This document shows positions 1-64,000 of a stretch of DNA of 64,000 nt, piece after piece (the first letter of the stretch is position 1; each line of letters starts with the position of its first letter). This DNA is from a candidate division TA06 bacterium B3_TA06 (GTDB lineage: Bacteria > Hydrothermota > Tepidihabitantia > B3-TA06): positions 1,836 through 65,835 of the forward strand of contig NJBO01000002.1 of NCBI GenBank assembly GCA_005223075.1, in the 5' to 3' direction. Both the position numbers and the translations under genes were made by a program. The notes under the pieces are model-generated. The model saw only the letters and a list, made by a program, of their open reading frames with translations, searched no databases and had not been told where the DNA came from.

Positions 1-728
1 ATGGAGAAGAAGCTGGTGCGTTCGGCACCTCCGTTCAGCAAACCCCTGATGGCGGATACATAATCGCTGGGTTTAAGGCAATCCCCGAGCCGCCTGATCA
101 CTGGGTGAAGTATGATTTTTGGCTCCTCAAGACGGATGAGAATGGAGATACTTTGTGGACACGCATCTACGACTGGGAAGAATCGGATCAAGCCCAAAGC
201 CTTGATCAAACAATGGACGGAGGATACATCATTGTCGGGTGGAAAGGTAACGCATCACCAACTGGTCTTGCCTATATGTGGTTGGCTAAAACCGACGAAG
301 CAGGCGATACCCTTTGGACGCGCACCTTTGGGGAGCGCAATGGTTCAGGTCAATGCGTTCATCAGACCCTTGACGGTGGCTACATCATCACCGGGGTGCT
401 GGATGGGAATCTTTGCCTGATCAAGACCGACTCTCTGGGCGATACCACCGAGGTCCCTACGGTTTCCGAGAGCCTACCTCTTGAAACTGAGACCAACTGG
501 CATATCGTTTCCTCCATTGGCCGCAGCATCGTTCTTCAATACAAAGACCTGCCCCAAGGCTTCCACGCATCAGTATTCGACGCCACAGGCCGCAGGGTGG
601 ATGAGATACACTCAGGCCAAGCGTCCGGGATCATCGCCTGGGGCGGAGGATACGAGCCTGGTGTTTACTTCATCAAGGCGATTTCAGATAATCCAAGCAC
701 GACTCGAAAGGTAATTCTAATCCAGTAA
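1..728 (+). CDS. 5'-truncated secreted beta-propeller repeat protein with C-terminal T9SS-type sorting domain. The frame is open from position 3, so the window begins inside the gene.
   Basis: Frame 3 is open from nt 3. It carries repeated 'DGGYII.G...KTDE.GDTLWTR' blades. The C-terminal ~75 aa (HIVSSIGRSIVLQYKDLPQGFHAS.FDATGRRVDEI...GVYFIKA...KVILIQ) match the Por/T9SS CTD pattern seen in the other cargo genes here. Confidence 0.7.
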   Translation, partial: GEEAGAFGTSVQQTPDGGYIIAGFKAIPEPPDHWVKYDFWLLKTDENGDTLWTRIYDWEESDQAQSLDQTMDGGYIIVGWKGNASPTGLAYMWLAKTDEAGDTLWTRTFGERNGSGQCVHQTLDGGYIITGVLDGNLCLIKTDSLGDTTEVPTVSESLPLETETNWHIVSSIGRSIVLQYKDLPQGFHASVFDATGRRVDEIHSGQASGIIAWGGGYEPGVYFIKAISDNPSTTRKVILIQ

Positions 729-894
729 TAGGCGGGCCGACCTGAGGCGAAACGCGCGGTCAAGATCGCGAACGTCGGTCCCTACAGTTTCACTCTGCGA
801 TCTTTTACCCTAAAGGGCACAAGTGTCCGAAGGAGAAAAGAAGCATTTAACGGGGCGCTCACAGGGGACGTCATGGAAAGGTAGAATAGGAGGA

Positions 895-2436
895 ATGATG
901 AAAAGACTATCCGTGATTTTAACTCTCACGGCTGCGATGCTAGGTTTTATTCCTTCACACCTGGCCGCAGCAGACGATGTAGTAGATACCCTGGGGTTCA
1001 TAGTGAAGACTCAAAACGCTGAAGCGCTAGAGGTGCTTGTTGAGGATAAAGGGCTGGAAATCGGCCCGCTGATTACGTATCCGAACCCTTCAGATGAAGT
1101 TCTTGAGGTGTTCGGGTGCTACTTCATCGTGACCATCCCCCAGGAATTACACTCGATTCAGAACAGCATCGTTGATGAGCTTGAAACCCTGCCAGGGGTT
1201 GAGTACGTGGAGCCGAACCTAAGTATACCGGTTGAACTTCATGTTGAGCAAGGAACTATGCAAGAGTCCTTTCAAAACCCATTCAACATGCCAGACACGT
1301 TCGACGACCCTTACACACCGAACGATCCTATGTTCCCGAACCAATACGGCCCACAGATTACCAAGGTAGATTGGGCGTGGAACCTCTCAACCGGCGAGGG
1401 TGTGAAGATAGCCATACTTGATGCCGGTTTCGATGTACATCATGAAGACTTGATTGATAACTTGGATCTAGAGAACGCTTACGACTTTACAGACGACGAT
1501 ACTATCGTTGATGGATTGCAACATGGAACTTGGGTTACAGGAATTGCAGGAGCAAAAATAGACAACGGTATCGGAATAGCCGGTGTTGCAGGTAACTCTT
1601 CTATTCTGCCTTTGCGTGTTATAGGGGGTAGCGGACAGTTGCATCCTTACCTTGTAAAAGCAATTATCTATGCGGCGGATAAAGAGGCAAGGGTGATTAG
1701 TATGAGTATAGGAACCATCGTCCCTTCCCAGACGACCGAGGATGCAATAGATTACGTCTGGGAGCGAGGGGTATTCGTATGTGCCAGCGCCGGCAACTCA
1801 AACAAAGATGAGCTTCCGTATCCCGCGAGCTACGGACACGTAATGTCGGTTGGAGGCACGGATTCGGAAGATGAAAGATGGGATGATGGTGATCATGGTT
1901 CAAATTTCGGATCAAACGTTGATGTCTATGCTCCGGCAGACTCGATCTTTACAACCGATCTGGACGATAGCTATGGATATCCATCATTCCCTTCCGGTAC
2001 TTCCTTTTCAGCTCCTCACGTTGCGGGTTTAGCTGCCTTGATATGGGACGTACATCCTGATTGGACAAACCAGCAGGTCTGGGACAAGATAATTGAAAGT
2101 GCAGACACCATAACCATTGACAAGGGCAAGGTACTGCGCATGAACGCCTGCAAAGCGCTGGATATAGTTCCCGGAATCACCGAACACCCAGTGGCAGAAA
2201 CGGCGGAATGGAAGGTACTCTCCTCGATTGGTCAGCGGATCGTCCTCAAGTACCATGATCTCCCTCAAGGTTTCCACGCCTCAATCTTCGACGCCACAGG
2301 ACGTAAGGTTGACGAGATAGAATCCCCGGCTCAAAAAGGGGTTTTGACTTGGGGAGAAAATCACAGCCCTGGCGTTTACTTCATTGTGCTTGGCGACAAA
2401 GAGGTGTCAGTCCAAAAGGTTATCCTGATAGAGTAA
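895..2436 (+). CDS. S8 subtilisin-family serine protease, secreted, with C-terminal T9SS sorting domain
   Basis: Catalytic triad motifs AILDAGFD (Asp), HGTWVTGIAGA (His) and GTSFSAPHVAGLAAL (Ser). A signal peptide MMKRLSVILTLTAAMLGF follows the AGGAGG ribosome-binding site at 888-893. The C-terminal tail ...GRKVDEIESP...GVYFIVLG...KVILIE is a T9SS-type CTD. Confidence 0.9.
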   Translation: MMKRLSVILTLTAAMLGFIPSHLAAADDVVDTLGFIVKTQNAEALEVLVEDKGLEIGPLITYPNPSDEVLEVFGCYFIVTIPQELHSIQNSIVDELETLPGVEYVEPNLSIPVELHVEQGTMQESFQNPFNMPDTFDDPYTPNDPMFPNQYGPQITKVDWAWNLSTGEGVKIAILDAGFDVHHEDLIDNLDLENAYDFTDDDTIVDGLQHGTWVTGIAGAKIDNGIGIAGVAGNSSILPLRVIGGSGQLHPYLVKAIIYAADKEARVISMSIGTIVPSQTTEDAIDYVWERGVFVCASAGNSNKDELPYPASYGHVMSVGGTDSEDERWDDGDHGSNFGSNVDVYAPADSIFTTDLDDSYGYPSFPSGTSFSAPHVAGLAALIWDVHPDWTNQQVWDKIIESADTITIDKGKVLRMNACKALDIVPGITEHPVAETAEWKVLSSIGQRIVLKYHDLPQGFHASIFDATGRKVDEIESPAQKGVLTWGENHSPGVYFIVLGDKEVSVQKVILIE

Positions 2437-2649
2437 GAGATCAGCGAGCTGTGACAAAAGGGCAGGGGTATCCTTGAGAATCCAGGCACGGGAGTAATTC
2501 CAGGTGTTAAAATATCATTATATTCCCGGAGACAAAAACTGTGAATCAGGATGCCTTAACGGTCTTGGACAGTCTGCATTATACTCTTAATACCCTTGAC
2601 AGAATCTTTTATTGGACTATAATCCGTTACCAACCAAGGAGGAAGAATC

Positions 2650-3324
2650 GTGAAAAAATATCTTATCGCTCTAGCCCTTTTAATCCCCGTAATAGCCATG
2701 GCTGGCGAACTCAACATGGCTGTAACCGACGATTTCGTCAACTCGGTCAAGGCGGTTGAGGAGAATGTTGAGGAAGCCGGAGAGTTGTTGGACAACGCAG
2801 AGGAAACCTTCTACACCCTTGTCGACTTAATAGTAGAACTTCCCGAAATCAGCACTCCTAAAGAAGAAGTAATGGCGGTACTCGATAGCGCCACAAAGAA
2901 AAAGGACATAAAAGCCGCTGAGGAGCTTTACGAGAAGTACCTGGCGGAAACTGCGGCACGTGAAGAAGCATTCCTGGAACTGTGGAACAACAGCGAAACC
3001 AAACAAGGGATCGTAACCTACTTCAACAATCGCAAGGAGATAGCTCTTTCCATCAAGGAAGACGCACAGAAAGCCCTTGAGATAGATATACAGGCCTTCA
3101 AGGACCTCGCTGATCTACCAGAGAAATTCAAGGCTGCCTCAGAGGATATCGCCAACCAGGTCAAAGCAGATCCCACGGCCGCCTTTTCGGCCAAAAAGGT
3201 ACTCTCTGCGATAAAAGAAGCCAATGAATCCCTCAAAGCCACCAAGGAAAAGGCTACGCAACAGAAGGAAACCGCTGGGAAACTTCTGAACTGGCTGAAG
3301 GACCTGGTGAAGACGGAAGAATAG
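2650..3324 (+). CDS. secreted alpha-helical hypothetical protein (signal peptide plus coiled-coil)
   Basis: GTG start with an AGGAGG ribosome-binding site. Signal peptide MKKYLIALALLIPVIAMAG. The sequence is E/K/A-rich and helical, and a rho-independent terminator follows. Confidence 0.65.
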   Translation: MKKYLIALALLIPVIAMAGELNMAVTDDFVNSVKAVEENVEEAGELLDNAEETFYTLVDLIVELPEISTPKEEVMAVLDSATKKKDIKAAEELYEKYLAETAAREEAFLELWNNSETKQGIVTYFNNRKEIALSIKEDAQKALEIDIQAFKDLADLPEKFKAASEDIANQVKADPTAAFSAKKVLSAIKEANESLKATKEKATQQKETAGKLLNWLKDLVKTEE

Positions 3325-3350
3325 GGCCTTATCCGTTGAGAAAATCGAAA

Positions 3351-3380
3351 AGAGCGGGACTTTGGTCCCGCTTCTTCTTT
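3351..3380. terminator. rho-independent terminator (GCGGGAC-TTTG-GTCCCGC plus T-rich tail) between convergent genes
   Basis: Perfect 7-8 bp GC stem followed by TTCTTCTTT. It sits just downstream of the 2650..3324 stop. Confidence 0.6.
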
Positions 3381-3433
3381 AAGGATCTCATTTAAGATCA
3401 CCCCGCAGGGGGGCTATTGCTTGTTTCTAGGGT

Positions 3434-4765
3434 TTATGCGATCAAACCGCGCTCGCGCAGAAGCTTTGCAACCACCGCCTCAAGCTCGGGCAGCACCGCA
3501 TCGTCGAGATCGTAGTAGACCCGGGTTGAAGGCTTGGCGATCTCAATCACCTTCCGCAGATCAATCGGCGTACCGATAACCACCGTATCAGCAGGGACGG
3601 CGTCTATTGATGCCTTCATGTCATGAAGCTGTTCAGGACCGTAACCCAGGGCAGGCAGCAAGGGTGCTGTCTGGTTGTAGCGCTCAATCGTTTCCTTAAT
3701 CCGCCCCTTCGCGTAAGGGATGGGATCAACGATCTCAGCCGCCCCGAACTTCTTGGCGGCAATTGTTCCCGCACCTATCTTCATGCCGCCGTGGGTGAGC
3801 GTGGGGCCGTCCTCTACCACCACAACCCTCTTGCCGCGGATGAGACTCTCGTCCTCAACCTTAACCGGCGAGGCGGACCTGATGATTCTGGCCTTGGGGT
3901 TCAGGCGATTTGCCGCCTCTTCCACTTCCGCAATCTGTTCTGGTGTGGCGGAACCGATCTTGTTTATCAAAATCATATCAGCCATGCGGAAGTTCACCGC
4001 ACCCGGATAGTAGGTCTGCTCGTGACCGGCGCGCAAGGGATCGGCAAGCACGATGGCGAGATCAGGCCGATAGAAGGGGATGTCGTTGTTCCCGCCGTCC
4101 CAGATCACCAGCTGGAACTCCTTCTCGCACTCTGAAAGGATCGCGCCGTAGTCCACCCCAGCAAAAACGGTGCTGCCTGCCCGGATGTGCGGCTCGTACT
4201 CCTCGCGCTCCTCTACGGTGCAGTTGTGGCGGTCCATGTCCTCAATTGTATCAAAGCGCTGCACCGCCTGAGCGGCCAGATCACCGTAAGGCATGGGATG
4301 GCGCACCGCAGCGTAGCGGATCTCGTACTTGACAAGGATTTTGGCGACCGCACGCGAGGTTTGGGACTTGCCCGCACCGGTGCGCACAGCACACACAGAG
4401 ATCACCGGAAGCTTGGATGAGAGCATGGTGCTTTTCGGACCCATAAGCCTGAAGTCTGCACCTGCGGCAAGTACTGTAGATGCTCTATCCATCACATACT
4501 CGTGACTTACGTCGGAATAGGCAAACACAACCTCGTCCACATCATACTTCTTGATTAAATCAACCAACCTCTCCTCCGCCTCTATTCCTATCCCTTCAGG
4601 GTAAAGCGAACCTGCTAAACTCGAAGGATAACGACGGCCCTCGATCTCGGGAATCTGGGTTGCGGTGAACGCCACAACCTCGTAGTTCTCGTTGTTTCTG
4701 TAGCATACATTAAAGTTATGAAAGTCGCGTCCCGCAGCACCCATTATGATAACACGTTTGCGCAT
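3434..4765 (-). CDS. P-loop NTPase family protein (COG2403-like predicted GTPase / cyclic 2,3-diphosphoglycerate-synthetase-like)
   Basis: N-terminal Rossmann-like segment (VIIMGAAGRDF...) followed by a Walker-A-like VRTGAGKSQTS. Length 443 aa. The family name is assigned from memory, not from a search. Confidence 0.55.
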   Translation of the reverse strand: MRKRVIIMGAAGRDFHNFNVCYRNNENYEVVAFTATQIPEIEGRRYPSSLAGSLYPEGIGIEAEERLVDLIKKYDVDEVVFAYSDVSHEYVMDRASTVLAAGADFRLMGPKSTMLSSKLPVISVCAVRTGAGKSQTSRAVAKILVKYEIRYAAVRHPMPYGDLAAQAVQRFDTIEDMDRHNCTVEEREEYEPHIRAGSTVFAGVDYGAILSECEKEFQLVIWDGGNNDIPFYRPDLAIVLADPLRAGHEQTYYPGAVNFRMADMILINKIGSATPEQIAEVEEAANRLNPKARIIRSASPVKVEDESLIRGKRVVVVEDGPTLTHGGMKIGAGTIAAKKFGAAEIVDPIPYAKGRIKETIERYNQTAPLLPALGYGPEQLHDMKASIDAVPADTVVIGTPIDLRKVIEIAKPSTRVYYDLDDAVLPELEAVVAKLLRERGLIA

Positions 4766-4942
4766 GAAAACTCCTTTTTGAAATTCCAGAGATTGCCTGC
4801 TCGGATTCCAAGCATACGGATTAGAACCTGTTTGTCAACTCCTTGAGGAATTGTGGCCGTTTTTCCATTTAAGGACTTGAAAAATTGCCAAAACCGAGTA
4901 AGATTGTTGCAAGGAGCAATTCAAAGCAAAGAGAGGTGGTAA

Positions 4943-6328
4943 ATGGTATTATCGAGCCTTATACTGACATTAGTAGCAGGTGCAGGAAGCGGAGTGAGTT
5001 TCCATACTCAACTGCAGTATACACCTGCCCTACTGACCAAGGGGGAGGATTATGATCGAGACCCTTCCATTGAGGCGGTGATCAATCCCTACGACGCATA
5101 CTACTTCTCTCACAGGGTTTCAGCTAAGGTCGGTCTGGAGGCTTTCGGCGGGTGGGAGCTGCGGGCAATCGGATGTATCTCGCAGTCTATCATACCTCAT
5201 GCGTTTCATGTCGCGAGCTTTGACGATGGAACATACCCGCGGATTCCATACACGCTCTGGAGTTCCCGTGAGGTAAGCGTGGGCGGCGAGCTGGGACACG
5301 CCGTGCGATTCCGTAACGGAAAGGGGGATATTTACCTCGGCCTGGAGAGGGTTTGGACTGAGGTGCACGGCGAAGGGGTATTCTACCTGGATACAATAGT
5401 GGATACCTTCCCGATGTTTACCCACGGCAGCGGCATTCAAGGCCATATAGGCGTAAAGATCCCTCTGGTGACATTTGGTTGCTTTGCTCTTGGGATGAAT
5501 GCCCTGTTAATGGGAGGCAACATCCCTCAGATACCGGACAGCATCCCGGAAGGCTCGGTGTGGACAGGTGCTCACGGCCTTCCCAGGTGGGGATTCGGTG
5601 TGGGCTTAAGCCTTGGTTATGATTCCCGCAAGAATTTGGATTACCTGCCCGATTTAAGATTGAGACCTCATCTCAAGGACTCTTCTCGCCTGGTCCTGAA
5701 ACCGGCAAAGAGATGCTTTCTGCCTCCATGGATCATTCAGGGTGCTGCTTCCTGGGGCTGCGGGTTGGTGGGCGGCTCTCTGGCCAGCCTGGCTTCCCTG
5801 GCCTGGGGAGGAAACGGCATGGGGCTTGGGCTTAATATCTTCTCCTTGTGGACGGGCGACTATCCAGGCCAAAGGATCTCTGTTGCCGCCTGGAGCTACC
5901 TGGGGGTTCCTTGCGGGGCCATGCTGGGAACGGCCCTTGCCAGCAGAAGGGTTAAGCCGGGCGGCGACTGGCGGTGCGTTGCATTAGGAGCTCTAGCAGG
6001 TGACGTTCTCAGCTTTTCCATCGCCCAGGCCTATCTTCTTATCGCCGGCCCCCCTTGGCGCTACAGCCCTGAGGGAGCCCCTCCTCCCACAGGAAGAGGT
6101 AGTTCGACTTTCTACGGGGTGGTCTTGCCTTTGTGTTCTACCCTTCCGGCGATAGGCGCGGTTGTGGGTTATAACCTGAGTGTTCCCAAGGTCGAATCGC
6201 TGGAAGAAGACATGGGTTACCGACCCTCCTGGACCGAGCATTCAAGGGAGAGTTTTGTAAGTGAGTGGAATTCTTCACCTAGCAGCGAACCAACAATGAG
6301 GCTTACTTTACTGAGAGTGAGCTTCTAA
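4943..6328 (+). CDS. hypothetical Gly/Trp-rich putative outer-membrane protein
   Basis: GAGGTG ribosome-binding site 4 nt before the ATG. Hydrophobic N-terminus, many amphipathic beta-like segments, and a C-terminal ...LLRVSF ending in Phe (OMP-like). I cannot assign a family. The antisense ORFs overlapping it look spurious. Confidence 0.5.
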   Translation: MVLSSLILTLVAGAGSGVSFHTQLQYTPALLTKGEDYDRDPSIEAVINPYDAYYFSHRVSAKVGLEAFGGWELRAIGCISQSIIPHAFHVASFDDGTYPRIPYTLWSSREVSVGGELGHAVRFRNGKGDIYLGLERVWTEVHGEGVFYLDTIVDTFPMFTHGSGIQGHIGVKIPLVTFGCFALGMNALLMGGNIPQIPDSIPEGSVWTGAHGLPRWGFGVGLSLGYDSRKNLDYLPDLRLRPHLKDSSRLVLKPAKRCFLPPWIIQGAASWGCGLVGGSLASLASLAWGGNGMGLGLNIFSLWTGDYPGQRISVAAWSYLGVPCGAMLGTALASRRVKPGGDWRCVALGALAGDVLSFSIAQAYLLIAGPPWRYSPEGAPPPTGRGSSTFYGVVLPLCSTLPAIGAVVGYNLSVPKVESLEEDMGYRPSWTEHSRESFVSEWNSSPSSEPTMRLTLLRVSF

Positions 6329-6381
6329 AAACCATCAAAAGTAAGGGGGAAGTGATGCTCACAAAAGGGTGCATCTTGGGT

Positions 6382-6409
6382 TTGACAAGCTGTCAAAAAT
6401 GTGTAGATT
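6382..6409 (+). promoter_or_regulatory. sigma70-like promoter TTGACA-N16-TAGATT upstream of the TolB-like gene
   Basis: Match to the -35/-10 consensus with 16-nt spacing. It lies about 200 nt upstream of the start, so the assignment is tentative. Confidence 0.35.
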
Positions 6410-6618
6410 GTCATAAAGGGACATGACATGAATAGAAAGGTGTATATAGGAAGAGGTCCTCACACTCCCCGTTGTGATCTTTTAGTAGGATATACGTATA
6501 GGTGTATCGTGTTGGTGGGCAGTCCTTTGATAAAGAGTTTAACCCTAACCTGGAGGTGAACGGAACCTAAAACTGCAACTAAAAACCAATGTATAAACAA
6601 GCATGGAGGAGAAACAAA

Positions 6619-7803
6619 ATGTTTAGGAATAAACACCTCACAATCCTGAAGGCGCTTTGCGCCTTCCTCGTGCTCACTTTTTTCGTACCCGCGACACTTT
6701 ATGCCGCCGAAGGCGAGACCTGGATCGTCTTCGAGTGCAACCGACCCAACCCAGATGCGGAAGGCCGCACCTACTGGGATATCTGGAAGCTAGATCCGGA
6801 TGGAGATGGTTTACAATCAGACGATGGTCTCTTTGGTTTTGCATTAACTAATGACCCTAGCAACGAGTGGGATCCCACCTACTCGGTTGAGAATCAGACA
6901 GTGGTCTTCGTTTCTGATAGGAACGGCTGGCCCCATCTTTACAAGGTCAGCATAGACGGTGGATACTGGGAGGGATTTCTATTCGGGCAGTACTGCGCCG
7001 TTGACCCATGTTACAGCTTTGACGGCACCAGGATAGCCTACGCCTCCAACCAGAACGGTAACTGGGATATATACACAATGGATACGGACGGATACAATAA
7101 AACGCAGATTACCACAGACGCGGCGGATGACCGCAGCCCGTGTTTTTCCACTAATGGAAACAAGATATACTTCATCAGCAACCGGGATGCAGGGGCTATA
7201 GGCGACTGGGAGATATACGTGGTGAACAGCAGCGGGGGCACCGCAACCAAGGCGATAGTGAATGCTCAGGGCCAGCCGTTGCTTCTGGATTACACCGAAC
7301 ACGATCCCTGCTGCAGCCCTAATGATCCTGACATCATCGTCTTTGCCACTAACAAAGCCACGACAACTTACACTGAACCGGTGAACCGCATCAACTTCGA
7401 GTTGTTTAAGTATTCAATTTCCGGCAAAACTTTGATCCGCCTCACGGAAAGTTGGAATGATCCGGCTGGAGTATCAAAACAACTTTGGAACAGCTCTATG
7501 CCGTGCTTTTCGCCTGACGGCCAGCGCATCGCCTGGTCGGCTGATAACTGGACGAGACAAGGGTGGCAAGGTAATCTTCCTGAAAACCGTCCTTATAACA
7601 ACAGTTTCTGGAAACCTGATTTTGACCAAGGTTCTATTCACCAGATCTGGACATGCGAACTCGATCATATAAATAATGACCATTACTACTTTCCACCTTC
7701 ATTTTGGGGGTGGGAAAACGGACCTGTCGGCGTTGGATATGGTGATCATAAAGGTCATCAGCACCACAAGCACTACAACCCTTCTTGGGATAACCAACCA
7801 TAG
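6619..7803 (+). CDS. TolB-like PD40/WD40-like beta-propeller periplasmic protein with Trp/His-rich C-terminal tail
   Basis: GGAGGA ribosome-binding site and signal peptide (LTILKALCAFLVLTFFVPATLYA). Repeated TolB-type blades (SPDG.RIA..S.R.G, WDIY). The C-terminus is ...HQHHKHYNPSWDNQP. Confidence 0.8.
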   Translation: MFRNKHLTILKALCAFLVLTFFVPATLYAAEGETWIVFECNRPNPDAEGRTYWDIWKLDPDGDGLQSDDGLFGFALTNDPSNEWDPTYSVENQTVVFVSDRNGWPHLYKVSIDGGYWEGFLFGQYCAVDPCYSFDGTRIAYASNQNGNWDIYTMDTDGYNKTQITTDAADDRSPCFSTNGNKIYFISNRDAGAIGDWEIYVVNSSGGTATKAIVNAQGQPLLLDYTEHDPCCSPNDPDIIVFATNKATTTYTEPVNRINFELFKYSISGKTLIRLTESWNDPAGVSKQLWNSSMPCFSPDGQRIAWSADNWTRQGWQGNLPENRPYNNSFWKPDFDQGSIHQIWTCELDHINNDHYYFPPSFWGWENGPVGVGYGDHKGHQHHKHYNPSWDNQP

Positions 7804-7811
7804 GAGAAGAG

Positions 7812-9101
7812 ATGGTCAAACGTTTATTCTCATATCTTGCTCTGCTTGCAGTTTCATTAACTCCCTCAATTAGTTATGCTTCTTGGGAAATTCTTGACTT
7901 ACCTACCGACCGGGGTTTCGGCGCTATCTGGGCAATAGACGAGCAAACCATCTTTGTTTCGGGACATCAAGGACTCTGGAAGGCATTCGACGGCGCAACT
8001 TGGTCAATAGATAGCGGTTACCAGTCAAACATGATCTATTTTGTTGATGATACCTTGGGGTTCCTTAGTGGTAAGACCCTTACAACTGATGGCGGCAGAA
8101 CATGGCAGAAAGGTGATACAGTTAATGGTCATGGAATCCAACAAATCTTTTTCCCACCGGGGCAAAGTTCTTTGGGGTACGGTGTCCCTTACTTAGGGAA
8201 TATCCGGAAAACTGAAGATGGCGGCTGGCATTGGGAAGTCTTACCTACTTTTCCCGACATTTTTCCCACCAGCGATGAAGAAGTTCATACGTCACACATT
8301 TGTTTTCCAAGTGATCCCGATACCGGCTATTTAACCGCCGAGATATGGCAGATCATTTCTCTTGATCCATTTGAAGCAGAAACGTACCACAGCTACTTCA
8401 AAACCACGGACGGCGGGCAGAGCTGGGTTTTGAGCGGGGAAGGGCTTTGGAACGACGAATTCAAACCTTATCTCGTTGACTTTCCACAGAACCCAAGCAC
8501 AGGCTATATGGCTGGCTATGGTAAAGTATTCAAGACCACCGACGGCGGTGAAACCTGGGATACGATTTTCATAACCTCTGAAAGTTACCCTAACATCTAC
8601 GACATCTGCTTTCCTGAAACTGACCAGGTAGGCTATGTTCTGAACGACACGATGGTTCACAAAACCACTGATGGAGGTAAGGCCTGGCGAACGTTCGGGC
8701 TGGGCAAGGACACCGTTTTCCTGCGTTGTCATTTTCTCAACAACTTGGTAGGCTTCATCTCAGGCACCGGCACCACCGCCTACAATCTCCTTTACACCCC
8801 CGGCTTCGTCCTCAAGACCACCGATGGGCTTTTAGGGATAGCGGAAGAGGATTGGGTTGAGGTTGAACCTTCGGACATCAAGGTTATTTCCTCAATCGGT
8901 CACTCGATCGTCCTGTGTTACTCCAACTGTCCCCAGGGCTTCCACGCTTCCATCTACGACCCCTGTGGCCGCAAGGTTGACGAGTTGCACTCAAGTCTGA
9001 CTGAGGGCACCCTCACCTGGGGGGAAGGTGCGCCTTCCGGGGTTTACTTCATCCAGGCCAGTAGTGGCAATCCTGCTGTTCGAGTAGTAATCGTGCGATA
9101 G
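7812..9101 (+). CDS. BNR/Asp-box (Ycf48-like) beta-propeller protein with T9SS CTD
   Basis: Repeated K/TTDGG.(T/S)W motifs. Signal peptide present. The C-terminus ...VISSIGHSIVLCYSNCPQGFHASIYDPCGRKVDELHSS...GVYFIQ...VVIVR is a T9SS-type CTD. Confidence 0.8.
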   Translation: MVKRLFSYLALLAVSLTPSISYASWEILDLPTDRGFGAIWAIDEQTIFVSGHQGLWKAFDGATWSIDSGYQSNMIYFVDDTLGFLSGKTLTTDGGRTWQKGDTVNGHGIQQIFFPPGQSSLGYGVPYLGNIRKTEDGGWHWEVLPTFPDIFPTSDEEVHTSHICFPSDPDTGYLTAEIWQIISLDPFEAETYHSYFKTTDGGQSWVLSGEGLWNDEFKPYLVDFPQNPSTGYMAGYGKVFKTTDGGETWDTIFITSESYPNIYDICFPETDQVGYVLNDTMVHKTTDGGKAWRTFGLGKDTVFLRCHFLNNLVGFISGTGTTAYNLLYTPGFVLKTTDGLLGIAEEDWVEVEPSDIKVISSIGHSIVLCYSNCPQGFHASIYDPCGRKVDELHSSLTEGTLTWGEGAPSGVYFIQASSGNPAVRVVIVR

Positions 9102-9110
9102 GAGGAGGAT

Positions 9111-9437
9111 ATGCTTTGGAACAGTTCGATGCCGTGCTTTTCGCCTGACGGCCAGCGCATAGCATGGTCGGCTGATAACTGGACAAGACAAGGTTGGCAA
9201 TATGAGAAAAATCCCGATGGTTCCTATCCCAAGAGTTACTGGAAACCTGATGGGGGGCAAGGTTCTGTTCATCAAATCTGGACTCGAAGGCTGGACCAGC
9301 CTGATCACCACTATTGGTTCCCGCCTTCTTACTGGGGATGGAACGACGACGAACAGGAACCATGGCCTTGGGGGCCACCAGGGCCGGGCCATCAGCACCA
9401 CAAACATTACAACCCATCGTGGGATGAGCAGCCATAG
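9111..9437 (+). CDS. small Trp/His-rich protein, a duplicated copy of the C-terminal ~108 aa of the TolB-like protein (gene fragment or stand-alone domain)
   Basis: About 80% amino-acid identity to residues ~300-404 of 6619..7803 (LWNSSMPCFSPDGQRIAWSADNWTRQGWQ...HQHHKHYNPSWD.QP). It has its own GGAGGAGG ribosome-binding site and ATG. Confidence 0.6.
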   Translation: MLWNSSMPCFSPDGQRIAWSADNWTRQGWQYEKNPDGSYPKSYWKPDGGQGSVHQIWTRRLDQPDHHYWFPPSYWGWNDDEQEPWPWGPPGPGHQHHKHYNPSWDEQP

Positions 9438-9443
9438 GAGGAG

Positions 9444-10754
9444 ATGATGAAACACTTGTACTTAATCGCTTTGATGCTTACAGGTATAGTGAGTCCTTCG
9501 CTCGTGCAAGCCTCCTGGGAAATCCTAGATTTGCCAACGGATCGTGGTTTTACCGCAATCTGGGCCATTAATGAACAAACAATTTTTGTTATAGGCCATC
9601 AAGGACTATGGACTACTTTTGATGGAAAGGAGTGGGTTTTAGACAGCACCTATCAACCAAGCTATATCTACTTTGCAGATGATACGCTGGGTTTTCTTTG
9701 GGGCAGCATTCTAACCATAGATGGAGGACACACATGGCGAAAGGGCGATACAGTAAACGGCAATGTGGTTCCTGTTCATTTTGCTAGAGGTCAGAGCCTT
9801 GTCGGTTACGGCTTGGGTTACGATTACGCATGTAAAACCACGGACGGTGGTTGGCATTGGGATCAACTTCCCCCTCTACCAGACGTATATCCAGGTTTCG
9901 ATGAAATCATTTCGCCTGACGATATTTGTTTTCCAAAAGACCCTGACACAGGCTACCTGACTGTGACATGCATTAAGCAGTTATCTGATGGTGAGATAGA
10001 GTATCACAATAGCTACTTTAAGACCACGGACGGCGGCCAGACCTGGGTATTGAACGAGGAAGGACTTTGGAATGACGATTTCAACCCTCGCTATATCGAT
10101 TTTCCTCAAAACGCTAGTGTAGGCTACATGGCAGGCGGAGGCGGTAAGGTTTACAAGACCACCGACGGCGGAGCTACATGGGATACGGTGCTCAAGGATC
10201 GCCCTTATATCGTCAGCATGTGCTTCCCGGAAAGCGACCAGGTTGGCTATGTATTTGGTGATTCAGTAGCCCACAAGACTACCGATGGAGGCAAGACCTG
10301 GAAAGAAGCTGTGATTACACACGATTCTACTTTCTACAAATGCCACTTTATCAACGATAGTGTAGGGTTCGTTACGGGTCATAAGAATATGACTCTCTGC
10401 ATGCCCTACGACCCCGGCTTCGTTCTGAAGACCACTGACGGGCTGCTGGGGATAAGTGAGGATGACTGGGTAGATGTGGTGCCTGAGCTTGTGGAGCTAA
10501 GTGCCCCAGCCCTCTTCAGCCGCGAGCTTGCGTGTCGCTACCAGGCAAGGGAGTCGGGGCGTATACGATTGACACTTTTTGACGCCGCAGGCCGTGAGGT
10601 GCAATCTCTCGGCTGGTGCGAGGTAGGATGTGGAGAGGGTTCCTTAAGCTTTAACGGAGCCTTGCTCCCGACAGGAGTATATTTTATCCGGGTGGAGTTT
10701 AGTTCCGCTCAGGGAAGCCAAAATCAAAAACTGCGGGCCGTGAAGGTCCAATGA
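9444..10754 (+). CDS. BNR/Asp-box (Ycf48-like) beta-propeller protein, tandem paralog of 7812..9101, with a divergent T9SS CTD
   Basis: The N-terminal ~350 aa align with 7812..9101 (SWEILDLPTDRGF.AIWAI.EQTIFV.GHQGLW...). The C-terminus ...LTLFDAAGREV...GVYFIRVEF...KLRAVKVQ is CTD-like. Confidence 0.8.
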   Translation: MMKHLYLIALMLTGIVSPSLVQASWEILDLPTDRGFTAIWAINEQTIFVIGHQGLWTTFDGKEWVLDSTYQPSYIYFADDTLGFLWGSILTIDGGHTWRKGDTVNGNVVPVHFARGQSLVGYGLGYDYACKTTDGGWHWDQLPPLPDVYPGFDEIISPDDICFPKDPDTGYLTVTCIKQLSDGEIEYHNSYFKTTDGGQTWVLNEEGLWNDDFNPRYIDFPQNASVGYMAGGGGKVYKTTDGGATWDTVLKDRPYIVSMCFPESDQVGYVFGDSVAHKTTDGGKTWKEAVITHDSTFYKCHFINDSVGFVTGHKNMTLCMPYDPGFVLKTTDGLLGISEDDWVDVVPELVELSAPALFSRELACRYQARESGRIRLTLFDAAGREVQSLGWCEVGCGEGSLSFNGALLPTGVYFIRVEFSSAQGSQNQKLRAVKVQ

Positions 10755-10769
10755 TTTAAGGAGGGAAAG

Positions 10770-13700
10770 ATGATACACAAAACCTGTAACTGGAAAACTG
10801 CATGGTTAATAGTGTCCATGTTTCTGCTTACTTTTACTAGCAAGGTCGCGGGTGAAGAGTTCGATAACCGTTTTCTATTAGGGGTCTATAGTGACAAAAC
10901 CTATCACTCGTTAGATGAAACAAGACACGACGAACTACACTTGAATCTTCTTTTTGGGACGACCACAGGAGTTGGTACATACAGTAGTTACTGTAGTGAA
11001 GATCCTAGACCACAAAATGCTGTATTCTTTTATGCGGGTGAATCGGATCGTCTGGAACCGGCAGTAACCACACCAACAACTCTATCTGAATGGAAGAATG
11101 TAACTGTTGATGCTGCTTTGAGTAGATATCCGGGCAGTGGGACATTAATACACAGAATGTCTTGGCACTTGGGTGAGGAGCATCCTGAATTCTACGATCC
11201 CTTATTTTATGATGGCATGAATTTCCTAATCTCTGAGAAAATACCTGCTAATGAACTGGCCACTTTCTGTGCTACCTTTACTGTTCGGCCTGACATCTTT
11301 TTAGGTGTTGAGGGGCTGGACCTGGGTTGGTATTATTTCGAGCCATTCCTCACCATTTACAAAACAACGGACACTTACTATCAAGATTCCCTTCAGAAGT
11401 ATTGTGTAGATGTGTACGACTTGGTTGCAAAAAAAGTAAAGAATTACCGACAATGGGGATTCTGCCCGAATCTGCAATTAGGAGTGATTCTGCAGGGTTT
11501 CTATGATAGCGATGAAAACGGTGACCCCAGTGACCCTGATGGACATCGCCTACCCACTCCTGAAGAAATGAGCTTTGAAGGATGGCTCACTTTATCTCGG
11601 GGAGCTAAAGCCATGCTGTATTATCTTTATCATTACTCGGATGAAGGTACTCCTAGTTCTCAAATAGGTTTGATAAATTCAGATCGTTCACCGAATAGCA
11701 CTTTTGACCCAGCTGCTGATTTCTACGCGCAGATTAAAGCCATAGACGATAATCTAAAGGGCGCTCCCTACAACTACGCCAACGGACTCTACGAAGTTGA
11801 GCTTGCTAAGTACAAATCTATTCGTGGAGACATGTTGACCCCTGAGTTTTTCGTACGCGAAATCATTGTTGATCCGCCACCGGGTAAGACAAAAGATCAC
11901 GTTTACACTGAACTTAGCTTGCACTACTCCCCATATGGGCACAATTTCTTCCTTTTGCTTAATCGTTCCCTCCACCTTAGCGAACCGGTTGAATACGACA
12001 TAACACTGTTGTGGCAAGGGGAAGGAAGTCCCATCGTCATAGATCTTACTTCGGGAGAAACAATTACCCCTGGGGTTCCTGTGCAAGGTGATGAGTTTAT
12101 GATTCACGTGACCCTTGATCCAGGAGAGGCCGGTTTCTACATAATAACCAATAGCAGTGGAGGTGGGACCGAAAGGGAGCTCTACCTTTGTGGCGAATGG
12201 AGAAATCGCGGGGTTGCTCCCTGGGAGCAAATGAATCCGCAAGATCCCTCTGATCACGGGTACGCGCATTGCAGATGGGAGTGGCTTAAAGGCAAACCTT
12301 TAAACCTGACTGGAATGAGCACATGGAAACACCCCTGTGGCGTGGAAGATTGGGAGCCTGGCCCCTACGATTTTATTCGGTCCATCAATCTGAATTGGGG
12401 CTATTTCTACGATAGGATGGACGCGGACTGCATGAACTATGTGAAGGTAGGCGAACATTCCTACGGAGACGATCTCAGTGATATCGAAGATGGCTTGGTC
12501 GGGACTAAATCGAACGAGATCACGATACAAGAACCCGAAGGTCCCGAGCCTGGATGTCCAGAAGTTTACACCTTCGTTGAGCAAGATACTGCAACCTGCA
12601 CTTATTCGTTCATGGAAAACAACACAATATTGCCTTTTTCCGAAACGGCTGTGACTCTAGAAGAGATTCGTTTAGACCTCTTGAAGATTGATGTGCTTAA
12701 TATCCATACAGGACATTACTACCTCAACATCCGAGAAAACGACGACGAAGAAACCTATCTTTATGGTGCGACACTGTGGGTGGTGGACCATCCCGAGGGT
12801 ACGATAGTCGCTACCTCGTCAGATAGCAACATCTACGTCTACTCTGACGTAGCCAAGCCGCTCACGTGCGTGGATCAGAGTAGTATCGATCGCTATGAGG
12901 AGGTCGTCTATCGAGACGATCAGGCTTTCATCGGATCGGACAACTCTTATCTCACGGTTAGCTTCCCCAATACTAGCTGGATCAATAAAGGAATACTTAT
13001 ACTAACAGGTCTGCCTGACGGGATTGCGGAAATCGATTGGTCCAAGAACTACTACTGCCTGGTCCAAAAATCAAATGGTCAGGGCGGCTGGATTCCTTCA
13101 GGTGAGGCGTTTGCCCGCAAGAACCCGTCACTGTGGTTGGTAGATGTATCTGACGCTTCCGATACCACCTTCCGCATCGATTGCTTTGGTGATTCCTGCT
13201 GTATCAACTATGTAGCCCTGGTTAAACTGGAAGACAATGGCTGGACGCAAACCGAAGCCCCGATTGATTCCGCAATACTTTGGATTGTTGATCCGCCCGG
13301 TACAGCTCCTGTTGGAAGTAATGTTGAGGATTTAATTTCTGATCCCCAAACTGCTGGGATTATTTCACCATGCGGACAGTTGGCACTTTCCTTTACCGAG
13401 GTTCCGCCTGACACTACCTGTCAGCGCGATTTCGTCCTCCAAACATCCGGCTATTACATCCCAGGCATCGGTGGTGGAGATGGCGGCGAACAGAGTACCA
13501 CACCATCTTTGTGTTTCGATCTGGAGGTCCAGACGCTTCACGGTTTAAGGAAGGTCATGCTGATAAACTACGAGGTTCCGGTAGCCACCGACGTAAAGAT
13601 TGCTATCGTGGACGTTGCGGGGCGCGTGGTAGCAGAGCCTTTGAAAGAAGAGGTTACACCTGGCAGGCATCAACTGGAGTGGAACTGGTGCGACGACGCT

Positions 13701-13787
13701 GGGCGAAAGGTTGCTTCAGGGGTATACTTCGTCAAGATGGTTGCAGGTGAGTTCACGGAGGTGAACAAGGTTGTTTTGACAAAGTAA
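10770..13787 (+). CDS. large (1005 aa) secreted hypothetical protein with T9SS CTD
   Basis: Signal peptide. No motif I recognise in the body. The C-terminus ...KIAIVDVAGRVVAEP...GRHQLEWNW.DDAGRKVASGVYFVKMVAG...KVVLTK is CTD-like. AAGGAGG ribosome-binding site. Confidence 0.75.
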   Translation: MIHKTCNWKTAWLIVSMFLLTFTSKVAGEEFDNRFLLGVYSDKTYHSLDETRHDELHLNLLFGTTTGVGTYSSYCSEDPRPQNAVFFYAGESDRLEPAVTTPTTLSEWKNVTVDAALSRYPGSGTLIHRMSWHLGEEHPEFYDPLFYDGMNFLISEKIPANELATFCATFTVRPDIFLGVEGLDLGWYYFEPFLTIYKTTDTYYQDSLQKYCVDVYDLVAKKVKNYRQWGFCPNLQLGVILQGFYDSDENGDPSDPDGHRLPTPEEMSFEGWLTLSRGAKAMLYYLYHYSDEGTPSSQIGLINSDRSPNSTFDPAADFYAQIKAIDDNLKGAPYNYANGLYEVELAKYKSIRGDMLTPEFFVREIIVDPPPGKTKDHVYTELSLHYSPYGHNFFLLLNRSLHLSEPVEYDITLLWQGEGSPIVIDLTSGETITPGVPVQGDEFMIHVTLDPGEAGFYIITNSSGGGTERELYLCGEWRNRGVAPWEQMNPQDPSDHGYAHCRWEWLKGKPLNLTGMSTWKHPCGVEDWEPGPYDFIRSINLNWGYFYDRMDADCMNYVKVGEHSYGDDLSDIEDGLVGTKSNEITIQEPEGPEPGCPEVYTFVEQDTATCTYSFMENNTILPFSETAVTLEEIRLDLLKIDVLNIHTGHYYLNIRENDDEETYLYGATLWVVDHPEGTIVATSSDSNIYVYSDVAKPLTCVDQSSIDRYEEVVYRDDQAFIGSDNSYLTVSFPNTSWINKGILILTGLPDGIAEIDWSKNYYCLVQKSNGQGGWIPSGEAFARKNPSLWLVDVSDASDTTFRIDCFGDSCCINYVALVKLEDNGWTQTEAPIDSAILWIVDPPGTAPVGSNVEDLISDPQTAGIISPCGQLALSFTEVPPDTTCQRDFVLQTSGYYIPGIGGGDGGEQSTTPSLCFDLEVQTLHGLRKVMLINYEVPVATDVKIAIVDVAGRVVAEPLKEEVTPGRHQLEWNWCDDAGRKVASGVYFVKMVAGEFTEVNKVVLTK

Positions 13788-13797
13788 AACTGCTCTA

Positions 13798-13825
13798 TTG
13801 ACTTGGAGTATTTAAAAGATAGACT
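13798..13825 (+). promoter_or_regulatory. sigma70-like promoter TTGACT-N16-TAGACT for 13880..15499
   Basis: Consensus spacing, about 55 nt upstream of the start codon. Confidence 0.4.
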
Positions 13826-13879
13826 TGCGGGATGAGAGATAGCCTTTCTTTCCGTATTTAGTTAAGTAAAGAGGACATA

Positions 13880-15499
13880 ATGGTGAATTTTGTTTTTTGG
13901 CTGAGTGCTATTTGTTTCGCCGCACAGCCTATTGTTTCTTGGCAGAAGGTGATTGATAATGGTGATGAAGATAGGTTCCATGGCTTGGACCTTTACAATG
14001 GGGACGTATATGCCGGTGGTGAAAGATACTTTGGTGAGAGCTTTGAGTACGATCTGTGCTTCTTTGTATTCGATAGCGAGGGTAGTGAAAAGCAGAGAAC
14101 CTTCTATTGGGAACGCAATGGGCGAGATGAGTGGGGGAACGATGTTGCCGTGTTATTTTCGGGTAATGTCGTGGTTGTGGGAACTTATGAGACAACCGGA
14201 CAACCCGGTTGGTATACGGTATGGTTCTCGCCTACAGGTGAATTTCTTCACTACGATTCAACTTATGCGGAAGCGAACTATTCATACAACGCAACGTGCA
14301 TTGCAGTATCGTTGGACGATACTTGTTACGTAAGTGGCTGGAGTAGTAAGGACTTAAAAAATGTACGAATGGTTAAATACAGTCCCGAAGGAACCAGGAT
14401 ATGGCGAGAATACTTCCATGGACCAGATATAGGCGACGCTGTGAGTATCGCGCTTGACTCACGAGGATCGGTTTTCGCGTTGTGTAAATCTTTATGTTTG
14501 TGGGGCGGCTGGACAAAAAAAGGGGATTCCTTAGATTTCGTTAATAAATACAGCACCAACGCGGCAGAAGGAGCGGCTATACGGATTAACTCAGCGGATC
14601 ACGTATTTATAGCCGGAGACGTGGAGGGTTCAGACAGGGACTTCATGCTTCTTAAGTATCGAACCGATGGAGAGCAGCTATGGTATACCCACAAGGCTTA
14701 CGATCTTGGCGGAGAGGAAGAATGCCGGGACATGGCATTAGACCCCATATCCGACTGCTATCTTGCAGGTTGGCAGCTAAGAGGCGAGGATGAGGATATA
14801 GCCCTGGTCAAGACCGACTCGGCAGGCAAGATGCTGTGGTCATGGGTGGATACTGTCGAGGGTAAGCAGGAGATCGAGGCCATAGAGGTTGACGAAGAAG
14901 GCTACATCTACCTTGCAGGTTCGCATCACAACGGCGATAACTGGGACATGCTGGTTATGAAACTCCGCCAGCCCTTAACCATCTCCGGCAGAGTCACAGA
15001 CTCGGCAGGCAAGCCCATGGAGGACATACCTGTCGCCCTCACCGGTGACACCACGGTTGAGGTCTTAACCGACACCGGGGGTTATTATACCATAGAGGTC
15101 TACAACGGCGGTGAATATACGGTATCTCCCAACCTCCCTGGCTGGACGTTTGAGCCCTCCTCCCATACTTACTCGCCGCTTGCGCACAGAGAATTCGATC
15201 AGGACTTTGCCGACGGCAAATGGACAGGGGTAGGTGAGCAGTCCATAGAGCGATCGCCTTCCTGGAAACTTATATCTTCCTGCGGAAAGGAGGTGGTTCT
15301 TAAGTATTCCAACTATCCGGAAGACTTCCGTGCTGGCATCTACGATGCTTCAGGCCGCAAGGTGGACGAAATTCACGCCTCCGCTGGCGCGTCGTCCGGT
15401 ACTATCACGTGGGGTGAACATTACGGGCCAGGGGTGTATTTCATCTACGGCCAGTCTAAGCGTTCCTCAATCATCCAGAAGGTGATTCTGATCCGATAG
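13880..15499 (+). CDS. secreted beta-propeller-like repeat protein with carboxypeptidase-regulatory-like domain and T9SS CTD
   Basis: Signal peptide. Repeats resemble those of the first ORF. The TISGRVTDSAGKPMEDIPVAL...GGYYTIEVYNGGEYTVSP segment is typical of the CarboxypepD_reg fold. The CTD is ...LISSCGKEVVLKYSNYPEDFRAGIYDASGRKVDEI...GVYFIYG...KVILIR. Confidence 0.75.
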   Translation: MVNFVFWLSAICFAAQPIVSWQKVIDNGDEDRFHGLDLYNGDVYAGGERYFGESFEYDLCFFVFDSEGSEKQRTFYWERNGRDEWGNDVAVLFSGNVVVVGTYETTGQPGWYTVWFSPTGEFLHYDSTYAEANYSYNATCIAVSLDDTCYVSGWSSKDLKNVRMVKYSPEGTRIWREYFHGPDIGDAVSIALDSRGSVFALCKSLCLWGGWTKKGDSLDFVNKYSTNAAEGAAIRINSADHVFIAGDVEGSDRDFMLLKYRTDGEQLWYTHKAYDLGGEEECRDMALDPISDCYLAGWQLRGEDEDIALVKTDSAGKMLWSWVDTVEGKQEIEAIEVDEEGYIYLAGSHHNGDNWDMLVMKLRQPLTISGRVTDSAGKPMEDIPVALTGDTTVEVLTDTGGYYTIEVYNGGEYTVSPNLPGWTFEPSSHTYSPLAHREFDQDFADGKWTGVGEQSIERSPSWKLISSCGKEVVLKYSNYPEDFRAGIYDASGRKVDEIHASAGASSGTITWGEHYGPGVYFIYGQSKRSSIIQKVILIR

Positions 15500-15658
15500 A
15501 CAAGGGCAAGGGGTTTAAACCCCTTGTCAACCCTATGCGCGTCCCAGGGGTATGTTATGGGTTGACATACCCCTAAAATCAGTTAAAATTAGTAAGGATT
15601 TTACTTGCCGAGTTATGGTTTTGGATAAGTAGAGAAAAATGTCCCTCAAGGAGGGAGA

Positions 15659-16354
15659 ATGCAGAGATCGAGAGTTATCTTTGCCGTACTTATGCTGCTG
15701 GCGTTGCCGGGATTAGGAGTAAGTACAGCAGCCGCCGACAGCCTTGACATAACCCCTTACGAGATAATCTCGCCGGAGAGAGTCCAGCAAGATCCTTTCA
15801 GGCCTCGGGCGTGGTTCGCTGAACGCGGAGGCGTAGAAGTCCAGGAGCCGTCTTTGATTTGCCTTATTGTAGATCTGAGCTCTCAAGACTCGGTATACAT
15901 AGACTCCATCCCTCTGTGGAGAGTGAAACCTTATGACACCATAAAAGCAACGTTTGACGAGACTGATCCCGCGCCCAACATCTACGAGATCACCTTCTGG
16001 GCGGAGAATGATTGGCCCACAAATATCAGCTACCCGCCGCTTGTGGACACCTTCTACTACAAAGTAGGTATAACGGAAACCCCTGTCCCCGGCGAGTTCA
16101 ATCTGGACCCAGTCTCCCCCGATCCGACTACACGCTCTGTTACTGTGAGTTTCTCTCTAGGGCACCCTACCGAGATCACCCTTTCCGTCTATGACTTAAC
16201 CGGTAAGATTGTAACCACGCTTGCGTCCGGAACATGGAACCAAGGCAGACACTCTGTGCGTTGGTATCCTTCGAACGCGCCGCCTGGCGTTTACTTTCTG
16301 CGACTTAGGACACCTGGGTTCTCAGCATCCCGCAAGGTGGTACTGCTGAACTAG
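15659..16354 (+). CDS. small secreted protein with T9SS CTD
   Basis: Signal peptide MQRSRVIFAVLMLLALPGLGVSTAAA. The CTD is ...ITLSVYDLTGKIVTTLASG.W..GRHSVRW.....PGVYFLRL.....RKVVLLN. AAGGAGGG ribosome-binding site. Confidence 0.75.
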   Translation: MQRSRVIFAVLMLLALPGLGVSTAAADSLDITPYEIISPERVQQDPFRPRAWFAERGGVEVQEPSLICLIVDLSSQDSVYIDSIPLWRVKPYDTIKATFDETDPAPNIYEITFWAENDWPTNISYPPLVDTFYYKVGITETPVPGEFNLDPVSPDPTTRSVTVSFSLGHPTEITLSVYDLTGKIVTTLASGTWNQGRHSVRWYPSNAPPGVYFLRLRTPGFSASRKVVLLN

Positions 16355-16406
16355 ATTTTTTACAACTCAGAATAAGTGTCTGCGCAGGGTTCAGGGTATA
16401 AAAAAC

Positions 16407-16434
16407 TTGACGTGCACCTATAGATAATTATAAT
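16407..16434 (+). promoter_or_regulatory. sigma70-like promoter TTGACG-N16-TATAAT for the C10 peptidase gene
   Basis: Near-consensus -35 and a perfect -10 with 16 nt spacing. An AGGAG ribosome-binding site and the ATG at 16462 follow. Confidence 0.5.
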
Positions 16435-16461
16435 CGGGCAATCTGGTAAAAGGAGATCACA

Positions 16462-18048
16462 ATGTTGCAGATAAATCTCTGGGCAAGGAGGACGCTTGCC
16501 GCTACGGTTTCCCTTTTTGTAATCTTGGCAGGCTGGCTTCCGGCTGCAACGGTTACCCCCCAGGAGGCTACAAAAGCGGCAATGACCCACATCCAATCCA
16601 TGACCAACGTATGGAGCCAACTCCCATACCTTGAGAATCAAACCATCACCGTAGACAAACTCAAAGAGCTGTGTGAAACTGAATCAAACCAGCTTCTGGG
16701 TTACGTCGCCGAGCTAACACCAAGAGGATTCGTGGTACTTTCTGGAAATACCCAGCTCGCCCCGATAATTGCCTATTCGTATCGCTGCAACTTCCCATGG
16801 GAAGGGAATGCGGATAATATCCTGCGTTGTATGCTAAAAACCGACCTCGCTTTAAGAGAAAAAGCCGTCTCTATAACGGACGCAAACATCTTAAGTGCGA
16901 ACAACTCTTCATGGGAGAACTACCTTGCGGGCGAAGTATTGCTTGAGCTAACCGGGCAGTGGCCCTCTCCAGGTTCCACCCACACGGGTGGATGGGTTGA
17001 AACCACCTGGCGTCAAACTTACCCTTACAATGCCTACTGCCCCAAAGATCCGGGAACAGGCAAGCGATGCGTGGTGGGGTGCGTTGCCACGGCGATGTCC
17101 CAGATCGTAGACTATCATTCCGATAGAAGAAACTACATGAGCGACATTCAACTCTACCGCTATGACAGATATGTCTCAATGATGACAAGTCCATATATAC
17201 GCATTGACCAGGATTCCTCTACATACGACTTCCCCTCGTTCAACGCCCTGAATGGATACCTGGAAGATTTGAGGAATATTTACCTTGCAGATTCCACCCC
17301 GGGTTATTACGATGTTGCCGCGCTTGCCTTCACCTGCGGCATCTTTGTCAAGATGCACTACTCAAGCAGTGGGTCGGGAACCAACGTAGATCGCGTTTCA
17401 TTCGCCTTGATGTTCAAATTTGGATACCCATCGGCGATGAATGTGGACAAAAACACAGCGTGGTTCTACGACACCTTAAGCCAGAACATGAAAGATGCCC
17501 TGCCTGCAGAGCTTGGTATACACTATCCGGACGGTTCATACGGCCATGCGATCGTCTGCGACGGACTGCGTGAGATTGAAGGCGAGGACGACCAGTACCA
17601 TCTGAATTTTGGATGGGGACCCGACAGCCCTGGTCCGATCACAACCGCATGGTACGTCCTACCTCAAGGGATGCCTCTCGGATACAGGGTGATATCAGGC
17701 GGAGTACTATCCATCAGACCCCCTGAAGGCTCCTACGTAGCGGAGCGCGCAGAACCACATCCTTGCCGGTTCTTTATTGAACAACTCTCCCCTACCCTGC
17801 AGATCGCTCCGGCTGCACTCACCTTATCTTACGGACTCCCCTGCCCTGCAAGGGTGCGTTTGAAGATATACGACATCAACGGCCGGATGATCAAGACCCT
17901 CCTGGACGAAGATATGCCTGCCGGTTACCATCAAACAGAATGGGACACGCGAGACAGAGAGGGCCGCGAGGTCGCGTCCGGGATCTATTTCTGCGTGCTC
18001 GAAACAAAGGAAGGAATTTACAAGACAAAAGCCGTCGTAATACGATAA
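16462..18048 (+). CDS. C10-family (streptopain/SpeB-like) cysteine peptidase with pro-region and T9SS CTD
   Basis: Catalytic Cys context GCVATAMSQIVDYH, as in SpeB/fragipain. The His is in YGHAIVCDGL. Signal peptide. The CTD is ...VRLKIYDINGRMIKTLLDED...EVASGIYFCVLETK...KAVVIR. Confidence 0.85.
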   Translation: MLQINLWARRTLAATVSLFVILAGWLPAATVTPQEATKAAMTHIQSMTNVWSQLPYLENQTITVDKLKELCETESNQLLGYVAELTPRGFVVLSGNTQLAPIIAYSYRCNFPWEGNADNILRCMLKTDLALREKAVSITDANILSANNSSWENYLAGEVLLELTGQWPSPGSTHTGGWVETTWRQTYPYNAYCPKDPGTGKRCVVGCVATAMSQIVDYHSDRRNYMSDIQLYRYDRYVSMMTSPYIRIDQDSSTYDFPSFNALNGYLEDLRNIYLADSTPGYYDVAALAFTCGIFVKMHYSSSGSGTNVDRVSFALMFKFGYPSAMNVDKNTAWFYDTLSQNMKDALPAELGIHYPDGSYGHAIVCDGLREIEGEDDQYHLNFGWGPDSPGPITTAWYVLPQGMPLGYRVISGGVLSIRPPEGSYVAERAEPHPCRFFIEQLSPTLQIAPAALTLSYGLPCPARVRLKIYDINGRMIKTLLDEDMPAGYHQTEWDTRDREGREVASGIYFCVLETKEGIYKTKAVVIR

Positions 18049-18123
18049 GAGCTTCTTCGGGCTAGGATAGTCACTAACTCCGCTGAGTTGGTGATGACGT
18101 AAACTGCTCCTTCCTCTCCATGG

Positions 18124-18360
18124 TTGATACATCTTCCAGCAGCACAGGCTCAGCGTGCCCCAGTCGGGTGCTCCAGTCTGTACTATTGTATCCGAACGGA
18201 CGCTTCTATTTTCGACATCATAGGCCGCAAGGTTGATGAGATACGCGCCTTCGGCCAAAGCGAGACGGTAACTTGGGGCAAGAACCACAATCCGGGGGTC
18301 TACTTCATAGTGCCGAGTGAGGGTAAGGCGTCGGCACAGAAAGTCATCTTGATAAAATAA
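18124..18360 (+). pseudogene. orphan T9SS C-terminal-domain remnant (gene fragment)
   Basis: A 78-aa ORF whose last ~50 aa (IFDIIGRKVDEIRAFGQSETVTWGKNHNPGVYFIVPSEG...KVILIK) are a complete copy of the conserved CTD subfamily. No signal peptide or cargo domain is attached. Confidence 0.55.
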
Positions 18361-18735
18361 CCCCCTTCCCCTAACCCCTACCCGACGGCCCCAGACGGTG
18401 GGATTAACAGGGCACACTGTCCCACCAGGGGAGGGGAATTAGATAGTAAGCGGGCCGACCTGATACCCTATGGGGCACTCAGTACCCCAAGGGGCACGCT
18501 GAGGTCGGCCCCTACATTCTCAGGCGAAAGGGAGCATTAAAGATCGCCACCATCCCTTCGGTCGCGATGACTAAGATGGTGTGTTACGGGTACGGGTGTG
18601 TTACGGGTGTTATTTCCTTGTGAACGGAGCGTAAGCTCCGAATAATTATGAGAATGCCCCGAAGGGGTACGGGTACGGGTTGACAGAGGGGTTATTTTCG
18701 GATAAGCTTACGGGCTAGAGCTATTGTAGGAGGAA
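18361..18735. repeat. composite intergenic repeat block. It contains a C-rich motif (CCCCTTCCCCTAACCCCTACC), a REP-like hairpin (CGGGCCGACCT...AGGTCGGCCCCTAC at 18451-18515), the GATCGCCACC.TCCCTTCGGTCGCGATGAC motif, a GTGTTACGG tandem array (18589-18620) and an ~80-bp terminal segment.
   Basis: Each sub-element recurs elsewhere in the window: 36262-36767, 52620-52850, 23878-23962 and others. No coding potential. Confidence 0.7.
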
Positions 18736-18739
18736 GTCC

Positions 18740-19378
18740 ATGTGGGAGAAAAAACCACGTTACGAACGACAGTTGATGCCGGGTGAAGTGCTTTTCCATG
18801 AAGGGGATACAGGCGAGGTGATGTACTTCATCCGCAAGGGCAAGATCAAAATCTCCGTAGGTGAGGAGGATCAGGAAAAGGTGTTTGCGGTGCTTAAGGA
18901 AGGTGATTTCTTCGGCGAGATGGCGGTGATTGACGGCAGCCCGCGATCCGCCAGCGCCACCGCAATAGAGGAAACGGACCTCATAATTATCGACAAGGAG
19001 TCGTTCATCTCCAAGATCAACGAGAATCCGTTGGTCGCTTACGTCATCGAAACACTTACAAAGCGGATTCGCATCCTTGATGAGCAACTCAAGTATCTTA
19101 CCATCAAAAGCGACGAGGAGCGTATCATCCACTTCATCCTGGCTCGCGCCAAGCAACAGGGTACGCCGATGGATGAAGGGGTAAGCCTTGATGAGATCTC
19201 CACTGAGACTATCGCCCATATCACCGGCGTTGACATCAAAAAGGTAGCAGAATACCTGAAGCGCCTGGAAGATGTGGAGCTTATCAAGGTAGGCGACGAT
19301 GAGATCATCGTGCGCAGCATCCCGGACCTGGATGAATACATCCGCTACCTCAAGCTGCGCGATAAGTTCAAGAAATAG
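18740..19378 (+). CDS. Crp/Fnr-family transcriptional regulator (cNMP-binding domain plus C-terminal HTH)
   Basis: Cyclic-nucleotide-binding fold signature (GDFFGEMAVIDG...RSASA) followed by an HTH region. Confidence 0.85.
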   Translation: MWEKKPRYERQLMPGEVLFHEGDTGEVMYFIRKGKIKISVGEEDQEKVFAVLKEGDFFGEMAVIDGSPRSASATAIEETDLIIIDKESFISKINENPLVAYVIETLTKRIRILDEQLKYLTIKSDEERIIHFILARAKQQGTPMDEGVSLDEISTETIAHITGVDIKKVAEYLKRLEDVELIKVGDDEIIVRSIPDLDEYIRYLKLRDKFKK

Positions 19379-19470
19379 CGAACGAGAAAAAGAAAGCCGA
19401 TGACGAATGCTAAGATTTAATCATAGTGGTGTATCTCATTCACAGGTTCCCTCCTAGTTAAAGACCGCTT

Positions 19471-20589
19471 ATGAGTAACGCAAACTCCGAGGCAAAAGGC
19501 AGGTCAAATGCATTAAGGCTTCTTGAGCGTCTTGCCCCTGTTGTTGAGGAGAAGAAAGAACTTGAGGCCAAGCTGGCCGATCAGGCAGTGATCTCCAATC
19601 CAAAAGAACTGAAAAACCTCTCCTACCGGTATAAGAGATGCGGGCAGATACTCTCCGTCGGAGAGCATCTGCAAAGCACCCTCAAGGAGCTAGCGGCCGC
19701 AGAGGAGATGCTTTCTGCAGGAGAAGAAGATGAAGGCTTTCTGGATACCATTCGGGCGGAGATTGCTAATCTTGAGAGAAAAAGGGATCGGCTGACAAGC
19801 GAGCTGCGTGCCTTGCTGATCCCGCCCGACGAGCGCTGGCAGCGCAACTGCATCATGGAGATACGAGCTGCCGCCGGTGGAGATGAGGCAGGTCTCTTTG
19901 CCGGTGACCTTTACCGCATGTACACACGTTATCTCGAACGCCGGAGATGGAGCCAAGAGGTGCTTTCTTCAAACACCACAGGGATAGGCGGCTTCAAGGA
20001 AATCGTCTTTCTTGTTAAAGGGGAAGAAGCCTTCCGTTACATGCGATTTGAATCCGGCGTGCACCGTGTTCAGCGCGTGCCTGAGACCGAGGCCTCGGGC
20101 CGCATCCATACATCAACCGTAACCGTGGCAGTGCTCCCTGAAGCCGAGGAGCAGGATCTGGCTATCGATCCCAAAGATCTTGTGATAGAAACCTTCCGCG
20201 CATCGGGCCGTGGCGGACAGCACGTGAACGTCACCGACTCGGCGGTACGCATCAGGCACAAACCAACAGGTCTGGTGGCAAGCTGCCAGGACGAGCGATC
20301 ACAACATCAAAACCGCGCGAGGGCCATGCGCATCCTTCGGGCAAGGTTGCAGGATCTCATGCGCTCAAAGGAGGAGGCACGAGAGGGAGCCGAACGCAGG
20401 GGGCAGATCGGAACAGGCGAGAGGAGCGAGAAGATAAGAACCTATAACTTCCCTCAGAACCGGGTGACCGATCACCGCATCAAGGCGAGTCTCTACAAGC
20501 TTGGTGAGATACTTGCAGGCGACCTGGCAGAGTTTCACTCCCTCCTTCTTGAAGAGGAGGCACGGCGTTATGTCCAGAACGGCGATTGA
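19471..20589 (+). CDS. prfA: peptide chain release factor 1
   Basis: GGQ motif (SGRGGQHVN). Domain order is RF1-type. It is followed by prmC in the classic arrangement. Confidence 0.9.
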   Translation: MSNANSEAKGRSNALRLLERLAPVVEEKKELEAKLADQAVISNPKELKNLSYRYKRCGQILSVGEHLQSTLKELAAAEEMLSAGEEDEGFLDTIRAEIANLERKRDRLTSELRALLIPPDERWQRNCIMEIRAAAGGDEAGLFAGDLYRMYTRYLERRRWSQEVLSSNTTGIGGFKEIVFLVKGEEAFRYMRFESGVHRVQRVPETEASGRIHTSTVTVAVLPEAEEQDLAIDPKDLVIETFRASGRGGQHVNVTDSAVRIRHKPTGLVASCQDERSQHQNRARAMRILRARLQDLMRSKEEAREGAERRGQIGTGERSEKIRTYNFPQNRVTDHRIKASLYKLGEILAGDLAEFHSLLLEEEARRYVQNGD

Positions 20590-21397
20590 GGAAGCCAGAC
20601 AGGCTTCAGCAAAAATTCCCTGGCAGGAGAGGCTCTTGTTATTAGAACACGTCGCCGCAAGATCGCTGCCCGAGCTGGTGGTTGATCGAGCATACCTTAC
20701 CCATGAACAGAAGGAGCAATTGATTGATCTGGTGAAGAGGCGGGAGGAGGGTACGCCTCTCGAGATTCTGGTTGGAACCGCCTCCTTCCTCGATTTCGAG
20801 TTGGAAGTCAGACCAGGGGTTTTCATACCAAGACCGGAGACGGCTGAGCTGGTAGAACGAACAGTGGATGAATTAGGCAAAGCTCCCAAGGTGATCCTCG
20901 AGCTTGGCACAGGCACCGGCGCAATCGCAATAGCCCTGGCGCGAAGCTTCCCAGAAGCCAGCCTGATCGCAACCGACATCTCCCCTATTGCCCTGAGGTT
21001 AGCTGAGCGAAACGCAGAAAGACTGAAGGAGCATATTCAATTCGTCATGGGCAATCTCTTTGAGTTTGAGGGTGCCTTAAAGCTTGAAGGAAGACTGGAT
21101 CTTTTGATCTCCAATCCTCCCTATATACCCACCGATCTCCTTGCCTGGCTGCCTGGAGAGGTGCGCAACTTCGATCCTCTCATAGCGCTTGACGGAGGGT
21201 CTGACGGCTTCAGGGTAGTAGAAAGGATCCTTGATAAAGCGGAAAGGTTCCTTGCTCCTAAAGGGCTTGCAGCCATTGAGATAGACCCACTGCTTGAGGA
21301 GCCCCTTGAGCGCTACGCCGAAACCTCACCCCTGCAGTTTAAGAAGGTGGTTGACAGTTACGGGAATCTGCGTTTTCTATTTGTGAGGAGATCATGA
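20570..21397 (+). CDS. prmC: release factor glutamine N5-methyltransferase PrmC/HemK
   Basis: SAM-methyltransferase motifs and the NPPY motif (LISNPPYIP). It overlaps the prfA stop by 20 nt. Confidence 0.88.
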   Translation: MSRTAIEEARQASAKIPWQERLLLLEHVAARSLPELVVDRAYLTHEQKEQLIDLVKRREEGTPLEILVGTASFLDFELEVRPGVFIPRPETAELVERTVDELGKAPKVILELGTGTGAIAIALARSFPEASLIATDISPIALRLAERNAERLKEHIQFVMGNLFEFEGALKLEGRLDLLISNPPYIPTDLLAWLPGEVRNFDPLIALDGGSDGFRVVERILDKAERFLAPKGLAAIEIDPLLEEPLERYAETSPLQFKKVVDSYGNLRFLFVRRS

Positions 21398-22194
21398 AGA
21401 TAGCGGTGGTTTACAACAAGAAAAAGCCCAACGCTACTGAGATCATCAAACGTATCGAGGGGTGGGCTAAAGAGAAGGGGCACAAACTTCTGATCTCCGC
21501 CCCACTTGATGAATCCGTAGATTTTCTTCTCGCGCTTGGAGGCGACGGAACGATGCTTCGGGCGGTCCGCGAGGCGGAAGAACTCCAGGTGCCCATAATG
21601 GGCATAAACCTGGGCGGCCTCGGTTTCCTTACCGCGTTCCCCTCCTCAGAACTGGAAACAGCCCTCGAGGACCTGGGGCAAAAGCGGGTTCGGATTGAGG
21701 AACGGATGCTTATTCGCGTGAGGTGGAGAAAAGAGGAGTTCTTCGCCCTCAACGACGCCACCTTCAACATGAGCTCGGACGCGCGCGTGATCGAGCTCTC
21801 GACCTACGTGAACGGTGAGTTCCTGACCCGCTTTACGGGCGACGGCTTGATTGTTTCTACGCCTACCGGTTCGACCGCCTACTCACTTGCCGCGGGCGGG
21901 CCTATACTCGATCCACGGCTTGAGGCGATGATCCTCACCCCTATCTGTCCACACGCCCTATCGGCAAGGCCGATGCTGGTCCCGCCCAACTACACGGTTA
22001 CAGTAGAGGTAGGCTCCAAGAACCCTCCGGTGATCCTCACAATCGACGGACAGGAAAGACGCCAGTTAGAGACAGGCGAGAATGTTGCCTTCTGTAGGGC
22101 CGAACGTCACGCCCGGATCGTAATGCCCCAGGATGTTTCATTCTTCCAGATCCTTCGCCGAAAGATGCGCTGGGGAGGCATGCGCGATGCTTGA
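21394..22194 (+). CDS. nadK: NAD+ kinase
   Basis: GGDGTML and NLGGLGFL motifs. 266 aa. Confidence 0.9.
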   Translation: MKIAVVYNKKKPNATEIIKRIEGWAKEKGHKLLISAPLDESVDFLLALGGDGTMLRAVREAEELQVPIMGINLGGLGFLTAFPSSELETALEDLGQKRVRIEERMLIRVRWRKEEFFALNDATFNMSSDARVIELSTYVNGEFLTRFTGDGLIVSTPTGSTAYSLAAGGPILDPRLEAMILTPICPHALSARPMLVPPNYTVTVEVGSKNPPVILTIDGQERRQLETGENVAFCRAERHARIVMPQDVSFFQILRRKMRWGGMRDA

Positions 22195-23875
22195 GCGGCT
22201 GCGTATCCGAAACTTCGCTTTAATCGATGCGGTGGAGCTCAATCTATCAAAGGGACTCAACGTACTCACAGGGGAAACCGGCACAGGAAAATCAATACTT
22301 CTAGGCGCGCTGTCGGTCGTGCTCGGTGAGCGTATAACGGATGAACTTTTTCGATCGGATAAAGACCCGCTTGAGGTGGAGGCGTCGTTCAGCGTCGATG
22401 ATCTCAAGCTTCCCGACTGGGTAGGCGCCGATCAGGAAGGCGTGCTTCTTATCCTTCGCAGCGCCCTCAAAGGCAAGCGTGCTGCCAACTTCGTCAACCA
22501 GCGTCAGACCACCCAATCAGCACTCTCGAAACTGGGCGACGATCTCGTTGACATCCACGGCCAGCATCAGCACCAGCTTCTCCTGAAACCGGCCACCCAC
22601 GGAAGATTCTTCGATGCCTACGGAGAGCTTGAAGAACTCAAGGAACGGTACGCCGCAAAGTTCAACGATTATCATAAGCTGCTTGATGGGATCAAGAGAC
22701 TGAAACGCGATCTTGCCCAGCGCCGCGAGCAGCGTGACTTTCTTGCCTTCCAGCTTTCAGAGATCGCAAAGCTCGATCCCAAGCCTGGTGAGGTTGCAGA
22801 ACTCAAGAGAGAGCAGGAGCTTTTGGCCTCGGCCGAACGCAGGGAAAAGATGGCAAGTCGGTTGATTGAACTCGTCTCCGAGAAGGAGGCTTCCATACTT
22901 GAAGGGCTGGCGCTTGCAACCCAGATGCTTAAGGATCTGGCAGCACTGGATCCATCACTTCAGGAGACGCTCAAAACCCTGACAGAGGCCGAGGTGGCAA
23001 CAGACGAGGTGTGGCGAACACTGGTGCGCTACCGCTCCTCAATCGAGTACTCACCCCAGCGGCTGGAGGAGATAAACGAACGGTTGTTCGCCTTCGAGAA
23101 GCTCTGGCGCAAGCATAACGTCGACGAGCAGGGACTCGTCAGACTGAGGGCTGATCTGGAGACCAAGCTTTCCTCTATCGAGCTGGACGCCGAGGAGATT
23201 GCCGAACTTGAAAAGGAAGAAGCCAGGCTCCGCGCTGAGGTTGTGGGGCTTGCACGCGAACTCTCCGAGGCAAGAGAAAAGACCAGGGAGGAGTTCCAGC
23301 GTGCTGTGGAAAACCAGCTTGAAGGGTTCGCCATGCCCAAGGCCCGGCTGGCTGTTGAGTTTCCGCGGTCCAATGACCCCGACGGTTTGTATGAAGAGAA
23401 TGGGGTTCGCTACCGGCTCGCTGAGAACGGCCTTGAGGAGACGCAGTTCCTGTTCTCCGCCAACCCGGGGGAGACGCCGAAGCCATTGGCGCGGATAGCC
23501 TCGGGCGGCGAGCTCTCGCGCATCATGCTCGCTTTAAAGACGGTCCTTGTAGACTCAGACCAAGTACCGGTGCTGGTCTTCGATGAGATTGACGTGGGGA
23601 TAGGTGGAAGAACAGCGGAGACGGTGGGCAAACGCCTCAAGGAGCTCGGCAAGAGAAAACAGATCCTTCTCGTGACCCACCTTCCACAGATCGCGCGCTA
23701 CGCCGATCGTCACTTCCGGGTGACCAAGGAGGTCAGGAAAGGAAGAACCCTCACCCGCATCAAAGCGCTGGACAGGAAAGGACGTGTGGAGGAACTTGCC
23801 CGGATGCTGGGTGGAGAGGAGATCACCGATACAGTGCGCGCGCACGCAAAAGAACTCATTGAGGGCACCGAATGA
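22187..23875 (+). CDS. recN: DNA repair protein RecN
   Basis: N-terminal LTGETGTGKSIL Walker A. Long coiled-coil middle. C-terminal SMC-like signature (LSGGELSRIMLAL...VFDEID). Confidence 0.9.
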   Translation: MLERLRIRNFALIDAVELNLSKGLNVLTGETGTGKSILLGALSVVLGERITDELFRSDKDPLEVEASFSVDDLKLPDWVGADQEGVLLILRSALKGKRAANFVNQRQTTQSALSKLGDDLVDIHGQHQHQLLLKPATHGRFFDAYGELEELKERYAAKFNDYHKLLDGIKRLKRDLAQRREQRDFLAFQLSEIAKLDPKPGEVAELKREQELLASAERREKMASRLIELVSEKEASILEGLALATQMLKDLAALDPSLQETLKTLTEAEVATDEVWRTLVRYRSSIEYSPQRLEEINERLFAFEKLWRKHNVDEQGLVRLRADLETKLSSIELDAEEIAELEKEEARLRAEVVGLARELSEAREKTREEFQRAVENQLEGFAMPKARLAVEFPRSNDPDGLYEENGVRYRLAENGLEETQFLFSANPGETPKPLARIASGGELSRIMLALKTVLVDSDQVPVLVFDEIDVGIGGRTAETVGKRLKELGKRKQILLVTHLPQIARYADRHFRVTKEVRKGRTLTRIKALDRKGRVEELARMLGGEEITDTVRAHAKELIEGTE

Positions 23876-23877
23876 CA

Positions 23878-23962
23878 CGTACCCGTAACACCCCCCGTAC
23901 CCCTTCGGGGCATTCTCATAATTATTCGGAGCTTACGCTCCGCTCACAAGGAAATAACACCC
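23878..23962. repeat. inverted copy of the 18606-18685 repeat segment (includes CCGTAACAC units and a CGGAGC-GTAA-GCTCCG hairpin)
   Basis: The reverse complement is nearly identical to 18606-18685. The two copies flank the crp/fnr-prfA-prmC-nadK-recN block in inverted orientation. Confidence 0.8.
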
Positions 23963-23997
23963 CCCGCAACACATCCCCTGACACCCTCCCGGATGCA

Positions 23998-24558
23998 ATG
24001 CCACAGGTGGTTAAAAACCCATGGCGTTTCTGGACGGTCCCCAATATCCTTTCCCTTATTCGACTCGCTATGCTTGCACCAACGGTCTGGGCGCTGGTTA
24101 CCCAACGCAACCTGTTGGCCTTCATCCTGTTCGTGGTCTCCTCTGCTACCGATGCAGTGGACGGGTGGATCGCCCGTCGCTTACATCAGGAAAGCGAGTG
24201 GGGAAAGGTACTCGATCCCCTCGCCGACAAACTCACCCTGAACACACTTGCCATGATCATGGCATTCCAGGGAAGGATACCGCTCTTTCTCGCTCTCATA
24301 GTACTGATAAGGGATGCAATTATCTTGGGAGGTGGCCTGGTGCTCTTGACCTCAAGAACCTTCGTGCCTCAATCCAACTGGCCGGGCAAGATCACCGGCG
24401 TTGCGTTCTTTGCTATGCTTTGCGCCGGCTTACTTGATGCCCGCTGGCTGCTTCGTGGATTCCTTGTCCCGCTGGTAACCGTCCTGGTGTTCATAACCGT
24501 TGTCGTATATACCCACACCTTTTTTCAACGCCTGAATCAAAAGTCCAAGGAGGGATAA
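23998..24558 (+). CDS. CDP-alcohol phosphatidyltransferase family protein (PgsA-like)
   Basis: Signature D-G-x2-A-R-x8-G-x3-D-x3-D (DAVDGWIARRLHQESEWGKVLDPLADK). Multiple transmembrane segments. Confidence 0.85.
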   Translation: MPQVVKNPWRFWTVPNILSLIRLAMLAPTVWALVTQRNLLAFILFVVSSATDAVDGWIARRLHQESEWGKVLDPLADKLTLNTLAMIMAFQGRIPLFLALIVLIRDAIILGGGLVLLTSRTFVPQSNWPGKITGVAFFAMLCAGLLDARWLLRGFLVPLVTVLVFITVVVYTHTFFQRLNQKSKEG

Positions 24559-24560
24559 GT

Positions 24561-25190
24561 ATGCTGGTACTTGTCGTAAGCGATCTACATGGCCATTCTG
24601 TAGAGCCTTTAGTAGAGATTGAAGGTGTGGATCTTCTGTTGATGCTTGGAGATGTAACAACGGGTGCCGGTCTTGAAAAAACCAAGGAGCGGATTCAGAC
24701 CCTGCGAGGAGCCTATCCCGCACTTTATGTGATCTCCGGGAACTGGGAACGGCCCCAATCCGCAGCGTGGTTTCAAGCCGAAGGCCTCAGCCTTGATGGA
24801 CGTGCAGAAAGGTTTAATGGACTACTTCTCTTCGGTTTAGGTGGCTCAATTCCCACACCGTTCAACACCCCGAACGAGTTCACGGAGGATGAGTTGGCCG
24901 ATAAACTGACATCCTGTCCTGAGCCAGAAGAGGATGAGCGGCTCGTGATCTGCTCGCACAATCCCCCATACGGGGCCTGCGACAGGGTGTTTTTAGGCAA
25001 GCGTGTGGGATCGAAATCCTTACGGGTTTTTATAGAGAAGCGTAAACCTGACCTCGTGTTATGCGGGCACATCCACGAGGCAAGAGGAATCGAAAACATA
25101 GAATCAACGATTGTTCTAAATCCAGGCAGCGCCCCAAAGCACTACGCCCTGATCCGAATAGAAAAAGATATCTCCGTCAACCTCTATTGA
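24561..25190 (+). CDS. calcineurin-like metallophosphoesterase
   Basis: Motifs VSDLHG, GDV, GNWE and CGHIHE. Confidence 0.85.
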   Translation: MLVLVVSDLHGHSVEPLVEIEGVDLLLMLGDVTTGAGLEKTKERIQTLRGAYPALYVISGNWERPQSAAWFQAEGLSLDGRAERFNGLLLFGLGGSIPTPFNTPNEFTEDELADKLTSCPEPEEDERLVICSHNPPYGACDRVFLGKRVGSKSLRVFIEKRKPDLVLCGHIHEARGIENIESTIVLNPGSAPKHYALIRIEKDISVNLY

Positions 25191-25266
25191 GAAAAACGAA
25201 GGTCGACCGGAATCACTCTGAATATCTTTTCTCTTGCGATCTTTTGCCTGCAGGGCAAAAGGAGCA

Positions 25267-25455
25267 CTATTTATTCCGACAACGGATAAAGAAGGCTATC
25301 GACCGGTTGTAGGTTTTCTCCTCTTCCAGGGTGAAGTAACAAGCCGGCAGCTCTCCTTTGTCACGATGGTAGGCTACGCACTCGCAGCAGCGCCCCTTGC
25401 GCGGGCATGGCTCGTAGGTGCAGGTGCACTCAACATCATTATCGCACTCGCTCAT
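25267..25455 (-). CDS. small Cys-rich protein (62 aa; C-x-C...[14 protein letters not shown]...PACYF)
   Basis: Good AAGGAAG ribosome-binding site 6 nt before the ATG. Nine Cys. The [14 protein letters not shown] motif resembles a conserved small-protein family that I recall from Firmicutes, but I cannot verify this. Confidence 0.5.
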
Positions 25456-25559
25456 CTGCTTCTTCCTTTGGCTTAGATCATATCCTTTAAGGAGGGTAGT
25501 GTCAACCCTTGAACTGACTCAAGACTTGCTTATACTCCGGCAATCATTGGAGGTCTTAG

Positions 25560-27206
25560 ATGCATATTCTTTGTTTGCTAAGTGTATTCCTGCTTGGGGG
25601 AGTCGAACTTGACACCGAACCGGCGTGGAAATCCAACGACAACGACTACTCCACCGGCGGGATACTGGCCGATATTGACTCAGACGGTGATCTTGATCTG
25701 GTAACCGGCAACGGCAACGACATGGCCCGAAATCCAAATAAAGTTTATTACAATGAAGACAACATCCTTGAAGAAACGGCATCATGGATCTCAGCCGATT
25801 GGAGCTACAATGGACATATATCGCTTGGAGATATGGATGCCGATGGGGATCTTGACTTGGCGGTGGCAGGCTTTGCCTATTACATAAGTTGGCAATCCGA
25901 TCCTTCGCGTGTTTATTTGAACGAAGAAGGTACATTTACTTCGAACCCTGTCTGGTTAGGCGGCAACACTTTGCAGGCGTTTTCCTGCGACTGGGGCGAT
26001 GCGGACGCAGACGGCGACCTTGACCTTGCAGTGGCTGCAGGTAACAGTTATATCCCGAAGAAACAAAAGATAGTGATCTTCAAGAATACGGACGGCGTGC
26101 TCTCGGCTGAACCGATGTGGGAATCAGCGGATTCTGACTACAACATGGACGTATGCTGGGTTGACGTGGACGCAGACGGCGATCTTGACCTGGCTGTGGG
26201 AGGATATGAAACGAACCGGATATACTTCACCGAAGAGGGCACCCTTAACACAGAGGCTGAGTGGGTATCGGCTGATGCCCATCACACCATCCAGATCGCT
26301 TTTGGTGATTTCGACGCAGATGGTGACATGGATATGGCTACCGCAGACAACAACCAGATGATGGACGACGAAAGCCGGGTACGCATCTACCTTAACCATA
26401 ACGGAACGCTGGATACACTGCCATTTTGGGAGTCGAAGCTGTGGCAATATCAATCCTGCGTGGCCTGGGGAGATGTTGATGCAGACGGCGATCTTGATCT
26501 GGCCGCAGGCGGCTGGTGGGAACCGGTAACGGTATACGAAAACAACGATAACTCATTCGATTCTCTGCCGAGCTGGTCGTGGAGCCCTTTCCCGAATGAG
26601 AATCTCGTCTGTGAGCAGGTAATCTGGGGCGAGGTCGACAACGACAACTGGAAGGAGACCACCGAGAACTTCGGGACTATATCTGCAGGTCATGCAATCT
26701 ACCCCTCCCACTTCCCGGCGTTGGATATCGTTGAGGTTAAGATCAATGGATCGGCTGCATCTCCAGGTGGGTTTTGCTGGAATCCGGCCGACGGTTGGAT
26801 TCAGATAAACCAAGAGGGTTGGGTAGAGGTAACCTACCGCTATTCTAAGTATCCTGATCTTCTGGTAACCAACTGGAATCCCCCTACAGGAAACTTCCTC
26901 TTCCTCAACACAGCCGAGGATACAAATGCAGTTGCCGAACTGCCTCCTCCTGAACTTCCTGTCCAGCTTGAAAAGACAATACTGATCCGAGGAGAACCCA
27001 TCAGGCTTATGGCTTCCACTCCTCAAAGGATAGAAGAAATCTCCCTCTACGACGTGACAGGCAGATGGCTTTCCAGCTTTGCTCCAGGGGATTGTCGTGA
27101 GTTAATTGCCCTTCCCTTCGAGACCTCAAGACTTCCTCGCGGGGTGTATTTCCTCCACGTCCTAATCAGGCAGAAACCAATCACCCTGCGCTTCCAGATT
27201 GTGTGA
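25560..27206 (+). CDS. FG-GAP/VCBS-repeat (integrin-alpha-like) secreted protein with T9SS CTD
   Basis: About 8 repeats of D.D.DGDLDL(A/V)(V/A)G. GGAGG ribosome-binding site. The CTD is ...ISLYDVTGRWLSSF...LPRGVYFLHVLI...LRFQIV. Confidence 0.85.
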   Translation: MHILCLLSVFLLGGVELDTEPAWKSNDNDYSTGGILADIDSDGDLDLVTGNGNDMARNPNKVYYNEDNILEETASWISADWSYNGHISLGDMDADGDLDLAVAGFAYYISWQSDPSRVYLNEEGTFTSNPVWLGGNTLQAFSCDWGDADADGDLDLAVAAGNSYIPKKQKIVIFKNTDGVLSAEPMWESADSDYNMDVCWVDVDADGDLDLAVGGYETNRIYFTEEGTLNTEAEWVSADAHHTIQIAFGDFDADGDMDMATADNNQMMDDESRVRIYLNHNGTLDTLPFWESKLWQYQSCVAWGDVDADGDLDLAAGGWWEPVTVYENNDNSFDSLPSWSWSPFPNENLVCEQVIWGEVDNDNWKETTENFGTISAGHAIYPSHFPALDIVEVKINGSAASPGGFCWNPADGWIQINQEGWVEVTYRYSKYPDLLVTNWNPPTGNFLFLNTAEDTNAVAELPPPELPVQLEKTILIRGEPIRLMASTPQRIEEISLYDVTGRWLSSFAPGDCRELIALPFETSRLPRGVYFLHVLIRQKPITLRFQIV

Positions 27207-27268
27207 GCATTAACAAGGCTGCCTTGTGATCAGCCATGTTCGCTTTTAGCCGAGATTACGTAAGAACC

Positions 27269-30200
27269 CTAAGGCTGTAACAAAGCGGCCTTGGTTATCC
27301 GCTGGGCCGTAGAAAATTCCTCTGATTCCTCGTCCGTTCGCCGCTCACGCCACCCCAGTGTGTAGATATAAACACCAGGCGCTGGACGGTGACCACTTTC
27401 CGTCAAACCGTCCCAGTGAGCCTCAAAGATGCCGCCGAACTCATAGAAAACCTCGTCTATCAGTGTACGGATGTGCTCGCCGGCTCGGTTGTAGATGCGA
27501 AGCGTCACCAGTCCCGCACGAGGGATGCTGAACGCAAACGTCGTTGAGCCGCTGAACGGGTTCGGGTAGTTGTGGATATCCAATACAGGCTCGAAGCGCG
27601 TCATGATAAGAACGCTGTCGTTCACCAGAGTAGGATCGTCGGTGTAGTAAGTCCGGATCCACACTATCCTGTGTTCGGTTACCGTGGTGTCGAACGCACC
27701 TGCTATACTGCCAAGCTCCTCGTGAGGCCTCACAACCAGACGCGCCACTACCATCTTGGCAGAATCCACAGATCCCAGATCAGGAACGCCGTCATTATCC
27801 TCGTCCAGGAGAGGGGTTCCGTCCTCAAAGCTCAGGGTATGGCTCCAACCCAGATCAGGTGCCGCGTAGCTGCCGATGTCGATAATGTCATACGTGCTGC
27901 CGAGATTGGTTACCCGAAGCAGGTATACCGCCTCCTCGCCAGGACCGATTATCGTGCCCGTGTCCGGCTCGATATCCAGCGCCACTATGTTTCGCGTGCG
28001 TGTTACCACTATCGCGCTGTCGTATACCGTATCGCTGATCGAGGAGCGAGCGTAGACTATGGTTGAATCGAAAAGACCCGGAAGCGCCCAGTAGGGCGGC
28101 GTCACGTCAAGATACAGCATATCAAATCCAGGAACACCCCCGACAAGACCGGCCAAGGTGTCCAGATCAGGGATGTCGTCACCATCGGTGTCCGCAAGAT
28201 CGTTGATCCCGTCCTTGTCAACAAGCCGGTGAACCCAATCCGATTGACCAGGTTCAAAGGTAATGTCCGGAACGTCAGGACCGTTGCCGTAATTGGAAAC
28301 CTTTAAAGGATAGCGAATCGTCTGACCTGAAGGAACCGAATCCAACGTGTCGGGGATGATAAGTAGATCTGGAACAGCGTTAACCGTCACGATCAGAACC
28401 GCGGTGTCGGCAACCAGCTCCACAGGGTAAAGACGCGAGGGGTAGTTCACTGAGGCCCCAGCGAGGTGGATAACAGCGCTGTCACCAGCCATAGCTGTAT
28501 CAGGAACATCAACACGAACCTGGAAGGGAGCCGGTATCTCCTCAGGAAGAACATTCGGGACGTCAGGGTTGCCGTCACCATCACTATCACTAAGACCGAC
28601 CAACTCAACCGGCCACGTAACAGGATCCTTGTTAGAGCTCCAGGTAAGATTGACCGTATCCTCGCGGTAAAGGCTCGTGTTTAGCGCATACACCGAGAAT
28701 ACCGCCGACTCATCAGGATAGGCGGACTCACGCACCGTATCCGGACCTACCTCAATACTCACCTCGAGGATAGTAGTCACAAGAAACGCTGTATCCAGTC
28801 TGGTAGTATCCCGCATGGATACGACGCTGAAGAAACAGGTATCCATAGCTCCGAAAGGCACGGTATCCGAGGGGGTCACGTCGGCTAGCACAAGAACGTT
28901 CCCGCCCTTAGGCAAGGTGTCGGTATCGGGGTTGCCGTCGCCGTCAACGTCAGGCAGGGTGCGGCCCAGCTCGTCGGAAAGGGAGGTGCTGAAGTTTAAA
29001 GAATCGCTGTTCTCTGTGAAGATGTTGATAACGTCCCATATGTTGCCGTTGTTCTCGACGTAGACCTCGTAGGCGCCGTCATCTGTTTGGCTGGTGGAAA
29101 CCAGACATTCGGTATCCTTAAACTGATCCGGGTAGGCGGCAACAGCCGGGTGTATCGCAAACCAGAGAGGCAAGAAGTCTGACCCTTGACGATCAAGGCA
29201 GCTTCCCATAGTCGCCACCCCTTCAGAAGTAGTCACATGGTAGATTGCAACTGCATCGGCATCGTCCAGCGGACAGGAGTAACGGTAGAACTCGCCCCTG
29301 TCAAGGGTTCCCTCGTAGATGGTCGTCTCCTCGTTCCCTCCAGACTTTGGGGTTCTTGTTACCTTTACATCGGTACTGTCGGAGAATGCAATAACGTGAA
29401 GCCGGGAGTAAATAAGCCCAATATCAGACCATGAAACGGAGGCCTGAAGCGGAATATAGAACTCCTTTCCAAGCCCTAAACCGTCGCGGTCAATCCCTCG
29501 AACCATGTAAAAAGCAACGTGGTGTATTCCGAAGCTTGTCCATTCGGTCTGTGAAACAGAGATATCCTTGTCCGCGTGGATGTAAAGCGGCCTGCCCCCC
29601 GTAGGTAATGGAACTGCAAATCCCTTAATCTTGCCTCTCTTCTCACAGAATATCCTTCGAATTGTATCGGCAGGATTATTAAGATCAGTAACCGTTACCC
29701 ATGTTTCGTCTTCCCAGGGAACGAATTGAATATCCTGGGGGGCAGTTCCCCACATATGTTGGTAGGTCATGAAATCCCGGCCAGTGAAAGTTCCGTTGAA
29801 CGCAGGTACGTACATCCCGTTAACGCCGCAGGAGGTCATAGTTGATACAGGACGTGTGGCCTCTACTGAGTAAACTATGGGAGGAACATCTCCCCCCTCA
29901 CGCAAGTAGTACTCGGCACTGTCAAGATCACCCTCCCAGATAACCGTTTGGTTTTCCATATTCCGGACAACCACATGGGTATTATTGTGATAGGCAAAAA
30001 CAGCCAGGATCGCTTCATTAGCTGGGATCCCAGTCGACTTCGGACCTACGGACAACAACTTCGTACTGAGCGGACGACTATTCTGATCCACCGCATACCA
30101 GGTGCCTAACCCCCTCACGAAGGGATCGCCGCTGAGAACCGAGAACTCTTTGCTACCCAGAACCTCATATACTCCCCACGGTATGTCCTTGACAAGGACA

Positions 30201-30535
30201 TATTCTTCGTTCATGAGAACGCCGGACCAAACTGAGTCGCCAGCGTCATTAAGAATCCTACAGTAGTTACTGTCCCCGTAGGAGAATATAACAATATCGC
30301 CGTAGGTGTAGGCAAAGGTAGCAAAGGTATCTTCCTCCTGGGGAATCATCGGAAGATCAAGTTTCCCTACGTAATGGGTTTGCTCCACAGTTCCCTCAAA
30401 TAAAGGTGCTGGTCGGGTAGTATCCCTTTCCACATAGTCTTGCACCAATACATCGCTCGGCTCAACCGCCTGAGCCAGCCCGATTTGCACCCCCCCTAAG
30501 AGCAATATGCTCACTATTACAACAACACGCCGCAT
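27269..30535 (-). CDS. large (1088 aa) secreted multi-domain protein with canonical T9SS CTD (NYPNPF...)
   Basis: Signal peptide. The N-terminal ~500 aa are ~90% identical to 32114..34033, and an internal ~240 aa segment is paralogous to 31359..32087. The C-terminus has the NYPNPFSGSTTFAFSIP...LRIYNRAGEHIRTL...GVYIYTL motif. AGGAGG ribosome-binding site. Confidence 0.85.
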   Translation of the reverse strand: MRRVVVIVSILLLGGVQIGLAQAVEPSDVLVQDYVERDTTRPAPLFEGTVEQTHYVGKLDLPMIPQEEDTFATFAYTYGDIVIFSYGDSNYCRILNDAGDSVWSGVLMNEEYVLVKDIPWGVYEVLGSKEFSVLSGDPFVRGLGTWYAVDQNSRPLSTKLLSVGPKSTGIPANEAILAVFAYHNNTHVVVRNMENQTVIWEGDLDSAEYYLREGGDVPPIVYSVEATRPVSTMTSCGVNGMYVPAFNGTFTGRDFMTYQHMWGTAPQDIQFVPWEDETWVTVTDLNNPADTIRRIFCEKRGKIKGFAVPLPTGGRPLYIHADKDISVSQTEWTSFGIHHVAFYMVRGIDRDGLGLGKEFYIPLQASVSWSDIGLIYSRLHVIAFSDSTDVKVTRTPKSGGNEETTIYEGTLDRGEFYRYSCPLDDADAVAIYHVTTSEGVATMGSCLDRQGSDFLPLWFAIHPAVAAYPDQFKDTECLVSTSQTDDGAYEVYVENNGNIWDVINIFTENSDSLNFSTSLSDELGRTLPDVDGDGNPDTDTLPKGGNVLVLADVTPSDTVPFGAMDTCFFSVVSMRDTTRLDTAFLVTTILEVSIEVGPDTVRESAYPDESAVFSVYALNTSLYREDTVNLTWSSNKDPVTWPVELVGLSDSDGDGNPDVPNVLPEEIPAPFQVRVDVPDTAMAGDSAVIHLAGASVNYPSRLYPVELVADTAVLIVTVNAVPDLLIIPDTLDSVPSGQTIRYPLKVSNYGNGPDVPDITFEPGQSDWVHRLVDKDGINDLADTDGDDIPDLDTLAGLVGGVPGFDMLYLDVTPPYWALPGLFDSTIVYARSSISDTVYDSAIVVTRTRNIVALDIEPDTGTIIGPGEEAVYLLRVTNLGSTYDIIDIGSYAAPDLGWSHTLSFEDGTPLLDEDNDGVPDLGSVDSAKMVVARLVVRPHEELGSIAGAFDTTVTEHRIVWIRTYYTDDPTLVNDSVLIMTRFEPVLDIHNYPNPFSGSTTFAFSIPRAGLVTLRIYNRAGEHIRTLIDEVFYEFGGIFEAHWDGLTESGHRPAPGVYIYTLGWRERRTDEESEEFSTAQRITKAALLQP

Positions 30536-30600
30536 TGCTTCCTCCTAACTAAGGTTTAATTACCATAAGGATACCCCCCCAAAGGGAATTGTCAAGCCCC

Positions 30601-30628
30601 TTGACAGAATTCCAATCAGGCATAGAGT
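30601..30628 (+). promoter_or_regulatory. sigma70-like promoter TTGACA-N16-TAGAGT; the ATG is 6 nt downstream, suggesting a leaderless transcript
   Basis: Consensus -35. The -10 ends 6 nt before the ATG at 30634. Confidence 0.4.
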
Positions 30629-30633
30629 TGGGC

Positions 30634-31362
30634 ATGCCCGCACCCGTAACACCCGTAACACCCGTAACACGCACACCCTTAACTCTCAGGAAGGATCGGG
30701 AAGGAATCCCAAGGATTTGTGTAAAAACCCACACCCTCTCCCCTGCTGACGAGATCGGCGAGGTGGTCGAGCGCTACGCGGCTAGGTATCTAAAGCCGGG
30801 CGACATCGTGGTGCTTGCCGAATCGCCTCTGGCCATCACCCAGGGCAGGGCGATACCAGTAAAGCAGATGCATCCCAGACTTTCGGCAAGGATACTGTGG
30901 CGGTTCGTGCGCAAGGTTCCCTACGGTGTGGGCCTACGCAATCCTTTCTCAATGGAAGCTGCAATTGAAGAGTGTGGTGTGTTACGGGTATGGTTCGCGG
31001 CGATCCTAGGTGGATTCTTGAGGATGCTGGGACGGAGAGGCGATTTCTACAGGATTGCGGGAATCCAGGCGCGGATGATTGATGCGGCAGGAACATCACC
31101 TGTCAAGCCCTACGACGAGTGCGTGCTCAAAGGGCCTAAAGAACCCTACGAGGTGGTCAAGGGATTAAAGAACCGCTTCGGGGTTGAGTTCGCGATAATG
31201 GACATAAACGACATCGGCGGCTCCTGGGCGGTTGCTGCGACTTCGAGGATCAACCGAGCGGCACTTGAGGAGCTGATGCGCGACAACCCCATGGGTCAGG
31301 GCACCCAGCTGACGCCGATTACGATCGTGAGAGCAAGAGGAACCGAGCTGCTCTTAGACTAG
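30634..31362 (+). CDS. CofE-like (F420-0:gamma-glutamyl ligase family) protein whose N-terminus contains (PVT)3 encoded by a CCCGTAACA tandem repeat
   Basis: IPRICVKTHTL.P.DEIGEVVERYAARYLKPGDIVVLAESPLAITQGRAIPV resembles the CofE/F420-ligase N-terminal fold. The family call is from memory. The start is chosen at the first canonical ATG; no other in-frame start exists before the conserved region. Confidence 0.5.
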   Translation: MPAPVTPVTPVTRTPLTLRKDREGIPRICVKTHTLSPADEIGEVVERYAARYLKPGDIVVLAESPLAITQGRAIPVKQMHPRLSARILWRFVRKVPYGVGLRNPFSMEAAIEECGVLRVWFAAILGGFLRMLGRRGDFYRIAGIQARMIDAAGTSPVKPYDECVLKGPKEPYEVVKGLKNRFGVEFAIMDINDIGGSWAVAATSRINRAALEELMRDNPMGQGTQLTPITIVRARGTELLLD

Positions 31363-32087
31363 CGGATAATCACCTTCCTTCGCAGCCTTTGACTTCCTCC
31401 TTCCCGGACAGAAACGAAGTAGACCCCTTGAGACAGATGGGATAGATCGATCTCCGCACGAGGTTCCTCTATGATCTCGGACAGAACCCTGCGGCCAAGA
31501 GCGTCGAAGATGCTAATAGAAACATCATCTCCACTAGTATCACCAAACGATAGGTAAAGTGTGTTACAGGCAAAATTCGAGTGTAGCTCCAAGGCCCCTT
31601 CCTCCTCCAGATGCTCTTCAACAAAAGTCCCACGCACAATCGTAACTACAGTGGCCGAATCGTAAACCGTATCGTTGATCGAGGAGCGAGCGTAGACTAT
31701 GGTTGAATCGAAAGAACCCGGAAGCGCCCAGTAGGGTGGAGTCACGTCAAGATAGAACGTATCAAATCCCGGAACGCCCTCAACAAGACCGGCCAGGGTG
31801 TCCAGATCAGGGATGCCGTCACCATCGGTGTCCGCGAGATCGCTGATGCCGTCCTTCGAAACAAGACGGTGAACCCAATCCGGTTCGCTTGAGGTAAAGG
31901 TGATGTCAGGTACATCGGGATCATCCCCAAAATTGAGAACCTCAAGAGGATAACGAATGGTTTGCCCCGCAGGAACCGAATCCAACGTGTCAGGAACGAT
32001 AAGAAGCCCAGCAACAGGTAATGGCAACGCGTATATTCCGGAAGCCATTACTAATAAGCACACCCCCATCAACACAAAGCGCTTCAT
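31359..32087 (-). CDS. small secreted protein with T9SS CTD, paralogous to an internal domain of 27269..30535
   Basis: Signal peptide and AAGGAGG ribosome-binding site. LLIVPDTLDSVPAGQTIRYPLEVLNFGDDPDVPDITF...TIVYARSSINDTVYDSATVVT matches residues ~690-870 of the 1088-aa protein. It has its own CTD (...ISIFDALGRRVLSE...GVYFVSVREG...RKVIIR). Confidence 0.8.
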   Translation of the reverse strand: MKRFVLMGVCLLVMASGIYALPLPVAGLLIVPDTLDSVPAGQTIRYPLEVLNFGDDPDVPDITFTSSEPDWVHRLVSKDGISDLADTDGDGIPDLDTLAGLVEGVPGFDTFYLDVTPPYWALPGSFDSTIVYARSSINDTVYDSATVVTIVRGTFVEEHLEEEGALELHSNFACNTLYLSFGDTSGDDVSISIFDALGRRVLSEIIEEPRAEIDLSHLSQGVYFVSVREGGSQRLRRKVIIR

Positions 32088-32113
32088 CGCTCCTCCTTTA
32101 TACTCAGAGTTCT

Positions 32114-34033
32114 TTACTTACAAACGACCACCTTACGGGTGATGCGCCCGCTCTGCCCTCTCTTAGCTGAGATAAAGTAAACACCCCGGGGAAAGCCTGA
32201 CACATCTATACTTGCCTGCGATTCCTGGATAGTCCTGGATAAAACCCTGCGGCCTGTTACATCGAATATATCAAGCTGGAGTTCTTCTCTAGCAGGATTC
32301 AAAACGTATACCACATCCTGCCCAAAGGCGAACCTAAGCTCGAAATGAGCCCCCACAAAAGGTTTCTCGCTCACGGAGCCGGGAATAATCCTGGTTATAA
32401 GAAATGCCGTATCACACTTGGTCGTATCACGGGAAGAGACCACTCTGAAGTAACAGGTATCAACAGTCCCAACCGGCACAGTATCCGAAGGGATGACGTC
32501 AACAAGCACAAGGGCGCTTCCGCGTCTAGGCAAGGTATCGGTGTCAGGATTGCCGTCGCCGTCAACGTCAGGCAGTGTGCGGCCCAGCTCGTCGGAAAGT
32601 TCGGTTACAAAATCAGGATCCAGGCTGTTCTCTGTGAAGATGTTGATAATGTCCCATACGTTGCCGTTGTTCTCGACACAGACTTCGTAGCAACCCTGGT
32701 CGGTCTCAGAAACAGGAACCCCGGGGTAAGTCTCTCTAAACTGATCAGGATAGGCGGCAACAGCCGGATGGATCCCAAACCAGAGAGGCAAGAAGTCGGA
32801 GCCCTGGCGATCAAGGCAGCTTCCCATAGTCGCCACCCCTTCAGAAGTAGTCACATGGTAGATTGCAACTGCATCCTCATCGTCCATCGGACAGGTATAA
32901 CGATAGAATTCACCTCTGTCAAGGGTCCCTTCATAGATACCTGTTTCGTCCCCACCGTCTCTTGGAATCCTGGTCACTTTTATATCGGTGTTGTCAGAAA
33001 AAGCTATAACGTGAAGACGAGAATAAACGGGCCCAATAGCAGCCCATGAAACGGAGGCCTGAAGAGGGATATAGAACTCCTTTCCAAGTCCCAAACCATC
33101 GCGGTCAATCCCTCGAACCATGTAAAAAGAAACGTAGTCTGTGCCGAAGCTTATCCATTCGGTTTGGGAAACAGATATGTCCTTGTCCGCGTGGATGTAA
33201 AGTGGCCTGCCCCCCGTAGGTAATGGAACTGCAAATCCCTTAATTTCCCCTCTTTTCTCACAGAATACGTGCCAGATCGTATCTGTCGGATCACCCAGCC
33301 GGGTAACGGTCACCCGTGTTTCGTCTTCCCAGGGAACGAATTGAATATCCTGGGGGGTAGTTCCCCACATATGTTGGTAGGTCATGAAGTCCCGGCCAGT
33401 GAAAGTTCCGTTGAACGCAGGTACGTACATCCCGTTAACGCCGCAGGCGGTCATAGTTGATACAGGACGTGTGGCCTCTACTGAGTAAACTATGGGAGGA
33501 ACATCTCCCCCCTCACTCAAGTAGTACTCGGCACTGTCAAGATCACCCTCCCAGATAACCACCTGGTTTTCCATATTCCGGACAACCACATGGGTATTAT
33601 CATTATAGGCAAAAACAACCAGGATCGCCTCAAGATCTGGGCTAAAAGTTGACTTCGGACCTACGGACAACAACTTCGTACTGAGCGGGCGACTATTCTG
33701 ATCCACCGCATACCAGCAGCCTAACCCTCTACCAAAAGGGTCACCGCTGAGAACCGAGAATTCTTTGCTGCCCAGAACCTCATATACTCCCCACGGTATG
33801 TCCTTGACAAGGACATATTCTTCGTTCATGAGAACGCCGGACCAAACTGAGTCGCCAGCGTCATTAAGAATCTCACAGTAGTTAATGTCTGAGTAAGAAA
33901 ATATCACGATATCCCCAAAGGTATAGGCGTAGGTGGCAAAGGTATCTTCACTTTGAGCGGTATATCCCCATTGGGATACCTGGGGATTTGAAACCATCCC
34001 CAGGAGACTAAAGATGATAAAAAAGCACATCAT
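32114..34033 (-). CDS. secreted protein with T9SS CTD, N-terminal paralog of 27269..30535
   Basis: About 90% amino-acid identity and near-identical DNA stretches (e.g. 29461-29640 vs 33081-33260). It has its own CTD (...LDIFDVTGRRVLSRT...GVYFISAKRG...RKVVVCK). AAGGAGG ribosome-binding site. Confidence 0.85.
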   Translation of the reverse strand: MMCFFIIFSLLGMVSNPQVSQWGYTAQSEDTFATYAYTFGDIVIFSYSDINYCEILNDAGDSVWSGVLMNEEYVLVKDIPWGVYEVLGSKEFSVLSGDPFGRGLGCWYAVDQNSRPLSTKLLSVGPKSTFSPDLEAILVVFAYNDNTHVVVRNMENQVVIWEGDLDSAEYYLSEGGDVPPIVYSVEATRPVSTMTACGVNGMYVPAFNGTFTGRDFMTYQHMWGTTPQDIQFVPWEDETRVTVTRLGDPTDTIWHVFCEKRGEIKGFAVPLPTGGRPLYIHADKDISVSQTEWISFGTDYVSFYMVRGIDRDGLGLGKEFYIPLQASVSWAAIGPVYSRLHVIAFSDNTDIKVTRIPRDGGDETGIYEGTLDRGEFYRYTCPMDDEDAVAIYHVTTSEGVATMGSCLDRQGSDFLPLWFGIHPAVAAYPDQFRETYPGVPVSETDQGCYEVCVENNGNVWDIINIFTENSLDPDFVTELSDELGRTLPDVDGDGNPDTDTLPRRGSALVLVDVIPSDTVPVGTVDTCYFRVVSSRDTTKCDTAFLITRIIPGSVSEKPFVGAHFELRFAFGQDVVYVLNPAREELQLDIFDVTGRRVLSRTIQESQASIDVSGFPRGVYFISAKRGQSGRITRKVVVCK

Positions 34034-34094
34034 CCCTCCTTGGTTTTGTTTATTGAAAATACTACGAGTTAATTGAGGATTGTCAAGCCTTGGA

Positions 34095-34475
34095 CTAGTA
34101 GATTATGACCCTGCGTATGACGCGCTGGCTCTCCACTATCCGGGCGGAGAGGAAGTAAACGCCCGGTTGAAAATGCGAGACGTCAATCAGGGTCCGAGGA
34201 CCGTCAAAAACCTCTTTATAGATACTGCATCCCAGGACGTCGAAAAGCTCCAGGTGAACCTCCCCCCCAAACGAATAGTTGAGCGCCACGAAAAGCACGT
34301 CGTGCGCAGGCTGCGGATAGACCTCCAGGCAATCTGCAAAAGTGGTGTCGCTTCCTTGAACATCTTCGTCAAAGACCTGCTCACTTGCCTCACTAACCCC
34401 AACCCACTCCTCGGAGGTAACCTCCCCTCCATCACCCCCTGAGATGTTAAGCATCGCCAAAAGGATCAAAAATTT
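34095..34475 (-). CDS. minimal secreted protein: signal peptide plus short linker plus T9SS CTD
   Basis: MKFLILLAMLNISGG... then ...LELFDVLGCSIYKEVFDG...GVYFLSARI...RRVIIY. Only ~126 aa. Confidence 0.6.
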   Translation of the reverse strand, partial: KFLILLAMLNISGGDGGEVTSEEWVGVSEASEQVFDEDVQGSDTTFADCLEVYPQPAHDVLFVALNYSFGGEVHLELFDVLGCSIYKEVFDGPRTLIDVSHFQPGVYFLSARIVESQRVIRRVIIY

Positions 34476-34637
34476 CATCTCTACCTCCATACCCTTTTCA
34501 TATACTAAGATAAGCAATAATCGTGCCAAGCCCTCCTGAAAAATAAGTTCAACAGATACTTGACTTATCGAAAAAGAGGATGTTACGATGTAGCACAGAA
34601 TGTCACAGAATTACATAAAAAGATAATTCCTTCCTCG

Positions 34638-34665
34638 TTGACATAGACTTTCTTGCGACTAGAAT
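34638..34665 (+). promoter_or_regulatory. sigma70-like promoter TTGACA-N16-TAGAAT with the ATG of lipB 6 nt downstream (leaderless-type)
   Basis: Consensus elements. There is no ribosome-binding site between the -10 and the ATG at 34672. Confidence 0.45.
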
Positions 34666-34671
34666 CTCCCA

Positions 34672-35355
34672 ATGGAGAAAGGATTCTTCGCCGACCTGGG
34701 CAGGATGCGGTATAAGCCAGCCTGGAATTTCCAGCTGAAGCTGTGGCAGATGCGTGCCGATGAGCAGATTCCCAACACCTTGATCTTTGTGGAGCATGAG
34801 CACGTGATAACCAGAGGCAAGTCGGCTGATGATAAGAATCTGCTGTATTCAGAGGAGGAGTTGGCAAAGCGTGGAGTTGATCTTCATTCAGTAGAACGCG
34901 GCGGCGACTTTACCTATCACGGCCCGGGTCAGCTTGTTGGATACCCTATTTTTCACATAAAAAAGGGCCTAGCCGGTATCCGGCCATTGGTGAGGAATGT
35001 TGAGAACGCCGTATCCCAGGCGATGGAGACGTTCGGGATCACCTCAAAGGGCTCGATGGAGATACCTGAGAAGTATCCGGTGGGCGTCTGGGTTGGCTGT
35101 GAGAAGCTGGCGGCGATCGGCATCGCGGTGAAGAAATGGGTTTCATTCCACGGATTTGCATTAAACGTATCCACCGATCTGGATATGTTTAAATTGATTA
35201 TACCTTGCGGATTGACCAATAAAGTGGTCACCTCGATGGAGAAGATTTTAGGGCAAAAACCGGGCTTTAAAAGGGTCAAAAACGAGGTAAAAAAAGCGTT
35301 TTCCGAGACCTTCGAGATCGAATTTGAGGAAAGGAAGATGGAGGATTTTGCATGA
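34672..35355 (+). CDS. lipB: octanoyltransferase (lipoate-protein ligase B)
   Basis: Motifs VEHEHVIT.G and RGGDFTYHGPGQLVGYP. It is followed by lipA with a 4-nt overlap. Confidence 0.9.
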   Translation: MEKGFFADLGRMRYKPAWNFQLKLWQMRADEQIPNTLIFVEHEHVITRGKSADDKNLLYSEEELAKRGVDLHSVERGGDFTYHGPGQLVGYPIFHIKKGLAGIRPLVRNVENAVSQAMETFGITSKGSMEIPEKYPVGVWVGCEKLAAIGIAVKKWVSFHGFALNVSTDLDMFKLIIPCGLTNKVVTSMEKILGQKPGFKRVKNEVKKAFSETFEIEFEERKMEDFA

Positions 35356-36260
35356 TGCGCAAACCAGACTGGCTCAGGGTGAAGCTGCCAGGCCATGGCG
35401 AGTACAGGGATGTTGATAAGATATTGAAAGATCTGGACTTACACACCGTTTGCCGCTCGGCGCGCTGCCCCAACATCGCCGACTGCTGGGGGAAAAGAAC
35501 GGTAACGATTATGATCTTAGGGGATGTGTGTACCAGATCCTGCAGGTTCTGCGCGGTAACCCCAGGTAATCCAGGGGGTTATGTAGACGAAACCGAGCCT
35601 GGCCGCGTGGCCGAGGCGGTTAAACGAATGGGATTGCGGTATGTGGTGCTGACCTCGGTTGACCGGGACGATCTTGCCGATGGCGGCACGGAGCATTTTG
35701 CACGCACTATCCAGCTGATCAAGGAGCAGGACCCGAACGTTCTGGTGGAACCCTTGATCCCTGATTTCGGTGTAGGGGCACGGCATGCCGTGCCCTCCCG
35801 TCTCAAAAAGATAATTGACGCGAAACCTGACGTTATCGCCCACAACCTTGAGACAGTGGAGCGGTTGACGCCTCATGTAAGGGATCGCAGGTCAAGTTAC
35901 ACATTATCGTTAGATGTATTGAAAACCTTGAAAGAACTTGAACGTGGTACCATGACCAAATCAGGAATAATGGTAGGATTGGGCGAGACCGACGATGAAG
36001 TCTACCAGGCGCTTCAGGATATGCGGGGAGTAGGGGTAGAGATCGTAACCATCGGCCAGTACCTGCAGCCTACCAAGAGGCATCTGGAGGTTCAAAGATT
36101 CGTCACTCCGGAGCAGTTCGCCGAGTATGAGCGGAGAGCGTTGGAGATGGGCTTTTTATCTGCAGCCTGCGCGCCCCTGGTTCGTTCCTCCTATCATGCT
36201 GCAGAAGCTGCCTCAATCATACGAAATCGCAAGAGGATAAGGGATGAAAAACCTACTTAA
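35352..36260 (+). CDS. lipA: lipoyl synthase (radical SAM)
   Basis: Motifs CPNIADCW and ILGDVCTRSCRFCAV. Confidence 0.92.
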   Translation: MMRKPDWLRVKLPGHGEYRDVDKILKDLDLHTVCRSARCPNIADCWGKRTVTIMILGDVCTRSCRFCAVTPGNPGGYVDETEPGRVAEAVKRMGLRYVVLTSVDRDDLADGGTEHFARTIQLIKEQDPNVLVEPLIPDFGVGARHAVPSRLKKIIDAKPDVIAHNLETVERLTPHVRDRRSSYTLSLDVLKTLKELERGTMTKSGIMVGLGETDDEVYQALQDMRGVGVEIVTIGQYLQPTKRHLEVQRFVTPEQFAEYERRALEMGFLSAACAPLVRSSYHAAEAASIIRNRKRIRDEKPT

Positions 36261-36271
36261 TTATTCTTCTT

Positions 36272-36309
36272 GGGGTCCCCGCGACGGTGCAAAGCAACGG
36301 CGTGGGGTG
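36272..36309 (+). repeat. covarying hairpin repeat, copy A (GGGGTCCCC-stem-AAAG-stem'-GGGGTG)
   Basis: GGGGTCCCCGCGACGGTGCAAAGCAACGGCGTGGGGTG. Same architecture as copies at 40958, 41016 and 44978, with compensatory stem changes. Confidence 0.7.
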
Positions 36310-36410
36310 AATTCATCATATCATGCAGCGGATGTTGCCGTTCTTATAAGGAATCGTAGTTCTCGTAGGGGCCGGTCTTTAGACCGGCCCGGATATGGAG
36401 ATTAATATAG

Positions 36411-36438
36411 CGGGCCGACCTGAAGGTCGGCCCCTACG
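36411..36438. repeat. REP-like palindromic element (CGGGCCGACCTGAAGGTCGGCCCCTACG)
   Basis: Family with copies at 18451, 36729, 41334, 41779, 44796, 52782, 58499 (inverted) and 51281 (diverged). Confidence 0.75.
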
Positions 36439-36728
36439 TTCTCCACTCAGGTAGGTGGGTGATAACCGCATAACCACCACACTCAAGATTATGCCCCATA
36501 TGAGATCGCCCCCCTCCCTTTGGTCGCTTGCACCCCCTTCGGGTGGTCGCGATGACAATTAGGCGGGCTTTCTTTTTCCCCTCCCCCTACCCCCTCCACC
36601 AAGGGAGGGGGATTTTATTCCTCCCCCTTGATGGCGTCAGTGCCCCCGTCGGGTAGGGAGGTGACCTCTGCGAAACAGAGGTCGGAGGAGGTGAATAAAA
36701 TGCGGGCTACTCGCAATGACAAACAAAA

Positions 36729-36758
36729 CGGGCCGACCTTCAGGTCGGCCCCTACGAG
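36729..36758. repeat. REP-like palindromic element (CGGGCCGACCTTCAGGTCGGCCCCTACG)
   Basis: Same family as the copy at 36411. Confidence 0.75.
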
Positions 36759-37036
36759 CTTGTACTCCTAGTCGGATTGACCTTTCCCAGGTGGACACAG
36801 CTCGTTAAATATCCAACCAAGGTCCATTACGTCAAGCTCTCCGCTCAGGTCAAGGTCGGTGCTGTCCAGGGTGCCTCGACATTCGTGGCATTCATAGACG
36901 AGCTTCAGGAACTTGCCCCCCACCAGTCGGGGAACCTCGTTTCGCCTTTCTTTACCATACCAAGTGAATACATCCCGGCCACCTTTAGCACTATTGCACC
37001 TTCGGCAACACAAAACAAGGTTATGTATTTCGTGAG

Positions 37037-38127
37037 TTCAATAATGAAGTGCAACACCTTGGAAAGCGAGAGGGATTTCGTTATTCTGAGGATGTATGCA
37101 CTCAATCTACCGACATCTTGGACTGGAGGAGCGTGAGGTGACAGCGTGCCCCTTGAGCGCTTTATGCGCTCATAGGGTATAGAGAATATGCTTAGAGATG
37201 GGCGATCCATACGCGAGATGGCGCAGGTTTTAGGAAGGAACGCCTCCAGCATCTCGCGGGAGCTACGGCGCAACCGCTCACCAGTCCACGCGAGTTACCT
37301 TGATCATCGCGCCCAGGAGCGTGCGGATAGACGCAGGTCAAACGCAAGCCGCAGGATGCGATTGAAGAGTGATAAGATCAGGGATTACGTGGTGTCCAAG
37401 CTCAACCAAGACTCCTCGCCAGAGCAGATAGCTGGAAGGATCGAGATAGATTGGCCTGGTCTATCTATCAGCCACGAGGCTATCTATCAATACGTCTACC
37501 ATCCTTCCACCCCCAACCGAGGAGAGCTCATCGGTTGTCTGAGGCGTTCTCACAAGAGACGCAAGAGGAAGGGTAGGGCACCAGACAAGCATAGGTCTAA
37601 GATAACGGGTAGGGTGGGCATAGAACAAAGACCATTTGAAGTCGAGACCAGAGCCAGGTTTGGGGACTGGGAGGCAGACACCTTGATCTCACGCCGGAGC
37701 AGGGCGGCTATATTAACCATGGTAGAACGCTCAAGCAGGTTGGTTCAGCTTGAAAAGTTGGATGCTAAGACCTCTACTCTGACATCTCAAGCTATCATCA
37801 GCCGCCTGCTGTGCTTTCCCAGAGACTCCAGGCATACTATCACCTTCGACAATGGCCCGGAGAATGCTGAGCATGAAGGAGTCTCCCAATCCACAGGCAT
37901 AAGCTGCTTCTTCTGCGAACCTTACTCTTCGTGGCAGCGAGGAACCAATGAGCACACCAACGGACTGGTAAGGCAATACTTGCCAAAGAAGACCGACTTC
38001 GCTATAATCAGTAGTGAGGAAATCAAGTTGATAGAGTCAAGGTTAAACAACAGGCCCAGGAAATGCCTGGGCTTTAAAACCCCACTCGAAGTCGCTAACA
38101 TATGTGTTGCACTTCAACGTTGAATGT
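37037..38127 (+). mobile_element. IS30-family insertion sequence (~1.09 kb) with ~22-bp imperfect terminal inverted repeats (GTTCAATAATGAAGTGCAACAC / ATTCAACGTTGAAGTGCAACAC)
   Basis: The terminal inverted repeats flank a single transposase ORF. The element interrupts an HNH endonuclease reading frame. Confidence 0.85.
37188..38123 (+). CDS. IS30-family DDE transposase
   Basis: N-terminal HTH (SIREMAQVLGRNASSISREL). DDE region (GDWEADT...ITFDNGPE...NGLVRQYLPKKTDF) typical of IS30/IS1655-like transposases. Confidence 0.88.
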   Translation: MLRDGRSIREMAQVLGRNASSISRELRRNRSPVHASYLDHRAQERADRRRSNASRRMRLKSDKIRDYVVSKLNQDSSPEQIAGRIEIDWPGLSISHEAIYQYVYHPSTPNRGELIGCLRRSHKRRKRKGRAPDKHRSKITGRVGIEQRPFEVETRARFGDWEADTLISRRSRAAILTMVERSSRLVQLEKLDAKTSTLTSQAIISRLLCFPRDSRHTITFDNGPENAEHEGVSQSTGISCFFCEPYSSWQRGTNEHTNGLVRQYLPKKTDFAIISSEEIKLIESRLNNRPRKCLGFKTPLEVANICVALQR

Positions 38128-38573
38128 AGGTTTCATTAATTTTGCAATCCGGAGGAGCATTAATCTTCTGTGGAATTATATGATCCCAAGTTAAATCCTC
38201 GGTGGCGTCGCAGTAAGAACACCTTTTTTCTTCAAACATCTTCTGATCTTCCCGAACGACATCCGACCACTTCTTCCGCCCCATTTGCAAGTCCTTGAAT
38301 GTTTTCATGATAAACCCGTATTGCCCTTCCATCCCAGCAGATCGAGCGATCAACTTCGCATACTGCCAGAAGATAAGATCCCGGACAGTCTTTACAGCTT
38401 TAGGCGGCATAGATTCCTCCTCGTGACATACCACTATATCCGCAACCGCAAGCTTGTCAACTCTTCTTCTCCCCCCCTCTTCCCTGAAAGGCTTCAAGCA
38501 CCTTGACCAATCCACACAAAGCCCTATAATTCAGAACGTGGGACAAGCTGAATCCCATGTAAGGAGGAGTTAA

Positions 38574-39038
38574 ATGAGTAACACCTTTGGCTCAACCGAT
38601 GAGCTGCTCGATTTTGCGATCGCTAAGGAAGAAGAGGCCAACCAATTCTATACCAACCTGGCGACACGGGTAGAGAAATCCCCCATGCGCGAGGTATTCG
38701 AACGCTTCGCCGCCGAAGAGCTCAAACACAAGGCCAGGCTGGAGGCGATCAAACATGGTAAGCTGCTCTTATCCGCAGAACAAAAGGTTGCCAATCTCAA
38801 GATCGCCGACTATCTTGTGGAGATCAAGCCAGAACCCGACGAAACCCTTGACTATCAGAAAACCCTGATGATCGCGATGCAACGCGAAAAGGCATCATTC
38901 AAACTCTATACCGACCTGGCCGCGATAACCGACAACGCGGAACTGCAGGAGACGCTCTTGGGCCTTGCGCAGGAGGAGGCAAAACATAAGTTGCGCTTTG
39001 AGATCGAATACGACGAGCACATCCTGACCGAGAACTAA
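38574..39038 (+). CDS. ferritin-like / rubrerythrin-family diiron protein (no rubredoxin domain)
   Basis: Paired E..H helices (EEEANQFY...EELKHKARLE ... QREKASFKLY...EEAKHK). Confidence 0.65.
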   Translation: MSNTFGSTDELLDFAIAKEEEANQFYTNLATRVEKSPMREVFERFAAEELKHKARLEAIKHGKLLLSAEQKVANLKIADYLVEIKPEPDETLDYQKTLMIAMQREKASFKLYTDLAAITDNAELQETLLGLAQEEAKHKLRFEIEYDEHILTEN

Positions 39039-39112
39039 CGCTTCAGGTTATCTCTCGTATGTAGGAGACAGGAGGATAGGAGAGGCAAAAAACCTCAAAT
39101 CCAAGGAGGATT

Positions 39113-39295
39113 TTGATGGCAGACAACGAAACGAAGGTAATTGAAGCCTTTAAGAAAGCAGGCGAACCCTTAAAGGCCGGACAGGTGGTAGAGGCCACAG
39201 ACATCGATGCCAAGGAAGTGGGCAAGATCATCAAGAAACTCGCAAAGGAAGGCAAGCTTATCTCCCCGAAGCGCTGTTACTACGGACTCCCCTGA
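39113..39295 (+). CDS. small (60 aa) putative winged-helix DNA-binding protein
   Basis: A ribosome-binding site is present. Helix-turn-helix-like VIEAFKKAGEPLKAGQVVEATDIDAKEVGKIIKKLAKEGKL. It sits between two rubrerythrin-family genes. Confidence 0.45.
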   Translation: MMADNETKVIEAFKKAGEPLKAGQVVEATDIDAKEVGKIIKKLAKEGKLISPKRCYYGLP

Positions 39296-39391
39296 TGCTG
39301 CTTGTAAAATTATCAGGCACGCTGAAGCGCCCTCTTTACCTTTTACTTCCCCAGACCCGCCGTTAAAGGAGTGGAAAGGAAAATAGAGCAA

Positions 39392-39967
39392 ATGGCAAGC
39401 ATAAATGGAACAAAAACCGAACGCAATCTCTTGACCGCGTTTGCCGGCGAGTCGCAGGCCCGCAACCGATACACCTACTTTGCGAGCAAGGCACGCAAGG
39501 AAGGCTATGTTCAGATAGCCGACATCTTTGCCGAAACCGCCAATCAGGAACGCGAACACGCCAAACGTCTCTTCAAGTTCCTCGAGGGCGGCGAGGTGGA
39601 GATAGCCGCAGCATTTCCCGCAGGCGTAATCGGGACGACGCCTGAGAACCTTAAGGCCGCAGCCGCAGGCGAGAACTACGAGTGGACCGAGATGTACCCC
39701 GGTTTCGCCAAGCTGGCCCGCGAGGAAGGCTTTGAGGGGATCGCAGCGGTTTTCGAGGCGATCTCGGTTGCCGAAAAACAGCACGAGAAGCGCTACAATG
39801 ACCTTCTGGCCAACATCGAGGCGGGCAGGGTCTTCAAACGAGATAAACCGGTGATCTGGCGGTGCCGCAACTGCGGCTACCTGCACGAAGGCACCGAAGC
39901 CCCACAAGAATGTCCAGCCTGCGCCCATCCCCAGGCCCACTTCGAGATACTTGGTGAAAACTGGTAA
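39392..39967 (+). CDS. rbr: rubrerythrin (diiron domain plus C-terminal rubredoxin-like C-x2-C...C-x2-C)
   Basis: N-terminal [22 protein letters not shown]-terminal WRCRNCGY...CPACAHP. Confidence 0.9.
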
Positions 39968-40117
39968 CCCGTAACACCGTAACACGCCTCCACTCCCACG
40001 GGGATTTCGCTTCTAACAAAACCATAGTATCAAGGGTGCATTGATGGTGCGCCCTTCCTTTTTGTTACCTTGACAACCCACCACTCTGAGGTTATCCTGA
40101 GCAAACAAGGAGGCAGC

Positions 40118-40795
40118 ATGCGTAAGATAATTATTCTGATCCTTCTAGGAGCGGCTATAGCCGCCGCCGATCCATTCAACACCGTCACCGCCTACACCCT
40201 ACCCCCTCAGATTGGCTACATCGGGCCGAACGTGCCGGTTACGATACCCCTAGAAGAAGGAGGAGACATCTCCATCGCCCCGGTCCTTTGGGCAGGCTAT
40301 GGAATCTTCCCTCGGTTCGATATGACCTTGATGATCCCGGCCAGTATCTACGAGGGCGAGTTCAATCTGGGCGACGCAATGCTTGAGTGGCGTTACGAGC
40401 TGATCTCCTATGAGATGTTAAGCGTCTCGCCGGTGTTCGATGTATTCATACCCATGTATTCCGGTGGTTCGTTGAGCTTTGGCCCAGGGGTGATGGCAAG
40501 CGCTGGGTTTCCCGCCCTGCAGTTACATGCGAATCTCTTCTACACTACTGACTTCAAGGGTTCGGCAGGCGAACTGGCTTTTCTTACTGCTTCTGAATAC
40601 TGGCTATACGAAAGCTTCTCACTCTATACAGAACTTAACCTCTATTACTCGCTGGACGCAAAGGAAGGCACAGTTGAGTTCTGGCCCGGTGTAAGCTGGT
40701 ATCCTACCAACTGGTTGAACATAAATGCCGCCCTTGGTATCCCCACTACCCTGGGCTATCTCTCCCCCGGCCTGGCGGCGTACGTGAGTTTTTAA
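40118..40795 (+). CDS. putative outer-membrane beta-barrel protein
   Basis: AAGGAGG ribosome-binding site. Signal peptide MRKIIILILLGAAIAAA. Alternating amphipathic strands. C-terminal ...AAYVSF. Confidence 0.6.
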   Translation: MRKIIILILLGAAIAAADPFNTVTAYTLPPQIGYIGPNVPVTIPLEEGGDISIAPVLWAGYGIFPRFDMTLMIPASIYEGEFNLGDAMLEWRYELISYEMLSVSPVFDVFIPMYSGGSLSFGPGVMASAGFPALQLHANLFYTTDFKGSAGELAFLTASEYWLYESFSLYTELNLYYSLDAKEGTVEFWPGVSWYPTNWLNINAALGIPTTLGYLSPGLAAYVSF

Positions 40796-40874
40796 GAAAA
40801 ACCTGAGATTAAAAGAGGTTTGTGTTACGAATCTTTGCAGACGTGCCACAAACTCGTCAGAGTTATATCGCACT

Positions 40875-40950
40875 CGTCACAAAAAAGCTGGTCAAAAGCT
40901 GGACAAAAGCTCCCCAAAAGCTGGTCAAAAAGTGGACAAATCAAGGACAA
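40875..40950 (+). repeat. iteron-like array of ~6 degenerate 11-13 bp direct repeats (AAAGCTGGTCAAA / AAGCTGGACAA / AAGTGGACAAA)
   Basis: Direct repeats adjacent to an AT-rich stretch (41090-41140) and the hairpin repeats. Non-coding. Confidence 0.6.
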
Positions 40951-40957
40951 TTTTCCC

Positions 40958-41052
40958 GGGTCCCCATAAAGCTACGAAGTAGATTTACGGGGTAAAAAAA
41001 GCTGGTCAAAACCCCGGGGTCCCCGCAAAAGCGCGAAGCGATTTTGTGGGGT
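40958..41052 (+). repeat. two tandem covarying hairpin repeats (copies D 40958-40993 and C 41016-41052) separated by AAAAAAGCTGGTCAAAA
   Basis: GGGTCCCCATAAAGCTAC-GAAG-TAGATTTACGGGGT and GGGGTCCCCGCAAAAGCGC-GAAG-CGATTTTGTGGGGT. The stems differ in sequence but keep their pairing. Confidence 0.7.
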
Positions 41053-41277
41053 AGAAAAAGGTGGACAGGGACGCGACTGCGTCGCGATTGCAAATATCAA
41101 ATTGCAAAATGCAAATTTTAAAATGATGGTGCGGCTGCGGAGCAGACGTCTGGGGTTAAAAATTCGGGTAATTTCGGGTTGATTTATTATAGGGGAAGCG
41201 GTTTCCCCGCTCCCTTTATCCCCTTATTCATCTCAGCCCGCTTTTTTAATCGGGCCTTTTACCCTCACTCTTCAGAA

Positions 41278-41392
41278 CACCTTGAGGAGATTCGTAGGGG
41301 CGTACCTTTAGGTGCGCCCGCATGATTTAATCGGGCCGACTTGACGCGTAGCGGCGTCTGATCGCCAAAGTCGGCCCCTACGAGCTTACTTA
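41278..41392. repeat. MITE-like element (ACACCTTGAGGAGATTCGTAGGGGCGTACCT..AGGTGCGCCCGCATGATTTAATCGGGCCGAC...GTCGGCCCCTACGAGC)
   Basis: Copies at 41741-41815 and 44702-44835. The last carries a nested insert of a second repeat. Confidence 0.75.
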
Positions 41393-41538
41393 TTCCTTTT
41401 GATCATCTTCTCCGAACGGTTTTCTTTCGGGTTCCGTGAGTATTTATGAACATCATCTCCATTAGGATTAGGTCTTGGAGTTGGCACGGGCTGTTTGTGT
41501 TTTTGAGAACCATTCTCAGATTTTTCTTTTTCTGGCAT
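41386..41538 (-). CDS. small Pro/Lys-rich protein (50 aa), tandem paralog of 41543..41701
   Basis: MPEKEKSENGSQKHKQPVPTPRPNPNGDDVHKY... Its start lies 1 nt after the stop of the upstream small ORF (GGTTAAAATG), which indicates translational coupling. Confidence 0.4.
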   Translation of the reverse strand: MPEKEKSENGSQKHKQPVPTPRPNPNGDDVHKYSRNPKENRSEKMIKRNK

Positions 41539-41542
41539 TTTA

Positions 41543-41701
41543 ACCTTCTTTCGTATGGTTAGGTGTCGAAGAAGAGGATTGCTCAGATGGTGGCTCGGGA
41601 CGTCTCGAAGTAGGATTATCAGCATCCGGATTGGGCTTAGGAGTTGGCAAAGGTTTATCCGGCTTACCTGATGGCTTTTTAGGCCTGTCTTGATCAGGCA
41701 T
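41543..41701 (-). CDS. small Pro/Lys-rich protein (53 aa); missed by the ORF track because it is below the length cutoff
   Basis: AGGAGG ribosome-binding site 6 nt before the ATG. MPDQDRPKKPSGKPDKPLPTPKPNPDADNPTSRRPEPPSEQ... shares M-P-[DE]...(L/V)PTP(K/R)PNP with the downstream ORF. Confidence 0.4.
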
Positions 41702-41740
41702 TAAAACCTCCTACTAAAGAAAATACAATTAATACAAGAT

Positions 41741-41815
41741 TCGTAGGGGCGTACCTTTAGGTGCGCCCGCATGATTTAATCGGGCCGACTTTCAAGTCGG
41801 CCCCTCTCTCCGTGC
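41741..41815. repeat. MITE-like element copy (includes the REP hairpin CGGGCCGACTTTCAAGTCGGCCCC)
   Basis: Near-identical to 41281-41345 and 44765-44830. Confidence 0.75.
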
Positions 41816-43218
41816 CAACGAAAAGCACGGCGGAAACCAAGGTCTTCGGCCTCTTTGATAGTCCATACATATGTCTCTCCTCTTTCCCTCTCAACCTTAG
41901 TCCTGTCGTATTGCTGATCAAAAGGAAGATGATAAATCTTTTCACCCGTCTGACGATTCACATTGCATTTGACTAAGGGATAATCCTCAAGTTTGAAATT
42001 TTCTATGACTTCCACTCCAAGAACCTCGGCAAACCTATGAGCTACAGGCGAAAGTTCGGTGGTTGTCATAAAAACAGACTTCACTTTTAACTTCTTTTGA
42101 AACAGCTCTAAATTCTGGGGACGTTGTTTTCGTTCTTGCTCTACTCTATACATCATGGTAGTCCCATATAGCTGAGCGATGTGCTTTTCATATATTGTTC
42201 GCCATCTAGCCCAACATTTGCATTGAACGATGTGAACCTCTTTGCCTTTCTGGGCAATAACATCCCGACCTAAATCTTCTTCTCTATACAAGACTCCAGA
42301 TGGCAATACCTTATATCCTTTCTCCCAATACCACCATGCCACATATCTCTCGTAATCTCTTCCTATTTGCCACCTACTTTTATGAGGACGCCGACGCCAA
42401 TTATCAAGAGCACGTTGAAGGCGCTCTTGATGGGAAAGTTCTTCCTTAACCGCCTCCCCCTGCCAAAAAACTGCCGGATCAACACCTTCTTCAATCTCCT
42501 CTTCTTCTGGAAGGTTCAAGGTAGTAGCAATCATTTCGTCAATTGTTTCGCCTTCAAAGTCGAAAAGATGCGGAAGGATACTCTGCCAGTAACGAAGTAA
42601 GTATTTAGCCCGACGCCATCTCTTTTCTGCCTCCCGTCGTTTATTTGCAATGTCTCGAATTTCTTCCGCAGCCCTAGGTGCCGGATGCGATTTGTTTTCT
42701 AAATAATCTGCTCTACGTAAATCTTGAAGGTAAAAATAATCTGCGAATACTTCCCCGAGCCAAGGCATCCCTCTTTTGCTTTCTTCAATTATCCTCTGAA
42801 CTTCCTCTTGCTTCCTATTTATCTCTGCTTCCTTTTGTTCTATTGTCACTTTCATCCTAGACCTTCGCTCACTAATCTCCTTTTTCTCTTCCTCCATCAT
42901 CTGTTTAATCTCCTCTTCTCTCTGCTCCATCATTTTTCCCATCCTAAACTTCTCATCGGCTACAAGTCTTTCCCTTTGTTCAATCTCCATCTTTAGCTTC
43001 TCCATATTCGAACGGAGTTCTTTAATCTCTGCCAATTTGCTTACCAGTTGTCTCCTCTGGCGATCTATAGTTGCAGAGAGTTCTCTATTTCGATTTTCCA
43101 AATCAGTAAGTCGCCTTTTTCGTCTTTTAACACTTCGGATTATCGATGATATACCCCATATCAAAAGACCTAAAGCAACTAAAATCAGTAAAACCCAACA
43201 AATTGGTCCCTCAAACAT
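41776..43218 (-). CDS. membrane-anchored coiled-coil protein with C-terminal Mrr-like (PD-(D/E)xK restriction-endonuclease-fold) domain
   Basis: N-terminal transmembrane helix (ICWVLLILVALGLLIWGISSII). An ~130-aa E/K/R-rich coiled coil follows. The Mrr_cat-like core is IGRDYERYVAWWYWEKGYKVLPSG...EEDLGRDVIAQKGKEVHIVQCKCW....HIAQLYG....VFMTTTELSPVAHRFAE. The C-terminal K.YHLP...Y...EAE.LGFR resembles a Cys-less topoisomerase-type zinc-ribbon. Confidence 0.7.
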   Translation of the reverse strand: MFEGPICWVLLILVALGLLIWGISSIIRSVKRRKRRLTDLENRNRELSATIDRQRRQLVSKLAEIKELRSNMEKLKMEIEQRERLVADEKFRMGKMMEQREEEIKQMMEEEKKEISERRSRMKVTIEQKEAEINRKQEEVQRIIEESKRGMPWLGEVFADYFYLQDLRRADYLENKSHPAPRAAEEIRDIANKRREAEKRWRRAKYLLRYWQSILPHLFDFEGETIDEMIATTLNLPEEEEIEEGVDPAVFWQGEAVKEELSHQERLQRALDNWRRRPHKSRWQIGRDYERYVAWWYWEKGYKVLPSGVLYREEDLGRDVIAQKGKEVHIVQCKCWARWRTIYEKHIAQLYGTTMMYRVEQERKQRPQNLELFQKKLKVKSVFMTTTELSPVAHRFAEVLGVEVIENFKLEDYPLVKCNVNRQTGEKIYHLPFDQQYDRTKVERERGETYVWTIKEAEDLGFRRAFRWHGERGRLESRPD

Positions 43219-43276
43219 CTTTCGACTCCTGCTAGAATTCTTCTAGCCCAGAACTCCCACCTGAACATATCAGCCC

Positions 43277-43375
43277 TCTAATCATAAAATTATCTTATAC
43301 TCGGATACATCTTTGTCAAGTGGATTTAAAGCCTCGCTGGCGAACCTTAAGGTTCGCACTACATGGATAGAGAGG
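43277..43375. repeat. ~100-bp repeat carrying a sigma70-like promoter on the minus strand (TTGACA-N16-TAAGAT), a GCGAACC-TTAA-GGTTCGC hairpin and an AGAGAGGGC-CGAA-GCCCTCTCT hairpin; second copy at 44830-44940
   Basis: AATCATAAAATTATCTTATACTCGGATACATCTTTGTCAAGTGGATTTAAAGC...CTCGCTGGCGAACCTTAAGGTTCGCACTACATGG occurs twice, each upstream of one of the two minus-strand genes. Confidence 0.7.
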
Positions 43376-43408
43376 GCCGAAGCCCTCTCTGCTTTTCTTA
43401 AAAGGCTC

Positions 43409-44506
43409 CTACCTTGTCCTTATGTTTCCTGAGTTCCTGTTGTCATGGCGATACTTGGGCCATGACGATGAAGCCAATCCCTTGGATTTGCTGGTAATCG
43501 CGTAGAGATTCTTGTCATCCGCCCCGAAGTAGATCGTTCCGTCGTCAGCGAGCGCGAGTGAAGAATATATCTCTCCGTCGGCTTCATATGTCCACTTAAG
43601 CTTACCTGAGGGATCAAGCGCATAGACGTTGTGATCGGGCGAGCCGAAGTAGATTGTCCCGTCCAAGCCGATTGTCGGGCCGATGTTTACGTCACCCTTT
43701 GTCTCGTATTGCCACTTGACTTCCCCCTCCGGGGTGAGCGCGTAGAGGTTGTTGTCAGCCGACCCGAAGTAGACGGTGCCGTCTTTGGCCACCGCACAGG
43801 AAGACCATATCTCATAGTCGGTCTTGAACTTCCACTTGAGCTCGCCTGAAGGGCTAAGTGCGTAAAGGTAGCCGTCCCTGGACCCGCAGTAGATGGTTCC
43901 GTCCATGCCAATCGCAGGGGAGGCCCGCACCCAGTTCCTGGTCCAGTATCTCCACTTACGCTTGCCGTCCGGGGTAAGGGCATAGATGCAATTGTCCTCC
44001 GAGCTGACGTAAATCGTCCCATCTACACCGATCGCAGGGGTAGTCGCTATGAAATCGCCGGTCCTGTACTTCCACTTGAGTTCGCCTTTGGGGGTAAGCG
44101 CATAAAGGTAACGGTCAAACGAGCCGAAGTAAATCGTCCCGTCTGAACCGAACGCAGGGGTTAACGCCCTTCCCTTGGTCTTGAACTTCCACTTTAGCTC
44201 GCCTTTGGAGGTAAACGCATATAGGTTCTTGTCGTTCGCCGCAACGTAGATCGTCCCCTTGGCATCGATTGCCGGTGCATGCACACCATACTCGATCTTG
44301 TATTTCCATTTGACCTTCCCTGAACGGGAGATGGCGTAAAGGAAGTTGTCTATAGCGGTAACGTAGATCGTCCCGTCTTTACCGATCACCGGGGTTCCTA
44401 CCTCATCACCAAGCTCGCATTGCCACTTGAGCTTGCCCGGTCTCTGACAGGTAAGCAGCCCCAGAGCGAGCGCTGTGCCTAACAGAATAAGCAGTGCTTT
44501 TTTCAT
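43409..44506 (-). CDS. PQQ-repeat (8-bladed beta-propeller) lipoprotein, BamB-like
   Basis: Lipoprotein signal MKKALLILLGTALALGLLTC. Eight repeats of DGTIY.(G/S)..D..LYA......KWK. Confidence 0.8.
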   Translation of the reverse strand: MKKALLILLGTALALGLLTCQRPGKLKWQCELGDEVGTPVIGKDGTIYVTAIDNFLYAISRSGKVKWKYKIEYGVHAPAIDAKGTIYVAANDKNLYAFTSKGELKWKFKTKGRALTPAFGSDGTIYFGSFDRYLYALTPKGELKWKYRTGDFIATTPAIGVDGTIYVSSEDNCIYALTPDGKRKWRYWTRNWVRASPAIGMDGTIYCGSRDGYLYALSPSGELKWKFKTDYEIWSSCAVAKDGTVYFGSADNNLYALTPEGEVKWQYETKGDVNIGPTIGLDGTIYFGSPDHNVYALDPSGKLKWTYEADGEIYSSLALADDGTIYFGADDKNLYAITSKSKGLASSSWPKYRHDNRNSGNIRTR

Positions 44507-44701
44507 CTTTCCTCCTCATTGTGTTGGTGTTGAAGGATTTTTATCAAAGCCCTGGCAGGGCGGACTGCTAACGCAACCATCAAGTTTCCTCCTTGATACT
44601 GTCTTATGTTGAGTGTAATCGGAAACACGGACGTTGTCAAGTAAAAGGAAACAAATAGACTCTTATGAGAGAAAGCCCCAGCCGCGTATGTGAACTTCTC
44701 T

Positions 44702-44940
44702 TAAGAACACCTTGAGGAGATTCGTAGGGGCGTACCTCAGCGTGCCCCTTGGGATACCGTGTATCCCATAGGGTATTAGGTCCGCCCGCATGATTTAATC
44801 GGGCCGACTTTCAAGTCGGCCCCTACGAGCTTTAATCATAAAATTATCTTATACTCGGATACATCTTTGTCAAGTGGATTTAAAGCGTGTAGCGCGAGGC
44901 TTCAGCCTCGCTGGCGAACCTTAAGGTTCGCACTACATGA
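44702..44940. repeat. MITE-like element (with nested insert) followed by the second copy of the promoter-bearing repeat
   Basis: See 41278 and 43277. Confidence 0.7.
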
Positions 44941-44977
44941 ATAGCCCGTAACACAAGGCGCGCCCTTAATCTCTTCC

Positions 44978-45015
44978 GGGGTCCCCGCGACGTTGCAAGG
45001 CAACGGCGTGGGGTG
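44978..45015 (+). repeat. covarying hairpin repeat, copy B
   Basis: GGGGTCCCCGCGACGTTGCAAGGCAACGGCGTGGGGTG. Confidence 0.7.
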
Positions 45016-45017
45016 CA

Positions 45018-45632
45018 TCAGTGGGTGATGGTGATGCGGCGGATGGTGTCCGGAGGAATACCCTCGTCTTCATTACCGTTGCGCAACTGCATCACCACGT
45101 CCATGCCTTCGATCACTCGACCGAATACGCAGTAGTTGCCGTCAAGGTCAAGCGCCGGCTCAAGGCAGATGTAGAACTGACAAGACGCGGAGTTCCGGGC
45201 AGCGCCGCGTGCCATGCCAACCGCACCCTTAATATGCGATCGGCCGCTTTCCTCGTAGTCTATGGTGTAACCTGCGCTGCCCTGACCGGTGCCCAGAGGG
45301 TCGCCGCCCTGAATCACAAAGCCGCCGACGTAGCGATGCCAGATAAGGCCGTCGTAGAAGCCCGCATCTGCAAGCCTGATGAAGTTGCGCACAGTGTTCG
45401 GCGCCTCCATTGAATAGAGCTTGAACGTAAAGCTTCCCTTGTTGGTCTCAACCACAGCGCACTCGTTCCCGGTGAGCTTGACCGGATTGCTTTTCACGCG
45501 AAGCGCAAGCCCCACCCTCTCCTTGGCAGAAAGGTTGTAGGTATCGGGTATCGAAGGCTGAACCGCCTTAACACACGCAAGTCCTGCAAGCAGAACCAGG
45601 GACGTGAATCCGGCGAGGCGAACAAGCTTCAT
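45018..45632 (-). CDS. cyclophilin-type peptidyl-prolyl cis-trans isomerase, secreted/lipoprotein
   Basis: FYDGLIWHRYVGGFVIQGGDP...GAVGMARG...CQFYICL..LDGNYCVFG.VIEGMDVV. Signal peptide ending LACVKA. Confidence 0.88.
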   Translation of the reverse strand: MKLVRLAGFTSLVLLAGLACVKAVQPSIPDTYNLSAKERVGLALRVKSNPVKLTGNECAVVETNKGSFTFKLYSMEAPNTVRNFIRLADAGFYDGLIWHRYVGGFVIQGGDPLGTGQGSAGYTIDYEESGRSHIKGAVGMARGAARNSASCQFYICLEPALDLDGNYCVFGRVIEGMDVVMQLRNGNEDEGIPPDTIRRITITH

Positions 45633-45636
45633 GACC

Positions 45637-46302
45637 TCAGTCCCTTGAGATCGTTATCTTTACGATCTTGTCGCCGCGGCGGAGTTCATTGACCACATCC
45701 ATGCCTTCGACGGTCTTTGCGAAAACCACGTAGTTGCCGTCAAGCCCGGGCTGGGGTGCCAGGCAGAAGTAAAACTGACAACCTGCCGAGTTGAGGTCTT
45801 GACCGCGAGCCATACCCACGGCACCGAGTTCGTGCTTGCGGTTGTTGTGTTCGAAGGCAATATTGTACCCGGGGTTACCCGAACCACTGTTAAGCGGATC
45901 GCCGCCCTGCAGTACAAAACCCGGTTCGTAACGGAAAAAGATCAAACCATCATAGAATCCTGATTCGGACAGCCGGATGAAGTTGCGAACCGTGTTCGGG
46001 GCATCCTTCGAGTAAAGCTTAACCACAATCGTTCCCTTGTTCGTCTCGATAGTGGCCTTCTCATTACCCTGAAGCTCGATATCCTCATCCTTAACGGCAA
46101 GTGCAACCTTAATGCGATCCTGCGGGGTAGCCGTAGAATCCCACAGGTGGCGCGTGATCCCGAAAGGACCGGGCTCCGCTTTAGTAACGGTTGGTGGCGG
46201 CAACGGTTCCTGTTTGGGCTCCTCCTTTTTCTCCGCCTTGCTACAATAGATCATGGCAGCGGCAAGAATACCCATCAGTAAAACACCGATTGTCTTCTTC
46301 AT
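45637..46302 (-). CDS. cyclophilin-type peptidyl-prolyl cis-trans isomerase, lipoprotein (tandem paralog)
   Basis: Same motifs (FYDGLIFFRYEPGFVLQGGDP...). Signal peptide MKKTIGVLLMGILAAAMIYC. AAGGAGG ribosome-binding site. Confidence 0.88.
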   Translation of the reverse strand: MKKTIGVLLMGILAAAMIYCSKAEKKEEPKQEPLPPPTVTKAEPGPFGITRHLWDSTATPQDRIKVALAVKDEDIELQGNEKATIETNKGTIVVKLYSKDAPNTVRNFIRLSESGFYDGLIFFRYEPGFVLQGGDPLNSGSGNPGYNIAFEHNNRKHELGAVGMARGQDLNSAGCQFYFCLAPQPGLDGNYVVFAKTVEGMDVVNELRRGDKIVKITISRD

Positions 46303-46370
46303 AGAGCCTCCTTTGGTTTGGTGATGATACATAGGAACCCCAAAAGGTCAAGTCATTAAACCTCATTAGC

Positions 46371-46398
46371 TTGACACTCCAGAAGCACACTGTATAAT
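46371..46398 (+). promoter_or_regulatory. sigma70 promoter TTGACA-N16-TATAAT for the V-type ATPase genes
   Basis: Perfect -35 and -10 with 16 nt spacing, ~12 nt upstream of the first ORF. Confidence 0.55.
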
Positions 46399-46409
46399 TC
46401 GCGCAGGAG

Positions 46410-46745
46410 TTGACCTTGAAACAGGATCTCTTAAAGGAAATCCGCCAAGCTGAAAAGGAAGCGGCCAGGATGATTGCGGACGCAGAGGAGCAGGGGCAAA
46501 AGGAACTTGCAGAACTTGCCGCAAAGCACGAGAAGGAAAGCGCAAAGCTCGCTCTAAAGCGAGAAGAAACCCTGGCTCAAACGAGGGAGCGCGCTCGCGA
46601 GGAAGCACTTAAAGAAGCCAAGACAATAGGGGCTGAGGCAAAGAAACAAGCAGAGAGCTTGCGCAAAAAGGCAGCACCCAAGATTAACAAAGCGGCAGAC
46701 CACGCCCGGAAGAAAGTCCTGGAACTGTGGGAACAGCAAGGGTAG
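46410..46745 (+). CDS. V/A-type ATPase peripheral-stalk subunit (G/H-like coiled-coil subunit)
   Basis: 111 aa, wholly helical and E/K/A-rich. It sits immediately upstream of subunit I. The start may instead be the TTG at 46416. Confidence 0.6.
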   Translation: MTLKQDLLKEIRQAEKEAARMIADAEEQGQKELAELAAKHEKESAKLALKREETLAQTRERAREEALKEAKTIGAEAKKQAESLRKKAAPKINKAADHARKKVLELWEQQG

Positions 46746-49009
46746 AAAAAATACTCATAGCGACCCATCTTGATGAAAGGGATGAGTTGCTCCGCAGACT
46801 GCAGGAGGAGGGGATTCTTCACATCTCGAAGTTTGAAGAAGAAAGGCCAGATAAAAAACAACCCGAGACCGTTGTCCCTGATGCCGGCGAGGCAGAGCTC
46901 AAGCAAACCCTCGTTGGTCTGAATCAGGCTATAGGCTTCCTTTCAGGATACGCACAGAAGCGCAAGGGCGGAGTTTTTGCGGGCAAGCCTTCACTTCCTG
47001 CAGAAGAGTTCCGCCGCCGGGTTGATGAGTTGGATCTTCCGATCAAGCTGAAGCGAGCCTCCCAATTAAGCCAAGCCGCCTCCCGGCTGGAGACCGAGGA
47101 ACGACAGCTCCACGCAGAGCTTGAAACTCTTACCCCATGGAGACCCATGAAGCACCCGCCTTGTGAATATACGAACCTGAAACAAACCCACGCTCGTTTC
47201 GTCTTCGTATCCAGCAAGGAGGAGAAAGAAGCGTTCGCTAAATCGCTTAAGCCTCTAACGGCAAACTATGAGACCGTAAGGCGGGAGGGCGAGACCGAGT
47301 ACGCGGTGATACTTTTCCCAACCAACGAAGAAGAAGCCGTCGAGGATACGCTCAAGGCAACCGGCGTCAAGATGATCCAGCTTTCAGGGTTCGCAAAACC
47401 CCCGACCGAGGAAATCAAAGTAAGAAGGAAACTTCTGGCAAAGATAGGCTCAGATAGGGAAAAATTGACATCCCAGGCTCGCGAGATGAGCGCCGAGCTT
47501 TCAGGACTCCAAACAGCACTCGACCTCTACGGAAACGAGGGTTTGATACGCGAGCAGCACGAAAAGATGCTTGCCACCGAGAAGGCAGGGCTTATCGAAG
47601 GCTGGATACGCAGCTCTGATCGCAAGAGACTTAAAGAGATTGTGGCAGGTTTCGAGGCGAGTGAGGTTCGCAGCATCAAAGCGAGGAAGGGCGAGCGGGT
47701 GCCCGTAGCCCTGCGCAATCCGCCCTGGTTAAAACCCTTCGAGCTGATCTTAAACATGTACGGCACCCCTAACGGACGCGAAGCCGATCCCACACCACTC
47801 ATGGCTCCATTCTTCGCCCTCTTCTTCGCTTTGTGCATTAGCGACGCAGGATACGGGATAGTAATAGCCGCGGTAACCGCGTGGCTTATCTGGGGTCGCA
47901 GGATTCGAAACAACCTTATCTGGATACTCTTCTACGGAGGGGTGCTGACAATATTTACCGGTGCGGCCATGGGTTCGTGGTTCGGCAACATGCCCGATAT
48001 GCTCGAGATCCCATGGCTCGTGGGCTTCCGCGACGCGCTTACCTGGTTCGACCCCTTAAAGAACCCCATGCCGTTCTTCTACATATCGCTTGGACTTGGC
48101 TACTTCCAGATGATGTTCGGAATGGCGGTTGACGTAATAGACGGTCTGCGAACCGGTGAATACGGGTCGGCGTTGTTTGAGACCATGCCCTGGTTCCTTA
48201 TCTATCTCGGCATCCCATTGATGATTGCGACCTCCATGAGCATCTTGCCCAAGATTCTTTTCACACCGCTATTGATCGTCGTGATTGCAAGTCTGGCTGT
48301 CTCGTTTGTTCTATCCAATCGTCCTGGCCCGACCTCTGTAACAAGCGCCATACTTCTGTGGGCGGCGATGACCGCAGCATTTCTTGCCGCAGCAAAGGTC
48401 TTCGGTTTGCTTGCGCTTCCGGGAATAATCCTCAAGGCGCTTCTCATTGGAACCATCGCCGCACTCTGGCTCTACACTGTCTTCAAGGGACTCTCGGAGA
48501 AGACCCTGCGCGCCGCAGGCGTTATATTCGGCGTGCTCGGACTCGCGGCAATTATTCTATACGTAGCCGGGGTGATTCAGGCTAACCTATTCCTGGCCGC
48601 TGTATTCGTCCTCAACCTGATCTTCACATTCTCAGTTCTCAAGGGCTGGGCATCGCGTATCGTATGGGGCGCTTACAGCCTCTACTCCAACACAACCGGT
48701 GTGCTGGGGATCATCCTCTCCTACGTTCGCCTAATGGCCTTGGGGATGGTAACCGCCGGAATCGCAATGGCCTTCAACCAGATCGCCTGGATGCTTGGGG
48801 GAATCCCTGTGGTATCTGTTATTCTCATGCTCATCGTGCTTGTTATCGGTCACGTCTACAACCTCGCGATAAGCGGCTTGAGCGGATTTGTGCATACCCT
48901 TCGTCTACAGTATGTGGAGTATTTCCCCCGCTTCTTTGCAGGCGGAGGGGCAAGATTTGAACCATTTGAGTTGAAAACCCGCTACGTAAAAGTTACAAGG
49001 AGGACTTAG
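46727..49009 (+). CDS. V/A-type ATPase subunit I (116-kDa/a subunit)
   Basis: N-terminal soluble coiled-coil half plus C-terminal half with ~7-8 transmembrane helices. The position before the proteolipid is conserved. GTG start. Confidence 0.8.
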   Translation: MGTARVEKILIATHLDERDELLRRLQEEGILHISKFEEERPDKKQPETVVPDAGEAELKQTLVGLNQAIGFLSGYAQKRKGGVFAGKPSLPAEEFRRRVDELDLPIKLKRASQLSQAASRLETEERQLHAELETLTPWRPMKHPPCEYTNLKQTHARFVFVSSKEEKEAFAKSLKPLTANYETVRREGETEYAVILFPTNEEEAVEDTLKATGVKMIQLSGFAKPPTEEIKVRRKLLAKIGSDREKLTSQAREMSAELSGLQTALDLYGNEGLIREQHEKMLATEKAGLIEGWIRSSDRKRLKEIVAGFEASEVRSIKARKGERVPVALRNPPWLKPFELILNMYGTPNGREADPTPLMAPFFALFFALCISDAGYGIVIAAVTAWLIWGRRIRNNLIWILFYGGVLTIFTGAAMGSWFGNMPDMLEIPWLVGFRDALTWFDPLKNPMPFFYISLGLGYFQMMFGMAVDVIDGLRTGEYGSALFETMPWFLIYLGIPLMIATSMSILPKILFTPLLIVVIASLAVSFVLSNRPGPTSVTSAILLWAAMTAAFLAAAKVFGLLALPGIILKALLIGTIAALWLYTVFKGLSEKTLRAAGVIFGVLGLAAIILYVAGVIQANLFLAAVFVLNLIFTFSVLKGWASRIVWGAYSLYSNTTGVLGIILSYVRLMALGMVTAGIAMAFNQIAWMLGGIPVVSVILMLIVLVIGHVYNLAISGLSGFVHTLRLQYVEYFPRFFAGGGARFEPFELKTRYVKVTRRT

Positions 49010-49486
<477 letters not shown>

Positions 49487-49489
49487 CCC

Positions 49490-50062
49490 ATGCCTCGCGA
49501 CAAGGTAAGCGCCAAGATAGAAGCTGACGCAAAGGCACGCGTTAAAGAGATCCAGGCCGAGTTTGCCGAACGCTGCAAGAAGCTGGAGACAGAGCATGAA
49601 GGACGCAAGAAGGCCTGTAGAGAAGAGACCAAAAGGCTTGCCGCGGCTGAAGAAGAACGTCTCAAGAGGGAGATACTCTCAGAGGCACGACTGACGGCAA
49701 GGAGGGAGATACTTGCAGCAAAGCACCAGCTGATAGAAGAGACCCTGAAGCGAGCGGCAGAAAAGTTCACCAAATCCAGGAACTATCCAGCCCTGCTTGC
49801 GAGGATCGTTGCAGAACAAGGCAGCCGAACCCAGGTGCTGCTCTCTGCGAGTGACTGCAAGCGTTTTGCAAAATCTGTCTGGGCAAAGAGGGCGGATGAG
49901 GCACCGATCAAGGGCGGCGTAATCCTGCGGACATCGGCAAGAGACCTGAACTTCAGCATAGATGCCGCGTTCGAAGCGCTGGGCGAGCAGCTCAGCCTTG
50001 AGGTATCCGATCTCCTGTTCCCGGATTCCGTCTGTAGCAAAAAACTCTCCAAAAAGAAATAG
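49490..50062 (+). CDS. V/A-type ATPase subunit E
   Basis: Long N-terminal helix (KIEADAKARVKEIQAEFAERCKK...) plus a C-terminal globular part. A terminator follows. Confidence 0.75.
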   Translation: MPRDKVSAKIEADAKARVKEIQAEFAERCKKLETEHEGRKKACREETKRLAAAEEERLKREILSEARLTARREILAAKHQLIEETLKRAAEKFTKSRNYPALLARIVAEQGSRTQVLLSASDCKRFAKSVWAKRADEAPIKGGVILRTSARDLNFSIDAAFEALGEQLSLEVSDLLFPDSVCSKKLSKKK

Positions 50063-50078
50063 CCCCACTGAATGTTTA

Positions 50079-50110
50079 AAGGCCCCGCTCAGGCGGGGCC
50101 TTTTGATTTA
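50079..50110 (+). terminator. rho-independent terminator (GGCCCCGC-TCAG-GCGGGGCC plus TTTTGATTT)
   Basis: Perfect 8-bp GC stem and a T-run directly after the subunit E stop. Confidence 0.7.
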
Positions 50111-50123
50111 TGAGAATAGACTC

Positions 50124-51141
50124 TTAACGCTTACGCCTTTTGCGGAACCGCAGCCTGGAGCGAAGGGCCAGGCCGGCCACGAAGGCGAAAGGCAATATGG
50201 GGAAGATAATCAGGGCAGAATAGTACTGATTGTGACTTTCTGCATCGTCTTCAGCATAGGTGAAAACCAGATCCGAATCTATATCCCCCGGATCGTAGTA
50301 ATAGGAACCCAGTCTGGTTATAAAATCGCCTTCCTTGCATACCTCGGCGACAAAAGGATAGTTCTCCTTTACCGCTTCGTACTCGCGACCGTTCAACTTG
50401 TTTGCGTAGTAATACTCGAGATTAATGCCGGCGTTCTGCTCCAGCTTGACACGGTGCTCGGCGATTACGTGGATGAGCAACCCGTAATCGTAACGGTAAT
50501 CGTAATCCGGATTGACGCTCAGGGAGGTAATCCTCATCGGATAAACTATCTGCGACGAGGTAAAGGTAAACTTGACCGGCTGCACGTTTATGCTGTTGTC
50601 GCGAGGGATATCCTGAACGCTGAAGGCAACGAAAACCCAGTCCCGCTCTATATAGTCTCTAAACACCTCGCGAGCCTTAACCGTGTCCGAGGAGTCGGCA
50701 ACCCAGTAGTCGTTTTCCGCAAGCCAGGTAAAAAGGGTGTCGGGATCGTCGGCCTTGATGATTTCGTATGAAAGCACCCCCACGCTTCCTTCCTCGATTA
50801 TCCTAACGCCGTAACCGTCGTAGTAACCACCATCGTAGATAACACCGCAACCAAAACCTCCGTAACTGGGTCTGCACATCTCCTCGATCTGCTCAAAAAC
50901 CGCGATCGTGTCTTCTTCAATCGCAGGCCTGGAGGGGAATGGAACTATCCATCCGAAAGAGCCCGCGTCGCTTGCAACATTGATCAGAAGGTGCAGAATC
51001 TCCTGACTCCCTTCATACTCAATTATAGCGTACTGGTAAGGCTCTCCGACATAAATCCCTGGGGGAGGAAAGATGCCCCCCATCCGCCCAAAGCGTCACT
51101 GCAAACGCACTGACCACCGAAAGAATCAAAACCCGTTTCAT
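50124..51141 (-). pseudogene. secreted protein gene with C-terminal transmembrane anchor (RKRRKR) interrupted by a +1 frameshift in a G6 homopolymer (plus-strand C-run 51076-51082)
   Basis: An ATG at 51141 with an AGGAG ribosome-binding site encodes the signal peptide MKRVLILSVVSAFAVTLWADGG in one frame. The 319-aa body (GIFPPPGIYVGEPYQY...) is in the frame +1 relative to it. Removing one G restores a single ORF. Confidence 0.6.
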
Positions 51142-51369
51142 AACCTCTCCTTGGTTGAGTTTCTCTGACAATACTCAAAAACACCCTGCCTGTCAAGTCA
51201 TCAACTTCCAATCGTTGGAAGAATACACCCACATAGTGGAACAGTTAGATTGCTGAGTTTAAGTATATTGAGGGAGAAAGTAGGGGCCGGCCTAAAGGTC
51301 TACCCCTGCTTAAAGAATCCATTAAATCCAGCAACGCATGTCTGGCAAAAGACGACGGCACTTCACGAC

Positions 51370-51397
51370 TTGACATAAGTCTCAAAATAACTATAAT
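51370..51397 (+). promoter_or_regulatory. sigma70 promoter TTGACA-N16-TATAAT for the RRM protein gene
   Basis: Perfect consensus hexamers. Confidence 0.55.
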
Positions 51398-51443
51398 TAT
51401 ATGTTCGTTGCCACAAATGGCAGCGAGACAGGAGAAAAACTAC

Positions 51444-51746
51444 ATGCGTTTATTCATAGGAAACCTTCCCCATTCTTATAATGAGGAGAAGGTACGTGAG
51501 ATCTTTGCCGAGCATGGCGAAGTATCCAAAGTAGCGGTTCCAACGGATCGTTACACCAATGCGCCTCGCGGCTTTGCTTTTGTAGACATGCCGAATGACG
51601 AGGAAGCCAACGCGGCCATAAGTGCCGTTAATGGAACAGAGCACGATGGTCGTGAACTCAGAGTAGAAGAAGCCCGTCCCCCGCGCGAGGGTGGTGGTCG
51701 AGGTGGCTACAACCGCGGCGGCGGCGGAAACCGCAACCGCTGGTAA
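51444..51746 (+). CDS. RNA-binding protein with RRM domain and Gly/Arg-rich tail
   Basis: RNP-2 (LFIGNL) and RNP-1 (RGFAFVDM). C-terminal GGGRGGYNRGGGGNRNRW. Confidence 0.88.
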   Translation: MRLFIGNLPHSYNEEKVREIFAEHGEVSKVAVPTDRYTNAPRGFAFVDMPNDEEANAAISAVNGTEHDGRELRVEEARPPREGGGRGGYNRGGGGNRNRW

Positions 51747-51806
51747 ACCAACAAAATACCTTTCTCGTCATTCTTGACAGTTAGTTGATCGAGATCGAGG
51801 GAAAGT

Positions 51807-51847
51807 AAAAGCGCCAGTCTTTGGACTGGCGCTTTTCTTTTTTATTC
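51807..51847 (+). terminator. rho-independent terminator (AAAGCGCCAGTC-TTTG-GACTGGCGCTTT plus TCTTTTTTATT)
   Basis: 12-bp stem plus a U-run after the RRM gene. Confidence 0.7.
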
Positions 51848-51903
51848 AACTTCTTCTCACTCAACCTTCAGGAGGGTGTGGAGCAGATAATGACCCGAAT
51901 ATT

Positions 51904-52566
51904 TCAACTAATCTGGAATTCCTGAGCCAAAAATCCCCTGATTCCCTCAATCATTGATTTAACTTGTTTCTCATCGAAATCATTGAAATCTCCGTGAGCG
52001 GCAGAATTTCCAATAGCAAGCCATGATTGGATTTGACTCCTCATTGGTTCACCATACCGACCCATTTTTTTAAGCTCGTCGTTTATCTTTGAAGCTTTCT
52101 GCGAATCATCGATGGTTTCCTGTCTTGCAATTCGTCTCAAGGTATCCTCAAGCGCAACTCTTGCCAAAACTGCTGCTGGATCCTTGAATCCCTTTTCATT
52201 AAGGTATTGGGATTGATCCAACACAGAGCTAAAGATTTCGCCTGCCACAATGAACTCTTGTCTGATTAGAAACCCTCCTTTCAGATCACTCAAAGCCCCT
52301 TGAAGCACAGCTTCAACTGTTTCAAGTACATCGAATAATTTAAAATCACTATCTATAGGTTCATTTCGAGATAATCCTTCCAGTTCCTTATAATAATCAC
52401 TAGCCTGCCCACATGTTATCTTAATAATATTTTTAGTTTTCAATTTCAAGGCATTTACTTTTGGAGTCTCAATGCCACCTCCTTTACGAGATTCCAATAT
52501 CTGTTGAACTTCTTCTAAAAGTTGTTCCAACCTATTTACATAACGTTGGTGGTTAGGATTTAACAT
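51904..52566 (-). CDS. hypothetical protein with C-terminal DUF4145/HEPN-like motif (AIGNSAAHG)
   Basis: GGAGGA ribosome-binding site. Helical protein. The conserved-looking ...WLAIGNSAAHGDFNDFDEKQV... motif matches this family only from memory, so the call is low-confidence. Confidence 0.45.
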   Translation of the reverse strand: MLNPNHQRYVNRLEQLLEEVQQILESRKGGGIETPKVNALKLKTKNIIKITCGQASDYYKELEGLSRNEPIDSDFKLFDVLETVEAVLQGALSDLKGGFLIRQEFIVAGEIFSSVLDQSQYLNEKGFKDPAAVLARVALEDTLRRIARQETIDDSQKASKINDELKKMGRYGEPMRSQIQSWLAIGNSAAHGDFNDFDEKQVKSMIEGIRGFLAQEFQIS

Positions 52567-52619
52567 AGCCATTCCTCCATCTATCAATAATACCCTTGAC
52601 CGAGTCTTTGTCAAATGGT

Positions 52620-52850
52620 TTCTTCCCCCGAAAAAAATCGTCATCGCGACCGATCGAAGGGAGGGTGGCGATCTCATGGCACTTTGTTGAAAACACAATG
52701 GAATGTGCTATGGGATTGCCACGCAAGCCTTCGGCTTGCTCGCAATGACAGTAATAGAAAGCCCGCGTTATCGATCTTATTCGGGCCGACCTAATACCCT
52801 ACGGATGTATAAACATCCGAGGGGCACGCTGAGGTCGGCCCCTACGTTAT
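52620..52850. repeat. composite repeat block in inverted orientation (GTCATCGCGACCGATCGAAGGGAGGGTGGCGATC motif plus REP-like hairpin with nested insert at 52782-52847)
   Basis: Reverse-complement matches to 18535-18580 and to the 18451-18515 REP variant. Confidence 0.7.
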
Positions 52851-52859
52851 TACAGGACA

Positions 52860-53777
52860 CTACTTCTTTTTCTTTGCCCTCTTCTTCTTTGCCGGGCGGA
52901 AGCGGCCGATCTTCAAAATCTTGCCCAGGTTGGCGTTGGAATCAACCTTGGGGACGATCAGAGGCTTAGCGCACGAGATAAGGGTGGTCACTCCGGGTCC
53001 GTGGCCGGCAAGCAGACAGTCGGAATGGATCACGATGCCGACGGTCACCGCTCCCTTGCGCCAGCTGCGGCCGAAAACGTTGTCGTGATCCGTGATCGCA
53101 ACGAAGTCGCCGAAACGAAGCTTGTCAAGACCGAGCTCGGCGATCTCTTCGCGGTCGGTGGTCATGATGTCGTAGTCGCCTGTTCCCATCGAGGTGGAAC
53201 CCACACCTGAACCCATGAGATGGCCGGGCACTATCGCTACAACCGGGACCTGGATCTTGCCGCCTTTAAGTTCACGGATGCCCATCTTCTTCAAAAGACC
53301 GGGATCCAGGTTGGTAACGTGGATGTCAGGGTACTCCAAAAGCTTAAGTCCCTGCCCCCAGGCGCGGACAAGGAACTTGTCGTCCATGTTGAGCTTGGCA
53401 AGCACGTCGTCGGCAAAATCTATCATAACGTGCTCTGCCCCGCCGTGATGTCCGGTAACTATACCTTTTTTGCCCTTGGCGTCGCCTGAGACAACAATCG
53501 CCTCGTTGCCAACGCAGGAGTAGAAATGATATGAGGTGTTGGGAGGATCGTAGCGCTTCTCGGCGTCCACCAAGGTGGAGACGCCGGGTTCAATGTGGTC
53601 ACCTGCCCAGCCGAAGGCCGTATCACCAATCTTCACGTTGTAGCTGATACCGCCGATACTGGGCAAAAGGAAGGCCTTCCCCTCCGCATCTACCGAGTGA
53701 CCTCTTCTACCCGAAGGATAAGACACCTTACCCTGCACCGAGAGCTTAACCACACGATCCGCGTTCGTTCGCAGCAT
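52860..53777 (-). CDS. conserved hypothetical protein with Lys-rich C-terminal tail (KKKRAKKKK), possibly DUF4438-like
   Basis: 305-aa ORF with no recognisable catalytic motif. The family assignment is a guess. Confidence 0.45.
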   Translation of the reverse strand: MLRTNADRVVKLSVQGKVSYPSGRRGHSVDAEGKAFLLPSIGGISYNVKIGDTAFGWAGDHIEPGVSTLVDAEKRYDPPNTSYHFYSCVGNEAIVVSGDAKGKKGIVTGHHGGAEHVMIDFADDVLAKLNMDDKFLVRAWGQGLKLLEYPDIHVTNLDPGLLKKMGIRELKGGKIQVPVVAIVPGHLMGSGVGSTSMGTGDYDIMTTDREEIAELGLDKLRFGDFVAITDHDNVFGRSWRKGAVTVGIVIHSDCLLAGHGPGVTTLISCAKPLIVPKVDSNANLGKILKIGRFRPAKKKRAKKKK

Positions 53778-53923
53778 AAGTCCTCCTTGGAGTCTAGAGT
53801 TTAGATTGAGAATTATATTAATAACTCCGGGGAGGTCAAACCTGCCCTCACCCGAGGCAGCACTTTCCGGGGCACCTTATTATCACCCTAGTCAGAAGCC
53901 TTGCACGCGACCTCATGAGATGC

Positions 53924-53952
53924 TTGACAAACCCCGTTGTTTGCCGTAGACT
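53924..53952 (+). promoter_or_regulatory. sigma70 promoter TTGACA-N17-TAGACT for acpP-fabF
   Basis: Consensus spacing, ~30 nt upstream of the AAGGAGG ribosome-binding site. Confidence 0.5.
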
Positions 53953-53983
53953 TTGGTCTCAAAGTCATCTAAGGAGGATGCAA

Positions 53984-54223
53984 ATGGCTCTTTTCGACGA
54001 AGTGAAAAACCTGATCGTGGAGCAGCTCCACGTACCGGCTGAGAAGGTAACACCTGAAGCCAAGTTCATCGACGATCTCGGTGCCGACTCCCTGGACACG
54101 GTCGAGCTTATCATGGCCTTTGAAGAGAAGTTCGAGATCGAGATACCTGACGAAGAGGCCCAGAAGCTGGAGACGGTCGGCAAGGTGATGGAATACCTGG
54201 AGTCCAAGCTCAAGGAAAAGTGA
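53984..54223 (+). CDS. acpP: acyl carrier protein
   Basis: [15 protein letters not shown] phosphopantetheine-attachment motif. 79 aa. AAGGAGG ribosome-binding site. Confidence 0.92.
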
Positions 54224-54250
54224 TCCGGCGCCCCGGCGAAAGGATTTGCA

Positions 54251-55492
54251 ATGGATCGCCGAGTCGTAGTAACGGGCGTCGGGCTTCTGACCTCACTGGG
54301 TCACGACGTCCCTGCCACCTGGGAGAAGTTGCTCGCGGGTGAAAACGGCATCCGCCGGATCAGAGGTTTTGATCCGTCGGACCTTGATGCCCAGATCGCG
54401 GCCGAAGTCTTGGACTTCGATCCTGTAAAACGCATAGATTTCAAGCAAGCCAGACGCATGGACCGATTCAGCCAGTTCGCCTTGTGGACAGCAAAGGAGG
54501 CGGTTCCCGATTCAGGGATAGAGTTCGGCAAGGAAAATCCTGAACGCTGCGGTGCACTCATCGGCGTCGGTATGGGTGGGATAATCGTGTGGGAAACCGA
54601 ACACGAAAAGTTCCTGGAACGCGGTCCTAAACGAGTCTCCCCTTTTCTGATCCCAATGATGATCCCGGATATGGCCTCAGGGCTTATCTCCATAGAGTAC
54701 GGCATCCGTGGCCCCAACTTCTGTACGGTATCGGCATGTGCATCAGGTGCACACGCGCTGGGTGAATCTTTCGAGCTAATCAAGCAAGACAAGGCCGAGG
54801 TGATGATCACAGGCGGCACAGAAGCAGCAATCACCCGATTCTCCGTCGCCGGCTTTACAAACATGAGGGCGATCTCCAGACGCAACGACGAACCTGAACG
54901 CGCCTCAAGACCATTTGATGCTGACCGTGACGGTTTCGTGATAGCAGAGGGAGCAGGAATCCTCGTGTTGGAGGAACTGGAGCATGCCCGCAAACGCAGC
55001 GCCAAGATCTATGCAGAACTTGCAGGATACGGGCTTTCAGGCGATGCCTTTCACATGACCGCCCCTGATCCTGAGGGCAAGGGACCGCAACTTGCGATGC
55101 GTATGGCCCTTGACGAAGCCGAGCTTAATCTTCAGGATGTAGACTACATCAACGCCCACGGAACCTCGACAGAATTAAACGACCGAATGGAAACCAGGGC
55201 AATTCGGAGTGTTTTCGGCAATCATGCGGACAAGCTATGGGTCTCCTCATCCAAGTCGATGATCGGACATCTTCTGGGCGGCGCAGGCGGAGCTGAAGCG
55301 GTGATAACTGCACTCACCGTAAAAGAAGGCAAGGTTCACCCTACCCGCAACCTTGAGAGACCGGGCGAGGGCTGTGATCTTGACTACATACCAAAACAAG
55401 CGCGGGAAAAGGAAATCAAGGTAGCCTTATCCAACTCGTTCGGTTTCGGGGGCCACAACGTAACGTTGGCGTTCAAGAAGTTCGAAGAATGA
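54251..55492 (+). CDS. fabF: 3-oxoacyl-[ACP] synthase II
   Basis: Condensing-enzyme fold with active-site Cys (TVSACASG) and His/His (...HGTST..., ...GHLLGGAG...). Confidence 0.92.
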   Translation: MDRRVVVTGVGLLTSLGHDVPATWEKLLAGENGIRRIRGFDPSDLDAQIAAEVLDFDPVKRIDFKQARRMDRFSQFALWTAKEAVPDSGIEFGKENPERCGALIGVGMGGIIVWETEHEKFLERGPKRVSPFLIPMMIPDMASGLISIEYGIRGPNFCTVSACASGAHALGESFELIKQDKAEVMITGGTEAAITRFSVAGFTNMRAISRRNDEPERASRPFDADRDGFVIAEGAGILVLEELEHARKRSAKIYAELAGYGLSGDAFHMTAPDPEGKGPQLAMRMALDEAELNLQDVDYINAHGTSTELNDRMETRAIRSVFGNHADKLWVSSSKSMIGHLLGGAGGAEAVITALTVKEGKVHPTRNLERPGEGCDLDYIPKQAREKEIKVALSNSFGFGGHNVTLAFKKFEE

Positions 55493-56283
55493 GATTCATA
55501 GTCTGCATCAAACAGGTGCCTGATACTACCGAAGTGCGGGTCAACCCTGAAACGAACACCCTGATCCGTGAAGGCGTTCCAGCAACAGTTAACCCCTTTG
55601 ACCTGTACGCGGTCGAGGAAGCCTTGCTTCTAAAGGAGAAGTTCGGCGGTGAGGTTATTGCCATCTCCATGGGACCTCCTCAGGCCGAGGAAGCGTTGCG
55701 CGAGGTGATCTCCATGGGAGTTGACAAGACCATTCTGATCTCCGATTCCAAGTTCGCCGGGGCCGATACATGGGCAACCTCGCTGACCCTCGCCGCTGCC
55801 ATCCGTAAGATCGGTGATTACAACATCATCTTCACAGGAAAGCAAGCCGCAGATGGCGACACCGCACAGGTAGGGCCGGGTATCGCAGAGTTCCTCGACA
55901 TCCCTCAAGCTACGTTCGTAAGAAAGGTGGATGAGCTGAACCCTGATAAACAGACTATAAGATTGCAGTCGATGTGGGAGGAGGGATCTGAACGCTTAGA
56001 GCTTCCCCTCCCCTGCCTTATTACGACGGTCAAGGAACTTAACGAACCGCGTCTACCCAGCCTGCGCGGCAAACTTACGGCAAAGAAGGCCGAGATCCCG
56101 CTCTGGAGCTTTGATGAGCTTGCGGTTGAGAAAAAACACGTGGGCCTTGCAGGTTCTCCCACCCAGGTAATCAAGGTCTTCCCACCTCCACCTCGCGCTG
56201 AAGGAGAACTCTTCGCAGACGCAGACCCGGACGAAGCTGCACGCATCATTGCGGATAAATTAACCGAGAAGGGGCTGCTCTGA
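55489..56283 (+). CDS. etfB: electron transfer flavoprotein beta subunit
   Basis: MRFIVCIKQVPDTTEVRVNPETNTL. 264 aa. The 4-nt overlap with fabF suggests an operon. Confidence 0.9.
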   Translation: MRFIVCIKQVPDTTEVRVNPETNTLIREGVPATVNPFDLYAVEEALLLKEKFGGEVIAISMGPPQAEEALREVISMGVDKTILISDSKFAGADTWATSLTLAAAIRKIGDYNIIFTGKQAADGDTAQVGPGIAEFLDIPQATFVRKVDELNPDKQTIRLQSMWEEGSERLELPLPCLITTVKELNEPRLPSLRGKLTAKKAEIPLWSFDELAVEKKHVGLAGSPTQVIKVFPPPPRAEGELFADADPDEAARIIADKLTEKGLL

Positions 56284-57470
56284 TACCATTACGTATTGAC
56301 TACGATCGCTGCACCCTTTGCGGCGAGTGCCTGCCCGCATGTCCGTTTGGTGCCCTGAGGATTCGAGATGATCGCCTATATGTGCTTGAGACCTGCAACT
56401 TGTGTGGGGCGTGCGTACCTGTCTGCCCGGAGGATGCCTTATCAATAGAGGAAGTTAAACGAACTAAAGAGATCGATCCCAGTGAGTGGCGCGGCGTGTG
56501 GGCCTTTGCAGAGCAGCGGCGGGGCGAGATTCAATCCTCGACTTACGAGCTTTTGGGATCGGCCAGGGGGCTGGCTGGAAAGCTCAACGTGCCGGTAACC
56601 GCAATATTGCTCGGAAACGAAGTGAAGGGACCTCGCTCGCTCCTTGCGGCCGGGGCCGACGAGGTGCTCTACGTTAAGAATGAGACCCTGGATCACTTCG
56701 GGGTTGAGCCTTACTCGAAGGCTATCGCCGACCTCATTTCCGAGCGCAAGCCAGAGATCGTTCTCGGTGCTGCGACCTTCATCGGGCGTTCGCTTCTTCC
56801 GCGCATCGCGGTGAGAGTGCATGCCGGGCTGACCGCGGACTGCACCGGGCTTGATGTCGACACCGAGAAGCGGCTCCTGCTTCAGACCCGCCCTGCGTTC
56901 GGCGGAAACATCATGGCCACCATCATCTGCCCCCAGCACCGACCACAGATGGCCACCGTGCGCCCTAAGGTAATGAAACCTCTGGAAGAACCCTACAACT
57001 CAAAGGGCAAAGTCTCTGAAATCTCGGTGGATTCGGCATCCAACCGTGTTCGCTTCCTTGAGTTCGTGGCCGACGACACCTCTCAGATCAACATCGCCGA
57101 GGCCGATATTATCGTCACCGGTGGAAGGGGGCTGCAGGATCCGAAGAACTTTGCCCTCATCGAGGAGCTTGCCGGTCTCCTCGGTAGTGCGGTTGGCGCA
57201 TCACGTGCCGCAGTAGACGCGGGCTGGATCAACTACTCACACCAGGTCGGTCAGACAGGCCGCACCGTCTCGCCCAAACTCTACATCGCAGTAGGGGTGT
57301 CAGGCGCCATCCAGCACCTTGTGGGGATGCAGTCATCGGACTACATCATCGCTGTTAACAAGGACCCAAACGCACCTATCTTCAAGGTGGCTGACGTAGG
57401 CATAGTGGGCGATCTGTTCGAGGTCGTTCCGAAGCTGATCGAGGAGATCAAACGCCGCAAGGGGGAATAA
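56283..57470 (+). CDS. etfA: electron transfer flavoprotein alpha subunit fused to an N-terminal 2x[4Fe-4S] ferredoxin domain; the 5' end is uncertain (first canonical start GTG 56382, but the conserved Fd motif begins upstream)
   Basis: The frame is open from 56259. It encodes CTLCGECLPACP (cluster 1) before the first GTG (56382), then CNLCGACVPVCP (cluster 2). The EtfA core follows (...IAVGVSGAIQHLVGM...). Confidence 0.8.
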   Translation: MPLRIDYDRCTLCGECLPACPFGALRIRDDRLYVLETCNLCGACVPVCPEDALSIEEVKRTKEIDPSEWRGVWAFAEQRRGEIQSSTYELLGSARGLAGKLNVPVTAILLGNEVKGPRSLLAAGADEVLYVKNETLDHFGVEPYSKAIADLISERKPEIVLGAATFIGRSLLPRIAVRVHAGLTADCTGLDVDTEKRLLLQTRPAFGGNIMATIICPQHRPQMATVRPKVMKPLEEPYNSKGKVSEISVDSASNRVRFLEFVADDTSQINIAEADIIVTGGRGLQDPKNFALIEELAGLLGSAVGASRAAVDAGWINYSHQVGQTGRTVSPKLYIAVGVSGAIQHLVGMQSSDYIIAVNKDPNAPIFKVADVGIVGDLFEVVPKLIEEIKRRKGE

Positions 57471-57622
57471 CATTCCCTAAAGCCACTATGCAGGGCACTA
57501 TCTCAAAAGTAACCCTGAATCCGCTTGATTCCAGCGATGTTGTCTATCGAGAGGTGCTGTATCCTTATAACCGAAGCTATGGCTCCAGATAATGACAAGA
57601 ATCCCCAGAAAGGATGTGGTGC

Positions 57623-57682
57623 GTGTTACGAGGTATTACGGGGTGTTACGGGGTGTTACGAGGTGTTACGGGGTGTTACGGG
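57623..57682 (+). repeat. tandem array (~6.5 copies) of the 9-bp unit GTGTTACGG/GTGTTACGA, overlapping the coaE start
   Basis: gtgttacgaggtattacggggtgttacggggtgttacgaggtgttacggggtgttacgg. Related arrays at 18589-18620, 23878-23905 (revcomp), 30643-30678 (revcomp) and 39965-39985 (revcomp). Confidence 0.8.
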
Positions 57683-58266
57683 TAGGTGTAACCGGTCGGG
57701 CAGGCTCAGGCAAGTCAACCTTTGCCCGGATGCTTGCCGAAAACCGAGCCAGCATCCTGGATGCAGACAAGATCGCATGGAAACTATACTCCAATCCTAC
57801 TGTCCGCAAGAACCTCGCCGAAGCGTTCGGCAGGAAGATCTTCAACAAAGAGGGGGCCGTTGATCGAAAAAGCCTGGGGGAAATCGTCTTCACGAACCCG
57901 GAAAAGCTAAAGCGACTGAACGCCATCATCCACCCTCTGCTTGTGGGCGAACTCAAACATCGGATAACCCGATCCTCTCAAAAAGTGGTAATCATAGACG
58001 CAGCCCTTCTACTTGACTGGCCTCTGGCTCGTGAATGCGATCTTCTGATAGCCGTCCTCGCCCAGGAAGATATCTCGGTTGCCAGATTAACAAAGAAAGG
58101 GACAAGCCCAAACCGAACCAGGGCAATACTGGCAACCCAACGCCCAGAGCAAGAGTTTCGCACACTCTGTCATGTGGTAGTAGAAAACAACAAGGATTTG
58201 AGTGAACTAAAACTCAAGGCCGATAAGATTTGGCAAGAAAGGATTAAACCTTTACTCGACACTTAG
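57673..58266 (+). CDS. coaE: dephospho-CoA kinase
   Basis: A GTG start gives MLRVGVTGRAGSGKST (P-loop) ...ILDADKIAW. The start codon lies inside the last repeat unit. Confidence 0.85.
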   Translation: MLRVGVTGRAGSGKSTFARMLAENRASILDADKIAWKLYSNPTVRKNLAEAFGRKIFNKEGAVDRKSLGEIVFTNPEKLKRLNAIIHPLLVGELKHRITRSSQKVVIIDAALLLDWPLARECDLLIAVLAQEDISVARLTKKGTSPNRTRAILATQRPEQEFRTLCHVVVENNKDLSELKLKADKIWQERIKPLLDT

Positions 58267-58310
58267 CGTCCCAGACGGAATCACAATTTGATATTAGGAT
58301 AGTGTTCCGG

Positions 58311-58450
58311 ATTACCTACATTCAACGTTGAAGTGCAACACCGAGGTTAGCGACTTCGAGGGAAGTTTTAAAGCCCAGGACACTTTGCTCCGTGTCCATC
58401 GCCCTTTGGTCTGAGTCTGTTGTTTAGCCTTGATTGCTCCGTATACGTCG
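58311..58450 (-). mobile_element. degraded solo end (~110-140 bp) of an IS30-family element
   Basis: Reverse-complement similarity to 38020-38127 (right TIR plus the 3' end of the transposase gene): 28 bp identical (ACCTACATTCAACGTTGAAGTGCAACAC), then diverged. Confidence 0.65.
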
Positions 58451-58696
58451 CCCTCCGGTCTATCAACTTGATTTCCTCGCCACTGATTTTAGCGAAGTAG
58501 CGTAGGGGCCGACCTTCAGGTCGGCCCGCTTTTATGATTTGGATGACTCGCAGACAAAGGATTAATGAAGGTAACCATACAGTTCGTTAAGGAGGCTTAG
58601 ACTCCTTGAGTGATATGACCACCTCCTTGCGAAGCCGTCATACGATACCTTCTTTCAAACATTTCGAGTAGATTTCCGGTAAGGCAATGCGAACAC

Positions 58697-58724
58697 TTGA
58701 CAAGTTACAGAAATCGGATAAACT
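58697..58724 (+). promoter_or_regulatory. sigma70-like promoter TTGACA-N16-TAAACT for the lipoprotein gene
   Basis: Consensus -35, ~20 nt upstream of the ribosome-binding site. Confidence 0.4.
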
Positions 58725-58744
58725 TCTCCATCAAAGGAGGATGC

Positions 58745-59131
58745 ATGAAAAAGTTGCTCTTGCTTATCCCTCTCGTTGCAATGATTGCGCTCAGCGGATG
58801 CGCGTGGCAAGCCGTTTCTAAGGTCCCCCCACCGAAAGACGTATTCATGACAACCGGCGACATGAAGGACGGCGACTACGAACCAGTAGGAATGGTTAGT
58901 GCGATGCGCATCGAACTGGCATTCAGCTGTCTCGGTATCCTGCCCCCTCTCTATCCCATGATAGGGCCACAGGCACAAGACTTGCTTTTTGAGCAGCTGG
59001 CCAAGGAAGCCAAGAGGATGGGTGCCAACGCCGTAATCAATATAAGAACCTCTGTCATACCTGCCCCGATCATCCCAGGGCTTATCTGGATACCTGTGGT
59101 TAACATGAGCGGCATGGCGATCAAGATGTAG
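58745..59131 (+). CDS. small lipoprotein with YbjQ/DUF74-like (heavy-metal-binding-like) domain
   Basis: AAGGAGG ribosome-binding site. Lipobox LSGC. C-terminal GANAVINIRT...MSGMAIKM resembles the YbjQ family. Confidence 0.55.
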   Translation: MKKLLLLIPLVAMIALSGCAWQAVSKVPPPKDVFMTTGDMKDGDYEPVGMVSAMRIELAFSCLGILPPLYPMIGPQAQDLLFEQLAKEAKRMGANAVINIRTSVIPAPIIPGLIWIPVVNMSGMAIKM

Positions 59132-59146
59132 GCTTTCAAAGATTCA

Positions 59147-59178
59147 AAGAGGGTGCCCAGGCACCCTCTTTTTTCTTA
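59147..59178 (+). terminator. rho-independent terminator (AGAGGGTGCC-CAG-GCACCCTCT plus TTTTTTCTT)
   Basis: Textbook stem-loop plus a U-run right after the lipoprotein gene stop. Confidence 0.8.
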
Positions 59179-59345
59179 CCCCACTCGGTCGCTTCACGAC
59201 CGAGCGGGGACCCCTGAACTATTTAGACCTGGCAATCCGAAGATATAACCTTGCGAAATACAAGTTATGCATTATCAGGTCTTACAAGGATCAACATAAC
59301 CTCCAGACCCGTTGACAATCCGCACTTTCTGATTAATATCAACGA

Positions 59346-60803
59346 ATGGAGCTTTCGTTTGATCTCTCAAAATCCACTCGCAGGGCGTTCCGCTTCAGCG
59401 AACTGGATGTCCCTGAAAGGAAGATATCGGAGTTCATACCTGAGCGCTATATTCGCAAACAAGATGCCTTGCTACCCGAGGTTGCCGAACCCGAGCTGGC
59501 CAGACATTTTGTGCACCTTTCCACCCTCAACCACCATATGGACAAGGGCTTCTACCCCCTGGGCTCGTGCACCATGAAGTACAACCCAAAGATCAACGAG
59601 GATGTTGCCCGTCTTGCGGGATTCGCAGACCTTCATCCCCTGGCACCGGTGAGTATAACTCAGGGAGCGCTTCAGTTGATGTATGAGTTGGAGAAACTTC
59701 TTTCCGAGATCTCGGGATTCGATGCGGTAACCCTCCAGCCCTCGGCAGGCGCGCAGGGGGAGCTTTGCGCAAACCTTATCACCCGTGCCTACTTCAAACA
59801 CAAGAACGAGAATCGAACCAAGGCCATTATACCCGACTCGGCACACGGCACCAACCCTGCAAGCGTAATACTTTCAGGCTTCGAGTCCGTAACCGTGCGT
59901 TCAAATCCTCAAGGCCTTATTGATCTTGAGGATCTTGAGAGCAAGCTCTCGCCGGATACAGCACTCATCATGATCACCAACCCCAACACCCTTGGACTCT
60001 TCGAGCCCGATATCTCCAAGGTGATCGAGAAGGTGCACTCGGCAGGTGCCCTTGCCTACCTTGATGGAGCCAACCTCAACGCACTCATGGGGATAGTCAA
60101 GCCGGTCGAGATGGGCTTTGATCTCATGCACTTCAATCTGCACAAGACCTTTTCCACGCCGCACGGCGGCGGAGGACCGGGATCAGGCCCGGTTGGAATG
60201 ACCAAGGAGCTTGAGGCATTCCGACCCGTACCGGTAACGGAAAAGCATGGTGAAACCTACCGCCTGAACTATGAACGGCCGCTCTCCATCGGCAAACTAC
60301 AGGCCTTCTACGGCAACTTTCTGGTGATGGTCAAAGCCTACACCTACATCCGGATACTCGGTGCTTCCGGGATAGCCGATGTGTCCAGAAACGCAATCCT
60401 CAACGCGAACTATGTAAAAAGCCTTATTGAGGATGTTCTAGAGGTGCCACATCCCCAACACTGCATGCACGAGTTTGTAGCATCGGGCAAGGCACTGCGC
60501 AAATTTAATTTAAAAACCACCGATCTGGCGAAGCGTCTTTTGGACTACGGCTATCATGCACCTACCATCTACTTCCCCCTGATCGTCTCCGAGGCGTTGA
60601 TGGTTGAGCCGACCGAAACCGAGACCGTAGAAACCCTTGAGGGCTTTGCCGAGGCTATCCATCAGATAATGCAAGAATCCAAAATCAACCCCGAGATGCT
60701 GCGTCAAGCACCTCACACCACCCCGGTGGGACGACTTGATGAGGTGCGAGCAGTCAAGGAACTAGATGTTTGCTTCAGACCTGACCGAGAAACGCAAGGC
60801 TGA
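59346..60803 (+). CDS. gcvPB: glycine dehydrogenase (decarboxylating) subunit 2 (P-protein C-terminal subunit)
   Basis: YPLGSCTMKYNP. The PLP-lysine region is HFNLHKTFSTPHGGGGPG. Confidence 0.92.
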   Translation: MELSFDLSKSTRRAFRFSELDVPERKISEFIPERYIRKQDALLPEVAEPELARHFVHLSTLNHHMDKGFYPLGSCTMKYNPKINEDVARLAGFADLHPLAPVSITQGALQLMYELEKLLSEISGFDAVTLQPSAGAQGELCANLITRAYFKHKNENRTKAIIPDSAHGTNPASVILSGFESVTVRSNPQGLIDLEDLESKLSPDTALIMITNPNTLGLFEPDISKVIEKVHSAGALAYLDGANLNALMGIVKPVEMGFDLMHFNLHKTFSTPHGGGGPGSGPVGMTKELEAFRPVPVTEKHGETYRLNYERPLSIGKLQAFYGNFLVMVKAYTYIRILGASGIADVSRNAILNANYVKSLIEDVLEVPHPQHCMHEFVASGKALRKFNLKTTDLAKRLLDYGYHAPTIYFPLIVSEALMVEPTETETVETLEGFAEAIHQIMQESKINPEMLRQAPHTTPVGRLDEVRAVKELDVCFRPDRETQG

Positions 60804-61113
60804 ACTCTGCACGAAGATTGCCGAGAAGGTCGTGCGGTTTCGCCTTTCGCCCTTGGCGATTCTTATGATTGAGTCTGTCAAACCGCTGAGCTTTTTGGGG
60901 AACCAGCTCATGGTCTTCTTCGCGCCTATGGTGGGTGCATTTACATCCAGCCCTGTATATGAGGAGATGACCGCGTTCCTCGAGGAACGCTCAAACCTCG
61001 AGATGCTGATCCAGAAAATCGAAGAGATGGAGAACGAATGGGTGAAGAAAGAAAAAGAAACCAAGGAAGCGAGGAGGAAAGCAAGGAGGGAAAAGCGTGG
61101 CAAAAGCAAGTAA
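60766..61113 (+). CDS. hypothetical small membrane/coiled-coil protein
   Basis: Fills the gap between gcvPB and the next gene. One hydrophobic segment and a K/E/R-rich tail. Weak support. Confidence 0.3.
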   Translation: MFASDLTEKRKAELCTKIAEKVVRFRLSPLAILMIESVKPLSFLGNQLMVFFAPMVGAFTSSPVYEEMTAFLEERSNLEMLIQKIEEMENEWVKKEKETKEARRKARREKRGKSK

Positions 61114-62941
61114 AAAATTTAAAGAAATAGAAACAATCCTGGCTACGGATTGTGGGTCTACCACCACCAAGGCTATTTTAATCAAGAAGCAAGGTGATGA
61201 ATACCGGCTGGTGGTGCGGGGTGAGGCACCCACGACGGTAGAAGCTCCTTTTGAGGACGTAACCCGTGGGGCCTTAAACTCCATAAGGGAGGTGGAGGAG
61301 CTCACCGGGGAAAAGATACTCGACGGTGAAAGGATAATCAAGCCGGCCCGGTCGAAGAAGGAAGGGGTGGACGTTTATATCTCTACGTCATCGGCGGGCG
61401 GAGGCCTGCAGATGATGGTCGCAGGGGTTGTTCTGACCATGACCGGTGAGAGTGCGGCACGTGCTGCACTTGGAGCCGGCGCAATCGTGATGGACGTTAT
61501 CGCCTCCAACGACGGCAGGCTGCCCCACCAGAAGATCGAACGCATCAGGCACCTTCGGCCTGACATGATACTCCTCTCAGGCGGCGTGGACGGCGGAACC
61601 ATCTCACATGTGGCCGAGTTAGCAGAGTTGATCCGTGCAGCCGATCCGAGACCGCGTTTCGGCACCACCTACAGCCTGCCAGTGATATATGCGGGCAACA
61701 AGGACGCCCGTAAGATAATCCTCGATACACTTAAGGAAGCCACTGAGCTTGTGGTTGTCGAAAACCTACGACCCGTACTTGAACGTGAAAACCTGGGGCC
61801 GGCCCGCGACAAGATCCATGATCTCTTCATGGAACACGTGATGGCTCACGCACCCGGCTATAAGAAACTCATGGCCTGGACAGACGTACCCATCATGCCG
61901 ACACCTGGTGCAGTGGGACTTCTTATCGAAAGAATAGGCAAGCGGCAGGGAATCGACGTGCTGGGCGTTGACATAGGGGGAGCGACAACGGACATATTCA
62001 GCGTATTTCAGGATAAGTCTACAGAGGTAGAAAACCCTGAGCGAGTCTTCAACCGCACGGTAAGCGCCAACCTTGGGATGAGCTACTCGATCTCCAACGT
62101 GCTGCTGGAGGCGGGGAACGAGAACATCCTGCGATGGATCCCTTTCGAGGTTGACGTTACTGAGCTTAGAAACCGCATCCGCAACAAGATGATCCGTCCA
62201 ACCACCATCCCGGCGACACTCGAGGATTTAAAGATGGAACACGCGGTGGCCAGGGAAGCCTTAAGGCTGGCACTCAAACAGCATAGGAGCATGGCTGTAG
62301 GACTTAAGGGCATTCAGCAGGAACGCTCAATCGCCGACGCCTTCTCCCAGAAAATCTCAGGCGAGACGTTGGTCGACATGATGTCGCTTTCTCAGATTGT
62401 TGGATCAGGCGGCGCACTTTCTCACTCCCCGCGTCGAGCTCAGGCCGCGATACTGATGCTCGATGCCTTCCAGCCCGAAGGAATAACCCGCATGGCTGTG
62501 GACTCCATCTTTATGATGCCCCATCTCGGAGTCCTCACCGAGGTCAACGAAAAAGCGGCACAAGAGGTGTTTGAAAAAGACTGCCTTATCCCTCTGGGAA
62601 CAGCCATCGCCCCTGCAGGAGAAGGCAAGAAAGGCGCTGCTTGCTTGAAGGTCATCTTCAAACCCCAAAAGGGGAAGCTTCAGGAACTAACCCTCAGGTA
62701 TGGGGATCTTGTAAAGCTACCGGTGGGCGTGGACGAGAAAGCAAAAGTAGAACTCTATCCCGAACGCGGCTTCGACGTAGGAGAAGGCTCGGGCAAGAGC
62801 CTTGAGGCTCTGGTCACCGGCGGCCAGGTTGGAGTCATCATTGACTGCCGCGGCAGACCTCTCCGGCTGCCGGAGGATAAGAATGAACGCATAAATGCGC
62901 TTCGGCGATGGACCGAAGCTATGGAAATGTATCCTGCATGA
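61097..62941 (+). CDS. ASKHA-fold (actin/Hsp70/sugar-kinase-like) protein, glutamate-mutase-accessory GlmL/MutL-like family
   Basis: N-terminal phosphate-1 motif LATDCGSTTTKAIL. A second Gly-rich motif LLSGGVDGGT. 614 aa. The family call is tentative. Confidence 0.5.
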   Translation: MAKASKKFKEIETILATDCGSTTTKAILIKKQGDEYRLVVRGEAPTTVEAPFEDVTRGALNSIREVEELTGEKILDGERIIKPARSKKEGVDVYISTSSAGGGLQMMVAGVVLTMTGESAARAALGAGAIVMDVIASNDGRLPHQKIERIRHLRPDMILLSGGVDGGTISHVAELAELIRAADPRPRFGTTYSLPVIYAGNKDARKIILDTLKEATELVVVENLRPVLERENLGPARDKIHDLFMEHVMAHAPGYKKLMAWTDVPIMPTPGAVGLLIERIGKRQGIDVLGVDIGGATTDIFSVFQDKSTEVENPERVFNRTVSANLGMSYSISNVLLEAGNENILRWIPFEVDVTELRNRIRNKMIRPTTIPATLEDLKMEHAVAREALRLALKQHRSMAVGLKGIQQERSIADAFSQKISGETLVDMMSLSQIVGSGGALSHSPRRAQAAILMLDAFQPEGITRMAVDSIFMMPHLGVLTEVNEKAAQEVFEKDCLIPLGTAIAPAGEGKKGAACLKVIFKPQKGKLQELTLRYGDLVKLPVGVDEKAKVELYPERGFDVGEGSGKSLEALVTGGQVGVIIDCRGRPLRLPEDKNERINALRRWTEAMEMYPA

Positions 62942-64000
62942 ACGTAATCATCCTTCTTCTTCTAACGCAGATAGGCAGACCGTTCCTAGCACGAACGGCG
63001 ATTGAACCTTACGAGAACGCACATCTGGTGATGCTTCTTTCAGAAACCATAGATACCCGCACCACCCCCACCATAGCTGAGGGCTCCGGTAGTCGGTTCA
63101 TCGTCAAGTTTGACAGCCCTCCTACCAACGCTGAGCGATCTCTTCTAAAAACAGCCGGATTCACCATCGAAGGCTACATTCCCCACTACGCGTATCTTGT
63201 AAGCGGGGAAACTCAAGCTGTCCAGGAGCTGTTGGACGCACAAACCATCTCCTGGGCTTCAACCTACGAGCCGAGATGGAAGCTGGCTCCAGGGCTTGCG
63301 TCAGGTGAAGATCACACCGATACCCTTCACGTTTTGTTGTTTGCCGACGCTGACCTTGCGGCCACTGTCCCTCTGGTGGAGGATTTAAGCGGGGTGGTTC
63401 ACTCTGCCCACGACGGCGTCAACAAAACCCTTATGATCTCGGTAGATAAGGATCGCCTCCTGGAGATCGCGGCTCTTGACGCGGTACGCTGGATCGAGCC
63501 CTTCTACGCACCCCGCTTCCACAACAACCAGGCCCAGTGGGTTCTTCAGAGCTGGCAGGCGGAGATCCGCAGCCTTTGGGACAGGGGTCTGGACGGTGAA
63601 GGCGTGGTGCTAAGCACCGGTGATTCCGGTATAAACACCGGGCACGTGGCGTACCGTGACTCTACCATTGAGATTACCGACTGGGGGAATTTCCCCACCC
63701 ACCGCAAGATCATCGCCTATCAGCCATCGGCCCCTGGGGCAACATTCGGTGATACACCCGCTACAGAATACCACGGGACCCATACCGGGTGCACGGTGTG
63801 CGGAGACGACTCCTACTGGGGCAAAGAGGCTCCTTACGACGGTATGGCTCCCAAAGCCAAACTCTACTTTGTAGATGTGGGAGGCCCATCGGGAGCACCA
63901 GCTTACCCCTCGGACTATAACGACATGTACGAACTGCCCTGGAGCGGCAACGAGGGAGGCAAAGCCAAACTCATGTCCAACAGCTGGGGCTCGGGCGGCG
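62938..64000 (+). CDS. 3'-truncated S8 subtilase with N-terminal propeptide (runs off the window end)
   Basis: Signal-like N-terminus. Asp motif VVLSTGDSGI. His motif EYHGTHTGCTV. The frame is open to the end of the window. The start overlaps the upstream stop (ATGA). Confidence 0.75.
   Translation, partial: MNVIILLLLTQIGRPFLARTAIEPYENAHLVMLLSETIDTRTTPTIAEGSGSRFIVKFDSPPTNAERSLLKTAGFTIEGYIPHYAYLVSGETQAVQELLDAQTISWASTYEPRWKLAPGLASGEDHTDTLHVLLFADADLAATVPLVEDLSGVVHSAHDGVNKTLMISVDKDRLLEIAALDAVRWIEPFYAPRFHNNQAQWVLQSWQAEIRSLWDRGLDGEGVVLSTGDSGINTGHVAYRDSTIEITDWGNFPTHRKIIAYQPSAPGATFGDTPATEYHGTHTGCTVCGDDSYWGKEAPYDGMAPKAKLYFVDVGGPSGAPAYPSDYNDMYELPWSGNEGGKAKLMSNSWGSGG

Follow-up and report, generated by a model that had tools for sequence, protein, structure and literature searches.

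In Bacteroidota, type A cargo of type IX secretion systems (T9SS), such as RgpB and PorZ of P. gingivalis and NucA of F. johnsoniae, consists of a signal peptide, a passenger and a terminal seven-strand beta-sandwich of ~80 aa with a conserved GxY and conserved terminal K-h-h-h strands. Typical passengers include serine and cysteine peptidases, and the T9SS cargo of Bacteroidota includes interpain-like C10 enzymes. The fold of the T9SS C-terminal domain (CTD) is described in PMC4804311, and serine endopeptidases make up 12% of the TIGR04183 proteins with a GO annotation (~30% of the family; PMC11205867). Here we describe genes with the same layout, end motifs and kinds of peptidase passenger in a 64-kb window (the whole stretch of DNA analysed) from a genome labelled candidate division TA06 in GenBank. 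We consider it probable that they are ordinary T9SS cargo of an uncultured WOR-3/Stahlbacteria bacterium, and that their density arose by duplications and by gain and loss at variable slots, with neither a dedicated operon nor import as an island behind it.

All 14 ORFs for which a preliminary description had proposed Por/T9SS-like sorting domains exist, and alignment shows that they end in a homologous GVYF-type CTD of ~75-100 aa. They lie within positions 1-34529, on the plus strand at 3-728, 823-2436, 7812-9101, 9444-10754, 10770-13787, 13880-15499, 15659-16354, 16462-18048, 18124-18360 and 25560-27206, and on the minus strand at 27269-30535, 31359-32087, 32114-34033 and 34095-34529. This amounts to 14 of the 26 genes in the first part of the window, compared with 0 of 34 in the rest, where no complete ORF across 29.5 kb has a CTD tail. 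The tail stops 0-3 residues before the stop codon in every case (14/14), so that the CTD is the extreme C-terminus. All 14 have motifs D (GxY) and E (K-h-h-h), and the G and Y are invariant in the alignment. A motif B-like sequence in the PxP region (YPNPF or YPQPA) is found only in the tails of 27269-30535 and 34095-34529 and is absent from the tails that we call subfamily A.

Significant matches to curated CTD models, named in the preliminary description as a check on its assignment, were obtained. Six of the 14 tails reach the NCBIfam TIGR04183 cut-off of 23 bits (3-728, 26.5; 10770-13787, 26.7; 15659-16354, 39.7; 31359-32087, 42.9; 32114-34033, 38.9; 34095-34529, 29.5) and four pass the gathering score of Pfam PF18962. 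TIGR04183 matches below the cut-off were seen for four tails (823-2436, 22.8; 13880-15499, 21.2; 16462-18048, 19.2; 18124-18360, 18.2), and the tails of 7812-9101, 9444-10754, 25560-27206 and 27269-30535 have no match to this model. A leave-one-out HMM built from the window's tails connects 13 of the 14; among the four that TIGR04183 does not match, three were recovered at E <= 2e-6 and one at 0.11. For the tail of 27269-30535, a link to the family also comes from the PorU model, whose C-terminus it matches (E 4e-10). When the leave-one-out HMM was run on 80 recN neighbourhoods (1.14 Mb in total), matches were confined to WOR-3 and other FCB-type loci; the Bacillota, Acidobacteriota and Armatimonadota loci of that set gave none. 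A profile search with a subfamily-A tail returned only short ORFs lacking a signal peptide, a result that, with bias of the word-index prefilter being probable, is little guide to the prevalence of subfamily A on full-length proteins.

We modelled one tail, that of 7812-9101, which has no curated match. The AF2 model (pLDDT 82.7) is a 7-strand sandwich, and the top two Foldseek hits in the PDB (350,542 chains) were PorZ (5m11) and the NucA CTD (8glk_D). The latter, which is bound to the translocon, aligns to the model with a TMt of 0.72 and an rmsd of 2.7 A; the E-values of the fold search are weak (~0.009) because the CTD is a small Ig-like sandwich. A hydrophobicity heuristic (an 11-mer with a Kyte-Doolittle value >= 2.08 within the first ~35 residues) assigns putative signal peptides to 12 of 12 complete cargo ORFs. 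NCBI names the proteins of relatives 'T9SS type A sorting domain-containing protein [Candidatus Stahlbacteria bacterium]'. Support for the tails being T9SS type A-like CTDs comes from HMM matches, from the predicted fold and from the layout of the proteins, in which an unrelated body follows the signal peptide and precedes the terminal CTD.

The 34 kb had been described as one dense island, but the cargo is not contiguous. It forms four clusters (1-2436, 6589-18360, 25560-30535 and 31359-34529), which together use both strands and are separated by non-cargo genes at 2650-6328, by a 6.5-kb housekeeping block on the plus strand (18740-25190) and by an F420-ligase-like gene. NCBIfam matches in the block indicate Crp-like, PrfA, PrmC, NAD kinase, RecN, PgsA-like and phosphoesterase genes, with prfA, prmC and recN exceeding their cut-offs. 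RecN is 97% identical to that of Ca. Stahlbacteria E44_bin36 and, as judged from this sequence, places the source genome with Ca. Stahlbacteria/WOR-3. The earlier attribution to an uncultured FCB-group bacterium is supported to the extent that this lineage lies near the FCB group. In the open-access literature searched, we found no paper connecting WOR-3/TA06 with T9SS and no mention of 'B3_TA06'; the metabolism of WOR-3/Stahlbacteria is covered there, and secretion systems are nowhere mentioned.

The first cluster opens with a 5'-truncated cargo gene on the plus strand (3-728) that has a delta-60/SBBP-like body and a subfamily-A CTD (leave-one-out HMM E 2e-22). It is followed by a thermitase-like S8 subtilase with a signal peptide and a subfamily-A CTD (895-2436, plus strand; Peptidase_S8 E 6e-46), whose ORF opens at 823 and whose likely start is MMKRL at 895. 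In the alignment with AK.1 protease (1dbi, E 8e-47), the subtilase's motifs AILDAGFD, HGTWVTGIAG and SGTSFSAPHVAG all have counterparts. As in thermitase and subtilisin, the Asp-His-Ser triad and the Asn oxyanion motif are complete, and the enzyme looks intact by this prediction; it differs from them in a ~140-aa N-terminal extension and in the CTD. A second S8 subtilase, truncated at its 3' end by the end of the window, is present on the plus strand at 62908-63999, as previously noted (Peptidase_S8 E 9e-8 for the partial product).

Between the first two clusters, a 461-aa ORF (4943-6328, plus strand) has an N-terminal hydrophobic segment and no Pfam or NCBIfam match, and is not a CTD protein. 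This ORF and 40070-40795 were considered as PorV/PorQ-like barrels and rejected, as neither has a family match.

A 9-kb beta-propeller cassette, all on the plus strand, occupies 6589-15499, and its gene order is kept in the distant WOR-3 MAG L081. The first gene (6589-7803) encodes a PD40/TolB-like beta-propeller with a signal peptide and without a CTD (PD40 E 6e-19); its C-terminus is HQHHKHYNPSWD, a motif shared by the L081 ortholog (66% identical). Next are a BNR/Ycf48-like propeller with a subfamily-A CTD (7812-9101; PSII_BNR 27.6 bits, leave-one-out HMM E 2e-18), the 3' end of a second PD40 gene (9111-9437) and a BNR/Ycf48-like paralog with a different type of CTD (9444-10754; PSII_BNR 39.2 bits, leave-one-out HMM E 3e-10). 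The L081 ortholog of this paralog is 70% identical and shares its CTD type. Repeats D13 and D20 in the PD40 remnant are 93% and 78% identical to 7483-7652, and the remnant has 77% amino acid identity to a 238-aa PD40 fragment of L081. A tandem duplication of the PD40+BNR unit (1631 bp) left this remnant behind. The following gene (10770-13787) encodes a 1005-aa cargo protein with a FlgD_ig-like CTD. Its N-terminal ~550 aa are nearly orphan, with only 2 word-sharing homologs among 5.8e9 proteins, and residues ~580-900 are a module common to other CTD proteins; 224 representatives, C25 and S8 peptidases among them, have the C-terminal module of this protein. Sequence searches of the PDB with this protein and with the 1088-aa protein described below gave no match. 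The last gene (13880-15499) combines an SBBP/delta-60 propeller, CarboxypepD_reg and a subfamily-A CTD.

A 10.5-kb segment (4857-15421), which takes in the cassette as far as 15421 and which we call variable slot 1, has no counterpart by blastn in L001, L002 and L003, the closest relatives. The alignment of L001 covers 2419-4857 and resumes over 15421-23956, and L002 and L003 do likewise. The breakpoint relative to L001 and L002 falls inside the CTD of 13880-15499; one slot breakpoint coincides with the conserved FD..GR.V motif in CTD-coding DNA, and L001 has a CTD with an internal deletion. The GC content of the segment is 47-50%, compared with 46-57% across the window. We rejected a classical genomic island or integrative element, as there is no integrase in the cassette genes scanned and no tRNA. 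A tRNA-linked island was rejected as well, since neither the window nor the relatives gave a tRNA. An Rfam scan of the window gave no match. In L083, an IS30-type HTH fragment is located ~1.6 kb downstream of the cassette.

Downstream of the cassette, on the plus strand, are a 231-aa protein with a signal peptide, a ~125-aa body and a type A CTD (15659-16354; PF18962 29.4 bits), conserved in L001-L003, and a streptopain-like C10 cysteine protease with an I69 propeptide and a FlgD_ig-type CTD (16462-18048; Peptidase_C10 E 2e-32, Inhibitor_I69 33 bits against a cut-off of 25). The tail of this protease passes the FlgD_ig cut-off (31.4 bits), and several CTD tails score as well with FlgD_ig as with the CTD models. 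GCVATAMSQI and GHAIVCDG align with the equivalent motifs of streptopain (SpeB), which we take to hold the catalytic Cys and His; with these predicted residues kept, the protease looks catalytically intact. It thus shares with streptopain and interpain A the GC(VATA) and GHA motifs and the Spi-type I69 propeptide, but identity is only ~20-25%, and it ends in a FlgD_ig-like CTD, with a second, decayed CTD downstream. The latter (18124-18360, plus strand; CEE36_01595) is an orphan, truncated subfamily-A tail. As it lacks a signal peptide and its tail is truncated, it is a pseudogene remnant; the equivalent position in L001, L002 and L003 shows a different decay in each.

Beyond the housekeeping block, an FG-GAP/VCBS-type repeat protein with a divergent CTD (25560-27206, plus strand; FG-GAP_3 E 3e-32, leave-one-out HMM E 2e-6) is conserved in L002-L006. 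The remaining cargo genes are on the minus strand. The 1088-aa protein, whose CTD has the YPNPF motif (27269-30535), consists of a beta-sandwich N-domain (residues 66-598) and three repeats with DxDGDGxPD motifs. We rejected it as a PorU sortase, as it has no Peptidase_C25 match and scores 37.9 bits, over its last ~90 residues, with the PorU model NF033707, which has a threshold of >= 420 bits. A 639-aa protein with a type A CTD (32114-34033), 100% identical to P0004 (CEE36_01660 of B3_TA06), is a paralog of the N-domain with 83% identity over 533 aa. Its AF2 model (pLDDT 85.5) is all-beta, with the N-domain as beta-sandwich arrays.

Variable slot 2, at 31359-32087, has three states: here it holds a gene for a 242-aa cargo protein with a signal peptide, one repeat (80% identical to residues 721-849 of the 1088-aa protein) and a type A CTD; the gene is absent in L084, and L088 and L089 have a 493-aa gene instead. 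The CTDs at this slot are chimeric, with the switch point at FD..GRRV, and the distal half of the CTD of the 639-aa protein is mosaic. In the 127-aa protein at 34095-34478, ~35 acidic residues separate the signal peptide from the CTD (PF18962 36.3 bits), and its tail is more conserved among relatives than those of its neighbours. Compared with L084, the proximal half of its last 80 aa is 100% and the distal half 93% identical; for L088 the values are 97% and 88%. The gene has 87% nucleotide identity to L088, compared with 77% for its flanks.

The passengers therefore comprise an S8 protease, a C10 zymogen, PD40-associated BNR propellers, SBBP and FG-GAP propellers and multi-Ig-like arrays. The body domains named in the preliminary description (S8, C10, for which we add the I69 propeptide, FG-GAP and two BNR/Ycf48-like propellers) were all recovered, and its secreted protease set is present with catalytic motifs kept, secretion being predicted. 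Its statement that most bodies have no recognisable function was too strong, since most are beta-propeller or beta-sandwich modules with predicted binding roles. Of the several tiny proteins said to be little more than a signal peptide and a CTD, only 34095-34478 fits; in the 231-aa and 242-aa proteins the body measures ~125-130 aa, and 18124-18360 has no signal peptide.

No T9SS core gene (SprA/Sov, PorV, PorU, GldK/L/M/N, PorK/L/M/N or PorP/T) was found within the 64-kb window. None was seen in ~250 kb of WOR-3 neighbourhoods, a small sample inspected mostly by eye at the ORF level and thus uninformative. We infer that the proteins do depend on T9SS, that the cargo meets the fate outlined next and that turnover works by recombination. 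Sec would move each protein into the periplasm, an SprA/PorV-type outer-membrane translocon would recognise the CTD, a PorU-type sortase would cut it off, and the passenger would be set free or attached to the cell surface. This would equip a fermentative sediment bacterium with proteolysis outside the cell and with surface proteins that bind polymers. The cargo density would stem from tandem duplication, duplication of parts of genes and slot-wise gene gain and loss, and CTD-coding DNA, above all the FD..GR.V stretch, appears to supply crossover homology at the slots. This mechanism is drawn from two slots and a comparison of MAG assemblies, in which repeats could produce assembly errors.

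A more tentative proposal, which we hold to be possible though somewhat doubtful, is that secretion-signal DNA doubles as a portable recombination site, so that signal peptide-passenger-CTD genes and the 9-kb cassette are swapped by crossover at FD..GR.V, giving cargo slots. Units would enter by Campbell-type insertion or be lost by deletion between tandem CTDs. Crossover in neighbouring CTDs would insert, delete or exchange whole genes and the cassette, whose last gene ends in a CTD. CTD remnants without a signal peptide and the conserved gene for a signal peptide and CTD only might be by-products or donors. If so, cargo slots would diversify the surface proteome among strains.

The preliminary description had suggested a dedicated secretome locus. 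One co-inherited island, acquired horizontally or co-regulated as a unit, would explain the very high local density of cargo genes, and the 6589-15499 part does act like a transferable cassette. However, the stretch contains housekeeping genes whose synteny is conserved across the lineage, its four clusters lie on both strands with non-cargo genes between them, and gain, loss and duplication across relatives are piecemeal, with clusters 3 and 4 kept in relatives that lack the cassette of cluster 2. Furthermore, its borders have neither tRNA nor integrase, GC keeps to 47-57% across the window, and paralogs of the cargo families are found on other contigs of the source genome (CEE36_03030, CEE36_06440). 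We therefore regard a dedicated island as unlikely. That the tails are instead generic C-terminal Ig-like (FlgD_ig-type) domains, or signals of an undescribed WOR-3 sorting system, is likewise improbable. Such a reading would accommodate the eight of 14 tails under the TIGR04183 cut-off, the missing PxP 'motif B' in five subfamily-A tails, the equally good FlgD_ig scores of several tails and the lack of T9SS core genes in the window and of a WOR-3 T9SS paper in the literature searched. It fits poorly with tails that are strictly terminal on unrelated bodies with signal peptides, form one homologous family, pass the curated cut-off in six cases, conserve the GxY and K-hhh end motifs and, in the tail modelled, have bona fide T9SS CTDs, one caught in the translocon, as the closest structures.

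It should also be considered that repeated CTD-coding DNA may have created the density and the strain differences as MAG assembly or binning artefacts. Contigs of relatives do break at repeats (L002, L003 and L004 at ~27.2-27.4 kb, L001 at inverted repeat I1), and the internally deleted CTD in L001 could be of this kind. Nevertheless, the order of the cassette recurs in independent NCBI, Logan and JGI assemblies (L081, L082, L083), slot 2 states recur in two independent assemblies (L088, L089), and every ORF is intact across the junctions, making this explanation highly improbable.

Taken as ordinary T9SS-type cargo, these genes extend the catalogue of such proteins to WOR-3/Stahlbacteria, and indicate that WOR-3 sediment fermenters invest in secreted proteases and in surface beta-propeller and Ig-like proteins. 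The understanding of type IX secretion itself is unchanged. As a concrete case, the variable slots illustrate how surface proteins may turn over at strain level through repeats of the secretion signal.

Compared with the T9SS cargo of Bacteroidota, the host here is a member of WOR-3/Stahlbacteria, and the machinery is putative. The lineage-specific subfamily-A tails (n = 5) read W-x-h-h-S-S-I-G ... PQGFHAS-h-FD-x-x-GRKVDE ... TWG ... PGVYFI, lack PxP and, except for 3-728 with TIGR04183, score below the Pfam and NCBIfam cut-offs. Since curated CTD models miss this variant, secretome counts for candidate phyla are probably too low. In P. gingivalis, the gingipain and hemagglutinin genes recombine through C-terminal repeats that encode adhesin or CTD segments, and polymorphic toxin loci swap C-terminal cassettes. 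As in those systems, neighbouring secreted-protein genes here share C-terminal repeats, with mosaic genes and gene gain and loss. Unlike in those systems, what is shared here is the predicted secretion signal itself, with whole signal peptide-body-CTD genes apparently serving as the units of exchange.

The window, from a WOR-3/Stahlbacteria MAG, carries a real local concentration of T9SS type A-like cargo genes. As the preliminary description had it, a related C-terminal sorting domain (CTD) closes 14 ORFs within 1-34529, as shown by greedy ORF calling and by examining the C-terminal ends. The tails follow the pattern h-x-h-(F/Y)D-x-x-G-(R/K)-x-V ... G(V/I)Y(F/I) ... (K/R)-h-h-h-h-stop; in an alignment of all 14, the GxY motif keeps its G and Y without exception, and "motif B" (YPNPF/YPQPA) occurs in two tails only. 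Their assignment to T9SS was borne out in part by the curated model TIGR04183 (NCBIfam, T9SS type A sorting domain; cut-off 23 bits): six tails scored 26.5-42.9 bits, four fell below the cut-off at 18.2-22.8 bits, and four were not reported. Among the last, the tail of 9444-10754 matches that of a T9SS-dependent M6-like protein, and the tail of 27269-30535 hits the C-terminal end of the PorU model (E 4e-10). The tails of 3-728, 823-2436, 7812-9101, 13880-15499 and 18124-18360 form subfamily A (CTD-A), with mutual identity of 35-54% and extra conserved blocks (SSIG..IVL.Y...PQGFHAS.FD..GRKVDE...TWG...PGVYFI); this is the tail group that scores below the curated cut-offs, 3-728 itself reaching 26.5 bits.

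One tail that no curated model matches, at the end of 7812-9101, was modelled from the 14-tail alignment, giving seven strands with a pLDDT of 82.7. Searched with Foldseek against 350,542 PDB chains, this model had as its top two matches PorZ (5m11) and 8glk chain D, the CTD of the substrate NucA in complex with the type 9 translocon (TMt 0.72, rmsd 2.7 Å over 75 columns). The E-values were only ~0.009, a level that a small Ig-like domain would be expected to give. A hydrophobic N-terminal segment is present in all 12 complete cargo ORFs and absent from the 78-aa ORF 18124-18360; 3-728 is 5'-truncated.

Both members of the proposed secreted protease set are present: a thermitase-like S8 subtilase (895-2436), in which the Asp, His and Ser motifs are intact, and a streptopain-like C10 protease (16462-18048) with an I69 propeptide, in which the motifs GC(VATA) and GHA line up with SpeB. 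Other passengers are BNR/Ycf48-like propellers (7812-9101 and 9444-10754), SBBP/delta-60 propellers (3-728, and 13880-15499 with an added CarboxypepD_reg domain) and an FG-GAP protein (25560-27206). For the 1005-aa protein (10770-13787), a set of 5.8e9 proteins yielded only two word-sharing homologs. The N-terminal half of the protein is close to orphan, and residues ~580-900 form a module common to 224 cluster representatives in an exhaustive HMMER search, C25 and S8 peptidases with CTDs among them. The N-domain of the 1088-aa (27269-30535) and 639-aa (32114-34033) proteins is from a family that has undergone expansion in WOR-3/TA06 MAGs, where a genome carries several paralogs. It is confidently modelled as beta-sandwich arrays (pLDDT 85.5) for which no specific structural match was found, and our best guess is a binding or structural surface role.

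PD40/TolB-like proteins without a CTD are paired with the BNR cargo genes, both in the window (6589-7803, 9111-9437) and in a distant WOR-3 MAG, L081 (5408-6649, 7958-8674). These proteins share a His-rich C-terminal motif, (G)HQHHKHYNPSWD, which is conserved and may be a metal site, and the gaps of 3-8 bp to the BNR genes suggest translational coupling. Separately, 43409-44506 encodes a BamB/PQQ-like beta-propeller lipoprotein with seven DNA repeats of 117-120 nt that are still 63-75% identical.

The density of cargo genes had been read as a dedicated secretome island, and this reading is unsupported. The genes fall into four clusters (1-2436, 6589-18360, 25560-30535 and 31359-34529) split by housekeeping genes, with slot-wise turnover between relatives. 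Between the clusters lie two non-cargo genes and a 461-aa ORF of no assigned family (together 2650-6328), a housekeeping block (Crp-like, PrfA, PrmC, NAD kinase, RecN, PgsA-like, phosphoesterase) and an F420-ligase-like gene. Housekeeping genes (lipB, lipA, V-ATPase subunits, cyclophilins, fabF, ETF, gcvPB) and an IS30-type element make up the second half of the window. Duplication and the slot-wise turnover of genes around conserved housekeeping loci account for the density.

Turnover is seen at 4857-15421. In the conspecific L001 (95% nt identity), 2419-4857 is aligned next to 15421-23956, and the alignments of L002 and L003 (80-86% nt identity) break in the same way; the segment is therefore absent from the three nearest relatives. 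In its place, L001 and L002 have a small signal peptide-body-CTD-A gene, a paralog of 15659-16354, and L003 has a small OMP-like gene followed by a 70-bp element equivalent to 6269-6338 (94% conserved). The final 60 nt of the 461-aa ORF (4943-6328; no family match) overlap this element, and the small L003 gene upstream of it is different from and unrelated to that ORF. Orthology with L001 and L002 restarts within the CTD-A coding sequence of 13880-15499. Despite their absence from the nearest relatives, the inserted genes make up an old unit. L081 (GCA_016934635.1) carries PD40, BNR (CTD-A), PD40 fragment, BNR (other CTD), 1046-aa and SBBP genes in the window order, at a gene-by-gene identity of 46-70%. 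In a JGI contig, L083 (86-91% identity), the final two genes of this cassette (6589-15499) are followed by other neighbours and an IS30-type fragment. Within the cassette, a tandem duplication of 1631 bp (7483-9113 and 9114-10754) produced the two BNR genes, leaving the PD40 3' remnant 9111-9437.

Duplication is also evident further along: the 1088-aa protein is 83% identical to the 639-aa protein over 533 residues and 80% identical to the 242-aa protein (31359-32087) over 129 residues, and the two shorter proteins each carry a signal peptide and a CTD of their own. Three states are seen for the slot between the 639-aa and F420-ligase-like genes: it holds the 242-aa gene in the window and a 493-aa beta-helix CTD gene in L088 and L089, and it is empty in L084 (90% nt identity), where a 637-aa gene directly adjoins the F420-ligase-like gene. 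The L084 637-aa protein has a chimeric CTD: the proximal half resembles the CTD of the window 639-aa protein (66%) and the distal half that of the 242-aa protein (73%), with the switch point at ..IFD..GRRV... In the L088 631-aa protein, the distal half of the CTD instead resembles that of the adjoining small gene. Such chimeras are the pattern that would be expected of crossover between CTD-coding repeats, by Campbell-type insertion or by deletion between tandem CTDs. CTD-coding DNA seems to be a recombination substrate for cargo gain and loss, which is the most interesting lead of this analysis.

It should also be noted that the L002, L003 and L004 contigs, from three independent MAGs, terminate at the start of the 1088-aa gene (equivalent to ~27200-27440), which fits assembly breaks from the 78-93% identical paralog pair 27269-30535 / 31359-34033.

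Detached and decayed tails occur as well. The ORF 18124-18360 is a truncated CTD-A without a signal peptide. In L001, L002 and L003, too, the C10 gene has this CTD-A remnant on its 3' side, with different decay in each, and comparable CTD-A ORFs without a signal peptide occur in other Stahlbacteria MAGs. One of these (L086, 1722-3651) has a 97-aa CTD-A ORF lacking a signal peptide 40 bp after the gene for an S8 peptidase of 531 aa, the same "protease plus detached CTD" layout as the window C10 gene and its remnant. Several very small proteins had been described as little more than signal peptide and CTD; only 34095-34478 is truly such. This 127-aa protein (L084 9544-9939; L088 5799-6185) consists of a signal peptide, an acidic linker and a CTD. 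Compared with L084, the proximal and distal halves of its last 80 aa show 100% and 93% identity, and compared with L088, 97% and 88%; against L088 the gene has 87% nt identity and its flanks 77%. Its tail is more conserved among relatives than the tails of adjoining cargo genes, and the gene is therefore probably functional.

The window also carries repeats and mobile elements. A decamer, GTGTTACGGG, is present in 12 copies (0.11 expected), in short tandem arrays spaced at 9-10 bp (18581-18607, 23882-23891, 30643-30670, 30979-30988, 39968-39977, 44945-44954, 57623-57682). The arrays that were placed are intergenic or at gene starts, including between the 1088-aa gene and its divergent neighbour and upstream of a coaE-like gene, and related copies occur at frameshift or deletion sites of the decayed CTDs of L001-L003. 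Its arrays may bind a regulator, or the repeat may be one that is prone to slippage. A 69-nt inverted repeat (18605-18673 and 23894-23962, 99% complementary) borders the 5.2-kb crp-prfA-prmC-nadK-recN block, and the L001 contig terminates exactly at its right arm; the arms could delimit an invertible segment or be copies of a repeated intergenic element. REP-like GC-rich hairpins (GGGCCGACCTTCAGGTCGGCCC and relatives, often beside CGTAGGGG) lie at 36272-36761, 41016-41813, 44698-45018, 52817-52846 and 58476-58538, the inspected copies being intergenic and in the second half of the window. The IS30-type element (HTH_38 and rve; 36359-38494, transposase 37188-38123) has an inverted partial end copy 20 kb away (58314-58498), and its absence from the syntenic L088 region marks it as a recent insertion.

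CEE36_01660 of candidate division TA06 bacterium B3_TA06, from a 265.5-kb contig, has the same sequence as the 639-aa product. The RecN protein shares 97% identity with that of Ca. Stahlbacteria E44_bin36 and 76-77% with those of other Stahlbacteria/WOR-3 MAGs, and the GenBank phylum label "candidate division TA06" looks outdated. Stahlbacteria are described as fermenters (PMC5569505). The WOR-3 papers that were read make no mention of secretion, and we found nothing coupling WOR-3 or TA06 with T9SS in the open-access literature searched. Proteins of the relatives are already named T9SS type A sorting domain proteins by the NCBI pipeline; the cargo set belongs to a well-known kind, part of which automated annotation already labels.

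Follow-up and report, generated by a model that had tools for sequence, protein, structure and literature searches.

A stretch of 64,000 nucleotides from an uncultured WOR-3/TA06 bacterium (the window) poses the question of why proteins with different bodies end in one and the same short tail, and of what is to be made of a copy of this tail that stands by itself. The answer favoured here, with a probability of about 0.7, is that the tails form an old T9SS sorting subfamily which is kept by selection and recombines at its conserved cores, and that the solitary copy is a decaying relic. The subfamily is called the S-tag and its five copies in the window are lettered A to E; all features located below lie on the plus strand, and the limits of the tags were set by a profile, with the stop codon counted in. 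Tag A (492..728; 136 bits) terminates a beta-propeller protein truncated by the window start, tags B (2203..2436; 141 bits) and C (8871..9101; 130 bits) follow cargos B and C, and tag D (15260..15499), likewise defined by the profile, is chimeric when aligned to sister genomes. Orphan tag E consists of the conserved last 52-53 codons and the stop (18199..18360; profile positions 25-77, 89 bits), preceded by a decayed first third (18121..18198) in which the leading W is retained and the remainder is degenerate. With profile E-values of 1e-38 to 1e-42, tags A-D are matched far above chance. A preliminary description of this DNA was right in placing five such segments here and in the consensus it gave, and also in regarding the tails as far more conserved than the other CTDs of the island, at least for tags A-D: these share 51-58% amino-acid identity pairwise over 75 residues and form a distinct cluster, against 12-38% for all other pairs among the 14 CTDs of the window (nine of them non-S CTDs). 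The term "near-identical" was too strong, amino-acid identity being just ~50-58% and nucleotide identity 53-59% among A-D and 44-57% in pairs with E, and E is not the complete tag it was taken for, its profile match being limited to the 3' part.

The tags are best explained as a lineage-specific subfamily of the C-terminal sorting domains of T9SS type A (TIGR04183 / PF18962 Por_Secre_tail). Against the TIGR04183 cut-off of 23 bits, tag A scores 26.5, B 23.0, D 21.2 and E 18.2, and tag C is detected by neither TIGR04183 nor PF18962 at E <= 0.01; every PF18962 match falls under the gathering score (16.8-18.8 against 27). At E <= 0.001, TIGR04183 matches 30 of 59 S-tagged proteins. An AlphaFold2 model of tag B (pLDDT 88.2) has seven strands, predicted to form a beta-sandwich, and the PDB structure it matches best is the NucA CTD of a T9SS complex (8glk_D; TM 0.68/0.76, rmsd 2.8), the CTDs of RgpB (7pq4) and RemA (8gl6_D) and PorZ (5m11) being among the further structural matches listed; Foldseek gives these matches weak E-values (5e-3 and worse), and generic Ig/FN3 folds reach similar scores. 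In A-D, zero residues separate the profile match from the protein end. The S-tag resembles the type A CTDs of RgpB, NucA and RemA in its C-terminal position and length (~75-80 residues), in its seven-strand beta-sandwich (a predicted fold in the S-tag), in the D..G and G(V/I)YF motifs and the basic/hydrophobic end, in being carried by peptidases, propellers and adhesin-like proteins exported by Sec, and in occurring in many copies per genome. It differs from the generic CTD in being a tight subfamily restricted to Stahlbacteria/WOR-3/TA06, in its extra conserved motifs (W.V.SSIG..IVL.Y...PQGFHA and GRKVDE...TWGE), and in being barely detected by generic T9SS models, with two of the five window copies reaching the cut-off and one missed entirely. 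To our knowledge T9SS has not been studied in the host phylum, and no literature tying WOR-3 to T9SS was found; neither the 64-kb window nor the relatives' loci retrieved showed any T9SS machinery (SprA/Sov, PorV, PorU, PorK-N/GldK-N). In T9SS, cargo is exported by Sec, an outer-membrane translocon recognises the folded seven-strand beta-sandwich tail, and the tail is cleaved after export. By analogy with this established biology, each S-tagged cargo would be exported by Sec, after which its tail would be recognised by the outer-membrane translocon and removed. Sec signal peptides, judged by eye from the translations without a predictor, are found at the N-termini of B (MMKRLSVILTLTAAMLGFIPSHLAAADD), C (MVKRLFSYLALLAVSLTPSISYASWE) and D (MVNFVFWLSAICFAAQP), that of D being shorter and less certain; the N-terminus of A lies beyond the window start.

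The proteins carrying the tags were at first described as unrelated, which is true only in part. Cargo B (895..2202) is a subtilase (Peptidase_S8; PF00082, E 5e-46) with a signal peptide and a propeptide-like N-terminus, and cargo C (7812..8870; PF14870, PF15902) is a BNR/Ycf48-like beta-propeller. Cargo A (3..491) shows in translation SBBP/delta-60 type beta-propeller repeats (DGGYI..G....KTD..GDTLW) and is 46-52% identical to S-tagged propeller proteins of sister genomes, while a domain search of cargo D (13880..15259) finds beta-propeller repeats and a CarboxypepD_reg-like domain. The bodies of A and D match each other (36% over 73 aa, E 9e-5) and D too has an NCBIfam match to SBBP/delta-60 type repeats, so that these two are of one type. 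The SBBP propeller family is matched by 34 of 59 S-tagged proteins, and the main S-tag bearers are a large, tandemly expanded SBBP-type beta-propeller family of Stahlbacteria/WOR-3. At a threshold of E <= 1e-10, an unbiased profile search gave at least 286 protein clusters with an S-tag; among the 150 matches listed, the tag nearly always ends at the last or next-to-last residue of a protein of typically 430-600 aa, with one clear exception among them, a 4455-aa multi-stretch match. None of the 42 strongest matches of the first database search has a precomputed Pfam domain. As generic models under-detect the S-tag, secretome predictions for WOR-3/Stahlbacteria/TA06 miss many exported proteins, which a dedicated profile would recover.

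Homologous cargos may bear different CTDs, as seen in C and its tandem paralogue F (9444..10754), in H and the H-paralogue, and in cargo B and the L004 subtilase. The body of C is 58.6% identical to that of F, and the similarity ends at the linker/CTD boundary, with a dN of 0.34 in the body and 0.90 in the tail and a nucleotide identity which drops to 0.37-0.48 within the CTD.

The likeness of the tags might be thought recent, and the preliminary description had inferred recent conversion or shuffling from the window. That the five tags were lately homogenised by gene conversion, or lately shuffled between non-homologous genes, would agree with an amino-acid identity far above that of the other CTDs, with codons that coincide at identical residues slightly more often than codon usage predicts (148 observed against 117 expected) and with the conversion tracts that do occur in sister genomes. 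However, synonymous differences between the window tags are saturated (pS 0.67-0.90, with dN 0.27-0.58), third-position identity is 0.28-0.41 within an overall nucleotide identity of 44-59%, and the longest exact runs in common are 8-14 nt. Nor are tags of one genome more alike than those of different genomes (0.607 within and 0.592 between, across 13 genomes), and a C-type homologue in the distant genome CSMAG_461 (L036) has kept an S-tag, with 50% identity in the body and 60.5% in the tag. Recent conversion of the window copies is therefore rejected, on the very synonymous-site evidence by which the description proposed to judge it, and recent homogenisation or shuffling appears barely credible. 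The slight codon excess nevertheless points to a small remainder of shared ancestry or of codon preference at particular positions. Saturated pS, short runs, the lack of a within-genome excess and the distant C-type homologue instead point to an old subfamily under purifying selection; the window copies are old paralogues held alike at the protein level. Other cargo too acquired the S-tag long ago, namely a subtilase, a small H-like protein and BNR proteins.

Recombination within tags is nevertheless apparent when sister genomes are compared, and in this general sense the earlier idea of the tag as a shuffling joint holds, although not as a recent event among the window copies. Blastn synteny breaks delimit a strain-specific island of 10.5 kb (4858..15420), which comprises the genes for a 461-aa protein, a TolB-like protein, C, F, G and D and is missing from four sister genomes. 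Its left break is at 4857 and its right break at 15421 (against E44_bin36) or 15343 (against CSMAG_1024), inside tag D; the last 13-26 codons of this tag and the DNA downstream are orthologous to the tag of the H-paralogue in sister genomes, and the signature RSS.IQKVILIR is common to these two only. At the syntenic site of E44_bin36 the whole of gene B is missing and just its last ~6 codons (VILIE) are left. Junctions of a similar kind are found in other tags. One chimeric orphan (L078) agrees with the P0018 type up to GRKVDE (~95% identity) and with window tag B beyond it (~93%), and the orphans P0018 and P0019 are ~98% identical up to PGVYFI and unrelated beyond. In two sister genomes, paralogue pairs (L008/L014, L012/L017) have tracts of 96-98% identity restricted to the tag region, where identity ranges over 89-98% as against 41-80% in their bodies, and a further pair (L025/L018), with bodies 96-100% identical, has a 95-nt patch at ~79% after GRKVDE. 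The codons for FDA.GRKVDE and PGVYFI are well conserved as DNA, and the best-conserved codon runs over 71 tags (columns 27-37 and 56-60) are the crossover sites. These two stretches probably act as crossover points in this lineage, where recombination would swap, delete or insert upstream DNA while the 3' part of the tag stays put. Tag D holds the right edge of the island, which was probably acquired or retained in this way.

Since repeated tags are sites of possible assembler mis-joins, some chimeric junctions could be artefacts, and metagenome assembly or binning at repeated sequence might have produced chimeric tags, orphans and island edge alike. Every genome used, the window included, is a MAG, and 11 of the 83 distinct S-tags are cut by a contig edge, which indicates that assemblers break at S-tags. 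Against this, E and its flanks were assembled independently in B3_TA06 and E44_bin36 (95.5% identity) and recur as variants in another two MAGs, the E44 locus was recovered identically in an NCBI genome, a JGI metagenome and a Logan assembly, and tags of the same genome mostly share too few exact k-mers for joining (runs of 8-14 nt). An artefactual origin is thus considered unlikely.

Tag E is annotated as a 78-aa hypothetical protein (CEE36_01595), the ORF (P0025) having a TTG start read as M. In-frame stops lie upstream at 18046 and 18100; E lacks both a cargo and a signal peptide, and its TTG is not preceded by a Shine-Dalgarno sequence. It is found at the same place in three sister genomes (E44_bin36, CSMAG_1024 and RS_17_4) and is frameshifted in the latter two; its first third is intact in RS_17_4 (TNWEIVSSVGQQIVLRYSDSPQGFHAVIFD). 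Judged from these features, E is a decaying orphan tag, a non-functional pseudogene. E follows gene I, a C10 peptidase, and might be a former tag of this gene, orphaned when gene I gained a new CTD. The layout of body, other CTD, stop, ~70-115 nt and S-tag is seen twice (gene I with E in the window, a subtilase with P0015 in E44_bin36), the cargos with exchanged CTDs noted above are of the kind expected, and the event would parallel the displaced tips of Rhs/CDI loci. However, the gene I orthologues inspected, down to 47% identity, have kept their own FlgD_ig-type CTD, and two outgroup contigs with 60-61% identical orthologues of the C10 peptidase have no tag remnant behind it. Both observations disfavour E as the former 3' end of gene I, an origin that seems very improbable. 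The remnant had earlier been called a footprint of shuffling, and as such it stands, though as a decayed tag and not as one lost by the gene in front. It was probably left behind by gene turnover of the kind proposed for the island.

Orphans are not rare, 11 of the 83 distinct tags being of this kind, and it could be asked whether E and the P0018-type ORF of 92 aa are kept on purpose, as silent cassettes or landing pads from which tag segments are given or into which they are taken up, or as small functional proteins. A P0018-type ORF of 91-92 aa is intact at one locus in three genomes, there E44_bin36 and RS_17_4 are 100% identical over ~210 nt in contrast to 81-85% in the flanking genes, and the 3' halves of orphans differ between genomes. 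However, the ORF is interrupted and truncated at this locus in MAG095, another orphan (L065) is broken by an inserted element, and E shows the decay, the frameshifts and the missing signals described above. No expressed gene was found with a tract that demonstrably came from an orphan, and debris of rapid gene turnover is a simpler account of the same facts, which makes purposeful retention decidedly unlikely. Equally doubtful is the proposal that sorting-tag DNA has a function of its own as a recombination joint, in which a conserved 3' cassette serves for docking and orphans would be reservoirs or landing pads. If this were true, the population would use the joint to bring new cargo genes under the secretion pathway and to vary the tag itself, much as polymorphic toxins do with their orphan modules but with the polarity reversed.

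In Rhs/CDI polymorphic toxin loci a conserved stretch acts as homology arm, and displaced or truncated modules gather beside intact genes. S-tags are similar in that a stretch common to many genes may act as homology arm and leftover modules lie near intact genes. The topology is reversed, however, with the conserved part 3' and the variable part upstream, S-tags lack toxin/immunity pairs, and displacement of the Rhs/CDI type, examined for gene I and E, is unsupported. The gingipain/HagA genes of Porphyromonas gingivalis undergo domain rearrangement and allelic exchange (PMC5266723), and here too T9SS cargo modules are reshuffled by recombination between paralogues and strains. In P. gingivalis adhesin domains are exchanged and the CTD is merely conserved (PMC5266723), whereas with S-tags the crossovers lie inside the CTD-coding DNA and orphan CTDs are left. 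As a family the S-tag is ordinary, its evolution adds a modest twist, and it is no new kind of system. What the window and its sister genomes show is a sorting signal that doubles as homology arm when genes for secreted proteins are gained, lost or replaced, and orphan tags explain short annotated "hypothetical proteins" such as CEE36_01595. Immediately 3' of E lies a GC-rich double hairpin (18361..18520), the motif of which (CCAGGGGAGGGGAATTAG) is also found after S-tags in several sister loci.

In translation, the consensus recorded in the preliminary description closes the ORFs ending at 728, 2436, 9101 and 15499, as well as a short ORF ending at 18360. A profile made from these five tails places the tags, here called S-tags, at 492-725 (A, on a propeller protein), 2203-2433 (B, on a subtilase), 8871-9098 (C, on a BNR/Ycf48-like protein), 15260-15496 (D, on another propeller protein) and 18199-18357 (E, a remnant). 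Over the last 75 residues of the 14 window genes with a tail resembling a C-terminal sorting domain (CTD), tags A-D are pairwise 51-58% identical, while all remaining pairs reach 12-38%. The observation is thus partly confirmed: the cluster is real, its members are not near-identical, and the "five unrelated proteins" comprise two members of the propeller class (A and D), one subtilase (B), one BNR protein (C) and one remnant (E).

Recent gene conversion or shuffling had been proposed for these tags. Codon alignments of the five give a nucleotide identity of 44-59% and a third-position identity of 0.28-0.41, positions with the same residue use the same codon in 148 cases (117 expected from the codon usage of the window), and the longest exact runs common to window tags span 8-14 nt. 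Nei-Gojobori synonymous-difference proportions of 0.67-0.90 are saturated, with dN at 0.27-0.58. In a set of 71 near-full-length tags (13 genomes), nucleotide identity averages 0.607 within and 0.592 between genomes, with no real within-genome excess. Because of the low nucleotide identity, the saturated synonymous sites, the short runs and the near-equal values within and between genomes, recent conversion is refuted for the window tags by the very test that the preliminary description had set. They are old paralogues kept alike by selection at the protein level.

An exhaustive profile search of 1.84 billion representatives returned 813 proteins at E <= 0.001, of which 286 pass E <= 1e-10, and in nearly all of the 150 matches listed the tag is the end of a protein of 430-600 aa. 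A first database search with the five-tag profile had returned only short proteins (42-133 aa), suggesting a world of stand-alone tags; this picture is a word-index artefact, since in the genome loci and the exhaustive search most tags close proteins of 430-600 aa. When one genome per species was scanned, 72 loci came up, almost all in MAGs of Stahlbacteria/WOR-3; the single pattern used detected about 7-12 copies in each genome. S-tagged genes often stand in tandem arrays, with five consecutive genes in locus L019. The 83 distinct tags divide into 59 on long ORFs, 11 cut by contig ends, 2 frameshifted and 11 orphans, that is, tags without cargo. Among 59 full-length S-tagged proteins, the SBBP beta-propeller family is matched in 34 and delta-60 repeats in 20, and B is the sole subtilase. 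This cargo survey, including a homologue of C in L036 (CSMAG_461) with a body 50% and an S-tag 60.5% identical, indicates that the tag-cargo combinations are old.

With the S-tag, a known sorting domain, the T9SS type A CTD, gains a new subfamily that is poorly detected; it is not a new kind of system. The model TIGR04183 (cut-off 23) scores A at 26.5, B at 23.0, D at 21.2 and E at 18.2 bits, tag C (8871-9101) has no match to TIGR04183 or PF18962 at E <= 0.01, and Pfam PF18962 scores below cut-off for the window tags. None of the 42 strongest matches of the first database search carries a precomputed Pfam domain; the subfamily is under-detected by generic CTD models. An AlphaFold2 model of tag B, with an alignment of 32 tags as input, has seven strands at a pLDDT of 88.2, and the solved structure that it matches best is the NucA CTD of a T9SS complex (8glk_D; TM 0.68/0.76). 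The RgpB CTD, the RemA CTD and PorZ are also among the matches, with weak E-values and with generic Ig/FN3 domains similar in score. Clear signal peptides begin cargo proteins B and C. Type A CTDs steer Sec-exported proteins through the T9SS translocon, after which PorU cuts the CTDs off (2024 review, PMC11205867). No T9SS machinery gene was found in the 64-kb window or the fetched loci, and a literature search on T9SS in WOR-3 found no paper linking the two. Export of S-tagged proteins via T9SS machinery and cleavage of their tags are therefore inferred. The subfamily is useful for annotation and offers a neat case of modular evolution.

The window has syntenic counterparts in four sister MAGs, at nucleotide identities of 89-95% (E44_bin36), 82-89% (CSMAG_1024), 83-86% (RS_17_4) and 83% (MAG095). 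The stretch 4858-15420 is absent from all four; this island contains a 461-aa protein, a TolB-like gene, C, its tandem paralogue F (9444-10754), gene G and D. Homology restarts within tag D (15421 in E44_bin36, 15343 in CSMAG_1024), and in both genomes the end of tag D, with the private signature RSS.IQKVILIR, sits on a different gene, a paralogue of gene H (43% identical) that is not in the window. Gene B is deleted in E44_bin36, with the last six codons left.

Switches of identity also fall within the tag at other loci. As far as GGCCGCAAGGTGGATGAG (GRKVDE), the orphan tag of L078 follows the P0018-type orphan (about 95% identity), and from there on it follows window tag B (about 93%). The orphans P0018 and P0019 (E44_bin36 and RS_17_4), which occupy the same locus, agree at about 98% until PGVYFI and are unrelated beyond. 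The E44_bin36 paralogues L008 and L014 have bodies 51-74% identical, rise to 96-98% between roughly 330 and 90 nt ahead of the stop and then fall to 61%; the MAG095 paralogues L012 and L017 have the same tract pattern. In the orthologues L025 and L018, with bodies 96-100% identical, a 95-nt patch of about 79% directly follows GRKVDE, and a search for its donor among 71 tags found no match above 68%. The best nucleotide-conserved codon runs in the 71 tags, columns 27-37 (VFDA.GRKVDE) and 56-60 (GVYFI), coincide with the crossover sites seen. The genomes used are MAGs throughout, and it is at repeated tags that assemblers fail; purely artefactual junctions are nevertheless opposed by the recovery of the same junctions in independent assemblies and by the few exact k-mers that tags within one genome have in common. 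A tendency of the S-tag to serve as a crossover site, or recombination joint, is documented by these alignments, and the earlier interpretation is partly supported: it fails as an inference from the window alone and holds in spirit once sister genomes are compared. P0007, which resembles a double-crossover mosaic, was set aside because its tag lies at a contig start.

E44_bin36 and RS_17_4 agree at 100% along a stretch of about 210 nt that comprises the P0018/P0019 orphan tag and the preceding 80 nt (L001 ~5920-6130 and L083 ~4920-5130), while their flanking genes are only 81-85% identical; this could reflect recent exchange between lineages or constraint at the DNA level. A second CTD micro-remnant, GEGVYFIRPEGKKAGVRKVIIIN, lies beside an orphan S-tag just upstream of a 224-aa gene (L078 ~1700-1790, L083 ~5480-5570, and likewise L084), so that several tag ends are piled up in one intergenic region.

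Genes C and F form a tandem duplicate pair. Their bodies are 58.6% identical (dN 0.34), similarity ends where the linker meets the CTD, and the tails are 29% identical (dN 0.90). The divergence pattern points to either a CTD swap or a strongly accelerated divergence of one tail. The duplication unit of about 1.63 kb (7470-9101 and 9102-10754) covers the 3' end of the TolB-like gene, of which ORF 9111-9437 is a copy, and the BNR gene. It is about 55-70% identical over most of its length, and an 87-nt patch (7483-7569 and 9114-9200) is 93% identical. Elsewhere in the window, at 27269-30544(-) and 31359-34610(-), gene K (1091 aa) has nucleotide segments of 78-93% identity in common with genes L and M, at a spacing of 3618 nt. 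The bodies of K and M are 83% identical over 533 aa and their tails unrelated. A second subfamily of CTDs, at 34-38% identity, is made up of L, M and N.

The 78-aa ORF of the remnant (18124-18360, TTG start read as M) is exactly P0025 (locus tag CEE36_01595), encoded on a 265.5-kb contig of candidate division TA06 bacterium B3_TA06, and gene I, the C10 peptidase directly before it (16462-18048), is exactly CEE36_01590 (P0044). Described earlier as a complete tag, E matches profile positions 25-77 only; of the 26 codons before the match (18121-18198), the leading tryptophan survives and the rest have degenerated, and in-frame stops precede it at 18046 (that of gene I) and 18100. A copy of the orphan, 96% identical in the last 51 residues, also stands behind the C10 peptidase gene of E44_bin36. 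The CSMAG_1024 copy differs in its 3' half and is frameshifted at CYG|PGVYF; the RS_17_4 copy has the same frameshift and an intact first third. E might be taken for the former, displaced tag of gene I. This is rejected because the gene I orthologues read, down to 47% identity, retain their own FlgD_ig-type CTD, and because no remnant follows the C10 peptidases (60-61% identical) of two outgroup contigs. E arrived, or was left behind, in the ancestor shared by the four genomes that have it, and has decayed since then. It has no cargo, no signal peptide and no Shine-Dalgarno before the TTG; promoter-like matches nearby are weak (9/12 positions), and no intrinsic terminator-like site was found near it. 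We regard E as a fragment of a pseudogene, listed as a "hypothetical protein" by annotation pipelines.

A layout like that of gene I and E occurs in E44_bin36, where a subtilase 38% identical to B, with a different CTD (L004 1521-3651), is followed about 10 nt after its stop by the start of an ORF with a complete orphan S-tag (P0015).

Directly after E lies a GC-rich double hairpin (18361-18520; fold z -3.1). In sister loci, its motif, CCAGGGGAGGGGAATTAG, occurs 24-70 nt past the stop of S-tagged genes and orphans (L009 4252-4269, L034 1458-1475, L057 4224-4241, L078 1659-1676 and L065 3529-3546). The L065 copy is located within a broken tag, so the motif could be a small element, mobile or terminator-like, that moves together with the tag. 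Tandem GTTACGGGT-type motifs stand upstream of genes in the window (18575-18690) and in L001 (5794-5946), and the element 18591-18674 is repeated at 23962-23882 and in sister loci. An IS30-like transposase (HTH_38 and rve integrase core) is encoded at 37176-38123. Short intergenic repeats with hairpin potential occur at 41268-41342, 41717-41791 and 44698-44810, at 43276-43370 and 44830-44944, and at 36272, 41016 and 44978; one pair is 100% identical over 55 nt, and these families (36-45 kb) look REP/MITE-like.

Follow-up and report, generated by a model that had tools for sequence, protein, structure and literature searches.

Purifying selection appears to maintain a headless TolB-like gene fragment left by an old tandem duplication

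An old tandem duplication inside a secreted-propeller operon copied the 3' end of a TolB-like gene together with the downstream BNR/Ycf48-like gene, and the truncated gene copy, a 108-codon open reading frame (ORF) here termed F108, seems to have been retained intact by selection instead of decaying. Judged from its substitution pattern, the fragment experiences purifying selection no weaker than that on its neighbors, and it likely functions as a protein. On balance, we favor the fuller reading that F108 is a retained, translatable fragment, translated by coupling within the operon and having a protein-level role of its own. The DNA analyzed, here called the window, is a 64,000-nucleotide stretch from candidate division TA06 bacterium B3_TA06, an uncultured sediment bacterium.

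Table 1. Features of the duplicated region, in window coordinates
Feature	Position	Strand	Remarks
Promoter-like site TTGACA-16-TAGATT, upstream of the TolB-like gene	6382..6409	+	consensus scan
TolB-like PD40 six-bladed propeller gene, 404 aa, Sec-type signal peptide, CEE36_01555	6589..7803	+	
Parent copy of the duplicated piece	7483..7803	+	blade 6, Trp-rich low-confidence loops, C-terminal strand 394-402 (KHYNPSWDN)
BNR-1, Ycf48/BNR-type propeller, 429 aa, signal peptide, CEE36_01560	7812..9101	+	first BNR copy
BNR-1 C-terminal sorting-type domain (CTD), "type 1"	8877..9101	+	sequence comparison
Duplication junction	9099..9113	+	BNR-1 stop TAG, then GAGGAGGAT (Shine-Dalgarno), then ATG
F108, 108-codon 5'-truncated TolB-like copy: blade 6, Trp-rich loops, putative ring-closing strand	9111..9437	+	
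HQHHKHYNPSWDEQP, His-rich run and strand-A-like motif	9390..9434	+	sole part surviving in the 18-codon L006 remnant
BNR-2, second BNR propeller copy, 436 aa by ORF (annotated 435 aa), CEE36_01570, ancestral-type CTD	9444..10754	+	
Large secreted protein, 1005 aa, T9SS-type CTD	10770..13787	+	3' of the BNR gene in all relatives

The copied unit, of ~1.63 kb, extends from codon 299 of the TolB-like gene through the BNR gene. When positions 7300-9110 were compared with 9050-10800 by blastn, 7483-8687 matched 9114-10301 collinearly (66.5% identity, 1235 columns, E 4e-83), and a second match joined 8793-8863 to 10407-10477 (76%). At the protein level, F108 is 64% identical to residues 299-404 of the TolB-like protein, its last 106 aa (E 8e-43), and BNR-1 is 52% identical to BNR-2 (E 8e-151). 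This self-comparison bears out the sequence-only reading that part of the TolB-like gene was duplicated in tandem together with the BNR gene, as a single unit, and the resemblance of F108 to the parent's last repeat agrees with the claim that the small ORF retains the last PD40 blade. Position 9114, which opens the codon right after the ATG (CTT TGG AAC...), is the first position homologous to the TolB-like gene. Because the ATG lies immediately 3' of TAG-GAGGAGGAT, a Shine-Dalgarno sequence is present, and the truncated copy directly behind it is thus a translatable ORF with, as had been proposed, its own ribosome-binding site and start codon. The ORF starts 9 nt past the BNR-1 stop and ends 6 nt ahead of the BNR-2 start. 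The junction in the relative L001 is clearly the same (GGAGGAGGATATGCTCTGG), and the layout of Shine-Dalgarno sequence and ATG recurs in L004 and, more loosely, in L006. Since the copies are only 66% identical and independent assemblies (L004 and L001) have the same layout, the duplication is due neither to chance nor to an assembly artifact.

On sequence comparison, the ancestral order is shown to be TolB-like gene, BNR gene, and then the gene of the large protein; this single-copy state is found in L014, L016, and L023, where there is no fragment. Free copies are intact and without a signal peptide in L004 (238 codons) and L001 (105 codons, with an alternative ATG that overlaps the upstream TGA as ATGA). 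The worry that the ORF might have accumulated stops or frameshifts in related genomes that bear it was not borne out in these two. L006 has a remnant of 18 in-frame codons, MQIHQHHKHYNPSWDEQP, with its own Shine-Dalgarno sequence and ATG, and its stop still adjoins the BNR start though about 90 codons have been lost. Given this reduction in L006 and the single-copy relatives without a fragment, the fragment is not essential. The two BNR paralogues are mosaics and, as the sequence-only reading had noted, have different CTDs: that of BNR-1 shares 49% identity with its counterpart in the 13880..15499 protein and only 33% with that of BNR-2, so it was swapped after the duplication. The BNR gene of the single-copy relatives has a BNR-2-type CTD.

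Several comparisons point to selection on the encoded protein. Between the free copies of the window and L004, pN is 0.109 and pS is 0.58, giving a pN/pS of 0.19 (bootstrap CI, 0.11 to 0.29). For this genome pair, dN is 0.109 in the fragment and 0.195 in the adjacent BNR-2, at similar pS (0.61 and 0.57), whereas the fused tails reach a dN of 0.296. Lineage-specific changes on the L004 free-copy branch amount to 16.3 synonymous and 6.7 nonsynonymous, against a neutral N:S ratio of about 3.3:1. In the first 29 codons, F108 differs from its parent by six synonymous and no nonsynonymous changes (P of about 5e-5 under neutrality). Three lineages, at a synonymous divergence of roughly 1 per site, have kept the ORF, its start codon, and its Shine-Dalgarno sequence intact; when neutral evolution was simulated, the probability that the ORF and its start codon stayed intact through 0.5 substitutions per site was about 0.004 per lineage. 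The structural residues that the fragment conserves are those conserved in the parent.

The TolB-like parent, a protein 100% identical to P0152, matches PD40 (PF07676) with an E value of 5.6e-19 and 68 bits, above the Pfam gathering score of 20.9. Its AlphaFold2 model has six blades (pLDDT, 78.6; pTM, 0.80), and the best Foldseek matches of the model in the PDB are TolB structures (1c5k, E 7e-20; also 2w8b and 4r40, E about 1e-19). Blade 6 has strands at residues 300-307, 313-320, and 351-357; at the N terminus, only the later strands of blade 1 are present, and a lone terminal strand lies at 394-402. Set beside DPCYSFDGTRIAYASN, the two termini together look like a single PD40 repeat that has been split (...NPSWDNQP and ...ETWIVFECNR). 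We infer that the "tail" is blade 6 with long Trp-rich loops plus a final strand (HYNPSWD) that would complete blade 1 and close the ring; this reading is based on the secondary structure and confidence of the AlphaFold2 model and on the repeat pattern. The tail had been proposed to be an independent Trp/His-rich domain, but model and repeat pattern place it within the six-bladed propeller, not in a separate domain.

The parent resembles TolB in its PD40 repeats, predicted six-bladed propeller, and Sec-type signal peptide but is without the TolB N-terminal domain: it scores 146.7 bits against the TIGR02800 cutoff of 343.15, and the best-matching stretch covers profile positions 274-407 of 418, the propeller part only. 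It also differs in the long Trp-rich insertions of blade 6 and in a His-rich run ahead of the closing strand; an exhaustive profile search of 1.84 billion representatives recovered these traits in just two 50%-identity clusters. Near the TolB-like gene, tolA, tolQ, tolR, and pal were not found; the neighbors are BNR propellers and T9SS-CTD proteins. The promoter-like site upstream is a possible operon promoter, although such sites are no more numerous in the region than in shuffled sequence.

In the explanation we favor, the duplication boundary fell inside the TolB-like gene, leaving a headless copy between two full BNR genes. The Shine-Dalgarno sequence and ATG of the fragment were probably inherited from the gene 3' of BNR, that is, the gene of the large protein, although Shine-Dalgarno sequences all resemble one another and the BNR-1 CTD was replaced after duplication. 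Translation probably proceeds by coupling within the operon, and the ORF would bring ribosomes to the BNR-2 start, just as the last part of the TolB-like gene delivers them to the ancestral BNR gene. It would probably also yield a polypeptide without a leader, comprising part of a propeller and having its own function. In its origin, F108 is like other 5'-truncated copies from tandem duplications, usually pseudogenes, in which the boundary cuts through a gene and a headless copy ends up between the two complete copies of the neighboring gene. It differs from these in that it acquired or inherited a Shine-Dalgarno sequence and an in-frame ATG, in its conservation across lineages under apparent purifying selection, and in its length variants, with a single blade, with three, or with just the closing strand.

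Several observations count against a protein-level role, among them the dispensability of the fragment in relatives and the unfolded state of engineered single blades described below. F108 is also a leaderless piece of an exported propeller without an obvious cytoplasmic partner, and AlphaFold2 gave no confident fold for the fragment alone (monomer pLDDT, 51.8; about 31 in the terminal segment). Taken alone, F108 scores 18.2 bits for PD40, just under the cutoff. A PDB sequence search with the fragment matched the engineered sub-propeller WRAP/PkwA constructs (PDB 6r5x-6r60) through the common SPDG-x-IA motif, and, like those constructs, the free copies contain complete blades, a single one in the window and three in L004. 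In vitro, WD40 fragments of three blades formed dimers or trimers, whereas engineered single blades were unfolded monomers; the precedent for self-assembly is limited to fragments with at least two blades (Afanasieva et al. 2019, PMC6805158). F108, with one blade, thus differs from the assembling constructs, and it differs further in that blade 6 does not come from a symmetric, recently amplified propeller and in that its closing strand is without a counterpart in the constructs.

Part of this evidence would also fit an ORF that is only a translational-coupling leader, kept open for the BNR-2 start and to avoid polarity, with an inert peptide. The tight spacing from both BNR genes is as expected of a leader, as are the ATGA overlap in L001 and the L006 remnant, which has kept Shine-Dalgarno sequence, ATG, frame, and stop next to the BNR start. 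The ancestral BNR start, too, always lies ≤9 nt past the TolB-like stop or overlaps it, and all tail-ending ORFs found have a BNR start ≤9 nt downstream or overlapping, as in L016. However, selection for an open frame alone would leave omega near 1, far from the observed pN/pS and its CI, and the fragment has half the dN of BNR-2 and conserves the structural residues of the parent; we therefore consider a mere leader unlikely. The only hints of an arrest leader peptide, in which the C-terminal part stalls the ribosome and so controls the downstream gene, are the conserved C-terminal HQHHKHYNPSWD(E/N)QP adjoining the BNR start and the 18-codon remnant in L006. Known monitoring arrest peptides (SecM, MifM, and VemP) carry a signal peptide or membrane anchor; the free copies differ in having neither.

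The sequence-only reading took preservation of the pair to mean a functional link and suggested that the tail may bind metal or carbohydrate. In a fuller version of this view, the Trp/His-rich tail would bind metal, carbohydrate, or the BNR propeller and act jointly with the downstream BNR outside the cytoplasm. Co-occurrence of tail and BNR genes elsewhere was found, in that every tail-ending ORF precedes a BNR gene. For fused and free tails alike, each tail type goes with its own type of BNR N-terminal part, and the His run HQHHKH is nearly invariant. At another site lies P0002, in which blade 6, tail, and BNR were copied independently and recently (98.5% identity); this copy begins within 6 codons of the same boundary, and its N terminus has gained a hydrophobic stretch. 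All these loci, however, represent a single locus in conserved synteny, or a recent copy of it, so that the co-occurrence is not independent evidence of a link, and adjacency alone explains the linkage of types. The closest BNR-2 homologues (63 to 79% identity) lie behind ffh; a promoter-like TTGACA/TATTAT pair precedes them, but a tail does not. No signal peptide was found in the free copies of the window, L004, and L001, whereas the parent and both BNR proteins have one, which makes a direct extracellular partnership hard to sustain; the tail, moreover, belongs to the propeller. The proposed partnership outside the cell is thus not supported, and an exported binding module is decidedly unlikely.

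Similarly improbable is survival of the fragment as a spare-part cassette, maintained by gene conversion or unequal crossing-over with the TolB-like gene while its product goes unused. Such exchange would fit the first 87 nt of the free copy, which are about 93% identical to the parent, the rest being saturated, and the mosaic structure of the L004 free copy and of the BNR paralogues. It would also fit tail types that are independent of context: type B occurs as a free tail in the window and L004 but as a fused one in L006, and type A as a fused tail in the window but as a free one in L001. The window free copy is equally close to the L006 fused tail and the L004 free copy. Since tail types do not track context, part of the free copy's history may be selection as a fused tail, a point against the favored explanation. 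Against a cassette, there is only one per genome, and the free copies have diverged less than the fused tails, where an unselected donor should have diverged more. Beyond the first 29 codons, the free copy and fused tail of the window are strongly diverged (pN, 0.36; pS, 0.74), so there has been no recent exchange.

A dead duplication relic would suit the missing 298 N-terminal codons and signal peptide, the absence of the F108 protein from a collection of 15 billion sequences in which the proteins of the flanking genes are present, the remnant in L006, the absence of the fragment in single-copy relatives, and the lack of a confident fold, and a pseudogene is what an annotation pipeline would make of a PD40 gene with an incomplete N terminus. 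This reading is very improbable, being contradicted by the ORF, start codon, and Shine-Dalgarno sequence intact in the window, L004, and L001 against the low neutral survival, by the pN/pS, and by the purely synonymous changes in the first 29 codons.

The flanking BNR proteins resemble Ycf48/BNR propellers in matching PSII_BNR (PF14870; 27.6 bits for BNR-1 and 39.2 for BNR-2; cutoff, 27) and in having five Asp-box motifs each (S/T-x-D-x-G-x-x-W). They differ from Ycf48 in coming from a nonphotosynthetic host and in scoring far under the equivalog cutoff (NF010237; 39.5 and 41.8 bits versus 326). From T9SS-sorted BNR propellers they differ in having two CTD types, both below Por_Secre_tail thresholds, with no match to that model in either protein at an E value of ≤0.01. 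Residues 361-430 of BNR-2 show weak similarity to the CTD end of a model for T9SS-dependent proteins (E 2e-4), and the CTD of the 13880..15499 protein reaches 21.2 of the 23 bits required by the T9SS CTD model. Two neighbors have a T9SS-type CTD (TIGR04183/PF18962) above the cutoff, the large protein (26.7 versus 23 bits) and the protein at 15659..16354 (29.4 versus 27 bits). Distant relatives of the BNR proteins are "YCF48-related" or T9SS type A sorting domain proteins of Bacteroidota.

The sequence-only reading had described a tandem copying of a TolB-like tail together with the following BNR gene, and blastn of 7300-9110 against 9050-10800 bears out a tandem duplication at this place, with one collinear match (7483-8687 to 9114-10301; 66.5% identity over 1235 columns; E 4e-83) and an additional match within the same two intervals (8793-8863 to 10407-10477). 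At the protein level, the open reading frame (ORF) F108, a 5'-truncated copy of the TolB-like gene, aligns with TolB-like residues 299-404 (64% identity; E 8e-43), and the second BNR protein, BNR-2, aligns with the first, BNR-1 (52% identity; E 8e-151). F108 originated by this duplication. Headless gene fragments are routine leftovers of tandem duplications, and annotation pipelines discard them as pseudogenes. The duplication as such is ordinary; what is unusual is a conserved headless, leaderless, one-blade remnant, here one propeller blade and the strand that closes the ring, with the export signal missing.

Features of the array, its neighbors, and related loci (window coordinates unless a locus is named; dN for the window against L004)
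Feature	Coordinates	Description	dN
TolB-like parent (CEE36_01555)	6589..7803	404 aa; Sec-type signal peptide, PD40 repeats	0.219 (body)
Fused tail		C-terminal end of the TolB-like parent	0.296
BNR-1 (CEE36_01560)	7812..9101	signal peptide, five Asp-box motifs, C-terminal sorting-type domain	0.221
BNR-1 CTD	8877..9101
Antisense ORF	8991..9455 (- strand)	154 aa; spans the whole fragment
F108 (free copy)	9111..9437	108 codons	0.109
BNR-2 (CEE36_01570)	9444..10754	signal peptide, five Asp-box motifs, C-terminal sorting-type domain	0.195
Large protein	10770..13787	1005 aa; T9SS-type CTD, no other Pfam domain	0.45
SBBP/delta-60 repeat propeller protein	13880..15499	secreted; T9SS-type CTD at 15287..15499
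231-aa CTD protein	within 10770..18048
C10 (streptopain-like) peptidase	16462..18048	Spi inhibitor-like prodomain, FlgD-Ig-type C-terminus
First BNR of L006	10322..11632	BNR-2-like (98%), then BNR-1-like (88%) along its length
Mini-ORF of L006 (same sequence in L007)	11643..11699	MQIHQHHKHYNPSWDEQP
ORF of L002 and of L003	955..1419; 689..1153	154 aa; new hydrophobic N-terminus (MKLLIGLIASILGFLGW...), behind an unrelated PD40 gene
Mosaic BNR paralogue of L017	6001..7320
Repeat region of L026	about 4700..6000	upstream of a distant BNR homologue; masked N run flanked by several repeat copies (translated ...THTSNQTSPDYS*SS...)

The TolB-like, BNR-1, and BNR-2 genes match tagged genes of candidate division TA06 bacterium B3_TA06 at 100% identity on a 265.5-kb contig, and the tag number _01565 falls between those of the two BNR genes. 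F108 encodes a distinctive peptide, SYWKPDGGQGSVHQIWTR, and its exact 108-aa sequence did not occur among 15 billion public proteins, so that it apparently has no protein annotation; the public record probably either leaves the ORF unannotated or lists it as a pseudogene. The ORFs 4943..6328 (461 aa) and 3434..4765 (443 aa) (- strand), which lie directly upstream of the operon, had no Pfam match at the thresholds used, and the former also had no NCBIfam match. The stretch 3' of the array (10770..18048) encodes a series of secreted proteins with T9SS-type CTDs. A scan for intergenic promoters and terminators found nothing above shuffled expectation.

Immediately 5' of the fragment's ATG lies TAG-GAGGAGGAT, and homology to the parent resumes at the codon right after this ATG. 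All three junctions of the array are built alike, with a stop codon, a GGAGG-type Shine-Dalgarno (SD) sequence, and an ATG (spacers of 8, 9, and 6 nt). The junction GGAGGAT-ATG-CTY-TGG-AAC is clearly common to the window and the related locus L001, and an SD sequence and ATG are kept at the same position in L004 and L006, where the sequences are less alike; we read this as a single founding event that produced the duplication with its free fragment. Furthermore, the fragment's SD sequence and ATG resemble those of the gene following BNR in all relatives, a resemblance that would follow from a duplicated unit whose right end fell immediately beyond that ATG, which is where we would place it. 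A gene with a BNR-1-like CTD was rejected as junction donor, since 3' of 15499 there is a terminator hairpin and no SD-ATG junction.

All relatives are WOR-3/TA06 metagenome-assembled genomes or metagenome contigs, and represent few independent genomes, all from uncultured organisms. Single-copy loci (L014, L016, and L023) carry the TolB-like gene, then one BNR gene with a BNR-2-type CTD, then a large protein, and this order is the ancestral state. L004 has the TolB-like gene, BNR-1, a free ORF of 238 codons, and BNR-2; this ORF, a PD40 domain protein in the NCBI annotation, comprises blades 4-6 and the closing strand without a signal peptide, and is a mosaic that opens with a blade-6-like motif fused to blade 4. 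In L001, a free 105-codon ORF, whose alternative ATG overlaps the upstream TGA, stands between two BNR genes. Between the two BNR genes of L006 and L007 there is a 76-nt spacer with an 18-codon ORF having its own SD sequence and ATG, an in-frame remnant reduced to the His-rich run and the motif of the ring-closing strand. One-blade, three-blade, and strand-only versions of the fragment thus occur across relatives. From 'PTPCREMWNSS' onward, L002 and L003 match the L009 locus at 98.5% identity; they hold a very recent and independent copy of blade 6, tail, and BNR at a different site, and its left boundary lies no more than 6 codons from that of the old duplication. The genes most similar to BNR-2 (63-79% identity) lie behind ffh, preceded by a promoter-like TTGACA/TATTAT pair, and a search in all frames 5' of these ffh-linked paralogues found no tail remnant.

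Comparison of codons gives good support to selection on the fragment as coding sequence. The free copies of the window and L004 share 81-83% amino acid identity, with pN of 0.109 and pS of 0.58 (ratio 0.19; bootstrap CI 0.11-0.29; synonymous p-distances are near saturation). BNR-2 is a fair internal control, with the same synonymous divergence (pS 0.57, versus 0.61 for the free copy) and about twice the dN; at equal synonymous divergence, the fragment is therefore more conserved than the adjoining full-length gene. Lineage-specific changes on the free-copy branches were mostly synonymous (S 16.3 and N 6.7 for L004; S 10 and N 8 for L001), against a neutral N:S expectation of about 3.3:1. Codons 1-29 of the window copy differ from its own parent by 6 changes, all 6 synonymous (P about 5e-5). 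The window copy and the L006 mini-ORF differ by 5 changes over their shared HQHHKHYNPSWDEQP codons, all 5 synonymous, and the blades that the L004 copy has in addition are likewise constrained (pN 0.05-0.09; pS 0.46-0.61). In the Trp-rich middle, pN was 0.10-0.13 for the free copies versus 0.37-0.39 for the fused tails from this genome pair (bootstrap P < 0.001), a contrast on which we do not rely because the fused segments may be older or exchanged. The ORF between CEE36_01560 and CEE36_01570 merits annotation as a protein-coding gene.

The Trp/His-rich tail had been taken for a domain of its own, functionally linked to the BNR protein; structure prediction and the repeat pattern instead make it part of a propeller. 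The AlphaFold2 model of the TolB-like protein (74 aligned sequences; pLDDT 78.6; pTM 0.80) is a six-bladed propeller whose best PDB matches are TolB structures. Blade 6 is modeled at residues 300-357, long Trp-rich, low-confidence insertions at 321-350 and 358-393, and a final strand at 394-402 (KHYNPSWDN) with fair confidence. The mature N-terminus opens with later blade-1 strands (TWIVFECNR, DIWKL), and when read circularly, ...NPSWDNQP followed by ...ETWIVFECNR forms one PD40 repeat (cf. DPCYSFDGTRIAYASN). From the model and this repeat, the terminal motif would be blade 1's strand A, a Velcro closure of the ring; the tail then comprises blade 6 and the closing strand, and in practice it is to be treated as a structural part of the propeller. 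The parent behaves like a stand-alone PD40/TolB-type propeller without being TolB: it lacks the N-terminal domain and tol-pal context and scores below the equivalog cut-off; BNR-1 and BNR-2 belong to the Ycf48-related BNR family at the domain level only. When 1.84 billion representatives were searched exhaustively with a profile, only 2 clusters had the blade and tail in full; the other matches were to the generic PD40 motif, and a word-index search for a wider family found 2 relatives.

F108 probably acts as a functional protein, and the chances that its role includes coupling to BNR-2 seem evenly balanced. Every tail-ending ORF stops within 9 nt of a BNR start or overlaps it; the fragment would be translated through coupling inside the operon, and its frame would hand ribosomes on to the start of BNR-2 in the way that the 3' end of the TolB-like gene serves the ancestral BNR. 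A pure coupling leader is nonetheless improbable, because coupling alone does not explain the amino acid conservation and the polypeptide itself must matter. We give a similarly small chance to a recombination cassette. An extracellular partnership of tail and BNR protein, close to the link first proposed, is also improbable; the fragment has no export signal. Least credible is a dead relic: in neutral simulation at 0.5 substitutions/site, ORF and start codon both survived with a probability of about 0.004.

Other accounts of the ORF were rejected. For a structured RNA, the window gave no Rfam match at gathering thresholds and no tRNA. The antisense ORF lies in a codon-aligned, naturally stop-poor frame, its frame relation differs in L001, and it looks like a codon-usage by-product, not a gene that would explain the conservation. 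Fusion of BNR-1 to the fragment by stop-codon read-through would be in frame in the window and L004 and out of frame in L001 and L006; the CTD, once buried, would also fail as a sorting signal.

How a polypeptide of this kind might fold is a more speculative matter. The free copies hold one blade plus closing strand (window and L001) or three plus closing strand (L004). Engineered single WD40 blades were unfolded, and three-blade pieces formed oligomers (PMC6805158). AlphaFold2 gave F108 alone no confident fold (pLDDT 51.8, too low for a fold search), and its matches in a sequence search of the PDB were confined to the SPDG-type repeat motif of WD40 WRAP constructs. It is a long shot that the leaderless copies are natural sub-propellers that fold solely through strand exchange or self-association (6 x 1 or 2 x 3 blades); if so, they would be present-day examples of the intermediates postulated for the evolution of propellers via blade amplification, retained by selection for a cytoplasmic function. 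If the product is real, a new small protein gene can originate from a duplication junction, and the locus offers a natural test case for the functionality of sub-propeller fragments.

The locus as a whole is dynamic. The fragment's first 87 nt match the parent at about 93% identity, tail 'types' are independent of context, and the BNR paralogues are mosaics of one another and of the ffh-linked paralogue. Length variants of the fragment begin precisely where blades meet, which recombination between PD40 motifs would be expected to produce. The BNR-1 CTD shares 49% identity with that of the SBBP-repeat protein and only 33% with that of BNR-2, and has been replaced by one like the former; CTDs appear to be swapped among secreted proteins. 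In alignment columns 300-350, BNR-2 of the window is 100% identical in amino acids to an ffh-linked paralogue of another genome.
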